From contig NW_027590144.1 of the NCBI RefSeq assembly GCF_964213995.1, positions 310,001 through 374,000 on the forward strand: 64,000 nucleotides of DNA, given 5' to 3'. How positions within the stretch are numbered: position 1 is the first letter of the stretch; each line of letters opens with the position of its first letter. The notes beneath the pieces are model-generated. The model saw only the letters and a list, made by a program, of their open reading frames with translations, was not told the DNA's origin and did not search any database. This document shows, piece by piece, positions 1 through 64,000 of the stretch. The position numbers and the translations under genes are program-made. Origin of the DNA: Mustelus asterias. Its lineage: Eukaryota.

Positions 1-40
1 TAACAACACCAGATTAAAGTCCAACAGGTTTATTTGGTAA
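1..40 (-). mobile_element. Penelope-like element 3' terminus (short fragment)
   Basis: acaacaccagattaaagtccaacaggtttatttgg is the reverse complement of the PLE end at 8223-8260 and matches 9453-9488. Confidence 0.6.
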
Positions 41-109
41 CAATTGCATTTGATTCATTGATTAACTATAACTCAATTAAGGCTCATGACTTTCTCATCT
101 GTTAATGAC

Positions 110-2250
110 TGGTAGCTAATAAATAGCTACCAGATGGGGCAGATGTTTGAGGGCAAATCAACATCTGGCATGTGGGAGGCTTTCAAGTGTAAGTTGATAG
201 GGATTCAGGACCGGCACATTCCTGTAAGGATGAAGGATAAGTATGGCAAGTTTTGGGAACCTTGGATAACGAGAGATATTGTGGGTCTAGTCAAAGAGAA
301 AAAGGAAGCATTTGTCAAAGCTATGAGGCTGGGAACACACGAAGCAAGTGTGGAATGCAAGGAAAGTAGAAAGAAACTTAAGCAAGGAGTAAGAAGGGCT
401 AAAAGGGGTCACGAAAAAGCATTGGCCAGCAGGATTAAGGAAAATCCCAAGGCTTTTTATACATATATAAAGAGCAAGAGGGTAGCCAGGGAGAGGGTTG
501 GCCCACTCAAGGACAAGGGAGGGAATCTATGCGCGGAGCCAGAGGAAATGGGCGAGGTATTAAATGAGTACTTTGCGTCAGTATTCACCAAAGAGAAGGA
601 CTTGGTGGATGAGGAGTCTGGGAAAGGGTGTATAGATAGTTTGAGTCATGTTAAGATCAAAAAGGAAGAGGTATTGGGGTTCTTGAGAAACATTAAGGTA
701 GACAAGTCTCCAGGGCTTCATGGGATATGCCCCAGAATACTGAGAGAGGCAAGGGAGGAAATTGCTGGGGTCTTGAGAGAAATCTTTCTATCCTTACTGG
801 CGACAGGGGAGGTCCCAGAGGATTGGAGAATAGCCAATGTTGTTTCTTTGTTTAAGAAGGGTAGCAAGAATAATCCAGGTAATTACAGGCCGGTGAGCCT
901 TACATCAGTGATAGGGAAATTATTGGAGAGGATTCTTCGACACAGGATTGATTCCCACTTGGAAAGAAGTGGACGTATTAGTGAGAGGCAACATCGTTTT
1001 GTGAAGGGGAGGTCGTGTCTCACGAACTTGGTCGAGTTTTTCGAGGAAGTGACGAAGATGATTGATGAGGGTAGGGCAGTGGATGTTGTCTACATGGACT
1101 TCAGTAAGGCCTTTGACAAGGTCCCTCATGGCAGACTGGTGCAGAAGAAGTCGCATGGGATCAGAGTTGAGCTGGCAAGGTGGATACAAAACTGGCTCAG
1201 TCAAAGAAGACAGAGGGTGGTGCGTTTCTGAATGGAGGGCTGTGACAAGTGACATTCCTCAGGGATCAGTGCTGGGATCTTTGCTATTTGTAATATATAT
1301 AAATGATTTGGAGGATAATGTAACTGGTTTGATTAGTAAGTTTGCAGACGACACAGAGGTTGGTGGATTTGCGGGTAGCGATGAGGACCATCAGAGGATA
1401 CAGCAGGATATAGATCAGTTGGAGACTTGGGCAGAGAGATGGCAGATGAAGTTTAATCCGGATAAATGTGAGGTAATGCATTTTGGAAGATCTAATACAG
1501 ATAGGAAATATACAGTAAATGGCAGAACCCTTAAGAGTATTGATAGGCAGAGGGATCTGGGTGTACAGGTACACAGGTCATTGAAAGTGGCAATGCAGGT
1601 GGAGAAGGTAGTCCAGAAGGCATATGGCATGCTTGCCTTCATCGGCCGGGGCATTGAGTTTAAAAATTGGCAAGTCATGTTGCAGCTTTATAGAACCTTA
1701 GTTCGGCCACACTTGGAATATAGTGTTCAATTCTGGTCGCCACACTATCAGAAGAATATGGAGGCTTTAGAGAGGGTACAGAAAAGATTTACCAGGATGT
1801 TGCCTAGTATGAAGGACATTAGCTATGAGGAGAGGTTGGAGAAACTTGGTTTGTTCTCACTGGAACGACAGAGGATGAGGGGCGACCTGATAGAAGTCTA
1901 CAAGATTGTGAGAGACATGGACAGAGTGGATAGTCAGAAGCTTTTTCCCAGGGTGGAAGAGTCAATTACTCGGGGGCACAGGTGTAAGGTGTGAGCGGCA
2001 AGGTTTAAAGGAGATATACGAGGCAGATTTTTTACACAGAGGGTGGTGGGTGCCTGGATCATGTTGCCGGGGCAGGTAGTGGAAGCGGATATGATCGTGA
2101 CTTTAAGGGGCATCTTGACAAATACATGAATATGATGGGAATCGAGGGATATGGTCCCCGGAAGGGTAGGGGTTTTAGTTCAGACAGGCAGCATGGTTGG
2201 TGCAGGCTTGGAGGGCCGAAGGGCCTGTTCCTGTGCTGTAATTTTCTTTT
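110..2250 (+). mobile_element. CR1-clade LINE, 5'-truncated ORF2 (RT) with frameshift, plus 3' UTR
   Basis: ORFs 134-1231 and 1062-1994 carry NYRPVSLTS, DFSKAFDKVPH, PQGSVLG, FADD and LVRPHLEY. The tail is gggccgaagggcctgttcctgtgctgtaa. A short fold-back tggtagcta-ataaa-tagctacca lies at the 5' junction. Confidence 0.93.
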
Positions 2251-3718
2251 GACTATTGGCATTATTTTATAATGACGACTGCATTTGCTTTTTTCTTTGT
2301 ATCTTGGAGCCTGCAAGCTCACTTTCCGTTGTATTTGTGCACTATACAATGACAACATTGAAGTGATTTGGACCCGCCAAATGCTATCCATCAAAAAGCA
2401 GGTCATGAAGAAAGTCCAATTTTGGGTTGGCATCAATTTGAAGCTCACAAACGGTCCACCTTAAATTACCAAGGAATTGGCATTTCCTACTTCCTCGACC
2501 TGGTTTCTAATCACTGGCTGAACTTTAACTTTTTTAAAAGCACAACCTCAGAATTAAGGGACGATCCTTTAAAACAGAGATGAGGAGGAATTTCTTCAGC
2601 CAGAGAGTGGTCAATCTGAGGAACTCTTTGCTGCAGAAGGCTGTGGAGGCCGGGTCATTGAGTATCTTTAAGACAGAGATATATAGGTTCTTGATTAACA
2701 AGGGGATCTGGGGTTATGGGGAAAAGGCAGGAGAATGGGGATGAGAAAAAAATCAGCCATGATTGAAAGGCGGAGCAGACTCGATGGGCCGAGTGGCCTC
2801 GTTCTGCTCCTATGTCTTATGGTCTTAAGGAGTCAAATTTTATTAATACTCTGATTAGAAGTAATGCATACCCGACAAGAATTTTTTTAGCATTTGGAAA
2901 ATCCAGAGATAGTGAATTATGCTGAAGTTGCAACTCCGTGAACGAAACGATTGGACATATTTGAGACTCTTGTCCTTTTGTCAAAAATGCCAGAATCCTC
3001 AGACACAATAAGATCTTGCATCAATTGGAGGAGTATGCACACACACATCATTTTAAAGTTATTTCAGGACCCCCAATAAGAACGGCCGATAAAACAACTG
3101 TATAAACCCGACATGCTGATCAGCAATGGGAAAGAAGTTGCGGCTGTTGATATCACAACAAGATTGAAGATAACATTAATTCTCTGGAAAAAGCATGGGA
3201 TGAAAAGGTTAAGAAGTATCAACATCCAACTAAAGAGATGAAACAACTGACAGGTGGCTCTACTGTGAAGTTTTTTGGGTTTATTATAGGTGCCAGGGAA
3301 AATGATGTACACAAAATGACCTGATGTTGAAATTCCTCAATATCCAGAAATTTAAATTGTTTGTGGAACAAATCTGCCGACTGGCATTGTTACAGACGGT
3401 AAAAATGTTACAGATTTTTACAGACAAATGATGTTGCCTTATTGTTAACCACTTTTAATTCTTTTTTTCTTTTTGTATGTTTTGACATTTTATATGCTGA
3501 TTTGTATATCTTGATCTTGTTTCTTTTCTTTAATTCATATTTTATTTAATAAAGTTTACTCTGTAATTTTATAATATATGCAACATCAAAACACACATGA
3601 AATGATGAGGGATTTATACCATTGTCAAGAGGCGTGTCTCATTAGCTCTGCATTACCCCGATTGGTTTTATTCTGCAGTTACAAAGGCATTAATTTAATA
3701 TTTACAATTTTATTTTTT
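2251..3718 (+). mobile_element. Decayed R2-clade (restriction-like endonuclease) non-LTR retrotransposon, C-terminal half plus AT-rich 3' UTR
   Basis: Manual translation across stops and frameshifts gives LNYQGIGISYF..SNHWLNF, RSNAYPTR, a C*SC...ETIGHI*DSC zinc knuckle, ARILRHNKI, LYKPDML..VDIT (PD..D), SLEKAWDEKVKKY and FFGFIIGAR, with a stop at 3429-3431. It is split by a CR1 insertion at 2538-2824. Confidence 0.85.
2538..2824 (+). mobile_element. CR1 3'-end fragment nested in the R2 remnant
   Basis: Encodes EMRRNFFSQRVVNL and ends cctatgtcttatggtc. Putative ttaa TSD at 2534-2537/2825-2828; removing the insert rejoins the R2 frame (NFNFF|KESNF). Confidence 0.85.
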
Positions 3719-3723
3719 TAGCC

Positions 3724-4430
3724 CTCGATGGGTCGCCGGCATCGGAGCATCGGGACCCTCCCGATGCATCCTCTGTCAGAACACCGACATGCCCTGCCCC
3801 TGAACGACCCTCCCCCGCACCCCCTTGGCAGAGATTCCCCCCCCCCAAGCCAATCACAACCCCCCCCCATGCAGAGCTCCCCTCTTGACAAGCACCCCCC
3901 CTTGCAAAAGCCCCCCCATCATGTTAAATACCTCTCCAGGTCCCACCACCACACGCCCCACCCCCTTGGCACCGTCCATGGTGCACTTAGGGCACGCAAC
4001 CAGGCACTGCTACGATGCCAGGTGGGCATGCCAGTGTGGCATTGCCCAATTTGCACTGCCCAGATATTCCCCCAAATCACCTGGTGGTTTCTTTGGCCTC
4101 TGATTCCACCGCCCCCCCCCCCTCCCCTCCCCTCCACCCCCCCCCCCTCCCCCCTCCCCATCAGCGTGGTCCAAGCACCTGGTCCCCGCTGGTGAAGACC
4201 AGCAGTGATTCTCGTTGGTGTGATGTCTCAACCGTACCGAACCGAATCCAACAATCATATTGCAATGTAAGCAACTCTATGCAATTAGCCTTCACCCTCT
4301 TTCTGGTCACAAAACCATTCACGCCGGCAAAACAGGGCCAGGAAGATAGCAATACTTTCGTCTCGCAAGCCTATCTTCCCAGCTCACCGCGCTGATCGAG
4401 CGGCAAGTCAAGCCGGTAAGATCACCCCCT
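3724..4430 (-). mobile_element. GC-rich interspersed repeat, possibly a non-autonomous DNA transposon fragment
   Basis: Reverse-complement homolog of 13902-14500 (shared terminus ..gatcttaccggct.gact..cgctcgat and caccagcggggaccaggtgcttgg). Superfamily not established. Confidence 0.5.
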
Positions 4431-4624
4431 GTATCTTTCTTTCACACTCAGACTGAACCAATCAGCCTTATTCTTGAGGCAGATTTCACAGAATATAACG
4501 TCTTCTGGCTGATCAAAAGGAAAGAAGAAATTCTTAGTTTAAACAGTTGCTGCTAGCTACACAGATTCCACAAGCGTTTAGGTGAATACAGTATTCATTT
4601 TGAAATAAAGGTCCAGTCACGATA

Positions 4625-5250
4625 GAGTTGTGGAACACCTCCGCTCAGTCCACAAGCATGACCCTGACCTTCCACTTGCTTGCCATTAGAATTCACCACC
4701 TTGCTCTCACACTCACATTTCTGTCCTCGGCCTGCTGCAATGTTCCGGAGAAGCCCAACACAAGCTGGACAAACAGCCCCTCATCTTCCGATGAGGCACT
4801 TTACAGCCTTCTGGACTCAACATTGAGTTCAACAACTTCACACCCTGAACTCTCTCCTCCATTTTGATTTGTTGTTTTTTGCCGAGTGCCAGTCTGCATC
4901 TTGTTTTTGTTTTTTTGCTTCCAGACAGAGCTGTCCTTTATCCTGCCATTAACACTTACTCTGGACCAATGCTTTGTTTCTTTACTGTAACCATTCCCTC
5001 TCCCTTTGCCTTTTGTTCCGGGATATTTTTGTCATTTAATCTCACCCGCCCTCTCACCAATCCCTGACTTTCCCTTTTGTTCTACCTGCCCCTCCCCCCT
5101 TTCTCAGCAGCATCAAACCCATCACATTTCTCCCTCTCTTTCGTTTTGAAGTAGAGCTGCATTGGACATAAAAAGTTATCTTTGTTTCTCTCTCCACAGA
5201 TACTGCCAGAGCTGCTGCGATTTTCCAGTTCTTTCTGTGTTTATTTCAGA
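4625..5250 (+). mobile_element. Penelope-like element, decayed GIY-YIG C-terminus and 3' region (second family)
   Basis: Degenerate EHLRSV..KL.KQ.LIFR.GTLQPSGLNIEFNNF. The 3' end ctctccacagatactgccagagctgctg is shared with the palindromic elements below. Confidence 0.7.
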
Positions 5251-5512
5251 GCTAACTGTAGCAGTGGGAAAAACACTATTTATTATGCAGATAAAATAAA
5301 TGTCCTTCATCAGCTTTTGTGGATCATTTCAGTGGAAATGTGCTCTCCCAGGCACAAAGAGCATCAGCCCACTGGAAGCAAAGTCATGAGACTGTCCAGT
5401 CCAGCAGAAAGAAACCCCCCGACCCTCCCACTTCACCAACTGTCAGAATGAACATGGTTCAGTCCTGGATGTGATCAACAGCAGCAATAACAGCAGAATC
5501 CAACCCCTGTCA

Positions 5513-6686
5513 TCACTTGTGAACTCGCTGGTGTTTCAGCAGGTGAGATGACTGAATGAATCCCTTCCCACACACAGCAGGTGAATGGTCTCTCCCCAGT
5601 GTGAACTCGCTGGTGTGAGAGCAGATAGTATGAATCACTGAATCCCTTCCCACACAGAGAGCAGCTGAACGGTCGCTCCTCAGTGTGAATGCGTTGGTGG
5701 GACATCAGTGCCCAAGAACTTTTGAAACCACTTCCACAGTCAGAACATTTAAAAGGTCTCTCCTGGGTGTGGGTGACTTTGTGTTTCAGCAGGCTGGATG
5801 ACTGAGTGAATCCCTTCCCACACACAGAGCAGGTGAATGGCCTCTCCCCGGTGTGAACTCGCTGGTGTTCCCGCAGGCTGTCTGACCATTTAAACTTCTT
5901 TGAGCAGTGAGAGCAGCTGAACAGTCTCTCCTCAGTGTGAATGCGCTGGTGGGCCTTCAGATTCTCAGCACGTTTGAAGCCACTCCCACAGTCAGGGCAT
6001 TTAAAGGGTTTCTCATTGCTGTGAGTGAGATTGTGTTTCATCAGGCTGTGTGACCGAGTGAATCCCTTCCCACACACAGAGCAGGTGAATGGCTTCTCCC
6101 CAGTGTGAGCTCGCTGTGTAGCTGCAGTGCGGATAACTGAGTGAATCCCTTTCCACACTGAGCGCAGGTGAACGGTCTGTCCTCAGTGTGAATGCGCTGG
6201 TGGACCATCAGTTCTCTAGACCTTTTGAAGTCGCTCCCACAGTCAGAGCATTTAAAGGGTCTGTCCCGGGTGTGAGTGACTTTGTGTCTTAGCAGGTAGG
6301 ATGAAGCAGTGAATCCCATCCCACACTCAGAGCAGGTAAACGGTCTCTCCCTGGAGTGAACTCGCTGGTGTACTCACAGGTTGGATGATGTTTTAAATCT
6401 CTTTGTGCAGTGAGAGCAGCTGAATGGTCTCTCCTCAGTGTGAATGCGCTGGTGGGACACCAGTTTTCCAGAGCTTTTGAATTCACTCCCACAGTCAGAG
6501 CATTTAAAGGGTCTCTCAGGGTGTGAGTGACTTTGTGCCTCAGCAGGTGGGATGAATGAATGAATCCCTTCCCCACACAGAGCAGGTGAATGGCTTCTCC
6601 CCAGTGTGACTGCGTCGATGAATTTCCAGCTCAGATGGGAACATGAATCCCTTTCCACAATCCCCACATTTCCATGGTTTCTCCAT
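5513..6686 (-). pseudogene. C2H2 poly-zinc-finger locus Z1 (~14 fingers), multiple frameshifts
   Basis: The [12 protein letters not shown] start is at 6686. The finger array is split over ORFs 6540-6806, 6374-7093, 6041-6319 and 5475-6158, with TGEKPF/TEERPF linkers. The ancestral stop is at 5513-5515. Confidence 0.88.
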
Positions 6687-7267
6687 GGTGTGGGTCTCCT
6701 TGTATCTTTCCTCATGTATTGATACAACACGGGTACAATCTCTCCCCGCTGTAAATGCTGAAATGTTTTTTTCAGGCTGTGTAACCGGATAAAGTTGGTT
6801 CCACACTCAGTGCACTGGAACACTCTCACTCGGGTATGTTTATGTGTGTCGATGCTTTTCCAGCCACACTGATGTTTAAAATCTTCTGCGCAGACAGAAC
6901 AGAGAAACATTTCTCCTTCTAGATTCAAAGGCTGATGGTATTCAGGTCCGGATGAATTGAGTGACTCTGTCAGATATTGATGTGAAGTTTGATTTAAGAT
7001 TTCTGTCTGTAAACCCTCATCTTCTGATATCCTGTAAAAGAAGTTTACAAAATTCACCACTGTCAGTGCAGGACAGAAATTCAGAACAGACAATTCTAGT
7101 TTCTATGGAACATTCTTTCCTCCCTCATTCCCCAAAAGCTGTGAATCTCCATCCCACACACTCTCCCTCCATTCTCACTCTGCTGTATCTAATATTCACC
7201 CTCCCAATTCTCCTGAAGGTCCTGATTGAAGCTGATTGACAGATCCATGCTCACGGCTTCCTGTCCT

Positions 7268-8272
7268 AGATTGAGCGAAAAACCGCACCGACCTCCTCAG
7301 AAGACAAACACGGGACACGGTGGACAGAGTACCCTTCGTCGTTCAGTACTTCCCCGGAGCGGAGAAGCTACGGCATCTCCTCCGGAGCCTTCAAATGTCA
7401 TTGATGAAGACGAACATCTCGCCAAGGCCATCCCCACACCCCCACTTCTTGCCTTCAAACAACCGCACAACCTCAAACAGACCATTGTCCGCTGCAAACT
7501 ACCCAGCCTTCAGGAGAACAGTGACCACGACACCACATAACCCTGCCACAGCAACCTCTGCAAGACGTGCCGGATCATCGACACAGATGCCATCATCTCA
7601 CGTGAGAACACCATCCACCAGGTACACGGTACATACTCTTGCAACTCGGCCAACGTTGTTTACCTGATACGCTGCAGGAAAGGATGTCTCGAGGCATGGT
7701 ACATTGGGGAAACTATGCAGACGCTCTGACAACGGATGAATGAACACCGCTCGACAATCACCAGGCAAGACTGTTCTCTTCCTGTTGGGGAGCACTTCAG
7801 CGGTCACGGGCATTCGGCCTCTGATATTCGGGTAAGTGTTCTCCAAGGCAGCCTTCACGACACACGACGGCGCAGAGTCGCTGAGCAGAAACTGATAGCC
7901 AAGTTCCGCACACACGAGGACGGCCTCAACCAGGATATTGGGTTCATGTCACACTATCTGTTAACCCCCACAGTTGCCTGGACCTGCCGAGTTTCACTGG
8001 CTGTCTTGTCTGGAGACAATACACATCTTTTTAGCCTGTCTTGATGCTCTCTCCACTCACATTGTTTTGTTTCTTAAAGACTTGATTCGCTGTAAGTATT
8101 CGCATTCCAACCATTATTCATGTAAATTGAGTCTGTGTCTTTATAAACTCTGTTTGTGAACAGAATTCCCACTCACCTGAAGAAGGGGCTTGGAGCTCCG
8201 AAAGCTTGTGTGGCTTTTGCTATCAAATAAACCTGTTGGACTTTAACCTGGTGGTGTTAAACTTCTAACTGT
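7268..8272 (+). mobile_element. Penelope-like retroelement, 5'-truncated (RT C-terminus plus GIY-YIG endonuclease)
   Basis: DRVPFVVQYFPG, C..C, NVVYLIRC..WYIGET..LxQRMNEHR, HF..H, GLN. An 8-bp TSD cctgtcct lies at 7260-7267/8273-8280; the empty site is seen in the paralog at ~39165. Confidence 0.92.
8174..8210 (+). ncRNA. Minimal type I hammerhead ribozyme motif in the PLE 3' region
   Basis: CAC-CUGAAGA-A-GGGGCU(UGG)AGCUCC-GAAA-GC-UU-GUG: core boxes, stem II, palindromic AAGCUU helix III and stem I CAC/GUG. Confidence 0.7.
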
Positions 8273-8374
8273 CCTGTCCTGGACACAGAGAGCTGGAAAT
8301 CTCCATGCAGGCTGCCAGACAGATATATGTCTATCTGACTGGACTAACAATGTGTGGAATGTACAGACTGGGGG

Positions 8375-8790
8375 AACAATGGGTGGGGGCGGGGCTCCCG
8401 GGTCCGCGCGCCTGAACCTGGAGACGTCGCCGCGGAGCAGAGCGATTGCTATTGGCTGATTCAGGCAGGGCTCCATTGTGCCGTCACAATGACTCAGGGG
8501 GGCGTTCCCAGCCCATAGTGTCCCATTGGCAGCAATGTCACTGGTTCCAGAAACAAAACACTGCGGATTGGACACCAGCTCAGCGCGGCTGGCGGTCAAA
8601 GCCCCGCCCACCCCCACGTGGGCTCGGGTTCGTCCACATGCGGCAGATTGACCAATGACAACGCGTGGAGGACCGGATGGGCATTGGTCCTCCAGCCAAT
8701 CAGAGTCCGGGTCTTGTGTCAATTCCTGCACGGAGCTTCCTCCATTGTTGCCCAGCAAAGCTGCTACTGTTCTCTCTCTGAGTGAAGATT
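8375..8790. promoter_or_regulatory. Putative bidirectional promoter between Z1 (-) and Z2 (+)
   Basis: CpG-rich, with GC boxes (ggggcgggg ~8386, ccccgccc ~8602) and several CCAAT/ATTGG boxes. Homologous to 24305-24750 and 59020-59450. Followed by the donor caacatct|gtgagt at ~8831. Confidence 0.6.
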
Positions 8791-9135
8791 GAGCTTCAGA
8801 CAGACTAAAATTTCTTCTATCATCAACATCTGTGAGTTAAACGCTTTCTTCCCCCCGCCCCTTTCCATTTCTTTTCTCATTCTGGGGAAAAATTGGGGCC
8901 TTGGAGCAACTGAAGGGAAAAGAAGTGAATCCAGGGAGGCTGCAGACTCTGGAAAGGTTGGCCCAGGTTTCTCTCTCTCTTAAAGACATTGACATCCTTT
9001 GCTCCCTCAGCTTGACACATTTATTTGTCTGGTTAAAAGGATGGTCTGTTTCCTAATGTTGACAATTAAAGGGCTGTTTTCCCCAGGTGATGTCTGACTT
9101 TTAAGGGAAGAGTAAATTAATATTGTACACATTAA

Positions 9136-9428
9136 TCATAGAATCCCTACAGTGCAGAAGGAGGCCATTCGGCCCATCAAGTCTGCACTGACTACAATCC
9201 CAGGCTCTCTTCCCGGAACCCCTCAGATCACCCTGATAATCCCCCTGACACGAGAGTCAATTTAGCACGGCCAATCAACCTAACCCACACATCTTTGGAC
9301 TGTGGGAGGAAACCGGAGCACCCGGAGGAAACTCACGCAGACACGGGGAGAATGTGCAAACTCCACACAGACAGTGAACCGAGGCCGGAATTGAACCCAA
9401 GTCCCTGGCACTGTGATGCAGCAATGCT
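9136..9428 (-). mobile_element. HE1-like tRNA-derived V-SINE
   Basis: V-domain (ggaggaaaccggagcacccggaggaaac) and CR1-type tail. Confidence 0.88.
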
Positions 9429-9440
9429 GTATCTAATATT

Positions 9441-9747
9441 GTAAGAAGTCTCACAACACCAGGTTAAAGTCCAACAGGTTTATTTGGTAGCAAATATCAT
9501 AAGCTTTCGGAGCACAGCTCCTTCGTCAGATGGAGTGGATATGTGTTCTCAAACAGTGCAAACAGACACAAAAATCAAGTTACAGAATACTGATTAGAAT
9601 GCAAATCTCTACAGCCAGCCAGGTCTTAAATGTACAGACAATGTGGGTGGAGGGAGCATTCAACACAGGTTAAAGAGATGTGTATTGTCTCCAGACAGAA
9701 CAGCTAGTGAGATTCTGCAAGTCCAGGAGGCAAGCTGTGGGGGTTTC
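9441..9747 (-). mobile_element. Penelope-like element 3' region
   Basis: Inverted homolog of ~7970-8270. Confidence 0.85.
9498..9532 (-). ncRNA. Minimal type I hammerhead ribozyme motif
   Basis: Minus strand reads CAU-CUGACGA-A-GGAGC(UGU)GCUCC-GAAA-GC-UU-AUG; stem I covaries with the 8174 copy. Confidence 0.72.
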
Positions 9748-9749
9748 AC

Positions 9750-10142
9750 AGATGTGATAAATAATGAGGAGCAAAGCCTCAGATTACAACAAGATGCAGA
9801 TGGGCTGGTTAGATGAACAGAGCAATGGCAAATTCAATTTAACCCTGGAAAGTATGAGGTAATTCATTTTGGGAGAACTAACAAGACAAGGGAACATACA
9901 ATGAATGGTTGGTCCCCAGGAAGTACAGAGGACCGGAAGAATCTTGGGGTGCATTTCCATCAGACCCTGAAGACAGCAGGATAGATTAATGAAATGGTTA
10001 AGAAGGGATTTGGGATACTTCCCTTTGTTAGCCGAGGCAGAGAATATAAGAGAAGGAGGTTATGATGGAGTTATGCACAATGCACACAGCTAGAGTACTG
10101 CGTGCAAATCTGGTCACCACACAAGAACAAGGACATGATTGG
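9750..10142 (+). mobile_element. Old degenerate CR1 RT fragment
   Basis: Decayed LQQD..L..W...WQ..FN..K.EVIHFG and LEYCVQ.WSP. Confidence 0.7.
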
Positions 10143-10878
10143 GTCCTGGCGACTTGTCCACCCTGAGCCACTGAATGGGAAAGAAGTGAATCCACTCTGT
10201 ACATTCCACACATTGTTAGTCCAGTCATATAGACATAGATCTGTCTGGCAGCCTGCATGGCGATTTCCAGCTCTCTGTGTCTGGGACAGGAAGCAGTTCG
10301 CATAAATCTGTCAATCAGTCTGAATCAGAATGTTCAGGAGAATTAGGGGGGGGGGGGGGAGGTGAGTATTAGATACAGCAGTGTGAGAATGGAGGGAGAG
10401 TGTGTGGGATGGAGATTTATAGCTTTTGGGGAATGAGTGAGGAAAGAATGTTCCATAGAAACTAGAATTGTCTGTTCTGAATTTCTATCCTGTACTTACA
10501 ATAATTACTTTTGTAAATTCCTTTTACAGGATATCAGAAGGTGAGGATTTACAGACAAATACCCAGAACAAACATCACACCAACATCTAACAGAGTCACT
10601 CAATTTATCGGGACCTGAATATTATCGACCTTTGATTCGAGAAGGAGAAATGTTTCACTGTTCCTTCTGCTTCAAAAGATTTTAAAGATCAGTGTGACTG
10701 GAAAAGCACCGAGACACACACACACCCCCAAGTGAGAGTGTTCCAGAACACTGAGTGTGGAAAGAGCTTTAACCAGTTACACAACCTGAAAATACATCGC
10801 AGCATTCACAGCGTACCTGTGGTCTGTGTGAGATTTAACTGATTGTTTAACCTGGAGAGTCACAAGGACACCCGCACC

Positions 10879-11634
10879 ATGGAGAAACCGTGGAAATGTG
10901 GGGACTGTGGGAAGGGATTCAAAGCTCCATCTGATCTGGAAACTCATCGACGCAGTCACACTGGGGAGAGACCGTTCACCTGCTATGTGTGTGGGAAGGG
11001 ATTCAGTCACTCATCCAGTCTGCAGAGACACCAGCGAGTTCACACCGGGGAGAGACCGTTCACCTGCTCTGTGTGTGAGAAGGAATTCACTCACTCATCC
11101 GACCTGCAGACACACCACCGAGTTCACACTGGGGAGAAACCGTTCACCTGCTCGCAATGTGGGGAGGGATTCACTCGGTTATCCAATCTGCGGACACACC
11201 AGCGAGTTCACACTGGGGAGAGACCGTTCATCTGCTCTCAATGTGGGGAGGGATTCACTCAGTTATCCCACTTGCAGACACACCAGCGAGTTCACACTGG
11301 GGAGAGGCCATACAGCTGCCCTCAGTGTGGGAAGGGATTCAGTCATTCATCCACCCTGCGGACACACGAGCGACTTCACACTGGGGAGAGACCGTTCACC
11401 TGCTCTCAGTGTGGGAAAAGATTCGCTCAGTTATCCACCCAGCTGGCACACCAGCGCATTCACACTGGGGAGAGGCCCTTTACCTGCTCTCAGTGTGGGA
11501 AGGGATTCAGAGTTTCATCCCACCTGCTGAGACACCAGCGAGTTCACATTGGAGAGAGGCCGTTCACCTCTCAGTGTGGGAAGGGATTCAGAGCTTCATT
11601 TGCCCTGCTGAGACACCAACACGTTCATGAATGA
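10879..11634 (+). CDS. C2H2 poly-zinc-finger protein Z2 (8 intact fingers plus a last finger lacking its first Cys)
   Basis: accATGG start of [18 protein letters not shown] linkers, open to the stop at 11632-11634. Confidence 0.9.
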
Positions 11635-11842
11635 TATTCGGGGTTGAATTTTGCTGTTGTTGTCTCTGCTCTCAATTACATCCAGGACTGCATTTTGTTC
11701 ATTCTCACAGTTAGTCAATGGGGAGGGTCAGAGGGTTTCTTTCTGCTGGACTGGCCGGTCTCACGACTTTGCCTGCAGTGGGCTGATGCTCTCTGAGTCT
11801 TGTTGCGAATACCTGGTTTTAAATTTCACAAGGGTAACAGAG

Positions 11843-12122
11843 TTCAAAGAATCAAAGAAACCCGACGGTGCAGAAGGAGGCCATTCGGCCCATTGACTCT
11901 GCACCGACCACAATCCCACCCAGGCCCTATCCCCATAACCCCATGCATTTAGCTTAGCTGGCCCCCCTGATACTAAGAGGCAATTTAGCATGGCCAATCC
12001 ACCTAACCTGCACATCTTTGGACTGTGGGAGGAAACCGGAGCACCCGGAGGAAACCCATGCAGACACGATGGGAATGTGCAAACTCCACAAAGAAGTGAC
12101 CCAAGCCAGGAATCGAACCCAG
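11843..12122 (-). mobile_element. HE1-like SINE
   Basis: V-domain and CR1-type tail; absent from the paralogous 3' cassettes. Confidence 0.88.
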
Positions 12123-13268
12123 GCTGGAAGTTGAGAGATATTTAGTCAGCATTTCTGTTTGAAAGCCCCCAAATGCTCATCCAATTTCCTTTGTAATTGT
12201 TTATTGTCTCCACTTCCTCCACCCTCGTAGGCAGCGAGTTCCAGGTCATTACCATTCGCTGCATCAAAATATTCTTCCTCACATCCCCCTCCTGCATCTC
12301 TGAGCCAAAATCTGCGTCCCCCTCATCCTTGTCCCATCAGCGAATGGGAACAGCTTTTCTTTGTCCACCTTATCTAAACCTGTCAGAATCTCGTCCACCT
12401 CTATCAAATCTCCCCTCAACCTCCTTTGCTCCAAGAGGAACAATCCCAGCCTGACATCGACAATAAAGAACAAACTAACAGAATATGTTAATACCTGAAA
12501 TTACCTCAATGTTTAATTTCTGTTTTAAAGATATTGTGAAGATATTGTCCTGGACAATAAAGGAATTGGAATAACTCACCTTGGGTGTGGTTGAATGGAA
12601 TATATCAATCTGGAATCCACCTACAGTCTAGTGAAAGTCTGGAATGTGTAGCTGGAAATCCCTCCCTAACAGCACTGTGGGTGTACTTACACCTCAGGCA
12701 TTATAACAGTTCAAGAAGGCAGTGTTGGCGCTGATCGTGGCCGAAGCAGCTACATACAGCCACATATTCTGTTATAATTGAAGGACAGCAGATTGAATGT
12801 GAGGCATTATGGGACTGGACTATCTTGACCACATTCCTGTGACTGCTCAGTTTCTGCAATCACGGACCATTAAAGCTGCTTAGCAGGGCCCCGACAGAGG
12901 ACCTGGTGAGAATATTTACTCAGAATGAGTTAGAGTTAAACTTATTCCAGGACTGGCTGGTTTCAGCTGGTGAGATACCTGAATCTGTAAAAAGGGGGTC
13001 TGACCAATCAACAAACGATGATAGGTAGTTGGTTCTCAGGCATTATTTAAATTATTTTATCATAAATTTGTGACCCGGTAGTTGGTGAAGTGACGGTATA
13101 CTCCAAGTAGCACTGGAGTGAAAAGCAGACCTCTGAGCGTACATTCTAATGGTTATAATCGTATCCAAGCATGGATAGGATTATAACCAGAGCTCGAGTG
13201 GGGACTGGACAGGTCTCTTACCTGCTATTTGGAAACTAAGAACAAGAAACTTATCGATACAATGAGAA

Positions 13269-13446
13269 GAGAAAAGAGCCAACGTTTTGAGTCTGGATTA
13301 CACTTCAGAAGAGCTCTTATGAAGGGTGATCCAGACTCGAAACATTGGCTCTATTCTCTTTCCACAGATACTGTCAGACCTGCTGAGACTTTCCAGCAAT
13401 TTCTGTTTTGTTTCAGATTCCAGCATCCGCAGTATTTCACTTTTAT
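13269..13446. repeat. Penelope-derived palindromic element with two degenerate hammerhead cores
   Basis: Inverted arms of ~45 bp centred on gagctc; the right arm is cttATGAagggtgatccagactcGAAAcatt. Copies at 19539-19716, 29979-30156 and 54700-54853; related pieces at 17535-17668, 37420-37490 and 46512-46695. Confidence 0.7.
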
Positions 13447-13901
13447 GATGAAATGATTAGTTCTGATTGGAATCCCCACGACCCTCCCGCTAAACAGAGG
13501 GAGTGGTGGCAAAGGGAGAAAAAGGATAAGGATGATAAAGTCTGGGTTCTGATTCTCGAGCCCATGTAGAATAAACAAAATGAGTGAACCAGTTTATAAA
13601 GAACAGAAGTTACCCATCCCCAACAAAAACTGATCAAATTAAAATAATTAGGTTGAGGAATATAACAATAAAAATGACGTTTAAAAAAGTTTGTTTTGTT
13701 GTTACTGAACTGTATTGTTGTCATTTTGTTGTTATCACACTGTATTCACCTCAATGTTTGTGGAATCTGTGTAGCGAGCAGGAATTGTTTAAACTAAGAA
13801 TTTCTTCTTTGATTTTGATCAGCGAGAGGACATTATATTCTGTGAAATCTGCCTCAAGAATAAGGCTGATTGTTCAGTCTGAGTGTGAAAGAAAGATACA
13901 G

Positions 13902-14500
13902 GAGGCGATCTTACCGGCTCGACTCGGCGCTCGATTAGACCGGTGAGCCAGGAAGATAGCGTGCGAGACTAAAGGATTGCTCTCTTCCCGGCCTGTGTTT
14001 TGCCGGCTTCATTCCCAGAAAGGGAGTGAAGGCTATTTGCACAGAGTTGCCTACATTACAATGTGATTGGTGGGTTCAGCATGGCTGCTTCCCCCACTCG
14101 CTGGCAAGACGTCACATCGCCGAGAACCACTACTGGTCTTCACCAGCGGGGACCAGGTGCTTGGGCCACACTGGGGGTGTGGGATCGGAGGCCATTGAAG
14201 CCACCATGGTGGTCAGGGGCAGTGCCCATTGGGCAATGCCACATTCAGTACCCTCCTGGCACCCTGGCAGTGCCCAGTTGAGCACCATAAGTGTACCATG
14301 GGCAGTGCCAAGGGGATGGGTGGGGCTTAGTGGAGGGGTATTTATAATGACTGGGGGCTTATGCAAGGAGGGTGGACGCCAAGCGGCGAGCTTTGCATGG
14401 GGGAGGGTGATCGGGTGGTTGAGGTGAATCTCTGCCAAGGGGAGTGGATGTGCACGGGGGGGCATTCAGGAATTGGCCACGGAGGGGGCATCATGGTGAT
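13902..14500 (+). mobile_element. GC-rich interspersed repeat (same family as 3724-4430)
   Basis: Homology to the inverted copy at 3724-4430. Confidence 0.5.
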
Positions 14501-14634
14501 TGAATGAGAAGTGACCTTAATTGAGTTACAATTAATGAATCAGTCGTTATAGGAAAAGACTGAGTTTTTATTTGCTGTTAAAATGTAAAATCTTAATTGC
14601 TGTGTATGTAACGAATGTGCAATGAAGATACATT

Positions 14635-14942
14635 TTTAAAGTTTATTTATTTGTGTCACAAGTAGGCTCACATTAACACTGCAATGAAGTTACTGTGAAA
14701 ATCCCCTAGTCACCACACTCCGGCGCCTGTTCGAGTTACATGGAGGGAGAATTTAGCACGGCCAATGCACCCTAACCAGCACATCTTTCAGACTGGGGAA
14801 GGAAACAGGAGCAGCTGGAGGAAACCCAGGCAGACACGGGGAGAACATGCCGACACCACATGGACAGTGACCCAAGCCGAGAATCGAAACCAGATCCCTG
14901 GCGCTGTGAGGCAGCAATGCCAACCACTGTGCCACCGTGCCG
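14635..14942 (-). mobile_element. V-SINE with alternative tail
   Basis: tRNA-like head and V-domain; the tail is cacagtaacttcattgcagtgttaatgt..cctacttgtgac..aataaataaacttt. Confidence 0.85.
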
Positions 14943-15400
14943 CAGCTGGCGTAGTGTACTGGCGAGAGAGATCTTCAAGCTCTGATTAGCCTCAACATTT
15001 GAAACTGTGTGAATAAGGGGATTGTATAGAATCAGATAAAGGGATAGTATGAACCAGTTCTCTTGTATTCCTGTCTAAGATAATGAGAGAAAGTGGTGTC
15101 AGTAATTGAGGATCCAATTCAATTAATCTGGTGACCAAATTGACCAATTGTCATGTTACAACAGGCCCAACTCTGACGTGTGGTAACGGTCACTTTGGGG
15201 ATAAAAGTAGAGGTTCTGAAGGTTTTCCTTGTGAACCAAATTCTGAAGTCTCCCAAGGCTGAGTTCCAAGGAAATTACTGTCAAAGAAGGAGCCAGACTC
15301 CCAAGGCAGAATTCCACAAGAATTCCTGTCAAAGAAGGAGCCAGAGAGGGTTACTCTTCTACGGACTGATCACCCGCATGAAGTTGTAAAAGTCAATGTC

Positions 15401-15695
15401 TTAAAGTTTATTTATTAGTCACAAGTAGGCTTACATTCACGCTGCAATGAAGTTACTGTGAAATTCCCCTAGTTGCCACACTCTGGCGCCTGTTCAGGTA
15501 CACTGAATGAGAATTTAGCATGGCCAATCCACCTAACCTGCACATCATTGGGCTGTGGGAGGAAATCGGAGGACCTGGAGAAAACCCATGCAGACATGGG
15601 GAGAATGTGTAGACTCCACACAGACAGTGACCCAAGCCAGGAATTGAACCCGGGTCCCTGGCGCTGAGAGGCAGCACTAACCACTGTGCCACCGT
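15401..15695 (-). mobile_element. V-SINE with alternative tail
   Basis: Same structure as 14635-14942. Confidence 0.85.
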
Positions 15696-15733
15696 GGTCA
15701 GTTGTTCAGTAAACCTTTTTCATTCAATAAATT

Positions 15734-16073
15734 TGGGCGGCACGGTAACACAGTGGTTAGCACTGCTGCTTCACAGCTCCAGGGTCCCAGGTTCGATTCC
15801 CGGCTCGGGTCACTGTCTGTGTGGGGTTTGCGCATTCTCCTCATGTCTGCGTGGGTTTCCTCCGGGTGCTCCGGTTTCCTCCCACAGTCCAAAGATGTGC
15901 GGGTTAGGTTGATTGGCCAGGTTAAAAATTGCCCCTTAGAGTCCTGGGATGCGTAGGTTAGAGGGATAAGCAGGTAAATATGTGGGGGTAGGGCCTGGGT
16001 GGGATTGTGGTCAGTGCAGACTCGATGGGCCGAATGGCCTCCTTCTGCACTGTAGGGTTTCTATGATTCTATG
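15734..16073 (+). mobile_element. Full-length HE1-like SINE
   Basis: gggcggcacggt..cagtggttagc (A box), ggttcgattcc (B box), V-domain and tail ttctatgattctatga. Confidence 0.92.
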
Positions 16074-17879
16074 AAATTTCTTAAATTTACTATCCAGAGA
16101 ATTCTGCCTTTACCACAAAGAGGGAACAGGCTACAGATGATTTAAAGAGAAACCATTTGTGTCCAGAACATTGTGAACATCCTTTTACTCTGGTTGTCTT
16201 TGATCCTCAAGTCATTTTCTGTTTGTTTTAACCATGTTCTGTTTCATTAATAAACTTTTATCAGTAAAAATATTTGATTTTTCTGGACTTTTCCTGCTGA
16301 GATTGATGCACTTTAGGGAAAGTGGGTGAGAGGGGTTGGCAGGCTCTTTAACAGAAAGTGAGTCCCTCTAAGGTAATTGGCAAAGGAGCCAGAGGGGGAG
16401 ATGGGATTTTATTTTATTTTTTGACACAGCGAGTTGTTCTGATCTGCCTGAAAGCAGATTCAATAGAATCTTTCCAAAGGGTAAAGACTTGAAAGGGAAG
16501 AATTTGCAGGGCTGTGGGGAAAGAACAGAGCAGTTGATGAATCAGAGAGTCCTTTCAAAGAGATAGCAGGGGCACGATGGGCTGAAGGGTAACCTCCTGC
16601 AGCCTGTCAATCTCAGCCTCCTGCTTTTGTGCAGGTTAAAAGGGGCAGATTTCAGTGCAGCCTCTTCTCTGTATCTGTATTTAAAGAGACAGGTTTCTCT
16701 TTAGCTCTGAGTGACAGATATAACAATTGGTTGGAGGCCCATTTCCCACTCAGTCCTCCAGCACCTTCCTGTCTCTCTATTAGTGCGACGCCCAGGGCAG
16801 TTTCCCAACTGGGGCACAGGCCCCGTTATTCTCGGCTAAATTCAGCCCTCAGCTCCGTCGCCTGGCTGTCATTGACACGAGCAATAGAGAGACAGGAAGG
16901 TACCCTAGGCTCAAATGGGAAGTCGAAACGTGTGGCTTTAAATGAACTGTTAGGATCTCTGATGATCAACAATTAAAAAAAGAATTCTAAAGCCAGTGAG
17001 TAAATTAAAGAATCACATGACAAAACTTCAAGTTTTCTGATGTTTACTCCAACAAACTGGAGGCAACAATGATTAAACACTTTTTTATCGGGAACATAGC
17101 CCTGAAACTGTACAATTAAACTTTGCCCTTTTACTCTTAACACCATTAAATATCCACTCAATGAATATATTTTACTTTGCCTTGGAATGTTGACACTCTT
17201 TCTCCAAAAACAGTCCAAAGTGATTCTTTACTCCTCAAGGGTTTATTTCCATTGTTTTCCTTTTCCAGTTTGGCAACCTTTAATCCCAGAACTGTCCTTC
17301 ACAGTGATGGTTCTCCTGGACATTTTCCCACTAACACAAGCAAGGCGAATCTTCCAGCCTTGTTTCACAATCCTCAGGAATTTGTGACCAACATTCAACA
17401 TCGGAGCAGAAGTCGGCCATTTGGCCCTTTGAGTCGGCTCCACCATTTATTTAGATCATGGCTGATCTGTCTGTGTTGCGTTCTCGTGCTATACCCGATA
17501 CTTTTGATGCCCTTATCCAACAAGAATTAGTATAAAGGCAAAATTCTGCTGTTGTTGGAATCTGAAACAAAAACAGAAAATGCTGGACAATCTCAGCAAG
17601 TCTGACAGCATCTGGAGAGAGAGAATAGAGACAACATTTTGAGACAGGATTACTCTTTGTCAGAGATGAAGACAAGAAAAATCGGACAAAATTTATCCTG
17701 TGAGGGTCAAGAATTGGGAAGCAATCTATTAAACCTCCTCTGAACCACTTTCAATGCATTTGTATCATTTCTTAAATAGCAGACAAAGCTGCACCGAGTA
17801 TTCAAGATGCAGTCTCAGTAACACCCTGTATAACTGAAGCAGAACATCTTTACTTCCATGTTCAATTTCTCTCGTAATA

Positions 17880-18671
17880 GAACAAAGAAAATTACAGCAC
17901 AGGAACAGGCCCTTCGGCCCTCCAAGCCTGCACCAACCATGCTGCCCGACTTAACTAAAAACCCCTACCCTTCCGGAGACCATATCACTCTATTCCCATC
18001 CTATTCATGTCCTTGTCAAGACGCCCCTTAAAAGTCACTACCGTATCCGCTTCCACTACCTCCCCCGACAACGAGTTCCAGGCACCCACTACTCTCTCTG
18101 TAAAAAATCTGCTTTGTACATCTCCTTTAAACCTTGCACCTTAAACCTATGCCCCCAAGTAATTGACTCTTCCACCCTGGGAAAAAGCTTCTGACTATCT
18201 GCTCTGTCCATGCCCTCATAATCTTGTAGACTTCTATCAGGTCTCCCCTCAACCTCCGTCGCTCCAGTGAGAACAAACCAAGTTGCTCCAACCTCTCCTC
18301 ATAGCTAATGCCCTCCATACCAGGCAACATCCTGGTAAATCCTTTCTGTACCCTCTCCAAAGCCTCCATAGCCTTCTGGTGGTATGGCGACCAGAATTGA
18401 ACACTATATTCCAAGTGCGGCCTAACTAAGGTTCTATAAAGCTGCAACATGACTTGCCAATTTTTAAACTCAATACCCCGGCCGATGAAGGCAAGCATGC
18501 CGTCTGCCTTCTTGACTACCTTCTCCACCTGCATTGCCACTTTCAGTGAACTGTGTACCTGTAAACCCAGATCCCTCTGCCTATCAATACTCTTAAGGGT
18601 TCTGCCATTTACTGTATATTTCCTATCTGTATTAGACCTTCCAAAATGCATTACCTCACATTTGTCCGGAA
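17880..18671 (-). mobile_element. CR1 3' fragment (family of 110-2250)
   Basis: ORF 18127-18687 is nearly identical to the C-terminus of 1062-1994 and has the same tail. Confidence 0.92.
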
Positions 18672-18693
18672 TAATAAAGGATAACATTCCATT

Positions 18694-19115
18694 TGTCAGA
18701 ACTTTGATTTATTTCAACTAAGATTTATGGGGGTTCTCTTGTTTACAATAACCTCCCTAATAGTAAATCACACCAGGTTCCAGTGACTTAATCATATGGC
18801 AAGAAAGAACACTTTAAATCGCGAATTCAAAAGTTTATTAATCATTAAAAATGTAACAAGTCAGAAAGATAAAAAAACAGATTGTCGATTAACAGTTAAT
18901 AGAGAAAGCTTAACTTTTAACAATTTAACAGACTTCTCTCCATCCCTCTCAGACCAGGACATGAAGTGACCGCTCCAAAAACATGGATAACTTGTAAAAC
19001 CAACAGCTCTCAACACCTCTCTGTAAACATCTCTCCCTCCACCTCTCTCTACCAAATTGCCTTCTCAAGACCACTTTTTTATACTTTAAAATGTCAAAAG
19101 CCCATCTCAGCCAAT
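18694..19115 (-). mobile_element. LTR-like fragment
   Basis: Inverted homolog of 36220-36896, with TATAAAA, AATAAA and a terminal CA on the minus strand. Confidence 0.45.
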
Positions 19116-20073
19116 TCCCATAAATCTTCAATTATAAACTAAAATAGACACGAGTTTTCGGGTGATTTAAAAACAAATGAACTGTCTGCTGAAAGGGTTA
19201 ACTTTTCTACAGAACCTAAAGGGGTGGGGAGTGAGCAGCAAAAACTTGGCACACAATTACATCACTTTACACAAGTTAAAAACAAAACAAACGATTTTAA
19301 ACTTCATCGATGAATTTTTTTGTTATATTCCTCAACCTATTTAATTTGATCAGTTTTTGTTAGGGATGGGTAACTTCTGTTCTTTATAAACTGATTCACG
19401 CATTTTGTTAATTCTACATGGGCTCGGAGAATCAGAACCCAGACTTTATCATCCTTATCCTTATTCTCCTTCTGCCACCGCTCCCTCTGTTTTGCGGGAG
19501 GGTTGTGGGATTCCAATCAGACCGAATCATTTTATCATAAAAGTAAAATACTGCCGATGCTGGAATCTGAAACAAAAACAGAAAATGCTGGAAAATCTCA
19601 GCAGGTCTGACAGCATCTGTGGAGAGAGAATAGAGCCAATGTTTCCAGTCTGGATGTCCCTTTATAAGAGCTCTTATGAAGTGTCATCCAGACTCGAAAG
19701 GTTGGCTCTATTCTCTAATCATTTTAATCGATAAGTTTCTTGTTCTTAGTTTCCAAATGGCAGGTAAGAGACCTGTCCGATCCCCACTTGAGCTCTGATT
19801 TTTCACTGGCCATGCTTGGGTAAGATTATAACCATGAGAATCTACTCTCAGGTTTTTACTTTTCAGTCCAGTGCTACTTGGAGTATACCGTCACTTCACC
19901 GACTATCAGGTCACAAGTCCTTCACAGTCCTTTATGATAAAATAATGTAAACATGCCTGAAAATGCTTAACTTCTTAGTCAGCGACCTACCCCCGTTTGT
20001 TGATTAGTCAGATCCCTTTTTTACAGATTCCAGGTTTCTCAGCTGCTGAACACCAGCCGGTCCTGCAATAATC

Positions 20074-20548
20074 TCATAGAATCTCTACAGTGCAGAAGGA
20101 GGCCATTCGGCCCATCAAGTCTGCACCAACCACAATCCCACCGACTCTATCCCCATATTATCCAGTATTAAGAGATCCGTAGATAGGTTCATGGACGAAA
20201 AGAAATTGGTTTAGGTTGGAGGGTCACAGTTTTTTTTTTAACTGGTCGGTGCAACATCGTGGGCCGAAGGGCCTGTTCTGCGCTGTAATGTTCTATGTTC
20301 TATGTTCTATAACCCCATGCATTTACCCGAGCTAGTCCCCCTGACACTAAAGGGCAATTTCGCATGGCCAATCCACCTAACCCACACACCTTTGGACTGT
20401 GGGAGGAAACCGGAGCACCCGGAGGAAACCTACACAGACACAGGGAGAATGTGCAAACTCCACACAGACAGTGACCCAAGCTGGGAATCGAACCCGGGTC
20501 CCTTGCGCTGTGAACCAGCAGTGCTAACCACTGTACCACCGTGCCACC
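20074..20548 (-). mobile_element. HE1-like SINE interrupted by a plus-strand CR1 tail (~20158-20310)
   Basis: SINE halves flank an insert ending gggccgaagggcctgttctgcgctgtaat(gttctat)3. Confidence 0.85.
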
Positions 20549-21369
20549 CCAGTTTAATTCTAACTCATTCTGAGTAAATATTCTCACCAAGGTAAGTACA
20601 CCCATAGGGAGGGATTTCCAGCTGCACATTCCAGACTTTCACTAACTGCAGGTGGATATCAGATTGAGATATTCCATTCAACCACTCCCAAGGTGAGTTA
20701 TTCCTATTCATTTATTGTCCAGATCAATATATTAACAATATCTTTAAAACAGAAATTAAACATTCCCATTTGATTTCAGGTACTAACATATTCTGTTAGT
20801 TTGTTCTTTATTGTCGATGTCAGGCTGGGGTTGTTCCCCTTGGAGCAAAGGAGGTTGAGGGGAGATTTGATAGAGGTGGACAAGATTCTGACAGGTTTAG
20901 ATAAGGTGGACAAAGAAAAGCTGTTCGCATTAGCTGACGGGACAAGGACGAGGGGGGTCACAGATTTATGGTTTTGGGTCAGAGATGCAGGGGGGGGATG
21001 TGAGGAAGAATATTTTGATGCAGCGAATGGTAATGACCTGGAACTCGCTGCCTACGAGGGTGGAGGAAGTGGAGACAATAAACAATTACACAGGAAATTG
21101 GATGGGCATTTGAGGGAGTTTCAAACAAAAATAGTGACTCCTAACTTCCTAACACCCTGTCACTCTGTGATCCTTGTGAAATTTGAAACCATGTATTCGC
21201 AACAAGACTCAAAGAGCATCAGCCCACTGGAGGCAAAGTTGTGAGACCGCCAGTCCAGCAGAAAGAAACCCTCCGACCCTCCCCATTGACCAACTGTGAG
21301 AATGAACTAAATGCAGTCCTGGATGTAATTGAGAGCAGAAACAATAACAGCAGAATCCAACCCCTGGAA

Positions 21370-21960
21370 TCACTCGTGAACTTGTTGGTGTCTCAGCAGC
21401 TGGGATGAAAGACTGAATCTCTTCTCACACACAGAGCAGGTGAATGGCCTCTCCCCAGTGTGAACTCGCTGGTGTCTCTGCAGGTTGGATAATCGAGTGA
21501 ATCCCTTCTCACACTGAGAGCAGGTGAACGGTCTCTCCCCAGTGTGAACTCGCTGGTGTCTCAGCAGGTTGGATGAATCACAGAATCCCTTCCCACACTG
21601 AGAGCAGGTGAATGGCCTCTCCCCAGTGTGAACTCGCTGGTGTCTCAGCAGGCTGGATGAATCACAGAATCCCTTCCCACACTGAGAGCAGCTGAATGGC
21701 CTCTCCCCAGTATGAACGTGCTCATGTGCCCACAGGTCGGATGACCGAGTGAATCCCTTCCCACACTGAGAACACGTGAACAGTCTCTCCTCAGTGTGGA
21801 CTTGCTGGTGTGACTGCAGGCTGGATGACTGAGTGAATCCCTCCCCACACTGAGAGCACATGAATGGTCTCTCCCCAGTGTGGTTGCGCCGATGAACTTC
21901 CAGCTCTGATGGGTATCTGTATCTCTTCCCACAGTCCCCACATTTCCATGGTTTCTCCAT
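21370..21960 (-). CDS. C2H2 poly-zinc-finger protein Z3 (7 fingers, 196 aa)
   Basis: Intact from [12 protein letters not shown] to LLRHQQVHE*. Confidence 0.9.
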
Positions 21961-22559
21961 GATGCAGGTGTCCTTGCCTCTCTCTTGGGTGGACAATCAG
22001 TTGAAGCCTCGTCCACACACACAACACGAGTACAGTCTCTCCCCGCTGTGAATGGTGTGATATTTATTCAGGCTGTGTAACTGGTTAAAGCTCTTTAGTC
22101 AGTGCACTGGAACACTCTCACTCAAGTGTGGCAGAGTGTTGGTGCTTTTCCAGTCACACTGACCTTTGAAATCTTTTCAAATCAACAGACCGGACAATCA
22201 TTTCTCCTTCTGGATTCAATGGCCGATGATATTGAGGTCCCAAGAAATATGACTCTGTCAGATCTGACGTGACGTTTGACATTTCGGCCTGTGATTCCTC
22301 TTTCAATATCCTGTAAAATGAGTTTACAAAAGTCATCAGTGTCAGTACAGGATAGAAATTCAGAACAGACAATTCTAGTTTCTATGGAACATTCTTTCCT
22401 ATTTCAGTCCCAAAAAGCTGTAAATCTCCATCCCACACACTCTCCCTCCATTCTCACTCTGCTGTATCTAATATTCACCCTCCCAATTCTCCTGAAGGTG
22501 CTGATTGAGGCTGATTGACAGATCCATGTTCACTGCTTCCTGTCCTGGACACAGAGACC

Positions 22560-22960
22560 ATAACAAATAGGAGCTGCAGTCGGCCATTTGGCCCATCGAT
22601 TCTTTTAAACTATTCAATGAGATAATTCATTCATCTACCTCAGCATCATTCTCCCCACACTAAACCCATATCCCTTGATATCCTCAATATCTAGAAACCA
22701 ATCAATCTCTCTCTTGAAAATAGTTGATGACTGAGGCTTCACTGTCCTCAGGGGTTGAGAATTCCAAAGCTTTACCACATCCTTGAGTGAAGAAATCCCC
22801 CCACGTATTACCTTTTGCTCCATCTTCTTGTCTGTTCCCCATAACTCTTGACACCCTTGTCAGTCAAAGATCTGTCTAACTGGAATATATTCAATGATCC
22901 TCAGCCTCCACTGGTCCCTGTAGAAGAGAAATCCAAAAGACTAACAACCCTCTGAGGGAA
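22560..22960 (-). mobile_element. Old CR1 3' relics in the ZNF intron
   Basis: Decayed VVKLWNS.P...FKREID. Homologous relics at 58120-58520 (-) and 60080-60425 (+). Confidence 0.6.
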
Positions 22961-23624
22961 GAGACGTCTGGAAAGATATAACGTAGCTACAGTTCCATAT
23001 TAGAAGATATTCAGATCCCAAGGAATATGACTCTGTCTAGATGTGACGGTTGAGATTTTTGCCTGTGATTCCTCGTTCAAAATCCTGTGAAATGAGTTTA
23101 CAAAGGTAATCACAGTCAGTATAGGATAGAAATTCAGAGTAGACAATTCTAGTTTCTATGGAACATTCTTTCCTATTTCATTCCCAAAAAGTTGTAAATC
23201 TCCATCCATATCTATGGATTCTATTTAAAAATGAAAGTGGATGGGCAATTGAAGGAAATAAACTTTCAGGACAATGGGGATATAGAGTGGGAACGGGACT
23301 GGAATGTTATACAGAGAGTCAGCCTGGGCTCGAGTTACCGAATGAATTCCTTCTGTGCTGTAATGGCTTTATGACTGGAAATGTATAACATCGCTACAGC
23401 ATTATATTAAAATGCAAGAAATAATAATAAAAGTATTTGAATACAGGAACATAAATAATATATTTAATCTGGGTACCTTATAACAACACTAGACATATCT
23501 CTGTCCTATATTAACGTAAATGTCAGCCATCTCCTGGGGCAAGCTGCCCTTTAATTGTGAACATTAGAAAAAAGACCATCCTTTTAGACAGACAAATAAA
23601 TGTGTCAAGCTGAGGGAGCAAAGG

Positions 23625-24107
23625 ATGTTTACCAGGCTGATTCAGGGAATGGCGGGACTGATGTATGAGGAGAGACTGACTCGGTTAGGATTGTTTTCGC
23701 TGGAGTTCAGATGAATGAGGGGGGATCTCATAGAGACTTATAAAATTCTAACAGGTCGAGACAGGATAGATGCAGGGAGGATGTTTCTGATGGTGGGGGA
23801 GTCCAGAACCAAGGGTCACAGTCTGAGGATTCAGGGTAGACCATTTAGGACAGAGGTGAGGAGACATTTCTTCACCCAAAGAGTGGTGAGTCTCTGAAAT
23901 TCATGACCACAGGAAGTAATTGATGCCAAAACATTGAATGTATTCAAAAGCAGCTAGATATAGCACTTGGGGTGAATGGGATCAAAGGTTATGGGGAGAA
24001 AGCAGGATTAGACTATTGAGTTGCTTGATCATCCATGATCTTAATGAATGGCAGAGCAGGCTCGAAGGGCCAAATGGCTTCCTCCTGCTCCGATCTTCTA
24101 TGTTTCT
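23625..24107 (+). mobile_element. CR1 3' fragment
   Basis: RMRGDLIETYKIL..GHSLRI..FFTQRVV plus 3' UTR. Confidence 0.88.
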
Positions 24108-24304
24108 CTTAAATTTCTTTAAGAGAGAGACCTGGGCCAACCTTTCCTGAGTCTGCACTCTCCCTGGATTCACTTCCTTTTCCTTCAGTTGTTGCAATTC
24201 TCCAATTACCCCCAGAATGAGAAAAGAAAGTGTTTTACTCACAGATGTTGGCCTCTTTTAGGTTGAGACTGAAGGAAGTTTGAGTCTGTCTGAAGCTCAA
24301 TCTT

Positions 24305-24750
24305 CACGCACACAAAGCCCGCGCTCTGATTGGCTGGAGGACCACGGTCTTTCCGGTCCTCCAAGTCTTCCCATTGGCCAGAGCTGGTGAGCGGAAGTGA
24401 ATCAGAAGTGCGCATGTGCGGGTTTGGGGGGAATGCGCATGTGCGGGTGTGGGGCGGGGCCCGGGACAAAGCCGGCGCACTGACCATTGTCTGTCCGGGT
24501 CTTCCAGCCTTTCCAATTGGACAACAGCTCAGCGCGGCTGGAGGGCACAGGCCCGCCCATCCCCACGTGGGGCTCCGCCCCTCATTGTCTGTCTGCGGGG
24601 GATTGACCAATGGGAACTCTGGAGGACCGGAAGGCCTCTGATCCTCCAGCCAATCAGAGCTCCCACATTGTCTGAATGCGGAAGTTGCACAATGAGCTTG
24701 TTCAACTGCTCATTCCTGCCCAGCGAAGCTGCTGCTGCTCTTTCTCTGAA
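24305..24750. promoter_or_regulatory. Putative bidirectional promoter between Z3 (-) and Z4 (+)
   Basis: Multiple CCAAT boxes, a GC box, ETS-like cggaagtg and NRF1-like tgcgcatgtgc. Flanked by inverted first exons, each ending caacatct|gtgagt. Confidence 0.7.
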
Positions 24751-25546
24751 TGAAGATTGAGCTTCAGACAGGCTCAAACTTCCTTCTGTCTTCAACATCT
24801 GTGAGTAAAACACTTTCTTTTCTCACCCTTTCCATTTTGTTTCTCATTCTGGGGGAAATTGTTGACTTGCAGCAACTGATCACGAGAAATAGAAACAGGA
24901 GCGGCCACCAGGCCCTTGAAGCCTGTCCCGCCATTCAATCCGATCATAGCTGACTGATGCCGGTTTCAACTCCTTTACTGTGCCATTTCCCCATAGCCCT
25001 GTATTCCCCGATCTATCAAATATGTATCCCCCTCCACTTTAAATACTTCTAACGATCCAGCCTCCACCACCCTTTGGGGCGGGGAATTCCAGAGCTTCAT
25101 CATCCTCTATGAGAAGAAATTCCTGCACACCTCAGTTTTAAATGACTGACCCTTTATTTTGTTTGAGACTCTCCCACTCGTGACAATATCTCACCATCTA
25201 CCCTGTCAAGCCCCCTCAGGATCTGAAATGTTTCAATAACTCCCTTGTCTTCAAAACGTCAAGGAACACAGACCTTGACAATTTACTCCCTCTTGATAGG
25301 ACAACCCTCCTATCCCAGGAATTAGCCTGGTGAATTTCCTTTGGACTATGTCCAATATTACTATATCCTTACTTAGGTAAGGGGATCAAAACTGTATGCA
25401 TTATCCCAGGTGAGGCATCACCAACACACTGTACAGTTGCAACAAAACCTCCCTGTTTTTAAACTCCAACCCCTTTGCAATAAAAGCCAAAATGCCATTT
25501 TCCTCCTTAACTCGTGTGGGACCTGCCTGCTAGCTTTTTGTGATTC

Positions 25547-26233
25547 TCTAAAGGTAAACTTGCAGGTTGAGTCCGTAATTAAGAAAGCAAATGTAATGTT
25601 GTCATTTATCTCAAGAGGCTTGGAATACAAAAGCAGGGATGTACTTCTGAGGCTTTATAAAGCACTGGTTAGGCCCCATTTGGAGTACTGTGAGCAATTT
25701 TGGGCCCCACACCTCAGGAAGGACATACTGGCACTGGAGCGGGTCCAGCGGAGATTCACACGGATGATCCCAGGAATGGTAGGCCTGACATACGATGAAC
25801 GTCTGAGGATCGTGGGATTATATTCATTGGAGTTTAGGAGGTTGAGGGGAGATCTGATAGAAACTTACAAGATAATGAACGGCTTAGATAGGATGGACGT
25901 AGGGAAGTTGTTTCCATTAACAGGGGAGACTAGGACGCGGGGGCACAGCCTTAGAATAAAAGGGAGTCACTTTAGAACAGAGATGAGGAGAAATTTCTTC
26001 AGCCAGAGAGTGGTGGGTCTGTGGAATTCATTGCCACAGAGGGCTGTGGAGGCCGAGACGTTGAGCGTCTTCAAGACAGAAATTGATAAATTCTTGATTT
26101 CTCGAGGAATTAAGGGCTATGGGGAGAGAGCGGGTAAATGGAGTTGAAATCAACCATGATTGAATGGTGGAGTGGACTCGATGGGCCGAATGGCCTTACT
26201 TCCGCTCCTATGTCTTATGGTCTTATGGTCTTA
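25547..26233 (+). mobile_element. Young CR1 3' fragment
   Basis: Open C-terminal ORF2 (LVRPHLEYC..GIKGYG), (tcttatgg)n tail and TSD tgattc at 25541-25546/26234-26239. Confidence 0.92.
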
Positions 26234-26429
26234 TGATTCATGCACAAGAACACCAAGATCCCTCTGTACTTCACTCACCGGCAGCCTCTCTCCATTTAGA
26301 TAATCTCCCTGTTGATTCCTCCTACTGAAATACATGACCTCACACTTCCCCACTTTAAACTCCATTTGCCAGGTTTAGAAGACAGAGGGGTGACTTTATT
26401 GCATCTTCCCCAACTCTCGACTTATCTTT

Positions 26430-26693
26430 CCCGGCCCTATCCCTGTAGCCCTACATTTTTACCCCACTAATCCACCTAATCTACATCTATTGGGACACAA
26501 AGGGGCAATTTAGCATGGCCAATCAATCTAACCCGCACATCTTTGGACTGTGGGAAGAACCTGGAGAACTCAGAAATCCACACAGACATGGAGAGAATGT
26601 GCATACTCCACACAGACTGTCACCCAAGGCTGGGATTGAACGCAGGTCCCTGGCACTGAGGCAGCAGTGCTAACCACTGTGCTGCCATGGCGC
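26430..26693 (-). mobile_element. HE1-like SINE
   Basis: V-domain and tRNA-like head. Confidence 0.8.
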
Positions 26694-27644
26694 CATATCT
26701 AAATAAACTACAGATTTCTCGCGATCTACCCTCCTTCTTATATCCTCAAACAATTCAAGCAAATTTGTCAAACATAATTTATCTTTCTGAGAACCATGTT
26801 GACGAGGTTTGATTATATTCAGCTTTCCTAAATGATTAGCTATTTGCTCTTTGATTATTGACTCCAGCGTCTTGCCAATAATAGATGTTAAATTAACTGG
26901 CCTCTAGTTCCCTGCCTTCTGCCTTTCTCCCTTTTTGACCAAGGGAGTCACATTGGCTGACTGCCAATCTTCTGATACTCTCCCGGAATCTAGCAAGTTA
27001 CAAAAAATTTCAACAAAATTCTCCACTATCTCTTCAGCAACCTCCATTAAAAAGCTGGCACGCAGTTCATTGGGTCCTGGTGATTTGTCCGCCCTTAGTC
27101 ACTGAAGGGAAAGGAAGTGAGTCCAGTCTATATAATCCATACATTTTTGGTCCAGTCATATAGACATACATCTGTCTGGCAGCCTGCATGGAGATTTCCA
27201 GCTCTCTGTGTCCAGGACAGGAAGCAGTGAGCATGGATCTGTCAATCAGCACCTTCAGGAGAATATGGAGGGTGAATATTAGATACAGCAGAGTGAGAAT
27301 GGAGGGAGAGTGTGTGGGATGGAGATTCACAGCTTTTGGGGAATGAGAGAGAAAAGAATGTTCCTTAGAAACTTGATTTGTCTGTTCGGAATTTCTATCC
27401 TGTGCTGACACTGATGACTTTTGTAAATTCCTTTTACAGCATATCAGAAGGTGAGAATTTACAGACAGAAATCTCAAACCAAACGTCACATCAACATCTG
27501 ACAGAATCACCCAATTCATCGGGACCTCAATATCACTGACCTTTGAATCTAGAAGGGGAAATGTTTCTCTGTTCTGTCAGCTTCTGAAGATTTTAAGTAA
27601 CTGTGTGACTGGAAAAGCACCAAGACACACACACACACACCTGA

Positions 27645-27752
<108 letters not shown>

Positions 27753-27800
27753 TGAGATTTAACTGATTGTTTAAACTACAGAGTCACAAGGACCCGAACC

Positions 27801-28643
27801 ATGGGGAAACTGTGGAAATGTGGGGACTGTGGGAAGGGATACATGTGCCCATCTCGGCTGGAAATTCATCGACGCAGTCACACTGGGGAGAGGCCCTTCA
27901 GCTGCTGTGTGTGTGGAAAGGGATTCACTCAGTCATCCGAACTGCGGACACACCAACTAGTTCACACTGGGGAGAGGCCATTCACCTGCTCTGTGTGTAG
28001 GAAGGGATTCACTCAGTCATCCAGCCTGCAGAAACACCAGCGAGTTCACACTGGGAAGAAGCCATTCACCTGCTGCGTGTGTGGGAAGAGATTCAGTCAG
28101 TTATCCAACCAGCAGAGACACCAGCGAGTTCACACTGGGGAGAGACCATTCACCTGCCCTGTGTGTGGGAAGGGATTCCGTCAGTTATCCACCCTGCGGA
28201 CACACCAGCGAGTTCACACTGGGGAGAGACCATTCACCTGCACTGTGTGTGGGAAGGGATTCACTCAATTATCCACCCTGCAGAAACATCAGCGAGTTCA
28301 TACCGGAGAGAGGCCGTTCACCTGCTCTCAGCGTGAGAAAGGATTCACCAAGTCTTCCAGCCTGCAGACACACCAGCGAGTTCACACTGGGGAGAGACCA
28401 TTCACCTGCTCTCAGTGTGGGAAGGGATTTATTGCCTCATCCAGTCTGCAGACACACCAGCGAGTTCACACCGGACAGAGGCCATTCACCTGCCCGAAGT
28501 GTGAGAAGGGATTCACTAACTCATCCAGCCTGCGGACACACCAGCGAGTTCACACTGGGGAGAGGCCGTTCACCTGCTCTCAGTGTGGGAAGGGATTCAG
28601 AGTTTCATCCCAGCTGCTGAGACACCAGCAAATTCACGAGTGA
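27801..28643 (+). CDS. C2H2 poly-zinc-finger protein Z4 (10 fingers, finger 7 with C>R; 280 aa)
   Basis: Intact [29 protein letters not shown]. Confidence 0.9.
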   Translation: MGKLWKCGDCGKGYMCPSRLEIHRRSHTGERPFSCCVCGKGFTQSSELRTHQLVHTGERPFTCSVCRKGFTQSSSLQKHQRVHTGKKPFTCCVCGKRFSQLSNQQRHQRVHTGERPFTCPVCGKGFRQLSTLRTHQRVHTGERPFTCTVCGKGFTQLSTLQKHQRVHTGERPFTCSQREKGFTKSSSLQTHQRVHTGERPFTCSQCGKGFIASSSLQTHQRVHTGQRPFTCPKCEKGFTNSSSLRTHQRVHTGERPFTCSQCGKGFRVSSQLLRHQQIHE

Positions 28644-30501
28644 TTCCAGGGGTTGGATTCTGCTGTTGTTGTTTCTGCTCTCAGTTACATCCAGGACTGC
28701 ATTTTGTTCATTCTCACAGTTGGTCAATGGGGAGGGTCAGAGGGTTTCTTTCTGCTGGACTGGCCGGTCTCACGATTTTGCCTCCAGTGGCTGGTGCTCG
28801 GTAGTTAAGAGATATTTAGTTAGTATTTCTGTTTGAAAGCCCCCAAATGCTCATCCAATTTCCTTTGTAATTGTTTATTGTCTCCACTTCCTCCACCCTC
28901 GTAGGCAGCAAGTTCCAGGTCATTACCATTCGCTGCATCAAAATATTCTTCCTCACATCGCCCCCCTCCCCGCCCCTCCACCCCCCATCCCACATATCTG
29001 AACCAAAATCTGCACCCCCTTCGTCCTTGTCCCATCAGCTAATGGGAACAGCTTTTCTTTGTCCACCTTATCTAAACCTGTCCGAATCTTGTCCACCTCT
29101 ATCAAATCTCCCCTCAACCTCCTTTGCTCCAAGGGGAACAACCCCAGCCTGACCTTGACAATAAAGAACAAACTAACAGAATGTGTTAATACCTGAAATT
29201 AAATAGGAATGTTTAATTTCTGTTTTAAAGATATTGTGATTATACTTTCCTGGACAATAAAGGAATTGGAATAACTCACCTTGGGTGTGGTTGAATGGAA
29301 TATATCAATCTGGTATCCACCTACAGTCCAGTGAAAGTCTGGAATGTGTAGCTGGAAATCCCTCCCTAACAGCACTGTGGGTGTACTTACACCTCAGGCA
29401 TTGTAGCAGTTCAGGAAGGCAGTGTTGGGATTGACCACGGCCGAGGCAGCTACATACAGCCACATATTCTGTTATAATTGAAGGACTGCAGATTGAATGT
29501 GAGGCATTATGGGACTGGACTACCTTGACCACATTCCTGTGACTGCTCAGTTTCTGCAATCACGGACCATGAAAGCTGCTTAGCAGGGCCCTGACACAGG
29601 ACCTGGTAAGAATATTTACTCAGAATGAGTGAGAATTAAACTTATTCCAGGACTGGCTGGTGTTCAGCGGCTGAGATACTTGAATCTGTAAAAAGGGGGT
29701 CTGACCAATCAACAAACGATGATAGGTAGTTGGTTCAAAGCGTTTTCAGGCATTATTTAAATTATTTTATCATATATTTGTGACCTGATAGTCGGTGAAG
29801 TGACGGCATACTCCAAGTAGCAATGGACTGAAAAGCGGACCTCTGAGAGTAGATTCTAATAGTTATAATCTTACCCAAGCATGGCCAGTGAAAAATCAGA
29901 GCTCAAGTGGGGACTGGACAGGTCTCTTACCTGCCATTTGGAAACTAAGAACAAGAAACATATTGATTAAAATGATAAGAGAATAGAGCCAATCTTTCGA
30001 GTCTGGATTACATTTCAGAAGAGCTCTTATGAAGGGTCATCCAGACTCGAAACATTGGCTCTATTCTCTCTCCACAGATGCTGTCAGACCTGCTGAGATT
30101 TTCCAGCATTTTCTGTTTTTGTTTCAGATTCCAGAATCTGCAGTATTTTACTTTTATGATAAAATGATTAGTTCTGATTGGAATCCCCACGACCCTCCCG
30201 CAAAACAGAGGGAGTGGTGGCAAAAGGAGATAAAGGATAAAAAGGAGATAAAGGGTTTAAAATCGGAGGTTTTTTTCATAACCGGAAGTAGGGCCAGGAG
30301 AGGCCAGGGGAAGTTTTTGGAGGGTTTAAAAGTGCACCAAAGTATACAGCGGGCAGCATCGTAGCGGGCAGCAGAGTGAGTGGGAAGTTGAGTGAGCTGT
30401 CAGGGCTTTGGCTCACAGGGCTTGGACGAGCAGGGGTGAGTTTTTGTTTCCTTACACTCTTATTAACTTTTCACGGTCTTACTTGACATAAAGTGTCCAG
30501 T

Positions 30502-31431
30502 ATGAGTGTGAAACCAGTGTGCTGTTCCCAGTGTAGGATGTGGGAGGTCCTGGAGGCATCTGGCCTCCCGGACATCCACATCTGTGAGGGGTGTGTCGAG
30601 CTGCGGTTCCTGAGGGACCATGTTAGGGAGCTGGAACTGCAGCTCGAGGATCTTAGGCTGATGAGGGAGAATGAGGAGGTGATAGACAAGAGCTATCATC
30701 AGGTGGTCACACCAGGGCCACGGGAGGAGGCCAAGTGGGTGACGGCCAGGAAGGGTAAGGCTAGGGTGGTTGAGAGCACCCCGGTGGATTTGCCCCTGCA
30801 CAACAAGTACTCCTGCTTGAGTACTGCTGGGGGGGACAGCCCGCCTGGGGGAAGCAGCAGTGGCCGTGTCTCCGCAGTGGAGTCCAGCCCTGTAACTCAG
30901 AGGGCTAAGGAAAAGAGGAGGAAGGCGGTATTAATCGGGGACTCGATGGTGAAGGGGACAGACAGGCGTTTCTGCGGAGGTAGGCGGGATTCTCGCATGG
31001 TGGTCTGCCTCCCTGGGGCCGGGATCCAGGATGTCGCTCGTCGCGTCCCGGAAATCCTGAGGTGGGAGGGAGAGGAGCCTGAGGTAGCGGTACATATTGG
31101 TACCGCTGATGTGGGTAGGAAGGGAGAAGGGGTCATGAAAAAGGAGTACAGGGAATTAGGGAGACAGCTGAGAAAGAGGAAAGCAAAGGTAGTAATCTCA
31201 GGATTACTGCCTGTGCCACGGGAAGGTGAGGGCAGGAATGGAGTGAGGTGGAGGATGAATGTGTGGCTGAGGGACTGGTGCAGGGGGCAGGGATTCAGGT
31301 TCCTGGACCATTGGGACCTCTTTAGGGGCAGGGGTGATCTGTATACAAAAAACGGGTGGAACTTGAATCACACGGGGACCAATATCCTGTCCGGTAGGTT
31401 GGCTAAGGCTACTGGGGAGAATTTAAACTAG
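30502..31431 (+). CDS. CR1 ORF1p: Cys-rich zinc finger, coiled coil and SGNH/GDSL esterase-like domain
   Basis: CSQC..CEGC, heptads LRDHVRELELQLEDL, VLIGDSMVK, CLPGA, HIGT, ISGLLP. First ATG at 30502. Confidence 0.92.
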   Translation: MSVKPVCCSQCRMWEVLEASGLPDIHICEGCVELRFLRDHVRELELQLEDLRLMRENEEVIDKSYHQVVTPGPREEAKWVTARKGKARVVESTPVDLPLHNKYSCLSTAGGDSPPGGSSSGRVSAVESSPVTQRAKEKRRKAVLIGDSMVKGTDRRFCGGRRDSRMVVCLPGAGIQDVARRVPEILRWEGEEPEVAVHIGTADVGRKGEGVMKKEYRELGRQLRKRKAKVVISGLLPVPREGEGRNGVRWRMNVWLRDWCRGQGFRFLDHWDLFRGRGDLYTKNGWNLNHTGTNILSGRLAKATGENLN

Positions 31432-31436
31432 ATAGG

Positions 31437-34400
31437 TTGGGGGGAGGGGAGCTAGAAGAGTTGACCAGGATCAAGGAACTAATTGATGGGGGGGAGGATG
31501 CAGGGGTAAGGGGAATTACAAAATTAATGGTAGAGGAGAGGGTGCAAGTGAATGAAGGCGGTAATTTAGAAAAGGGAGTAGAGGGAGAGGGTGTTCGCGA
31601 CTCATCAAAGCGGGTCCAGATAAAAGCTGGAATAAGGACACTTTGCCTGAATGCACGAAGCATTCGGAACAAGGTAAATGAGTTGATGGTGCAAATCAGC
31701 ACAAGTGGGTACGATCTAGTGGCCATTACAGAAACGTGGCTGAAAGGTGACCAGGACTGGGAGATGAATATCCAGGGGTATCAGGCGTTTAGGAAGAATA
31801 GACAGGAAGGAAAAGGTGGTGGGGTCGCGCTATTAATAAGAGATAATATCAGGGTAGTACTGAGGGATGACATAGGCTCTGAGGAACAAAACGTGGAATC
31901 ATTATGGGTAGAGATGAGGAATAGTAGAGGGAGAAAGACACTAGTAGGTGTGGTATATAGGCCCCCAAATAATAATGTTGAGGTAGGGAGGGCTATAAAC
32001 AAGCAGATAAGGGATGCGTGTAAAAACGGAACGGCAATAATCATGGGGGACTTCAACATGCACATTGACTGGCAGACTCAAGTCAGTAAGGGTGGAATGG
32101 AGGAAGAGTTCTTAGAATGCTGTCGGGATAGTTTCCTTGAACAGCATGTTACGGAACCGACGAGGGAACGAGCTATTTTGGATCTGGTATTGTGTAACGA
32201 GGTAGGTAGAATTAAGGATCTTATTGTGAAGGACCCTCTTGGGTCTAGTGACCACAATATGGTCGAATTTCTGATTCAGATGGAAGAGGAGAAAGTTTGG
32301 TCCCAAACCAGTGTCCTCTGTTTGAACAGAGGGAAATATGATAGGATGAGGGATGAATTGGCTAAGGTAGACTGGGAGAGCAGGCTGGCAGGTAGGATAG
32401 CTGAGGAACAGTGGAGGATTTTTAAGGAGATCCTTTTCAGTTCTCAGCAAAAATATATTCCAGCAAAAAACAAGGATTGTAAGAAAAGGGAGAACCAGCC
32501 GTGGACAACGAAGGAAATAAAGGAGAGTATTAAAATAAAAACAGCTGCGTACAGAGTGGCCAAAAATAGTGGAGAAACAAGTGATTGGGAAAAATTTAAG
32601 AAACAACAAAGAGAGACTAAGAAAGCGATAAAGAAAGGAAGGATAGACTATGAAGCTAGGCTAGCAATTAATATAAAAAATGATAGTAAAAGTTTTTATA
32701 AAAATATAAAAAGGAATAGAGTGGCTAGAGTGAATGTTGGACCCTTGGAGGACGAGAGGGGGGAGTTAATAGTGGGAAATGAGGATATGGCTGAGTCTTT
32801 AAATAAGTTTTTTGTGTCGGTCTTCACGGTGGACGACACAAATAGTTTGCCAAATATTAACGATAGAGGGTTGGCAGCAGGAGAAATACTTAATACAATT
32901 AATGTTACCAGAGAGGCAGTGCTGGGTAGACTAATGGGACTGAAGGTGGACAAGTCCCCGGGTCCGGATGGAATGCATCCCAGGGTATTGAAAGAAATGT
33001 CAGAGGTAATAGAGGATGCGTTAGTGATTATTTATCAAAACTCGTTGCATTCTGGGGTAGTGCCGGTTGATTGGAAAACGGCTAATGTTACGCCGCTGTT
33101 TAAAAAAGGAAGGAGACAAAAGGCGGGTAACTATAGGCCGGTCAGCTTAACGTCTGTAGTAGGGAAAATGCTGGAATCCATTATTAAAGAGGAGATAGCA
33201 GGGCATCTGGATAGAAATGGTTCGATCAATCAGACGCAGCATGGATTCATGAGGGGAAAGTCGTGCTTGACGAACATGTTGGATTTTTATGAAGATGTGA
33301 CTAGGGCGGTTGATGGAGGAGAACCGGTGGATGCGGTGTTTTTGGATTTCCAAAAGACGTTTGATAAGGTGCCCCATAAAAGGCTGCTGAAGAAGATTAG
33401 GGCACACGGAGTTGGGGGTAGTGTGTTAAAGTGGATTGGGGACTGGCTATCCGACAGGAAGCAAAGAGTCGGAATAAATGGGTGTTTTTCCGGTTGGAGG
33501 AAGGTAACTAGTGGCGTGCCGCAGGGATCGGTACTCGGGCCGCAACTGTTTACCATTTATATAGATGATCTGGAGGAGGGGACGGAGTGTAGGGTAACGA
33601 AGTTTGCAGACGACACAAAGATAAGTGGAAAAGTGAATCGTGTGGAGGACGGAGAAGATCTGCAGAGAGATTTGGACAGGCTGAGTGAGTGGGCGAGGAT
33701 ATGGCAAATGGAGTATAACGTTGAGAAATGCGAGGTTATACACTTTGGAGGAAATAATAACAAATGGGATTACTATCTCAATGGAAACAAATTAAAACAT
33801 GCTACCGTGCAAAGGGACCTGGGGGTCCTTGTGCATGAGACGCAAAAGCCCAGTCTGCAGGTACAACAGGTGATCAAGAAGGCAAATGGGATGTTGGCCT
33901 ATATTGCGAGGGGGATAGAATATAAAAGCAGGGATGTCTTGATGCACCTGTACAGGGCATTGGTGAGGCCGCAGCTGGAATACTGTGTGCAGTATTGGTC
34001 CCCTTATATGAGGAAGGATATATTGGCATTGGAGGGAGTGCAGAGAAGGTTCACCAGGTTGATACCGGAGATGAGGGGTTTGGATTATGAGGAGAGGCTG
34101 AGGAGATTGGGTTTGTACTCGTTGGAGTTTAGAAGGATGAGGGGGGATCTTATGGAGACTTATAAGATAATGCAGGGGCTGGATAGGGTGGAGGCGGAGA
34201 GATTCTTTCCACTTAGTAAGGAAGTTAAAACTAGAGGACACAGCCTCAAAATAAAGGGGGGTCGGTTTAAGACAGAGTTGAGGAGGAACTTCTTCTCCCA
34301 GAGGGTGGTGAATCTCTGGAATTCTCTGCCCACTGAGGTGGTGGAGGCTACCTCGCTGAATATGTTTAAAGCGCGGATGGATGGATTCCTGATCGGTAAG

Positions 34401-34442
34401 GGAATTAAGGGTTATGGGGATCAGGCGGGTAAGTGGTACTGA
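31437..34442 (+). CDS. CR1 ORF2p: APE endonuclease plus reverse transcriptase
   Basis: LNARSI, ITETWL, YRPP, GDFN, SDH; NYRPVSLTS, QHGF, PQGSVLGP, FADD. Uninterrupted for ~1000 codons. The true start is uncertain (first ATG 31527; see the frameshift finding). Confidence 0.96.
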   Translation: MGGGELEELTRIKELIDGGEDAGVRGITKLMVEERVQVNEGGNLEKGVEGEGVRDSSKRVQIKAGIRTLCLNARSIRNKVNELMVQISTSGYDLVAITETWLKGDQDWEMNIQGYQAFRKNRQEGKGGGVALLIRDNIRVVLRDDIGSEEQNVESLWVEMRNSRGRKTLVGVVYRPPNNNVEVGRAINKQIRDACKNGTAIIMGDFNMHIDWQTQVSKGGMEEEFLECCRDSFLEQHVTEPTRERAILDLVLCNEVGRIKDLIVKDPLGSSDHNMVEFLIQMEEEKVWSQTSVLCLNRGKYDRMRDELAKVDWESRLAGRIAEEQWRIFKEILFSSQQKYIPAKNKDCKKRENQPWTTKEIKESIKIKTAAYRVAKNSGETSDWEKFKKQQRETKKAIKKGRIDYEARLAINIKNDSKSFYKNIKRNRVARVNVGPLEDERGELIVGNEDMAESLNKFFVSVFTVDDTNSLPNINDRGLAAGEILNTINVTREAVLGRLMGLKVDKSPGPDGMHPRVLKEMSEVIEDALVIIYQNSLHSGVVPVDWKTANVTPLFKKGRRQKAGNYRPVSLTSVVGKMLESIIKEEIAGHLDRNGSINQTQHGFMRGKSCLTNMLDFYEDVTRAVDGGEPVDAVFLDFQKTFDKVPHKRLLKKIRAHGVGGSVLKWIGDWLSDRKQRVGINGCFSGWRKVTSGVPQGSVLGPQLFTIYIDDLEEGTECRVTKFADDTKISGKVNRVEDGEDLQRDLDRLSEWARIWQMEYNVEKCEVIHFGGNNNKWDYYLNGNKLKHATVQRDLGVLVHETQKPSLQVQQVIKKANGMLAYIARGIEYKSRDVLMHLYRALVRPQLEYCVQYWSPYMRKDILALEGVQRRFTRLIPEMRGLDYEERLRRLGLYSLEFRRMRGDLMETYKIMQGLDRVEAERFFPLSKEVKTRGHSLKIKGGRFKTELRRNFFSQRVVNLWNSLPTEVVEATSLNMFKARMDGFLIGKGIKGYGDQAGKWY

Positions 34443-35684
34443 TCCACGTCAGATCAGCCATGATCTTATTGAATGGCGGGGCAGGCTCGAGGGGCTAGAT
34501 GGCCTACTCCTGCTCCTATTTCTTATGTTCTTATAAGGATGATAAAGTCTGGGTTCTGATTCTCATGTAGAACTAACAAAACGAATGAATCAGTTTATAA
34601 AGAACAGAAGTGACCCATCCCTAACAAAAACTGATCAAATTAAAATAATTCGGTTGAGGAAGAAAACAAAAAGAATAATAGATGAAGTTTAAAATTAAGA
34701 TTGTTTTGTTGTTAGAGATTTTTTAAATTATGTAAAGTGATGTAATTGTGTGCCAAGTTTTTTTCTGCTCACTCCCCACCCCTTTAGGTTCAGTAGAAAA
34801 GTTAATTTGTTTTTAAATCGCCCGGAAACTTATGTCTATTTTGCTTTATAATTGAGGATTTATGGGAACCAGTTAAATGTGGAAATTTTAAGCATAGCCA
34901 CTAAGACCATATTTGCTTGCGGTGTGACCCCGAGTCAGGAACAGTTTCAGAGTCAACAACCTGTTCCTGAGAACATGGCAGAGGGTCATGCTGCTGTGGA
35001 TGTTCACCAGGAAATGGTTCCAGCTTTGCCAGTTGACTCTGCTGTGGGAGTGGAAGAGGAATGTTTATGTACAGATTCTCAAACTACCTCTTCACCTCCC
35101 ATTCCAGAAACACCATTACAAGATTTACCAGTGGTATTGTACAGGTCGCAATGCAACCACAAAGCTTCTGACAGACTTCCGTATTGTTAAAGACATTACT
35201 TTGTTGTATTTCTGTCCTGATGGGGGATTGAAATTTAAGGGGAGGAGAAGTGTTACAGAGTGTTCTTCTCAACCTCTCTCCCTTCTGAGCACGTGCGGAC
35301 TTTGGGCGGGGTTTCAGTCTGCAAGTCCAGGCTGGTTCCAATGCTCCTGTTTCCTTTTGTTTGCCAATGATTTTTAAACTTTGTTATTTATTTATATAAA
35401 GAACATCCTGCTTTTAACAATGCATTTGACGACCTTATCTGTGACTGAAGTTCCCACAATTGTAAAGCAGGAGATTAGTTAAATGGACAGCCTGAATTGA
35501 GAGACAATTAAAGAATAAATGATTCATTAATACAGTTGTTAGGCTGGAAATGTAAATTTGAACACAAAAGTTTATAACGTTTAGAATTATAAAGATATAA
35601 AGAATGTTTAAAATGCTGTGGGAATTATAAAATGTTCCCTTCTGAGGCCAACAGAATAGAAAAAAAACAGATAACAAGACTTGT

Positions 35685-35993
35685 TAGCGTGGTGCGGTGC
35701 CACAGTGGTTAGCACTGCTGCCTCACAGCGCCAGGGACCTGGGTTCAATTCCCGGCTTGGGTGACTATGCGGAGTCTGCACGTTCTCACCCGTGTCTGCG
35801 TGGGTTTCCTCTGGGTGCTCCAGTTTGTTCCCACAGTCCAAAGGACGTGCTGGTTAGGTGGATTGACGATGGTAAATTCTCCCTCAGTGAACCCGAACAG
35901 ATGCCGGAGTGTTGCGACTAGGGGGATTTTCCCAATAACTTCATTGCAGTGTTAATGTCAGCCTACTTGTGACACTAATAAATAAACTTTAAA
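35685..35993 (+). mobile_element. V-SINE with alternative tail
   Basis: A/B boxes, V-domain, aataaataaacttt tail. Confidence 0.85.
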
Positions 35994-36316
35994 ACATTGT
36001 TAACATTGACTGGAGGGAATGAATCAGCTCCTGTTCAAGATGTCTCAACATTGAATGACTGATGTTAACCAATTATTGGTCAACACTCAGGCTCCCCCAA
36101 GCTAAGAGATATCGGTTGAGAGAAAGAATTGTCTTAAAATTCAGACAATTTGTGCAACTAGCTAAAAACCAAACCAGTTTCATTATTGACAAGTTATAGA
36201 CCAATTGGCTAATTCCCAACAATTGGCTGAGCTGGGCTTTCTACATTCTGAAAGTATAAAAAAGGGGATTCGAGAAACCAATTTGGCAGAAGTTTTTAAA
36301 AGTTCAAGGTTTTTTT

Positions 36317-36575
36317 AAGTTTATTTATTAGTGTCACACATTCACACTGCAATGAAGTTACTCTGAAAATCCCCTAGTCGCCACTCTGGCGCCTGTTCGG
36401 GTAAACTGAGGGAGAATTTAGCATGCTCAATGTACCTAACCAGCAAGTCCTTCGGTCTGTGGGAGAAAACCCACACAGACAGGGGGAATATACAGACTCT
36501 GCACAGACAGTGACCGAAGGCAGAACTCAAACCTGGGTCTCTGGCGCTGTGAGGCAGCAGTGCGAACCACTGTGT
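36317..36575 (-). mobile_element. V-SINE with alternative tail (internally deleted)
   Basis: Inverted homolog of 35685-35993. Confidence 0.8.
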
Positions 36576-37033
36576 CCTACAGAGAGGTGTTGGGAGCTGT
36601 TGATTTTACAAGTTATCCGTGTTTTCAGTGCCACCACTTCATGTACTGGTCTGAGAGGGATGGAGAGAAGTTAAAGTTAAGCTTTCTCCTTTACTGTTGA
36701 TCGATACTTTGCTTTTTTAAATCTTTCTGACTTGTTACATTTTTAATGGTGAATAAACTTTCTGAATTCACCATTGAAAGTGTTCTTTCTTGCCATATGG
36801 TTGAGTCACTGGAACCTGGGTGAGTTATGATTAGGGAGGTTGTTGTAAACAAGTGAACCCCATAAATCTTAGTTCAAACAAATCAAAATTCTTACATATG
36901 GAATGCAATCCTTTATTCTGAGAGAAATTGAACATTGAAGTAAAGACGTTATGCTTCAGTTATACAGGGCGTTGCTGGAACTGCATCTTGAATAGGGGCT
37001 GCAGTTTTTGTCTCCTATTAAACAAAGGATTGG

Positions 37034-37347
37034 AGAATCCCTACAGTACAGACAGAGGCCGTTCTGTCCATCGAGTCTGTACCAAACACCATCCCACCCA
37101 GGCCCTATTCCCATAACCACATGCATTTACTCCAGCCAGTCCGCCTGACACTAAAGGTCAATTTAACACGGCCAAATCAACCTAACCCACACATCTTTGG
37201 ACTGTGGGAGGAAACCGGAGCACCCGGAGGAAACCCACGCAGACACAGGGAGAATGTGCAAACTCCACACAGACAGTGACCCAGGCTGGAATTGAACCTG
37301 GGTCCCTGGCGTTGTGAGGCAGCAGTGCTAACCACTGTGCTGCCCCA
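37034..37347 (-). mobile_element. HE1-like SINE
   Basis: Head, V-domain and CR1-type tail. Confidence 0.88.
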
Positions 37348-37756
37348 TTTTATAAATACCATGGAAACAGTTCAGAGGAGATTTACTAGATTGATTCCCA
37401 ATCCAGTAGTGTGAAATATTAACACTGTTTCTCTCTCCACAGATGCTGCCAGACCTAATGCATTTTTGCAGTCCTTTCTGTATTTATTTTAGATCTCCCT
37501 GTAGTGGTAGGAAAAACACTATTTACTATCCAGGATAAAATAAATGTCCTTCATCAGCTTTTGTGGATCATTTCAGTGGCAATGTGCTCTCCCAGGCTCA
37601 AAGAGCATCAGCCCACTGGAAGCAAAGTCGTGAGACCGGCCAGTCCAGCAGAAAGAAACCCTCCGACCCTCCCACTTCACCAACTGTCAGAATGAACATG
37701 GTTCAGTCCTGGATGTGATTAACAGCAGCAATAACAGCAGAATTCAACCCCTGTCA

Positions 37757-38599
37757 TCACTTGTGAACTCGTTGGTGTCTCCGCAGGCTGGATGACTGAG
37801 TGAATCCCTTCCCACACAAACAGCAGGTGAACGGTCTCCCCCCAGTGTGAACTCGCTGGTGCTCCCGCAGGCTGGATGACGTTCTAAATCTCTTTGTGCA
37901 GTGAGAGCAGCTGAACGGTCTCTCCTCAGTGTGAATGCGCTGGTGGATAACCAGATCCCGAGAACTTTTGAAACCACTGCCACAGTCAGAGCATTTAAAG
38001 GGTCTCTCCTGAGTGTGAGTGAGATTGTGACTCAGCAGGCTGGAGGAATGAGTGAATCCCTTCCCACACACAGAGCAGGTGAACGGTCTCTCCCTGGTGT
38101 GAATTCGCTGGTGCTCCCGCAGGTGGGATGATGTTCTAAATGTCTTTGTGCAGTGAGAGCAGGTGAACGGTCTCTCCCCAGTGTGAATCCGCTGGTGGAT
38201 CGTCAGTTCCCGAGAGCTTTTGAAACCATTTCCACAGTCAGAGCACTTAAAGGGTCTCTCATTGGTGTGAGTGACTTTGTGTTTTGACAGATTGGATAAC
38301 TGCATAAATCCTTTCCCACACACCAAGCAGATGAATGGTCTCTCTCCAGTGTGAACGCGCTGGTGTCTCTGCAGATCGGGTAAATGAGCGAATCCGTTCC
38401 CACACTCAAAGCAGATGAACGCTCTTTCTCCAGTGTGAACCAGTCGATGTCGCTGCAGATGATATAACCGAGTGAATCCCTTCCCACACACACAACAGGT
38501 GTACGGCTTCTCTCCAGTGTGAATACGTCGATGAATTTGCAGCTCAGAGGGGGTTTTGCAACCTTTCCCACAGTCCCCACATTTCCACAGTTTCTCCAT
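37757..38599 (-). CDS. C2H2 poly-zinc-finger protein Z5 (10 fingers, 280 aa; Z1-like subfamily)
   Basis: Intact ORF; shares HKVTH/HNLTH, FKCSDCG and CSHC fingers with Z1. Confidence 0.9.
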   Translation of the reverse strand: MEKLWKCGDCGKGCKTPSELQIHRRIHTGEKPYTCCVCGKGFTRLYHLQRHRLVHTGERAFICFECGNGFAHLPDLQRHQRVHTGERPFICLVCGKGFMQLSNLSKHKVTHTNERPFKCSDCGNGFKSSRELTIHQRIHTGERPFTCSHCTKTFRTSSHLREHQRIHTRERPFTCSVCGKGFTHSSSLLSHNLTHTQERPFKCSDCGSGFKSSRDLVIHQRIHTEERPFSCSHCTKRFRTSSSLREHQRVHTGGRPFTCCLCGKGFTQSSSLRRHQRVHK

Positions 38600-39374
38600 G
38601 TTGCAGGTGTCCTTGTGTTGCTCCAGGTTTGACCATCAGTTGAAGTCTCACACGGAACAATATTATGGTGCCCTGCTGCGATGGTGCAATATTTTTTCAG
38701 GCTGTGTAACTGGGAGACTCTTTCCACAGTCACTGCATGGGAAAATCTCAGTTGATTTTGTGTGTGTGTGTGTCAGTCCTGTTCCAGTCACACTGATGTT
38801 TAAAGACTGCTGAAGCCGATAGAACAGAGAAACATTTCTCCTTCTGGATTCAAAGACCGAAGATATTCAGGTCCCGATGAATTGAGTGACTCTGTCAGAT
38901 GTTGATGTGATGTTTGGTTTGAGATTTCCGTCTGTAAAATCCTCAACTTCTGATGTCCTGTAAAAGGAGTTTACAAAGGTTATCACTGTCAGTACAGGAT
39001 AGAAATTCAGAACAGACAATTCTAGTTTCTATGGAACATTATTTCCTCTCTCATTCCCTAAGAGCTGTAAATCTCCATCCCACACACTCTCCCTCCATTC
39101 TTACTCTGCTGTATCTAATATTCACCCTCTGATTGAGGCTGATTGATAGATCCATGCTCACTGCTTCCTGTCCTGGACACAGAGAGCTGGAAACCTCCAT
39201 GCAGGCTGCCAGACAGATATATGTCTATCTGACTGGACTAACTATGTGTGGAACATACCAACTGGATTCACTTCCTTTCCCTTCAGTTGCTGCAAGTCCC
39301 CAATATCCCCCAGAATGAGAAAAGAAATGGAAAGGGGGAGAAAAGAAAAAGTGTTTTACTCACAGATGTTGGCC

Positions 39375-39752
39375 TTTTTTAAGGTCAAACCAAATAAACA
39401 AACTCAAGTTAAATCAGGACAAAGTAAAAGGGGCAGCTCCCCAAAAGGAGGGGGAGCAGCCCGAACAAAAATCAAAGTACAAAGGAAACTTAAAAACATC
39501 AAATCATAATGTGATTATCAGGGTCAATAATGCACCCCAACCCCTGCAGTGCCCAGCGGGGGCGGAAGGCGTCAAGCGCACCCATGGACATCGCATGTTC
39601 CCTCTCCAGGGACACCTGGCCGCGAACGTAGCCACAGTAGAGGGGCAGACAGTCAGGGTGGATGGCCCCCTCGATCGCCTGCTGCCTGGACCGATAAATG
39701 GCGCGCTTTGCCAGGCCCAGGAGCAGGTTCACAAGGAGGTCGCCATCCCGAC
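39375..39752 (-). mobile_element. Tx1/L1-clade non-LTR retrotransposon 3' end
   Basis: ORF 39499-39732 NLLLGLAKRAIYRSR..LEREH...F..RW is typical of Tx1 ORF2 C-termini, followed by a T-rich 3' UTR ending taaaaaag. Confidence 0.7.
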
Positions 39753-39991
39753 CCTCTCTGTGTGGGTTTCCTCCGGGTGCTCCAGTTTCCTCCCACAGTC
39801 CAAAGATGTGCGGGTTAGGTTGATTGGCTATGCTAAAAAAATTGCCCCTTAGTGTCCTGGAATGCGTAGATTAGAGGGATTAGCGGGTAAAATATGTAGG
39901 GATATGGGGTAGGGCCTGGGTGGGATTGTGGTCGGTGCAGACTCGATGGGCTGAATGGCCTCTTTCTGTGCTGTAGGGTTTCTATGGTTCT
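39753..39991 (+). mobile_element. HE1-like SINE, 5'-truncated
   Basis: V-domain plus tail. Confidence 0.85.
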
Positions 39992-40019
39992 ATTGTCCCT
40001 CTGAAGACAGAGGTTCTGA

Positions 40020-40365
40020 ACCAGCCCCTGAAACTCCGCCCATTGTGACCCGCCACCGACAGCAGCGCATGCGCTCTCCTTCCCCGCTGAAACAAGATGG
40101 CGGCCGATAACCGGGGCCTGTTCCCGGGATAAAAGCCTTGGAGCTGTAAACCCAAGACCTGCAGGGTCTTATTCGGGCCGTGCGGCCTACAGCGGATGTT
40201 TGTGAAGCCATAGCTCCCTCCCTGCCCCGACTCCCGGCTCCATTTCTCCCGCAGCGCCACCGACTCACCCGTTACAAAAAGCCGCTCCCGCACTCTCAGG
40301 TCTCCGGGCAAAGTGACACTGCGCACGCTCCAGATATAGCATTGCGCCTGCGCAATAGGCTCCTG
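40020..40365. promoter_or_regulatory. CpG-island promoter (second type) upstream of Z5
   Basis: YY1 motif CAAGATGGCGGC at 40093-40104, NRF1-like gcgcatgcgc and tgcgcctgcgca, GC box, minus-strand donor gtgagt at 40268. Homologous to 44180-44620. Confidence 0.65.
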
Positions 40366-40907
40366 TGGAATGAATAGGACACTTGCACACCCGCAGGGCC
40401 ACCTGGGAATTAACGGCGTAATTGTCAAAGACAATAATAGAAAATTATCTTGTGCAATTAAGATCAATTAATTTTTAAAAATGCATTCCTCGAAATTTGT
40501 GCGCTGCCATTCTCTATTTATAAAATTGATTTAAACCAGTGCTCTCCTGTGGGAATACCTCGAGTTTTTAAAACTTTTCCCACTGGTTTCCTCCCCTCTG
40601 CTCTCCCGAAGGTGCTCATACTGGTTGGGTAAATCCCACAGAGACAGGTTTCTTTCACTTTCTTTCTCCTGATGCTGAATATTCTGTTTTATGGAACGAT
40701 ACATCACAGATGGAAACCATTTGGCACATCCTGCCCAGTCGGGCAGTCTTTAAGATCTGTCCAATTAATCCCACAGCCCTGCTGGCAGAGTGAGAACGAT
40801 ATCTATATGTACTGCAGCAATGCAGGAGGTGAATGGAAAATGTTTTCCAGTTGCATACCTCTCAGACACACTCATCCCTGGAAAGATAAATTGGCCTGTG
40901 TACTAAG

Positions 40908-41866
40908 GACAAAGAAAATTACAGCACAGGAACAGGCCCTTCGGCCCTCCAAGCTTGCACCGACCATACTGCCTGACTTAACTAAAACCCACGACCCTTC
41001 CAGGGACCATATCCCTCTATTCCCATCTGGTTCATGTACTTGTCAAGACGCCCCTTAAAAGTCAATACCGTATCTGCTTCCACTACCTCCCCCGGCAATG
41101 AATTCCAGGCACCCACCACTCTCTGTGTAAAAAATCTGCCTCGTACATCTCTTTTAAACTTTACCCCTCGCACCTTAAACCTATTCCCCCGAGTAATTGA
41201 CTCTTCCACCCAGGGAAAAAGCTTCTGACTATCCACTCTGTCCATGCCTCTCATAATCTTGTAGACTTCTATCAGGTGTCCCCTCAACCTCCGTCGCTCA
41301 AGTGAGAACAAACCAAGTTTCTCCAACCTCTCCTCATAGCTAATGCCCTCCATACCAGGCAACATCCTGGTAAATCTTTTCTGGACCCTCTCGAAAGCCT
41401 CCACATCCTTCTGGTCGTGTGGCAACCAGAATTGAACACAATATTCCAAGTGCGGCCTAACTAAAGGTTCTATAAAGCTGCAACATGACTTGCCAATTTT
41501 TAAACTCAATGCCCCAGCCGATGAAGGCAAGCATGCCGTATGTCTTCTTGATGACCTTCTCCACCTGCATTGCCACTTTCAGTGATCTGTGCACCTGTAC
41601 ACCCCGATCCCTTTGCCTATCAATATTGTTAAGGGTTCTGCCATTTACTGTATATTTCCTATCTGTATTCGACCTTCCAGAATGCATTACGTCACGTGTC
41701 CGGATTAAACTCCATCTGCCATCTCTCCACCCAAGTCTCCAACCGATCTATATCCTGCTGTATCCTCTGATAGTCCTCATCGCTATCCGCAAATCCACCA
41801 ACCTCTGTGTCGTCCGCAAATTTACTAATCAATCCAGTTACATTTTCCTCCAAATCATTTATATAT
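40908..41866 (-). mobile_element. CR1 3' fragment truncating the Z6 finger array
   Basis: YINDLEE..FADD..LVRPHLEYC begins immediately after HTG of Z6 finger 4 in the same orientation. Confidence 0.92.
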
Positions 41867-42656
41867 ATTCTATATATCCTGTGTGAATTCGCTGTTGTGT
41901 CCAAAGACTGGATGGCCTAGCAAACTCCTTCCCACACAAGGAGCAGGTGAACGATCTCTCCCCAGTGTGAACTCGCTGATGTGCACTGAGGTTGGATGAA
42001 CATGAGAACCCCTTTCCACAGGTGGAGCAGCTGAACGGCCTCTCCTCAGTGTGAATTTGCTGGTGTAACAGCAGGTGGGATGAGATAGTGAATCCTTTCC
42101 CACACACAGAACAGATGAATGGCCTCTCTCCAGTGTGACTGTGTCTATGGTTTTGCAGCAAGTACGGATAATTGCATCCTTTATCACAATCATCACATTT
42201 CCATGGTTTCTCCATTTTCCCAACCCCAATGAGACCATAGAATCATAGAAATCATAGAAACCCTACAGTGCAGAAGGAGGCCATTCGGCCCATCGAGTCT
42301 ACACCGACCACAATCCCACCCAGGACCTACCCCCACATATTTTACCCACTAATCCCTCTAACCTACACATCCCAGGACTCTAAGGGGCAATTTTTAACCT
42401 GGCCAATCAACCTAACCCGCACATCTTTGGACTGTGGGAGGAAACCGGAGCACCCGGAGGAAACCCACGCAGACACGAGGAGAATGTGCAAACTCCACAC
42501 AGACAGTGACCCGAGCATCGAACCCAGGACCCTGGAGCTGTGAAGCAGCAGTGCTAACCACTGTGCTACCGTGCCGCCCATTTTGTCAATGGGTTTCCAA
42601 CCGGGTGGATAATTGAATCCTTTACCACAATCCTCACATTTCCACGGTTTGTCCAT
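41867..42656 (-). pseudogene. C2H2 zinc-finger locus Z6, disrupted by SINE and CR1 insertions
   Basis: MDKPWKCEDC (42656), then the SINE, then MEKPWKCDDC plus 3 more fingers (42215-41878), then the CR1. Confidence 0.85.
42237..42579 (-). mobile_element. Full-length HE1-like SINE inside Z6
   Basis: Nearly identical to 15734-16073. Confidence 0.92.
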
Positions 42657-43624
42657 GGTGCTGGTGTCCTTCTGTCTCTCCAGGTTGGATGATTAGTTGA
42701 AGCCTCATCCACATACAGACCATGGTGTGATGTTTTTCAGACTATGTAACTGGTTAAAGCTCTATCCACAGTCAGTTCACTGGAGCACTCTCACTTGGGT
42801 GTGTGTGTGTGTTTTTCAGTTCTTTTTCTGTCACATTGAATTTTGAAATTTTCTTCCACTGACAAAACAGGGAATGATTTATCCCTCCACTGTCAAAAGC
42901 AATCATATTCAGGTCATGATGAATCGAATGGCTCTGTCAGACTTTGATGTGAAGTTTAGTTTGAGTTTCCTGTCTGTGAATCTTCCTCTTCTAGTTCCCT
43001 GCAAAAAGAGTTTTAAAAAACTGCTTCAGAACAGACAATTTCAGTTTCCACGAAACATTTCTCCATCTTATTTATCTTGAGCTGTAATCCCCATCCCACA
43101 CACTCTCTCTTGTCCCTGAGCTGAAATCAAACTCATTGCCCCACCTCCACTCTGAGCTCAGCTCCCTCTCCCTCCAGCTGGATTCAGTCCTGCAGGCCAT
43201 GTGCAGATTGAGAGTACAATCAAGGAGTCAATTATTTTCCTTCCAAGTCAGGGGACGTGCAGCCCCACTGACTCTGTTGTTACCACAATAGGCACACGTG
43301 CTCTGCTCACCAATGAAACACCACAGTGACCATTAACATGGGCCTGTTCCTTGGAAAAGCTCCATTTTATTTGTGCCACAACACCAGGGGAATTACCTCC
43401 TGCACAGGCACAAAGGTATCATCAGTCACAGAAAATAATTGCAGCTGGAGTCTCAAACCTCATTTTACCATTTGGTCCCAGACATTCTCAATTCAATTTT
43501 GAAATGCAAACTGAAATCTGGCAAAGTGGGGTAAATTAAACACATTTTAATGGTCATTTTCAGAATGACTATTCCCAAGAATTAATTCCTAAGTCAGTAA
43601 ATTAAAATTCTCATCAGCAATATA

Positions 43625-43953
43625 GGCAGCACAGTTGTTAGCACTGCTGCCTCACAGCTCCAGGGACCTGGGTTCGATTCCCAACTTGGGTCACTGTCCG
43701 TGTGGAGTCTGCCTGTTCTCCCCATGCCTGCCTGGGTTTTCTCCAGATGCTCCGGTTTCCTCCCATCGTCCAAAGATATGCCAGTTAGGTGCATTGGCTA
43801 TGCTAAATTGCCCCTTAGTGTCCTGGAATGAGTAGGTTCGAGGGATTCGCAGGTTACATATGTGGGGTTATGGGAATAGGGCTTAGGTGGGATTGTTGTC
43901 AGTGCAGACTCGATGGGCCGAATAACCTCCTTCAGCACTGTAGGGATTCTATG
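43625..43953 (+). mobile_element. HE1-like SINE
   Basis: B box, V-domain, tail. Confidence 0.85.
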
Positions 43954-44179
43954 AAATACATTGGGAGAATTGCTATTTCAATGGGCATTTTCACAAATGC
44001 TGTAAAATGATTTTTCAAAACAAATTAATATTTTCTTCAACGGATCATTAATAAATAAAAAGTATTTAATAAAACAACCACCCAGTGTGGGGTTCAGGAT
44101 TCTAACTCGGGGTTTCTGAGCTCCAGGAACCACTAACTGAACCAGCCGGAAATTGTCTCCACAAAACTTCCCCAACTCC

Positions 44180-44990
44180 CTCCCGGGAAAAAGCTGCAAA
44201 CCCGGGAGCTGCAGCTTTTTACTGGGGGTGTTGGGGCCTCCAGCGGGTGTTTGTGAATCCTCCCCGCCCACCTCCCAGGGTTTCCTTCCTTCCCAGAGAT
44301 CAGAGTCCTCATTGATTTGAGGCCAAAGTGTAACCTCTTATTTATTGTCCCCCTCCCCCATCCTCTGATGTGAACCATCCTCCAGTGGCTGAGCCAGGAT
44401 GGGGCCGTTAACCTGGGCCTGTTCCCGGGAGGGAGGGAGAAGCCCCGCAGCTGCAAACCAGGGAGCTGACAATGATTCTGAAGGGTTTGCGGATCCACAA
44501 AGTGTTTCCAAATCCTCCCAGCCACCGCCTAACGCTGACTCCGCTTCTCCGGGACAAACAAGCGCCAAGGACAGCAATGACACTGCGCATGCTCCATATC
44601 ACAATGCCTGCGGGCTGATTGACGGCAGCTCCGGACCAATAGGAAGAGGGGGCGGGGCTGGAGGACCGAGCCGGAGCGTCTGGTCTTCCAACCAATCGGA
44701 GTGAATGAGGGGCGGGACCTGAAGCATGCGCAGTGCGGGTAATGGCGACGGACGGACGGACGGTTTTAATTTGGAAGCGAGATCAATCCGAGGTAGAGGG
44801 CGGCGTGCGGGGAATGATAAATGTGGCGGGTGGGTGGAGAGACTTTGTAAACATGTTGTTCAAACCCAAACCCCGGAAATGAACTTCCCGGTCCCCCCCT
44901 TTGTACCAAATGGAGCGGCAGCTTGTAGTGTTAGACCCGGGCTGACTGCCGCCATTGAGGCTGCATGTGGGAGGCCGGCAGGGATTGTGA
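44180..44990. promoter_or_regulatory. CpG-island, probably bidirectional promoter between Z6 (-) and Z7 (+)
   Basis: CCAAT plus GC-box pairs (44636-44720), gcatgcgca, atggcg and ccggaa motifs. Confidence 0.65.
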
Positions 44991-45006
44991 TCGGAGAGTG
45001 AAGCCC

Positions 45007-45279
45007 TGACGTCACAATGGAATGGGTGAGGGTGTGATGTCACCATGGTGAGGGTGTGACGTCACAATGGAATGGGTGAGAGTGTGACGTCACAATGGAA
45101 TGGGTGAGGGTGTGACGTCACAATGGAATGGGTGAGGGTGTGACGTCACAAAGGAATGGGTGAGAATGTGACGTCAAAATGGAATGGGTGAGAGTGTGAC
45201 ATCACAATGGAATGGATGAGGGTGTGACGTCACAATGGAATGGGTGAGAGTGCGACGTCACAATGGAATGGGTGAGAGT
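45007..45279 (+). repeat. 28-bp minisatellite (10 units) carrying CRE palindromes
   Basis: Unit tgacgtcacaatggaatgggtgagggtg starts at 45007, 45035 (22 bp), 45057, 45085, 45113, 45141, 45169, 45197, 45225 and 45253. Confidence 0.95.
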
Positions 45280-45329
45280 TCCGGATGAGCTGAGACTGGG
45301 CTGGAGTCGGGCGATGGCACTGACATGTG

Positions 45330-45625
45330 GCCCGGTGGCACAGTGGTTAGTGCAGCTGCCTAACAGCGCCAGGGACCCGGGTTCAATTCCAGCCTCGGGT
45401 CGCTGTCTGTGCAGAGTTTCTACATTCTCCCCGTGTCTGTGTGGGTTTCCTCCGGGTGTTCCGGTTTCCTTCCACAGTCCAAAGATGTGCCGGTTAGACG
45501 GATTGGCCACGATAAATTGCCACTTGGTATCAGGGGGATTAACAGGTAAATATGTGGATAGGGCCTGGAAGGGATTGTTGTCGGTGCAGGCTCGATGGGC
45601 TGAATGGCCTCCTTCTACACTGTAT
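45330..45625 (+). mobile_element. HE1-like SINE
   Basis: Head, V-domain, tail. Confidence 0.85.
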
Positions 45626-45789
45626 TTTATGATTCATTATTATTAATTAATTACTATTCTGATTTACAGCTGTTTCTGAGTTTTAACTGTATCCTCTATT
45701 GTGAACACCGAGGCAAAATACTTGTTCAATTCATCTCCCAGCTCCTTATTTTTCATTAGCAATTTCTGGACTTTCTTTCTATTAGACAG

Positions 45790-46508
45790 TTAAGAAATGA
45801 GCTGGAGCAAGTGACTGAAGTGTCAGTCAGGGAGCACTATTGGGAGCACCAATAGTTTCAAAATAGTTCTGGAAAAAAATAGGACAGGTCCACAGGTCAT
45901 GGCCCTAAACTGGAGCAGGGCCACTTTTGTGGGCATTAGGCAGGATCTAGCAGATGTTGATTAGGTGAGTTTGTTTGAAGGGAAAGGAATGACTGGCAAT
46001 TGGGAGGTTTTGAAAGTGTGATATCAAGAGTCCAGGGGCAGTATATTCCTGTTAAGATGAAGGGAAAGAATGGTAAATTTAGGGATCTCTGTCAGAAAAG
46101 GGACATTGAGGCTCTGGTCAGGTAAAAGAAGGAAGCAGACTTTGGGTTTCGGCAATCGGGAACAAGTGAATCACTCTGACTGGAAAAAGTGTAAGAAAAT
46201 ACTGAAGAGGGAAATCAGGAGGACAAAAAGAGGGTATGATATGGATCTGGCAGGTAAGATTAAAGAAAATTCCAAGAGGTTCTATAGCTATATTAAGAGT
46301 AAAAAGGTGGCTAGAGATAGAAGAGATCCCCTTAAAAATCAGTATGGCCATCTGTGTGTGGAGCCACAGGAGATGGGTGAGATTTTTAATGAATACTTCT
46401 CCTCTGTGTTTACTGCGGAGAGCACCATGGGTGCTAAAGAAATAAGGGAAACAAGTAGTGATGTGTTGGGCACACGCATGTTACTTGGGAGGAGGTATCT
46501 GCAGCCTT
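45790..46508 (+). mobile_element. Degenerate internal CR1 ORF2 fragment
   Basis: LKREIRRTKR..LAGKIKENSKRFYSYIKSK..MGEIFNEYFSSVFT. Confidence 0.82.
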
Positions 46509-47180
46509 ATAAAAGCAAATTACTGCGGATGCTGGAATCTGAAACCAAGAGAGAAAATGCCGGAAAATCTCAGCAGGTCTGGCAGCATCTGTAAGGAGAG
46601 AAAAGAGCTGATGTTTCTTGTCTCGATGACCCTTTGTCAAAGCTCTGAAACATCAGTTCTTTTCTCTCCATACAGATGCTGCCAGACCTGCTGAGAATGG
46701 GGAGAGAGTGTGTGGGATGGAGATTTACAGCTTTTGGGGAATGAGAGGAAAGAATGTTCCATAGAAATTGTCTGTTCTGAATTTCTATCCTGCACTGACA
46801 CTGATGACTTTTGTAAACTCATTTTCCAGGATCTTGAAAGAGGAATCACAGGCCGAAATCTCAAACGTCACGTCTAGACGTGACAGATTCGTGTTCCTTG
46901 GGACCTCAATATCATCGGACTTTGAATCCAGAAGGAGAAATGATTGTCGAGTCTGTCAATTTGAAAAGATTTGAAATGTCAGTGTGAGTGAAAAAGCATC
47001 AACACACTGCCACACTTCAGTGAGAGTGTTCCAATGCACTGACTAAAGAGCTTCAACCAGTTACACAGTCTGAATAAATATCACACCATTCACAGCGGGG
47101 AGAGACTGTAATCTTGTTCTGTGTGTGGACAAAGTTTCAACTAATTGCCCACCCAAGAGAGAGGCAAGGACACCTGCACC

Positions 47181-47937
47181 ATGGAGAAACCATGGAAATG
47201 TGTGGACTGTGGGAAGAGATACAGAGCCCCATCTCTGCTGGAAGTTCATCGGCGCAGCCACACCGGGGAGAGGCTGTTCACCTGCTTTCAGTGTGGGGAG
47301 GGATTCGCTCGGTCATCCAGCCTGCAGACACACCAGCGAGTTCACACTGGAGAGAGGCTGTTCACCTGCTCTGTGTGGGAAGGGATTCACTCGGTCATCC
47401 GACCTGCAGAGACACCAGCGAGTTCACACTGAGGAGAGGCCATTCACCTGCTCTCAGTGTGAGAAGGGATTCACTCAGTTATCCCACCTGCAGAGACACC
47501 AGCGAGTTCACACTGGGGAGAGGCCGTTCACCTGCTCTCAGTGTGGGGAGGGATTCACTCAGTTATCCAGCCTGCAGACACACCAGCGAGTTCACACTGG
47601 GGAGAGGCCGTTCACCTGCTCTCAGTGTGGGGAGGGATTCACTCAGTTATCCAGCCTGCAGACACACCAGCGAGTTCACACTGGGGAGAGGCCATTCACC
47701 TGCCCTCAGTGTGAGAAGGGATTCACTCGGTCATTCGACCTGCGGACACACCAGCGAGTTCACACTGGGGAGAGGCCATTCAACTGCTCTCAGTGTGGGG
47801 AGGGATTCACGCAGTCATCCCACCTGCGGACACACCAGCGAATTCACACTGGGGAGAGGCCATTCATCTGCTCTCAGTGTGGGAAGGGATTCAGAGTTTC
47901 ATCCCGGCTGCTGAGACACCAGCAAGTTCACGAGTGA
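47181..47937 (+). pseudogene. C2H2 zinc-finger locus Z7 (9 fingers) with a single 2-nt frameshift
   Basis: 757 nt from ATG to stop; restoring TG in tctgtgtgggaag (~47372) would give a 252-aa ORF. Could be an allele or an assembly error. Confidence 0.8.
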
Positions 47938-48174
47938 TTCCAGGGGTTGGATTCTGCTGTTATTGTTTCTGCTCTCAGTTGCATCCAGGACTGCATTTTG
48001 TTCATTCTCACAGTTGGTCAATGGGAAGGGTCAGAGGGTTTCTTTGTGCTGGACTGGCTGGTCTCAGCCTCCAGTGGGCTGATGCTCTTTGAGTCTTTTT
48101 GCGAATACCTGGTTTCAAATGTCACAAGGATCACAGAGTGACAGGGTGTTAGGAAGTTTAGAGATATTTAGTCA

Positions 48175-49345
48175 GAAGAAAACAAAGGTTGGCAGTGCAA
48201 AGGTACATTTCTGAATGGAGGGTTGTGACAAGTGACATTCCTCAGGGATCAGTGCTGGGACTTTTGCTGTTTGTAATAGATATAAATGATTTGGAGGAAA
48301 ATGTAACTGGTTTGATTGGTAAGTTTGTGGACGACACAAAGGTTGGTGGAATTGCGGATAGCGATGGGGACCAGCAGAGGTTACAGCAGGATATAGATCA
48401 GTTGGAGACTTGGGCGGAGAGATGGCAGATGAAGTTTAATCTGGACAAATGTGAGGTAATGCATTTTGGAAGGTCTAATACAGATAGGAAATATACAGTA
48501 AATGGCAGAACCCTTAAGAGTATTGATAGGCAGAGGGATCTGGGTGTACAGGTATACAGGTCATTGAAAGTGGCAATGCAGGTGGAGAAGATAATCAAGA
48601 AGGCATACGTCATAGAACATAGAAAGCCACAGCACAAACAGGCCCTTCGGCCCACAAGTTGCGCTGATCATATCCCTACCTCTCGGCCTATCTATAGCCC
48701 TCAATCCCATTAAATCCCATGTACTCATCGGCCGGGGCATTGAGTTTAAAAATTGGCAAGTCATGTTGCAGCTTTATAGAACCTTAGTTAGACCGCACTT
48801 GGAATCTAGTGTTCAATTCTGGTCACCACACTACCCGAAGGATGTGGAGTCTTTGGAGAGGGTACGGAAAATATTTATCAGGATGTTGCCTGGTGTGGAG
48901 GGCATTACCTATGAGGAGAGGTTGGAGAAACTTGGTTTGTTCTCACTGGAGTGACGGAGGTTGAGGAGGGCAACCTGATAGAAGTCTATAAGATTATGAG
49001 GGGCATGGACAGAGTGGATAATCAGAAGCTTTTTCCCAGGGTGGAAGAGTCAATTATGAGGGGCATAGGTTTAAGGTGCGAGGGGCAAGGTTTAAAGGAG
49101 ATGTACGAGGCAGGTTCTTTACACAGAGGGTGGTGGGTGCCTGGAACTTGTTGCCGGGGAAGGTAGTGGAAGCAGATACGATAGTGACTTTTAAGATGTG
49201 TCTTGACAAATATATGAATAGCATAGGAATAGAGGGATATGGTCCCCGGAAAGGTAGGGGGTTTTAGTTCAGACGGGCAGCATGGTTGCTACAGGCTTGG
49301 AGGGCCAAAGGGCTTGTTTCTGTGCTGTAATTTTCTTTGTTCTTC
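48175..49345 (+). mobile_element. CR1 3' fragment with a nested inverted LINE tail (48609-48725)
   Basis: PQGSVLG..FVDD..LVRPHLE; inserted in the Z7 3' cassette. Confidence 0.9.
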
Positions 49346-49909
49346 GTTCTGTTTGGAACATCCCAAATGCCCATCCAATTTCCTTTTTAATTGTTTATTG
49401 TCTCCACTTCCTCCACCCTCATAGGCAGCGAGTTTCATGTCATTACCATTCGCTGCATCAGAATATTCTTCCTCACATCTCCCCTCCACTCCCCCCCCCA
49501 CCCCCACTCCCCCCCCCCCCACTCCGCCCCCCCCCCCCCACCCCTTGCATCTCTGACCCAAAACAAGAAATCTGTGTCCCCCTCGTCCTTGTCCCTTCAG
49601 CAAATGGGAACAGCTTTTCTTTGTCCACCTTATCTAAACCTGTCAGAATCTTGTCCACCTCTATCAAATCTCCCCTCAACCTCCTTTGTTCCAAGGAAAA
49701 CAACCCCAGCCTGACATTGACAATAAAGAACAAACCAACAGAATATGTTACTGTCTGAATTCAAATGGGAATGTTTAATTTCTGTTTTAAAGATATTGTG
49801 AATATATTGTCCTGGACAATAAAGGAATTGGAATAACTCACCTTGGGTGTGGTTGAATGGAATATATCAATCTGGTATCCACCTACAGTCTAGTGAAAGT
49901 CTGGAATAT

Positions 49910-50527
49910 GTACAAAGAACAATACAGCACAGGAACAGGCCCTTCGGCCCTCCAAGCCTGCACCGATCATGTGTTCCTAACTAGACCATCCGTTTGTATC
50001 CCTCTATTCCCAGTCTGTTCATGTGGCTATCTTGATGAGTCTTAAATGATCCTAGCGTGTCTGCCTCAACCACCTTGCTTGGTAGTGCATTCCAGGCCCC
50101 CACCACCCTCTGTGTAAAATACGTCCCCCGCATATCTGTATTGAACCTTGCCCCCCTTACCTTGAACTTGTGACTCCTTGTGTTTGTCATTTCTGATCTG
50201 GGAAAAAGCTTCCAACTGTTCACCCTATCTATGCCCTTCATAATTTTATAAACTTCTATTAGGTCCGCCCCCTCAACCTCCGTCTTTCCAGGGAGAACAA
50301 CCCTAGTTTACTCAATCTCTCCTCATAGCTAAGACCCTCCATACCAGGCAACATCCTGGTAAACCTTTTCTGTACTCTCTCCAAAGCCTCCACGTCCTTC
50401 TGCTAGTGCGGCGACCAGAACTGGACGCAGTATTCCAAATGTGGCCGACCAACGTTCTATATAACTGCAACATCATATGCCAACTTTTATACTCAATGCC
50501 CCGTCCAATAAAAGCAAGCATGCCATG
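49910..50527 (-). mobile_element. CR1 3' fragment
   Basis: GMLAFIGRGIEYKS..FTQRVVGAWNALP. Confidence 0.88.
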
Positions 50528-50717
50528 CGATCTGTAAATAAACTTTAAATATCTCCAAGAAAAAGCTGTCACCTCATTTATCTCGTCTATACTTCCCCTT
50601 TACCAGAATGTTCCATACCCGAATGTATGCATTCCTTTAAACTGCACTTTCCGGAGTTCTGGAGAATCTTTTAAAACATGAAATATACTCATAATATCTT
50701 TAAAAAGAAACCGAACA

Positions 50718-51064
50718 TTTCACAGTAACTTCATTGCAGTGTTTATGTAAGTCTAGTTGTGACACTAATAAATAAACTTTAAAAACTTTAAGAATATTTG
50801 AAGTCAAAGTTTATTCATTAGTCACAAGTAGGCTTACATTCACACTGCAATGAAGTTATTGCGAAAATCCCTTAGTCGCCACACTCCGACGCCTGCTCTG
50901 GCACACTGCGGGAGAATTTAGCATAGCCAATGCACCGAACTAGCACGCTTTTCGACTGTGGGAGGAAACTGGAGCACCCGGAGGAAATCCACGCAGACAC
51001 AGGGAAAACGTGTAGACTCCGCCCAGACAGTGACCCAAGTTAGGAATCGAACCGGGTCCCTGGC
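50718..51064. mobile_element. SINE alternative tail (+, 50718-50785) facing a V-SINE (-, 50808-51064)
   Basis: Both carry the cagtaacttcattgcagtg..cttgtgac..aataaacttt tail in opposite orientations. Confidence 0.78.
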
Positions 51065-52439
51065 CTATTTGCTACCAAATAAACCATAATATGTCCAATC
51101 ACAGGTTACATTAAAAAACAAAGGCTGTGTGGAGATTTATAAAAATCAACTGTCTGCTGAAAGGGTTAACTTCTCTGTGGAACCGAGAGAGGCGGGGAGT
51201 GGGCAGAGGAAACTTGGCAATTGTGTCAATTTATATAATTTAAAAAACTTCTCTCATGTCATTTTCTTCAATTTTGTTCAAATTTCATCTCTTTTCTCTA
51301 TCTTTTTTTGAACACCAATTTCAATTTTCAATATTTTCCACTTAATCAGAGTTGAAAGAAATACTTTGTGAAATATGTTGTTAACCGAATCTCAACAATT
51401 TTAACTCCGATGGTTTGGAAAGTTGGAACTGGTTTGCTGCCAAACTGCAGCCTGATCTTTGTGTTTTGGGAGCAAATTGGCCTTCACAATTCTAACCTTC
51501 AACAACTTAATTTCAAACCCAAATACATTCCTTTCACATTTTAGTACAGTCTGAATTTATTTCAAACAGAAACTCACGGCTGTTCAAATTAAATTAATTT
51601 TTATTCCCTTTCCAAACTAATTCTTCGAATCTATGATGCTTTCAAACAACACTCTGCTTCAACAATTATGACTCAAATGTACAGTATTCCTTCAACTGGG
51701 CAAACCAACTTGGAGTAAGCGTTGTGGATCATGACGGTGCAAAGGCCATGGCGAACCTCACACACCTGCATTCCCTCATCACACAGGAGAGGCAGAGGAG
51801 AGGGGGGAGTGCTTTCAGTGATTCTTTCTTTGGAGAAAACAACTACATCTACTCACTGGTGACTGATGTGTCTCAGGTTGTTTGATTTCAGCTAAACACG
51901 GGGAGTGGTCTGCTTCAGGGGAGGTATCACTTTGTGGCTAAGTTAACTTTCTCAAAGTCCCCATGGCATTTTCTAACTCTTCACTTGATCTGATATTTTC
52001 TGACTGTAAATCAATATCTTGTTCCAGAGTTTGGCCGAACAGCAGTAGATTTTTCTGAGCTCCACTCACCCTATCATCTGCCCCCTGTTCCCAATGTAAC
52101 TGATTGTCCAGGTCAGACGTGCTCTCCTGCCAGCAATCAGCTCCATTCTGCAGCTTATCCACCAGTTCCCTCAACTCTTTATATTTTGTACTCAGCTGTG
52201 AGGCAACAGGTTTCCAATGTAACTGTAAATTAATTTATTCTGGACTTTTTCCCACTTGCTGTTTCCTTTCTGAATCTCTTTAGAAAACCTATCAAGGACC
52301 CGCTCGTAATCTCCGTCACATTCTTCTCCACCTCCCAGGGTATCTTTTACTCCTGATGCCCTTGACTCCGTTGTCAAACTGTCAGTCACATTGTAGCAGA
52401 TGCCAAAGCCATTGTTGTATTTGCTTTTTTGAGGATCCC

Positions 52440-53135
52440 CTAAATGGGGAAATGCTTCGGAAATCAGAAGCACAAAGAGACTTGGGAGTCATTGTTCAAG
52501 ATTCTCTTAAGGTTAACGTGCAGGTTTAGTTGGCAGTTCGGGAGGCAGATGCAATGTTAGCATTCATGTCAAGAGGGCTAGAATAAAGAGCAGCGATGTA
52601 CTTCTGAGACTGTATAAGGCTCTGGTCAGACCCCGTTTGGAGTATTGTGAGCAGTTTTGAGCCCCACATCTAAGGAAGGATGTGCTGGTCTTGGAAAGGG
52701 TCTGGAGGAGCTTCACAAGAATGATCTCTGGAATGAAGAGCTTGTCGTATGAAGAATGGTTGAGGACTCTGGGTCTGTACTCATTCGAGTTTAGAAGGAT
52801 GAGGAGGGATCTTATTGAAACTTAGTAGGAAAAAACTAGAACTAGAGGGCACAACCTCAGGCTAAAGGGATGATCCTTTAAAACGGAGATGAGGAGGAAT
52901 TTCTTCAGCCAGAGAATGGTGAATCTGTGGAACTCTTTGCCGCAGAAGGCTGTGAAGGTCAGTTCATTGAGTGTCTGTAAGACAGAGATAGATAGGTTCT
53001 TGATTAATAAGGGGATCAGGGGTTATGGGGAAAAGGCAGGAGAATGGGGATGAGAAAAATATCAGCCATGATTGAATAGCGGAGAAGATTCGATGGGCCG
53101 AGTGGCCTAATTTTGCTCCTATGTCTTATGGTCTA
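52440..53135 (+). mobile_element. CR1 3' fragment (decayed)
   Basis: Homologous to 25547-26233 and 2538-2824. Confidence 0.88.
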
Positions 53136-53550
53136 AGTTCACAACTCCTTGATTAAAATAAGATACAAGAGCCTTCATTCCCCTTCATTATAACTTAAAC
53201 TTTTTTTAGCCAACTTCCAAAGCCTGATTTTATCGGAAACATCAAGTCTTTGTTGATTTAAAATCCCAAACATGTTGCCAGCTGCAAAATCTTTGTTCTT
53301 TGTCTGGGGTTGAGGTGACAACACGATAAAATCCTCACAGTTCTTCCAAATTCCTCCAGGCTCCGCTTAAAATTTACACATTTAACTGGTTCCCATAAAT
53401 CCTCAATCAAAAACTAAAATAGACACATGAGTTTCCAGGTGATTTACAAAGAAATGAACTGTCTGCTGAAAGGATTAACTTTTCTACAGAACCTAAAGGG
53501 GTCGGGAGTGAGCAGAAAAAACTTGGCCCACAATTACTTCACTTTACATA

Positions 53551-54341
53551 TGGTGGGGGTTTTTCTCAGAGGCTAAGTATTGAGCTGAACCCAGTTAATA
53601 CAAAGATTTGCAAAAGACAGTATACTGGTTAAAGACATTCTTTATTGACCAACACGCGCTGGGAGAAAGGCAGCTGGGAGTCCAACTCCTTTCTAAAGTT
53701 ACAATACATTGGCCGCGTAGTTATACTATTTTGAAAGTTCATTTCACCCGCCCACTCTGTCATCCTAACTGGATGCTCCAATCATGTTCGTGCACAATAT
53801 TTACCTTGGCCAATAACATCCGATCTTCTGGAAGAATGGGAATTCATTGGTCTGTAGAATCTGAAAGTTCCTGCCCACTGTTACTTTGCAACTTTCACTT
53901 ACGTAGGTCCATAGGGTTCAAAGGTTGCTTTCTAACTGACTGTCAGCAACTTCTATTACATAGGTTATAGGGTTCAAAAGTTCCTTTCCACTGTCTGCTG
54001 AGCCATCCCTTATAACTCATACTGATAAAAACTGTGCTCTGTGGCTTCACTATTCTGAAAGAATGTGGCCCGTCTCACTCAGCTTTTATCCCATTATGCT
54101 TTAGGGCAGTCTGCAGTTTGGCCAAGGTGTACATTTCAGTACAAAAAGTACATATTTAAATCTGAAATACATGTTTAAATTCGATACCAGTGGTTATATG
54201 TGTCTCTATGCAGACAGTACCTTTGTATAATATAAATAAGGCACGTTGTGGTCCTTATTCTATGTTAGTCTAAGTCAGTCCACCCTGTTTCAATAACCTT
54301 TATTACTTTTTAATCTCAAGGTATTCTGAACCCCTCTGACA
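53551..54341 (-). mobile_element. Putative solo LTR
   Basis: Absent from the paralogous cassette (19270 region). TG..CA ends, near-TSD acata/aaata, minus-strand AATAAA at ~53641 and an internal direct repeat. Confidence 0.5.
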
Positions 54342-55205
54342 AAATAACTTTAAAAAACTTAAAGTTTATAATTAGTCTCAAGTAAGCTTACATTAACACT
54401 GCAATGAAGTTACTGTGAAAAATCCCCTCTCTAACAACAAAAGAAACTTGATTTTAAACTTCATCTATTAATTTTTTTGTTATATTCCTCAACCTATTTT
54501 AATTTGATCAGTTTTTTGTTAGGGATGGGTAATTTCTGTTCTTTATAAACTGGTTCACTCATTTTGTTAATTCTACATGGGCTCGGAGAATCAGAACCTA
54601 GACTCTATCATCCATATCCTTATTCTCCTTTTGTCACCACTTTCTCTCTGTCTTGCAGGAGGATCGTGGGGATTCCAATCAGACCGAATCATTTATTGTA
54701 AAAGTAAAACAAAAACAGAAAATGCTGGAAAATCCCAGCAGATCGGACAGCATCTGTAGGGAGAGAATAGAGCCAACGTTTCAAGTCTGGATGACCCTTC
54801 ATGAGAGCTCCTATGAAGTGTCATCCAGACTCAAAATGTTGGCTCTGTTCTCAAATCATTTTATCGCTAAGTTTCTTGCTCTTAGTTTCCAAAAGACAGG
54901 TAAGAAATCTGTCCAGTCCCTACTCGAGCTCTGAATTTTTCACTGGCCATGCTTGGGTTGGATTATAACCATTAGAATCCACTCTTAGAGGTCCACTTTT
55001 CAGTCCAGTGCTACTTGGAGTGTACCGTCACTTCACCGACTACCGGTCACAAGTCCCTCACAGTACTTATCACAAATCTAGGATAAAATAATTTCAGCAA
55101 TGCCTGAGAATGCTTCTTAATCGACTACCTACCACCGTTTGTTGATTGATCAGACCCCCTTTTTACAGATTTGGATATCTCAGCCGCTGAATATCAGCTG
55201 GTTAT

Positions 55206-55525
55206 TCATAGATTCATAGAATCCTACAGTGCAGAAGGAGGCCATTTGGCCCATCGAGTCTGCACTGACCACAGTCACACCCAGGCCCTATCCCCCATGC
55301 ATTTACCCTAGCAAGTCCCCCTGACACTAAGGAGCAATTTCGCATGGCCAATCCACCTAACCCGCACATCTTTGGACTTTGGGAGGAAATCGGGGCACCC
55401 GGAGGAAACAGGGACACGGGGAGAATGTGCAGACTCCACACAGACAGTAACTCAAGCCAGGAATCGAACCCGGATCCCTGGCGCTGTGAGGCAGCAGTGC
55501 TAACCACTGTGCCATCATGGCACCC
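55206..55525 (-). mobile_element. HE1-like SINE
   Basis: Occupies the same cassette position as 20074-20548. Confidence 0.88.
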
Positions 55526-56338
55526 AAACTTATGGAATAAGTTTAATTCTAACTCATTCTGTGTAAATATTCTCACAAGGTCCTCTGTTGGGGCCCTGCT
55601 AAGCAGCTTTAATGGTCCGTGATTGCAGAAACTGAGCAGTCACAGGAATGTGGTCAAGATAGTCCAGTCCCATAATGCCTCACATTCATCTGCGGTCCTT
55701 CAATTATAACAGAATATGTGGCTGTATGTAGCTGCCTCGGCCGTGGTCAACCCCAACCCTGCCTTCCTGAACTGTTACAATGCCTGAGGTGTAAGTACAC
55801 CCACAGTGCTGTTAGGGAGGGATTTCCAGCTACACATTCCTGACAAGATTCTGATAGGTTTAGATAAGGTGGACAAAGAAAAGCTGTTCCCATTCGCTGA
55901 TGGGACAAGGACGAGGGGGACACAGATTTAAAGTTTTGAGTCAGAGATGCAGGGGGGAACGTGAGTCAGAATATTCTGATGCAGCGAATGGTAATGACCT
56001 GGAACTCGCTGCCTACGAGGGTGGAGGAAGTGGAGACAATAAACAATTACAAAGGAAATTGGATGGGCATTTGGGGGGTTTCAAACAGAAATGCTGACTA
56101 AATATCTCTGAACTTCCTCACACCCTGTCACTCTGTGATCCGTGTGAAATTTGAAACCAGGTATTCGCAACAAGACTCAAAGAGCATCAGCCCACTGGAG
56201 GCAAAGTCATGAGACCGGCCAGTCCAGCAGAAAGAAACCCTCCGACCCTCCCCATTGACCAACTGTGAGAATGAACAGAATGCAGTCCTGGATGTAATTG
56301 AGAGCAGAAACAATAACAGCAGAATCCAACCCCTGGAA

Positions 56339-57517
56339 TCACTCGTGAACTCGTTGGTGTCTCAACAGCTGGGATGAAACTCTGAATCCCTTCCCACACT
56401 GAGAGCAGGTGAATGGCCTCTCCCCAGTGTGAACTCGCTGGTGTGTGCACAGGTTGGATAGGTCAGTGAATCCCTTCCCACACTGAGGGCAGACGAACGG
56501 TTTCTCCCCAGTGTGAATCCGCTCGTGTGTCCGCAGACTGGATAACTGAGTGAATCCCTTCCCACACTGAGAGCAGGTGAACGGCCTCTCCCCAGTGTGA
56601 ACTCGCTGGTGTCTTCGCAGGCTGGATGAATCACTGAATCCCTTCCCACACTGAGAGCAGGTGAATGGCCTCTCCCCAGTGTGAACTCGCAGGTGTGTCC
56701 GCAGACTCGATAACTGAGTGACTCCTTTCCCACACTGAGAGCAGGTGAATGGTTTCTCCCCAGTATGAACTCGCTGGTGCTTCCGCAGGTTGGATGATTG
56801 AGTGAATCCTTCCCCACACTGAGGGCAGGTGAACGGCCTCTCCCCAGTGTGAACTCGCTGGTGTGTCTGCAGGCTGGTTGAATGAGTGAATCCCTTCCCA
56901 CACTGAGAGCAGCTGAATGGCCTCTCCCCAGTATGAACTCGCTGGTGTGTCTGCAGGCTGGATAAATGAGTGAATTCCTTCTCACACTGAGAGCAGGTGA
57001 ACGGTCTCTCCCCAGTGTGAACTCGCTGGTGTGTCTGCAAGTTGGATAATTGACTGAATCCCTTCCCACACTGAGAGCAGGTGAATGGCCTCTCCCCAGT
57101 GTGAACTCGCTGGTGTGTCTGCAAGTTGGATAATTGACTGAATCCCTTCCCACACTGAGAGCAGGTGAACGGTCTCTCCCCAGTGTGAACTCGCTGGTGT
57201 GTCTGCAGGCTGGATAACTGACTGAATCCCTTCGCACATTGAGAGCAGGTGAATGGCCACTCCCCAGTGTGAACCCACTGGTGTGACTGTAGATGGGATG
57301 ATTGTGTGAATCCCTCCGCACACTGAGAGCAGGTGAACGGCCTCTCCCCAGTGTGAACTCGCTGGTGTGTCCGCAGGTGGGATATTTCACTGAATCCCTT
57401 CCCACACTGAGAACAGGTGAATGGCCTCTCTCCAGTGTGACTGCGCCGATGAACTTCCAGTTCTGATGGGGATCTGTATCTCTTCCCACAGTTCCCACAT
57501 TTCCATGGTTTCTCCAT
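56339..57517 (-). CDS. C2H2 poly-zinc-finger protein Z8 (14 fingers, 392 aa)
   Basis: Intact [26 protein letters not shown]. Confidence 0.92.
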
Positions 57518-59019
57518 GGTGCAGGTGTCCTTGCCTCTCTCTTTGGTGGACAATCAGTTGAAGCCTCGTTAACACACACACAACACGAGTGCAGTCTCTC
57601 CCCGCTGTTAATGGTGTGATCTTTATTCAGGCTGTGTAACTGGTTAAAGCTCTTTAGTCCATGCACTGGAACACTCTCACCCGAGTGTGGCAGTGTGTTG
57701 GTCCTTTTCCAGTCACACTGACATTTGAAATCCTTTCAAATCAACAGACTGGACAATCATTTCTCCTTCTGGATTCAATGGCTGATGATATTCAGGTCCC
57801 AAGGAATATGACCCTGTCAGATCTAGACGTGATGTTTGAGATTTCGGACTGTGATTCCTCTTTCATTATCCTGTAAAACAGGTTTGCAAATGTCATCAGT
57901 GTCAGTACAGGATAGAAATTCAGAACAGACAATTCTAGTTTCTATGGAACATTCTTTCCTCTCTCATTCCCCAAAATCTGTAAATCTCCATCCCACACAC
58001 TCTCCCTCCATTTTCACTCTGCTGTATCTAATATTCACCCTCCCAATTCCCCTGAAGGTGCTGATTGAATCTGATTGACAGATCCACGCTCACTGCTTCC
58101 TGTCCAGCACAGAAATGATAACAAATAGGAATGGCGGTTGGCCACTTGGCCTATCATGCCTTTTAAACCATTCCGGGAGATCATTGGCTCATCTACCTCA
58201 GCATCATTCTCCCCACACTAAATCCATCTCCCTTGATTTCTTCAATATCTAGAAACCAATCTCTCTCTCCTGAAAATTCTTGATGACTGAGGCTCCACAG
58301 GCCTCCAAGGTAGAGAATTCCAACGCTTCACCACATCCTTGAATCAGGAAATCCCTCGTCATCTTAGCTTTCTCTCCATTTCCCCATATGTTCCCCATAA
58401 GCCTTGACAGTCTTCTCAGTCAAGAATCAGTCTAACTCATCCTGGAATATATTTAAATGATTCTCAACCTGCAATGATCCCTGTGGAAAGGAAATTCAAG
58501 AATAACAATTGCCTGAGGAAAGTGATGACTGAAAATACATAATGTAGCTACATTTCTATATTACAAGACTATAAATAATAATAAATGTATTTTATTACAG
58601 AGTCATAAATAATATATCTAATCTGTATCATATAACAACGCTAGACATGTCTCTGTCCTATATTAATTTACTGTCCCCTTAAATGTCAGTCATCTCCTGG
58701 GGAAACCAACCCTTTAATTGTGAACATTAGGAAAGTGACCATCCTTTTAGCCAGACAAATAAATGTGTCAAGCTGAGGGAGCAAAGGATGTCAATGTCTT
58801 TAAGAGAGAGGGAGACCTGGGCCAACCTTTCCAGAGTCTGCAGCCTCCCTGGATTCACTTCCTTTCCCTTCACTTGCTGCAAGTCCCCAATTTCCCCCAG
58901 AATGAGAAAAGAACTGGAAAGGGGGAGAAAAGAAAGTGTTTTACTCACAGATGTTGGCCTCTTTTAAGGAGGAAGTTTAAGTCGGTCTGAAGCTCAATCT
59001 TCATTCACACAAGGACCAA

Positions 59020-59450
59020 GAGTCCTTCCGGTGTTCCAACACTCCCCATTGGCCAGCTACGGTGAGAGGCAGTGAGTCGGAAGTGCACATTGGCGGAATT
59101 TGGGGAATGCGCATGTGTGGATTTCGGAGGATGCGCGTTATGTGGAATGTGCGGGGCGGGGCCCGGGACAGAGCCGGCGCACTGACCATTGTCTGTCCGG
59201 GTCTTCCAGCCTGTCCCATTGGACAACAGCTCAGCGCGGCTGGAGGGCAAAGTCCCGCCCACCCCCACGTGGGGCTCCGCCCCTCATTGTCTGTCTGCGG
59301 GGCATTGACCAATGGGAACTCTGGGGGACCGGACGTACTCTGCTCCTCCAGCCAATCACAGCTCCTCATTGTCTGAATGCGGAAGTGGACAATGAGCTTG
59401 TTCAGCTGCCCATTCCTGCCCAGCAAAGCTGCTGCTGCTTCTCTCTCTCT
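59020..59450. promoter_or_regulatory. Putative bidirectional promoter between Z8 (-) and Z9 (+)
   Basis: Close paralog of 24305-24750; flanked by inverted repeats 58690-59005 and 59617-59960. Confidence 0.7.
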
Positions 59451-60952
59451 GAATGAAGATTGAGCTTCAGACAGACTCAAACTTCCTCTTGAGGCCAACA
59501 TCTGTGAGCAAAACACTTTATTTTCTCCCCCTTTCTATTTCTTTTCTCATTCTGGAGTTGAATTTTTAACTTCCAGGTCACCACTCGCTGCCTAAATAAA
59601 GATCCTCTCTCTCTGAATGAAGATTGAGCTTCAGACAAACTCAAACTTCCTCTTGAGGCCAACATCTGTGAGTAAAACACTTTATTTTCTCCCCCTTTCT
59701 ATTTCTTTTCTCATTCTGGGGGAAATTGGGGACTTGCAGCAAGTGAAGGGAAAGGAAGTGAATCCAGGGAGGCTGCAGACTCTGGAAAGGTTGGCCCAGG
59801 TCTCCCTCGCTCTCTCTTAAAGACATTGACATCCTTTGCTCCCTCAGCTTGACACATTTATTTGTCTGGCTAAAAAGATTATCTCTTTCCCAATGTTCAC
59901 AATTAAATGGCTGGTTTCCCCAGGAGATGGCTGACATTTCAGGGGACAGTAAATTAAAATCAGAAAGAGATATGTCTAGTGTTTTTATATGGTCCATATC
60001 AGATACATTATCTATTGTCTTGTAATAAAATATATTTAATATCTTTTCTTGCTGTGTAATCTTAGCTAGCTTATATATTTCCAGTCATCTCTTCCCTCAG
60101 AGTGTTGTACTATCTGGGTTTCTCTTCCTTAAAGACCAGTGAAGGCTGAAGATCATTGAATATATCATTGAGGGGACAAGGGAGTCAAGAGTTATGGGGA
60201 AAACAGAGAGAAATTTAAGATGAGGGATTTTTTCACTTCAGGATGTGGTGAAGTTTTGGCATTCTCTACACCAGAACCTTCGTCATAAAGTATGCTCAAG
60301 CAGGTGATTGATATATTTCTAGACATTGAAGATATCAAGAGATATGGGGGATAATCTGGCAGAGGTAAATCGGTCAGTGAGCTCATTGAATGGTTCAGCA
60401 GGCTCGATGGGCCGAATAGTCAACAGCAGCAACTATTTCTTCGGATCTGTGTCCAGGGCAGGAAGCAGTGAGCATGGGTCTGTCAATCAGCCTGAATTTA
60501 CAGCTCTTGGGGAATGAGAAAGGAAAGCACATTCCATAGAAACTTGAATTGTCTGTTTTGAATTTCTATCCTGTACTGACAGTGAGATATTTTCTAAATT
60601 GTTTTTACAGGATATTGGAAGAGGAGAAATCACTGACAGAAATCTCAGACGTGATGTGCATTTTGGACAAAATCACTCGATCCCTTGGGATGTGAATATC
60701 AGAGAAATGTTTGACCGGTCTGTCAACTTCAAAAGATTTTAAACATTAGTGTGGATGGAAAAGTACCAAGACACACATACGCCTGAGTGAGAGTGTTCCA
60801 GTGCACTGACTGCGGAAAGAGCTTTCAGCAGTTACACAGCCTGTAAAAAAAACATCCATTCATAGTGGGGAGAAACCGCACACGTGTTCTGTGTGTGTTT
60901 CCACGGCTTCAAAGGGTTGTCTGAACTGCAGGGATACAAGGAGACCCAAAAC

Positions 60953-61627
60953 ATGGAAAAACCGTGGATATGTGTGGACTGCGGGAAGGGATACAGAGCC
61001 CCATCAGAGCTGCAAGCTCATCAACGCATTCATACAGGAGATAGGCCATTCACCTGCTCTTGGTGTGGGAAAGGATTCACTCGCTTATCCACCCTCCAGT
61101 CACACCAGCGAGTTCACACTGGGGAGAGGCCATTCACCTGCTCTCAGTGTGGGAAGGGATTTACTCAGTTATCCAGCCTGCAAAAGCACCAGCTAATTCA
61201 CACCGGGGTGAAACCATTCACCTGCTCTCAGTGTGGGAAGGGATTTACTCAGTTATCCACCTTGCTGACACACCAGCGAGTTCACTCTGGGGAGAGACCC
61301 TTCATCTGCTCTGAGTGCGGGAAGGGATTCAGTCATTCATCCAGCCTGCAAACACACCAGCGAGGTCACACTGGGGAGAGACCATTCACCTGCTCTCACT
61401 GTGGGAAGGGATTCAGTGATTTATCCAACCTGCAGACACACCAGCGAGTTCACACTGGGGAGAGGCCATTCACCTGTTCTCAGTGTGGGAAGGGATTCAC
61501 TCAGTTATCCACACTGCAGTCACACCAGCGAGTTCACACTGGGGAGAGGCCGTTCACCTGCTCTCAGTGTGGGAAGGGATTCACTCAGTTATCTAACCTG
61601 GAGACACACCAGCGAGTTCACAAGTGA
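60953..61627 (+). CDS. C2H2 poly-zinc-finger protein Z9 (8 fingers, 224 aa)
   Basis: Intact [18 protein letters not shown]. Confidence 0.9.
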
Positions 61628-62659
61628 TCACACGGGTTGGATTCTGCTGTTGTTGTTTCTGCTCTCAATTACATCCAGGACTGCATTTTGTTCATTCTCA
61701 CAGTTGGTCAATGGGGAGGGTCGGAGGGTTTCTTTCTGCTGAACTGGCCGGTCTCATGACTTTGCCTCCAGTGGGCTGATGCTCTTTGAGTCTTGTTGCG
61801 AATACCTGGTTTCAGATTTCACACGGATCACAGAGTGACAGGGTGTGAGGAAGTTCAGAGATATTTAGTCAGCATTTCTGTTTGAAACCCCCCCCAATGC
61901 CCATCCAATTTCCCTTGAAATTGTTTATTGTCTCCACTTCCTCCACCCTCATAGGCAGCGAGTTCCAGGTCATTACCATTCACTGCATCAAAATATTCTT
62001 CCTCATATCCCCTCACTGCATCTCTGATCCAAAACTTTAAATCTGTGTCCCCCTCGTCCTTGTCCCATCAGCTAATGGGAACAGCTTTTCTTTGTCCACC
62101 TTATTTAACCTGTCAGAATCTTGTCCACCTCTATCAAATCTTCCCTCAACCTCCTTTGCTCCAATGGGAACAACCCCAACCTGACATTGACAATAAAGAA
62201 CAAACAGAATATGTTAATACCTGAAATCAAATGGGAATGTTTAATTTCTGTTTTAAAGATATTGTGAATATATTGTCCTGGACAATAAAGGAATTGGAAT
62301 AACTCACCTTGGGTGCGGTTGAATGGAATATATCAATCTGGTATCCACCTGCATTCTTGAGAAAGTCTGGAATGTGTAGATGGGATGAATAAGTTGATCA
62401 CTTTCTCTTGGAAATACTTACATCCTTGTCCATGAACTTTGTTTTAAAGAAATCCACATTTGAAAGTCCGGCCACTACATGAAATATCAGCACCAGAACA
62501 GCAGGAGATAAGAAAGACAGACACTCACTTTGATCTTTTCATCAGCACATCTGAGAGTCAAGAATGTGTGACATGATTTTGGGATACGGGTGTGAGTGTG
62601 CAGATATGAATAGTTACATGTGAAAAATAGCAAGCCTAAATTCATGGTGCATTGGAGCA

Positions 62660-63155
62660 AAGAGCGGGTCCCAGTGGTCCCCAACATCTCAGATCCCAGT
62701 CTCCAGCCAAGTCGATCCACTCCACATAATATCAAGAAACAGTTGGAGGCACTGGATACTGCTAAGGCAATGGGCCCTGATAACATTCCAGACTTGTGCT
62801 CCAGAACTTGCCGGTTCCATAGCCAAGCTCTTCCAGTACAATTGCAACACTGGCATCTACCCGGCAATGTGGAAAATTGTCCTGAACACAAAAAGCAGGA
62901 CAAACCCAACCCGGCCAAATACCGCCCAATCAGCCTACTCTTGATCATCAGTGAAGTGATCATCGCTGTTCCTTCGCTGTCGCTGGGTCAAATCCTGGTA
63001 TTCCCTCCCTAACGGCATTGTGGGTCAACCCACAGCACATGGACTGCAGTGATTCAAGAGGCAGCTCACCACCACCTTCTCAAGGGCAACTAGGGATGGG
63101 CAATAAATGCTGGCCTCACCAGCAATGCCCATGTCTCACAAATGAATTAAATAAA
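62660..63155 (+). mobile_element. Internally deleted LINE of a distinct CR1/L2-group family
   Basis: LDTAKAMGPDNIP..KKQDKPNPAKYRPISLL is joined directly to a 3' end (gggcaactagggatgggcaataaatgctggcc). Confidence 0.75.
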
Positions 63156-63667
63156 GATGAGTAGTTAGTCCTGGGAATGGTTCAGCGAAGGGTTCCCTGC
63201 TATTCGAAACCCCAGGAAGGTGCCGTCCGTGCTTCTCAGAGGCAGTGACTGTTTCTCTGTCAGCCCCAGGATTTCACATTGTCGTCCACTTCTCTTGGAT
63301 CGATCACTGACTTGAAAGTGTGGAGTTGGTAGAGTTTCATTGATGAGTAAACTTGACCCGATCAGTTTCTAAAAGTTGCTTATAATCAATAAACTTTGAC
63401 ACAATTGACTGATTTGGTGTCTGAGTCTTTGCTTGATGGTTATATCTCTGCCAAATTCAAACCCTTTAAAAGGACAATTTGGGTTCTATAATTGGGCAGC
63501 GTACAGCCAAATTGGAACAATGTAACAGATCAAAAATAAACCTTTTTTAAACTGATAATGTCTTTGTAACAATCAGCAGCCCCAGCCTCTCCTGAGGGTT
63601 AAATGCTCTCAGTTCTGGGATTATTCTTGTGACTTTTTTTGCCCCTTCTCCAGTGCCTTTATTTCTA

Positions 63668-63942
63668 CAGTGGTTAGCACTGCTGCCTCACAAATCCAGG
63701 GAGACGTGTTTGATTCTGGCCTTGGGTGACTGTTTGTGTGAAGTTTGCACATTTTCCCTGCAGGTGCTCCGGTTTCCACCCACAGTCCAACGATGTGCAG
63801 GTTAGGTAGATTAGCTATGGCAAATATGCGGGGTTCGAGGCTCGGGTGGAATAGACCTGGCTGGGATGAACTTTTGGAGAGTCAGTACAGACTCAATTGG
63901 GCTGAATGGCCTCCTTCCGCACTGGAGGGATTCTATGATTCT
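63668..63942 (+). mobile_element. HE1-like SINE (degenerate)
   Basis: cagtggttagcactgctgcctcac head, partial V-domain, tail. Confidence 0.8.
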
Positions 63943-64000
63943 AAATGGAGATCACAACTGTTGACAGTATTCCCAGTGTAGTATAATCGCGTTTCTAATC

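Follow-up and report, generated by a model that had tools for sequence, protein, structure and literature searches.

Anatomy of a tandem cluster of finger-only C2H2 zinc-finger genes with decayed leaders in a shark

Which effector, if any, serves a zinc-finger (ZNF) cluster whose predicted proteins are made up of fingers only? The account by which ZNF expansions track transposons has a gap at the cartilaginous fishes: a passage of PMC8455134 reports KRAB-box families as enriched among the families lost in this group, yet large ZNF clusters exist there, mentioned only in passing. The genes found in the window (the whole stretch of DNA analysed, 64,000 nt) belong, as we think probable from their sequence, to an elasmobranch-specific tandem C2H2-ZNF family evolving by birth and death, the finger-only proteins deriving from a decayed N-terminus.

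Layout of the cluster

Nine tandem C2H2-ZNF loci (Z1 to Z9) were detected by a six-frame scan of the window, spanning 5513..61627. Intact ORFs reside in six of them (Z2, 251; Z3, 196; Z4, 280; Z5, 280; Z8, 392; Z9, 224 aa), the scan reproducing the six protein lengths given in the initial annotation. The other three are broken: Z1 carries at least four frameshifts and one in-frame stop, finger 3 of Z7 has a 2-nt frameshift, and in Z6 a SINE-like repeat interrupts the array, which a LINE fragment also cuts. None of the six window proteins was found by exact-sequence database look-up, and no Rfam family passed the gathering threshold anywhere in the window. Features are listed below by coordinates and strand, F1 denoting the first finger.

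5513..6686 (-): Z1, broken ZNF gene; 3-finger-period array resembling Z5
6687..7031 (-): Z1 decayed leader, linker and dead fingers; acceptor 7031
8380..8831 (unstranded): promoter cassette with CCAAT and GC boxes in the Z1-Z2 interval; putative Z2 first-exon donor 8831(+)
10380..10529 (+): conserved intron-end box, example copy at Z2
10530..10878 (+): Z2 decayed leader; three coding-frame stops
10879..11634 (+): Z2 intact ORF, 251 aa, 9 fingers, the final one a Cys short
11645..11795 (+): conserved 3' box past the stop, example copy at Z2
21370..21960 (-): Z3 intact ORF, 196 aa, 7 fingers
21961..22310 (-): Z3 decayed leader; seven coding-frame stops
24243..24800 (unstranded): Z3/Z4 bidirectional CCAAT cassette, arms homologous; donors 24243(-), 24800(+)
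27440..27800 (+): Z4 decayed leader, where the old frame is best preserved (linker and dead fingers); six stops
27801..28643 (+): Z4 intact ORF, 280 aa, 10 fingers, one lacking one Cys
37757..38599 (-): Z5 intact ORF, 280 aa, 10 fingers
38600..39364 (-): Z5 decayed leader, acceptor 38957; intron of 406 nt; donor 39364
40050..40350 (-): second-type, CpG-rich promoter upstream of Z5; NRF1- and YY1-like motifs
41859..42998 (-): Z6 pseudogene with leader, broken first F1 (ATG near 42656) and SINE-like insert
Z6 after the insert (-): second F1 copy at 42215, two further whole fingers, LINE-fragment cut
44130..44780 (unstranded): CpG-rich promoter region between Z6 and Z7; partial homology to the Z5 promoter
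46830..47937 (+): Z7, leader acceptor 46830, ATG 47181, 9 fingers, frameshift in finger 3
56339..57517 (-): Z8 intact ORF, 392 aa, 14 fingers
57518..57870 (-): Z8 decayed leader; nine coding-frame stops
58949..59667 (unstranded): Z8/Z9 bidirectional CCAAT cassette; donors 58949(-), 59503(+), duplicate 59667(+)
60611..60952 (+): Z9 decayed leader; three coding-frame stops
60953..61627 (+): Z9 intact ORF, 224 aa, 8 fingers, RVSS finger absent

Eight of the nine genes are arranged head to head, as four pairs, and in three pairs the partners share a CCAAT cassette. The donors are 557 nt apart in Z3/Z4 and 554 nt in Z8/Z9, the cassette arms being homologous, and these two couples, with first exons less than 1 kb apart, are candidate bidirectional gene pairs. 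No first-exon donor like that of Z2 was seen toward Z1 in the 8380..8831 cassette, and a ZNF143-like motif is absent. The partners of a pair may be transcribed together, their single promoter having presumably arisen through an inverted duplication. Paired promoters, as well as the decayed leader and the conserved non-coding boxes, had been overlooked in the initial annotation.

The decayed leader and the missing effector

The fingers fit C-x2-C-x12-H-x3-H, with a 28-aa period and TGE(K/R)P linkers, and are of the Kruppel type. The reading frames had been proposed to start at a Met in the linker ahead of F1, as is indeed found (MEKPW in Z1, Z2, Z3, Z7, Z8 and Z9, with the variants MGKLW in Z4 and MEKLW in Z5), and all 8 main ATGs are flanked by A at -3 and by G at +4. 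Protein lengths approach multiples of 28 because start and stop positions are fixed, each being made up of 6 residues to the first Cys, 28 per finger and 1 past the last His; as an independent sign of a grammar the length was dropped, being plain arithmetic.

All eight loci compared share a splice acceptor, 342-361 nt upstream of the Met, and the exon part in between is a decayed linker followed by about three dead fingers. All six intact genes have 3-9 leader stops in the coding frame, and just 12-29 codons are open directly before the Met. Pairwise indels are mostly out of frame in the leaders (149/189 not multiples of 3), and there are none in F1. The predicted proteins consist of fingers only because the sole long ORF starts at the linker Met before F1, and this because the ancestral front end decayed: the first ~350 nt of the finger exon, coding for an acidic linker and some three fingers, would have turned into 5' UTR. 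Every leader holds 1-4 upstream ATGs inside the finger exon, and the short upstream ORFs may dampen translation.

That no KRAB, SCAN or BTB domain is visible holds true on closer inspection: 139 open frames of 38 aa or more, read upstream on the sense strand, gave no match to one. The leader stops allow no in-frame upstream exon through the shared acceptor, and the exon structures of KRAB- and FiNZ-ZNFs were not found. N-terminal SCAN, BTB or ZAD domains are missing in the window genes, and none of the three ranks among the best 5 families per protein in 34 relatives. The window proteins are probably truly effector-less. Weak alternative AG sites occur in the open stretch of 36-120 nt that precedes the Met, the pyrimidine counts of some resembling those of the main acceptor (up to 14/20 vs. 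12-15), and there may be an alternative in-frame acceptor near the Met. When contigs of 4 of the 22 listed runs (X1, X2, X10, X19) were compared with 57280-61150 at 80% likeness, paralog matches dominated; the predicted splice was absent among 15 of 424 joints of this paralog-swamped alignment.

Relatives of the leader were sought in other species, as automated gene models of which several are plainly chimeric. A linker profile search matched 28 proteins, one of them a chance repeat protein; all of the named proteins looked up (15 of 20) are from sharks. The read-through leader gave no matches at E<=0.01 in a word-index search. In the Scyliorhinus model P0088, QHL is joined to ISE, the junction predicted from the window donor and acceptor. 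One may suppose that the real effector is the acidic linker of ~40 aa, or else a small exon upstream, the window genes being truncated competitors or splicing the segment back. The linker can be recognised in six shark genera, 13 of the 27 true matches keep it open and in frame with fingers, and it is mildly acidic (5-7 D/E vs. 0-3 K/R in four examples); FiNZ too is described as short and acidic in part of PMC10547256, and the AG sites near the Met would permit re-splicing. Yet 14/27 matches have no in-frame finger, the linker has no Pfam match, all Atlas search scores are below 0.9, and the segment resembles an ordinary pre-finger linker; we hold this reading to be quite unlikely, and favor effector-less proteins with a dead leader.

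Finger lineages, selection and exchange

In a tree of 77 fingers (one stop-bearing finger removed, as in the pN/pS counts) the nine F1 copies, previously called stereotyped, fall on one branch (support 100/99); judging from this tree and from its occurrence in relatives, F1 is an old, distinct finger lineage. A W residue is kept, as are +1 Pro (in 9/9 window copies and 24/25 relatives) and +5 Glu (in 23/25), over eight genera. The F1 helix is acidic and Pro-capped, its charge negative in 7/9 copies and positive in none, against +0.49 in other fingers. RVSSxLLRHQ fingers occur where they had been assigned (terminal in Z4, Z7 and Z8, a variant in Z3, penultimate in Z2), and the five named copies and Z6_F2 make a single branch (100/93). 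The RVSS finger is missing from Z1, Z5 and Z9, and, being present in just 5/9 loci, is not an invariant C-cap.

The notion of invariant caps fails for F1 as well. Among six similar window genes the identity of F1 is 0.73 vs. 0.71 for core fingers, and 0.40 vs. 0.46 at contact residues, as taken over all, non-independent pairs; when genes are compared two by two, the best-matching core fingers resemble each other more than the two F1 copies do in 11 of 15 cases. Cap fingers are, within the window, no more conserved than the core. Across species F1 conservation is higher (0.78 vs. 0.60), in a sample mostly retrieved using an F1 query. The apparent caps could result because crossing-over and exchange spare end fingers.

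Selection was monitored by pairwise counts among existing fingers, those short of a Cys or frameshift-broken being unscored. The ORFs show purifying selection, with a pN/pS of 0.05 for zinc ligands and core and of 0.33 for linkers (25 disjoint pairs). Variation peaks, as had been noticed, at the recognition-helix contacts, -1, 3 and 6 being the most variable positions. The pN/pS of these contacts ranges from 1.57 (p 0.007) to 2.03 against all-site pS, and is only about 0.9-1.25 by local pS, because synonymous differences are also raised at contact codons (local pS 0.24-0.30 vs. 0.15-0.18). A selection-like signal could arise there from hypermutation or from short conversion tracts.

Could F1 be a protein-interaction finger, recruiting a co-repressor or dimerising in place of KRAB or FiNZ? 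Its single branch, conserved residues and acidic helix would fit this role, as would a non-contact pN/pS of 0.32 vs. 0.60 in core fingers, an estimate which comes from 4 pairs, and the distribution of its motif, found in 17/22 chondrichthyan matches and in 0/58 others. Against it, F1 is no better conserved than the core in the window and equally variable at -1, 3 and 6. The F1 of Z4 differs at 3 sites from that of the likely ortholog, Mustelus asterias P0022, while fingers 2-3 are identical. An F1-type finger lies behind the in-frame linker, not opening the protein, in 9 of the 27 linker-bearing relatives (9 of the 13 with fingers in frame), and 3 of these 9 have lost a zinc Cys; much of the persistence of F1 is accounted for by its position at the array edge. 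The interaction finger is, from sequence, an unlikely explanation. F1 was more plausibly retained by descent and by purifying selection that acts on the scaffold, and the acidic helix suits a weak-DNA or protein-contact role.

The best-conserved parts of the cluster are two non-coding boxes of ~150 nt which flank the finger exon and show 86-94% identity. In comparisons of eight loci (all except Z6), at least the last 115 nt of the intron-end box precede 8/8 acceptors, and the 3' box follows the stop in 8/8 genes; non-coding flanks are more similar among genes than the coding sequence. Compensatory changes were found in 0/47 predicted pairs of the 3' box, and a conserved RNA fold is therefore unsupported. 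Trees of 5' and 3' parts conflict (AU p 0.037, 0.003, 4e-5, values which are optimistic because groups were chosen after the trees were inspected). Adjacent fingers may be nearly identical: F4 and F5 of Z7 feature no differences, F4/F5 of Z3 and F5/F6 of Z8 two each. Unequal crossing-over within the 84-nt array, together with exchange between paralogs, would alter both finger number and specificity.

The similarity of the flanks, the three broken loci out of nine and the upstream ATGs of every leader are also what one would expect if the cluster were largely neutral duplicated DNA, translation being limited by upstream ORFs and likeness kept by gene conversion. We regard this as very improbable: six ORFs of 590-1180 nt are undamaged, yet the adjoining 350 nt are broken in 8/8 loci, zinc ligands have a pN/pS of 0.05, and fingers 2-3 of Z4 are unchanged in Mustelus. 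It is also rather improbable that the cluster serves transposon surveillance with the effector in the array itself, F1 docking a co-repressor and the boxes acting as homology arms or chromatin/RNA signals, so that exchanged cassettes yield combinatorial specificities. A family under birth and death, acting by occupancy or via partners which bind the fingers themselves, would be the likelier reading.

Relatives, known ZNF systems and meaning of the family

The F1 lineage resides in seven shark genera and one sawfish, Pristis, and the term shark-specific used earlier is too narrow. In each of Heterodontus, Scyliorhinus torazame, Cetorhinus and Carcharodon, the relatives lie together on one chromosome-scale contig.

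Like effector-less poly-ZF proteins, the family features fingers only, its relatives being databased as 'ZNF239-like' and 'XlCGF-like'; many metazoan ZNFs have no known effector domain. The KRAB-ZNFs (KZFPs) of tetrapods are similar in their clustered single-exon C2H2 arrays, TGEKP-type linkers, fast turnover, variable contacts and interspersed pseudogenes, as described in part of PMC10547256. In contrast, the shark genes have no KRAB exon, what was once the N-terminal portion of their finger exon is dead, and their ORFs begin in the linker. The same source describes the FiNZ-ZNFs of cyprinid fish, which share a lineage-specific expansion in one chromosome region, a short upstream exon next to the finger exon, and contact-residue selection in some clades (PMC10547256). 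FiNZ, set apart here by exon structure and not by sequence comparison, is a coding 28-aa exon, whereas shark upstream exons cannot reach the fingers via the shared acceptor. Actinopterygian KRAB-like ZNFs with TRIM33, for which transposon silencing without TRIM28 is proposed in a passage of PMC11603059, have an N-terminal KRAB-like domain, whereas in the shark proteins the first Cys is preceded by 6 residues.

On catshark chromosomes 13 and 17, recently duplicated ZNF genes of high nucleotide diversity are reported to form clusters, in a passage of PMC11979771 which gives no gene anatomy; they are likely the same family as the window genes. Zinc fingers are not mentioned in the main text of PMC10620051. 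No description of the shared dead leader, relocated start, acidic F1, paired promoters or flanking boxes was found in the literature searched.

By its sequence the family would be a well-defined variant of a common gene-family kind, and by analogy looks like the shark counterpart of fast-evolving transposon-policing ZNF families, the core fingers most likely reading the DNA of repeats or transposons as KRAB- and FiNZ-ZNFs do. The window sets out the anatomy of such a family. It offers three candidates for effector-less repression (F1, the old acidic linker, plain occupancy), and flanking boxes which are conserved beyond the coding sequence and easily assayed. The family is, moreover, an example of an N-terminus lost through relocation of the start codon while expansion continued.

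Finger arrays and their decayed leader

A six-frame scan of the window detected nine C2H2 arrays, numbered Z1 to Z9 from left to right, in strand order - + - + - - + - +. The scan and the ORF lengths confirm the multi-finger family described in the initial annotation, the six intact ORFs (Z2, Z3, Z4, Z5, Z8, Z9) measuring 251, 196, 280, 280, 392 and 224 aa, as it had listed. Lengths are multiples of 28 because the Met lies 6 residues before the first Cys, and the stop 1 residue after the last His. Z1 is broken by at least four frameshifts and one stop, Z7 by a single 2-nt frameshift, and Z6 is disrupted by repeat insertions. Z1 (near 6575) and Z7 (near 47375) are frameshifted at the identical TG-repeat spot (C-S-V-C codons), by either real slippage or assembly error. 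The nearest proteins to the window ZNFs are shark gene models, and Z4 fingers 1-4 nearly match a Mustelus asterias protein. Z1 (5531-6609, -) and Z5 (37775-38365, -) have a 252-nt period, equal to three fingers, and finger types not present in the other window genes; basic fingers resembling theirs occur in Heterodontus relatives.

Homology between loci extends far 5' of the Met. In 8/8 loci compared a common splice acceptor lies 342-361 nt upstream of the ATG, which has A at -3 and G at +4 in 8/8. The stretch of exon from this acceptor to the ATG (leader) is a decayed coding region: in Z4, with stops read as X, an acidic linker precedes remnants of about three fingers. The leader coding frame has 3-9 stops in all six intact genes, where only 12-29 codons are open directly before the Met, and 149 of 189 pairwise leader indels are not multiples of 3, vs. 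none in the distinctive first finger (F1). Several stops occupy matching aligned positions across many paralogs, so that decay is probably older than the spread of this subfamily.

Because of these stops, no exon can read into the fingers via the shared acceptor. Among 139 open frames upstream, none matched KRAB, SCAN or BTB, three trivial matches falling below cut-off, and the families listed for 34 relatives (best five per protein) include no effector domain. The claim that the proteins lack an effector is probably right. Only an alternative AG within the final 36-120 nt before the Met could still splice one in frame; that the true effector is the acidic linker, or resides in an unseen splice form, seems quite unlikely.

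First and last fingers

In a 77-finger tree the nine F1 copies form a single branch, as do the five RVSSxLLRHQ-type (RVSS) terminal fingers together with Z6_F2; both are therefore real finger lineages. This part of the proposal that invariant caps replace the effector holds; invariance does not. Within the set of six similar genes, F1 has an amino-acid identity of 0.73, internal (core) fingers 0.71 and last fingers 0.80; at contact positions the identities are 0.40, 0.46 and 0.57, respectively. In 11/15 gene pairs the two F1 copies are less alike than the best-matching core fingers, and the RVSS finger is absent from 4/9 loci. Between species F1 does come out as better conserved (identity 0.78, n = 25 fingers, vs. 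0.60, n = 158), although most of these proteins had been fetched with F1. Non-contact pN/pS is 0.32 in F1 (only 4 pairs) vs. 0.60 in core fingers.

F1 chemistry is odd, with Pro at +1, Glu or Gln at +5, and often hydrophobic residues at -1 and 6; helix charge is negative in 7/9 copies, the other fingers averaging +0.49. That F1 is a co-repressor dock is unlikely. Near-identical neighbouring fingers within genes denote internal duplication, which alone would leave end fingers as positional relics.

Proteins matched by F1 queries were chondrichthyan in 9/10 longer and 14/71 similar-length cases. The F1 motif is carried by 17/22 chondrichthyan matches vs. 0/58 others; the carriers come from seven shark genera and from the sawfish Pristis. 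The linker alone, searched as a profile, gave 28 matches among 1.84 billion representatives, one of them a chance repeat protein, set aside. Fingers are in frame in 13 of the remaining 27, and an F1-type finger follows the linker in nine of these 13, a Cys being lost in three. Names were found for 15/20 looked-up matches, all sharks. In some members the linker, often with one further finger, precedes F1 in open frame, and only 12/25 F1 copies have Met at the linker position. F1 turned into the first finger through loss of the sequence preceding it.

Flanks, promoters and insertions

The most conserved sequences of the loci are non-coding, and flank the finger exon. One box spans the final 150 nt of the intron (86-92% identity), the other +11 to +160 past the stop (90-94%), compared with 68-81% in the leader and 70% (147/209) at F1 fourfold sites; identity drops to about 50% past +210. 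Neither box matched Rfam, and no covariation was found in the 3' box. The two may serve as regulatory elements common to the genes, represent conversion tracts, or both. Trees of 5' and 3' ends conflict: at the 5' end Z4 falls with Z2 and Z1, at the 3' end with Z7, Z8, Z3 and Z2. AU tests reject the groups of the opposite end (p 0.037, 0.003, 4e-5; groups named after the trees were seen). The genes appear mosaic.

Z1/Z2, Z3/Z4, Z6/Z7 and Z8/Z9 are head-to-head pairs. Three share a cassette in which CCAAT boxes and a GC box accompany a short putative first exon terminating at a conserved GT donor. In Z3/Z4 and Z8/Z9 both arms are homologous to one another, which points to a half-promoter having been duplicated in inverted orientation. 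At Z5 and Z6/Z7 the promoters are of a second, CpG-rich type. Both types, and the intron start, are matched in gene models of other sharks; in the annotated Scyliorhinus model P0088 the QHL-ISE join is the junction predicted from the window. A second conserved GT lies about 110-135 nt past the first donor, and the stretch ahead of it is annotated as exon in Scyliorhinus P0084, so 5' splicing may vary. Additional features of the region are:

8966(+), 24132(-), 58817(-), 59799(+): second conserved GT
59441-59555 / 59605-59719 (+): 115-nt duplication, 98% identical, of the Z9 first-exon end and donor, giving two possible donors
23003-23207 (-): orphan acceptor region and leader start without fingers, upstream of Z3
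45007-45276: 28-nt tandem repeat in about 10 copies, directly downstream of the Z6/Z7 promoter, most copies with a CRE-like TGACGTCA palindrome
30487-34442 (+): apparently full-length LINE between Z4 and Z5, carrying two open ORFs, one of 314 aa (GDSL/SGNH esterase-type) and one of 1011 aa (endonuclease and reverse transcriptase)
7270-8267: insertion interrupting the conserved Z1 intron, homology resuming at 8267-8371
9441-9753: inverted piece related to this insertion
9131-9428, 37034-37344, 42243-42580, 45336-45637, 55209-55514: example copies of a SINE-like repeat of about 300 nt, present in at least 10 copies in the window

LINE 3' fragments reside at several further sites. Frames of the 7270-8267 insertion had no Pfam match; by eye we take them to resemble a Penelope/GIY-YIG fragment.

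Contact residues and mode of evolution

To gauge selection, the 50 non-F1 fingers scored in the intact ORFs were compared as 25 disjoint pairs. Zinc ligands and core have a pN/pS of 0.05, linkers 0.33, and helix positions -1, 3 and 6 a value of 1.57 (50/180 vs. 89/499, p 0.007), or 2.03 under a transition bias of 3. Synonymous differences at these codons are also raised (0.24-0.30), lowering the local ratio to about 0.9-1.25. The counting of multi-change codons may explain part of the rise, and hypermutation or conversion tracts may lie behind it. Position 2 is conserved (Ser in 40/42 core fingers). The diversifying selection proposed for contact residues is likely, not proven. That the genes are largely neutral duplicates we regard as improbable.

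The reading we favour, with some confidence, is of an elasmobranch ZNF family evolving by birth and death, in which proteins would be translated from the relocated start, past short upstream ORFs, paired genes would be co-expressed, and diversification would proceed through finger turnover and exchange. By analogy, core fingers probably bind repeat DNA. According to Wells et al. (PMC10547256), ZNF number tracks transposon load independently of accessory domains; the terms 'shark', 'chondrichth' and 'cartilaginous' are absent from its main text. In other papers, KRAB-box families are reported among cartilaginous-fish losses (whale shark, PMC8455134), diverse ZNF clusters on catshark chromosomes 13 and 17 (PMC11979771), and KRAB-like and FiNZ proteins with TRIM33 (PMC11603059). 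A literature search, most subscription papers being outside its range, retrieved no published description of the anatomy of the family. In zebrafish, tandem fingers are described to stall ribosomes, leading to mRNA decay (PMC11620358), and such stalling could further limit the output of the window genes.

Follow-up and report, generated by a model that had tools for sequence, protein, structure and literature searches.

Results

A CR1 element with two intact reading frames

The window analysed in this study is a stretch of 64,000 nucleotides from the shark Mustelus asterias (contig NW_027590144.1), and it carries a full-length CR1 LINE whose two ORFs are both intact (Table 1). Contigs from runs X1 and X8 depart from the window at 30240 and resume with letters matching 34537 onward, which points to an empty site lacking the element. 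The best 29 matches were 95-100% identical across the ORF1/ORF2 junction, which places this copy in a young family (F10 of the families compared below). Its domains are those of CR1 elements with an esterase ORF1, with an SGNH esterase in ORF1, APE endonuclease and RT in ORF2, and a 3' end that, as in CR1, is a short tandem repeat rather than poly(A). The Glu of the ORF2 endonuclease falls on L1 residue 43 in a weak alignment with the human L1 endonuclease that is not significant alone (E about 0.6). No protease domain was found in the predicted product with Pfam.

Table 1. Coordinates of the CR1 copy and of the features at its ORF1/ORF2 junction, numbered from the first letter of the window
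Feature	Position	Strand	Evidence or remark
CR1 LINE copy, full-length, both ORFs intact	30241..34536	+	ends approximate; empty-site contigs
ORF1, 309 aa, Cys-rich N-terminus and SGNH/GDSL esterase	30502..31431	+	ATG at 30502
SGNH/GDSL esterase domain of ORF1	about 30988-31347	+	PF13472, E 1.5e-10
Stop closing the -1 (ORF2) frame	31404..31406	+	TAA, 5 codons upstream of heptamer
Slippery heptamer T_TTA_AAC, in ORF1 phase	31422..31428	+	sequence and family conservation
ORF1 stop, adjoining heptamer	31429..31431	+	TAG in window; TAA or TAG in other families
G-rich motif GGGG-N3-GGG, candidate stimulator	31439..31448	+	10 nt from heptamer
Linker, open in -1 frame	31432..31631	+	first in-frame ATG 31527-31529
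Module boundary, approximate	31449..31480	+	ORF1 lineage upstream; linker and ORF2 from another lineage
ORF2 as joined to ORF1	31428..34442	+	1004 aa; predicted fusion 1313 aa
APE endonuclease in ORF2	Asn 31650 (LNARS), Glu 31731	+	PF03372, PF14529
RT in ORF2	about 33108-33755	+	PF00078
3' UTR, short, with short tandem repeat at end	34443..34533	+	sequence

The heptamer at the end of ORF1 is conserved

The first-pass annotation of this DNA had proposed that ORF1 and ORF2 are fused by a -1 frameshift, and re-reading the sequence bore out its account of the junction. ORF1 ends GAG AAT TTA AAC TAG with TTTAAAC in X_XXY_YYZ phase. Opening 5 codons upstream of the heptamer, the -1 frame gives FKLDRLGGG, meets its first ATG at 31527 and is not closed until 34442, a run of 1011 codons. 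The linker is about 70 codons long as claimed, measured from the heptamer to the Asn of LNARS where the endonuclease starts. The G-tract said to begin about 7 nt downstream needed a refinement: a GG does start at 6 nt, but the G-run that is conserved starts at 10 nt. The gap of 5 codons between the -1-frame stop and the heptamer is also the commonest distance in most families.

Nine families in this genome, 13-42% apart, were compared. Among the 253 ORF1 ends anchored by homology, 225 have TTTAAAC-TAR (TTTAAAT-TAR in 10/253, neither form in 18/253). The heptamer keeps its phase in all nine. The codon preceding Leu differs in its residue (G, N, R or S, depending on the family) and ends in T in 9/9, while Leu is always TTA and Asn always AAC (9/9 each). 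Such single-codon use was seen in 0/12 conserved control columns with at least four codons and in 2/21 degenerate controls, and TTA makes up 2-4 of the 23-30 Leu codons in ORF1. Together with the records from other vertebrates described below, the control columns indicate nucleotide conservation beyond what the protein needs. One third base was kept in 12 of 49 control columns too, several of them just upstream of the heptamer, which is thus not alone in holding its third positions fixed; the family counts are also not independent because the families share ancestry. Besides the junction, in-phase X_XXY_YYZ sequences occur once in the window's ORF1 (310 codons) and five times in ORF2 (1012 codons), and TTTAAACTAA has two further matches in the window, neither at an ORF1/ORF2 junction. 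A heptamer of the slippery type is by itself not rare; what exceeds chance is the conservation at this one position. At the protein level, Leu-Asn or Ile-Asn forms the C-terminus, or lies at the equivalent place, in 25 of the 30 homologs from the first search.

Reading phase is kept while the linker and its start codons vary

The modal distance from the ORF1 stop to the endonuclease differs among families (131, 134, 137, 143, 155, 182, 197 and 221 nt), and every one of these values is 2 mod 3. The -1 phase is held by 178/217 copies, and the 39/217 off-phase copies are read as carrying post-insertion indels. By family, the -1 offset is the mode in eight of nine, the ninth being too decayed to call. 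The -1 frame is open across the linker in 160 of 172 copies, whereas the other two frames are open in 2 and 0, and one copy (L140) has 1014 codons open from the heptamer.

Start codons are much less regular, and a linker ATG is not common to all families, as had been suspected. Every copy of F1 and F10 has one, and F3 and F17 have an in-frame TAATG at a column whose residue is Met, Ile, Asp, Glu or Val by family. Met is missing upstream of the catalytic Glu in 21/24 copies of F2, 37/43 of F13 and 14/20 of F8, and within these three families, as within F14, F18 and F19, the copies share no in-frame AUG between the neighbourhood of the ORF1 stop and the endonuclease. Purifying selection on the linker amino acids was not detected (synonymous to non-synonymous variants 20:41 shared vs 79:217 rare, p 0.35), and stops were found in 0/61 shared vs 17/313 rare linker variants, a difference that is not significant (p 0.087).

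The window copy was also compared with family F9, and identity is 0.92 at the end of ORF1 and 0.96 from the stop to +20, then 0.63. Contigs of relatives part from the window at 31448, and AU tests gave p values of 9e-9 and 8e-23. Judged from these comparisons, the family of the window copy is a chimera of ORF1 and ORF2 lineages in which the -1 phase was kept across the module swap.

A G-rich motif follows the stop

The modal base is G at +10 to +13 and at +17 to +19 in 12/12 lineages, though the motif is weak or missing in some of the published consensuses inspected. Read in the -1 frame it encodes Gly-x-Gly. A G-quadruplex is predicted in 7/12 lineages only, and the invariant G-tracts number two. 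A textbook 3' stem-loop 5-9 nt downstream was not found, and a pseudoknot there is unlikely, as that region has few C residues for pairing. Several structures were considered and rejected, including a conserved downstream stem-loop (z -2.3 to +1.6 in 12 representatives, consensus energy -0.21 kcal/mol) and local or upstream-downstream hairpins, none of which is conserved. Long-range pairing with the 3' end was likewise unsupported, as no more than 3/37 full-length copies place the motif among the top 6% of 17-mers when matched to their tail. The 3' tails vary from family to family; the C-rich tail of the window copy can pair with the G motif on paper, and that tail is missing in most families.

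The junction motif in other vertebrates

In the supplement of PMC13343379, searched over the first 400 letters of every record, 17 of 20 TTTAAAC-TAR matches lie at ORF1/ORF2 junctions by eye. These come from sharks, rays, chimaera, coelacanth, bowfin, a teleost Crack record, frog, alligator and crocodile, and a lizard consensus has the TGA form. Records labelled CR1 share, by eye, the junction of the window copy, and 0/7 matches to synonymous spellings of Leu-Asn-stop fall at a CR1 junction within those 400 letters. The searched files of the PMC4316615 supplement gave two matches, both within ORF2, and the PMC4120745 supplement gave none. Metagenomes yielded two loci of one distant family, viral contigs yielded no relatives, and own-genome searches at strict E-value cut-offs gave no matches. 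Pattern scans beyond this genome gave 3 and 2 matches, taken as chance, and looking among annotated proteins for longer, fused forms, which is a weak test, gave only one unrelated partial match.

The word 'frameshift' does not occur in the main texts of PMC13343379 and its preprint, PMC4120745 or PMC3905857. A literature search of incomplete coverage found no report of frameshifting in CR1. The primary descriptions of turtle and chicken CR1 from 1997-2005 reportedly note a short ORF1/ORF2 overlap and may already mention frameshifting.

Discussion

For the translation of ORF2 in LINEs, the reinitiation model of L1 is usually generalised. For the CR1 element reported here, the best reading, and one held with high confidence, is that -1 programmed ribosomal frameshifting produces an ORF1-ORF2 fusion protein. 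The heptamer and stop are common to the relatives and several lineages have no start codon for ORF2, so the RT-bearing ORF2 is likely made by a -1 slip. The fusion put forward in the first-pass annotation is supported at the level of sequence, having come through each comparison that could have contradicted it.

At U_UUA_AAC and the stop that ends ORF1, most ribosomes would terminate and release ORF1p, while a minority would slip back one base and go on to make an esterase-linker-endonuclease-RT fusion protein. The slip probably involves tandem slippage of the Leu and Asn tRNAs, with GENLN-LDRLGGG as the main predicted junction peptide and GENLK-LDRL as a minor one, and it would set the ratio of ORF1p to fusion in the manner of gag-pol. 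U_UUA_AAC is described in PMC5009743 as among the most shift-prone heptamers on mammalian ribosomes. Stimulation may come from the adjacent stop together with the G-rich motif 10 nt downstream, which would be a weak G-quadruplex or a linear site bound by a protein or the ribosome, and not a pseudoknot.

The chief competing explanation is that ORF2p is made by termination-reinitiation, either at a nearby AUG or independently of AUG as proposed for mammalian L1, with the heptamer kept as part of a reinitiation signal or for the protein. This idea is in keeping with the linker ATG of F1 and F10 and with the TAATG of F3 and F17, which overlaps the stop, and in these four lineages, the window copy's own among them, reinitiation may take place. 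PMC5009743 regards initiation without an AUG as likely for ORF2 of mammalian LINEs. However, the TAATG column does not stay Met, copies of F2, F13 and F8 mostly lack any Met before the catalytic Glu, and reinitiation needs neither a slippery heptamer, nor a fixed -1 phase, nor a frame open back to the stop. As the general explanation it is regarded as improbable. Even less credence is given to a spliced or separately initiated mRNA that puts ORF2 in frame through an acceptor AG located in the ORF1 stop or immediately beyond it. In every family an AG does lie no more than 10 nt from the start of the stop (the TAG itself or a CAG at +8 to +10), but its position differs by family, there is no polypyrimidine tract, and the invariant heptamer is left unexplained. 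Additionally, a 941-nt contig from a library labelled RNA-Seq, whose RNA status is a guess, spans 30887-31825 without a gap. The seven contig joints listed, all from run X8, include no GT..AG pair, although assembled contigs alone cannot show splicing absent.

It is very unlikely that the motif is kept for a cause other than recoding, such as the Leu-Asn end of the esterase, RNA packaging or a recombination signal, with the -1 phase an inherited accident. The Leu-Asn or Ile-Asn of most first-search homologs and the invariant third positions just upstream are what this proposal would lead one to see. However, a protein constraint cannot fix a third base where the residue varies, nor choose TTA among Leu codons, and the phase has outlasted many changes of linker length and a module swap. 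The families without an AUG would also be left with no route to the endonuclease.

There is precedent for frameshifting in APE-type LINEs, since according to PMC5911963 a -1 frameshift is required for ORF2 of Dictyostelium TRE5-A and TRE3-A. Those elements differ from CR1 in clade, ORF1 and amoeba host, whereas CR1 belongs to the vertebrate, esterase-ORF1 group. The heptamer is shared with coronavirus ORF1a/1b of the IBV type (PMC5009743), and as in coronaviruses and retroviral gag-pol the structural protein comes first with the polymerase in the -1 frame. In contrast to those systems, CR1 showed no conserved stem-loop at 5-9 nt and probably has no pseudoknot there, the stop adjoins the heptamer, what is conserved downstream is a short G-rich motif 10 nt away, and the product has no protease. 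RNA G-quadruplexes placed after UUUAAAC are described as stimulating -1 shifting, best at 6-8 nt (PMC3919603), but CR1 differs from G-quadruplex-stimulated systems in having only two invariant G-tracts and a predicted quadruplex in little more than half of the lineages. A minority of stimulators begin 12-15 nt downstream, including linear elements bound by trans-acting factors (PMC5009743). Mammalian L1 resembles CR1 in its bicistronic RNA and low ORF2 output, but in L1 a spacer lies between the ORFs and an unconventional mode of initiation is favoured (PMC5009743), whereas in CR1 a slippery site marks the place where the ORFs overlap in the -1 frame. The element otherwise matches canonical CR1 with a type IV (esterase) ORF1, having the same ORF1, an APE and RT ORF2 and a short tandem-repeat tail, and the descriptions in PMC4120745 and PMC13343379 treat ORF1 and ORF2 as two proteins.

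A broader proposal, which we favour with only moderate confidence, is that the esterase-type CR1 of all jawed vertebrates make RT only as a Gag-Pol-like ORF1-ORF2 fusion. The cassette of U_UUA_AAC, stop, 7 nt and G-rich motif would then predate the split of sharks and bony vertebrates, rely on a structure-free stimulator, and travel with ORF1 in module swaps.

Esterase-type CR1 is the dominant retrotransposon in most vertebrate genomes. If CR1 frameshifts, its RT would be born joined to the membrane-binding esterase ORF1p, like retroviral Gag-Pol. This would explain the absent start codon in many CR1 ORF2s and alter the annotation of CR1 elements, and the cassette of 30 nt would be open to direct testing. 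With a fixed G-rich motif and apparently no folded stimulator, it is a candidate for an unusual type of frameshift signal in vertebrate genomes.

Results

The window holds a CR1-type LINE whose ORF1 (309 aa) carries an SGNH esterase and whose ORF2 encodes an APE endonuclease and RT. The first-pass annotation had proposed that ribosomes slip at a heptamer ending ORF1 to give an ORF1-ORF2 fusion, and its positions for the heptamer, both stops and the first ORF2 ATG were all correct.

Features of the CR1 element, in window coordinates
Feature	Position	Remark
Full-length CR1-type LINE	about 30241-34536	ORF1 and ORF2 present
Upstream stop in the -1 frame	31404-31406	
Possible upstream portion of the signal	31404-31421	several third positions invariant
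Heptamer T_TTA_AAC	31422-31428	
ORF1 stop, TAG	31429-31431	
G motif, GGGG-N3-GGG	31439-31448	
First ATG of ORF2	31527	
End of open ORF2 frame	34442	
3' tail	34443-34533	type unlike that of families closest in ORF1; consistent with a module swap

The window's family (F10; F numbers denote CR1 families or lineages of this genome) is young: junction identity was 95-100% in the top 29 of 40 matches listed from a search of this 3.68 Gb genome and an empty site was seen in contigs from two runs. More than 20 additional 5'-truncated ORF2 fragments from related LINEs lie in the window, none with an ORF1. The element has six other in-phase slippery-type heptamers in its 1322 codons, so the heptamer by itself is unremarkable and the case depends on conservation.

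Conservation was assessed in 250 loci of this genome, a non-random set made up of the best matches from one DNA and five protein searches plus 80 stretches hand-picked from match lists for open ORF1s; up to about 67,000 ORF1 candidates were present at first look. Protein homology, and not the motif, was used to anchor the ORF1 ends. TTTAAAC-TAR was found at 225 of 253 anchored ends and TTTAAAT-TAR at 10, and of the 18 with neither form, 16 differed by a single base, one had a deletion and one was falsely anchored. Dropping duplicates and weak anchors left 235 junctions in nine families (7-63 copies each, 13-42% apart) and 10 singletons.

The heptamer phase, the -1 offset and the open linker between the ORF1 stop and the endonuclease proved to be conserved, and the ORF2 ATG proved not to be, as the frameshift reading had anticipated. 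When the commonest codon of each family was taken column by column, Leu was TTA and Asn was AAC in 9/9 families, and the codon before them (Gly, Asn, Arg or Ser by family) ended in T in 9/9. Among conserved control columns with at least four codons, 0/12 used a single codon, and 2/21 degenerate controls did so. TTA supplies 2-4 of the 23-30 Leu codons of ORF1, and T occupies 16-27% of third codon positions. In most families a stop closes the -1 frame five codons upstream of the heptamer.

The modal distance from stop to endonuclease Asn was 221 in F10, 137 in F1, 134 or 131 in F2, 197 in F5, 155 in F8 and F9, 137 or 143 in F13 and 182 in F14, always 2 mod 3, with F3 too decayed for a value. 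This phase was kept in 178/217 copies (18 further copies had no anchor), and many of the 39 off-phase copies lie a single base away from the mode of their family. In the in-phase copies of 12 lineages, the linker was stop-free in the -1 frame in 160/172 and in the other two frames in 2 and 0. No amino-acid constraint was detected in the linker (p 0.35; endonuclease control p 0.006), and the absence of stops among shared linker variants was only suggestive (p 0.087). The linker behaves as a flexible spacer obliged to remain open.

Counted from the stop, positions +10 to +13 and +17 to +19 had G as the modal base in 12/12 lineages, three of them single copies. Both Gly codons of this motif are GGG, which makes up 22-56% of ORF2 Gly codons. 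A G-quadruplex was predicted in 7/12 lineages; no conserved fold was found downstream of the heptamer in the lineages examined, and pairing of the motif with the element's 3' tip was unsupported. The motif may act as RNA or as Gly-x-Gly, and under both readings either the frame or the RNA directly after the heptamer has to matter.

Identity of the window element to F9 was 92% at the ORF1 end, 96% over the 20 nt after the stop and 63% over linker and endonuclease, and its endonuclease clusters with F5. AU tests on 17 rows, with groups defined once the first trees had been seen, rejected congruence of the trees (p 9e-9 and 8e-23). The cassette of heptamer, stop, 7 nt and G motif remained with ORF1 in a module swap, and phase was retained. 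A second in-phase chimera is the single copy L199, in which an F9-type linker plus the beginning of one endonuclease is followed, in frame, by a linker and endonuclease of F10-like type. ORF1 shuffling has already been proposed (PMC4120745).

Named ORF1 homologs came from sharks and rays, and 25/30 homologs in the first search had Leu-Asn or Ile-Asn at the C-terminus or at the equivalent place. The first 400 letters of each of about 1,000 LINE consensuses (PMC13343379 supplement), parts that include no bird or turtle junction, were also searched and read by eye. TTTAAAC-TAR lay at ORF1/ORF2 junctions in 17/20 matches, a share of matches and not of consensuses: catshark, dogfish, sawfish, stingray, elephant shark, coelacanth, bowfin, a halosaur Crack record, bullfrog, alligator and crocodile. 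The form with TGA as the stop occurs in a bearded-dragon record, and none of seven matches to synonymous Leu-Asn-stop spellings in these parts lay at a CR1 junction. Alligator records share the 7-nt spacer and G motif, and some other records lack the motif. Because of small indels in these consensuses, only a few allowed a visual check of frame.

The annotated stingray protein P0025 continues without a break from the esterase into linker and endonuclease in the -1 frame (...REGFKLNLQG...) and probably represents a copy that carries a one-base indel. The Pseudomonas aeruginosa record P0032, an SGNH hydrolase by its annotation, shares 51% identity with the window's ORF1 and ends Gly-Leu-Asn, likely through contamination by fish LINE DNA. 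Distant homologs (P0046, P0048, P0049, P0051-P0053, P0055 and P0057; 24-35% identical) have Phe-Phe-Arg, Gly-Phe or Leu-Asn as C-termini, which, judged from protein sequence, may fit slippery heptamers of other kinds (U_UUU_UUY, G_GGU_UUU). In one family of distant esterase LINEs from a metagenome (L091, about 1130-1620, and L092; 27% identical to ORF1), ORF1 and endonuclease share a frame split by a single TGA then C, with no Met ahead of the endonuclease. This is a candidate for stop-codon readthrough as an alternative route to the same fusion.

Discussion

From this anatomy we infer that -1 tandem slippage on U_UUA_AAC very probably yields a 1313-aa fusion at low frequency, with the G motif as putative stimulator. 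U_UUA_AAC ranks among the most shift-prone heptamers (PMC5009743), and shifting at UUUAAAC can be stimulated by G4s (PMC3919603). For mammalian LINE ORF2, an unconventional initiation is favoured (PMC5009743). Synthesis of ORF2 by reinitiation is an unlikely explanation here. Copies of F10 and of F1 share an in-frame ATG upstream of the endonuclease, at codon 35 and codon 25 respectively; in F3 and F17 such an ATG overlaps the stop as TAATG, and the other lineages examined have none as a shared feature. Met is missing in 21/24 F2, 37/43 F13 and 14/20 F8 copies before a Glu that we take to be catalytic, aligned by a weak match to residue 43 of human L1 endonuclease. These counts exclude reinitiation at an AUG as the general route to ORF2.

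That splicing brings ORF2 into frame is very improbable, and that the motif is kept through an unrelated constraint is slightly more so. One third base is also kept in 12/49 control columns, so invariance alone is not unique to the heptamer.

The Dictyostelium elements TRE5-A and TRE3-A are said to require a -1 frameshift (PMC5911963). CR1 is not mentioned in the first 300,000 of 449,034 characters of PMC5009743, and the parts consulted of PMC11835228, PMC3905857, PMC2734521, PMC4120745, PMC5006619 and PMC13343379 with its preprint hold no statement on CR1 frameshifting. Nor was it found in the literature searched, a scope that leaves aside most subscription papers, the first CR1 descriptions and the preprint supplement. 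The proposed frameshift signal is directly testable. As a feature of the sequence it is real and deeply conserved, and it would add a further form to a recoding mechanism that is already known.
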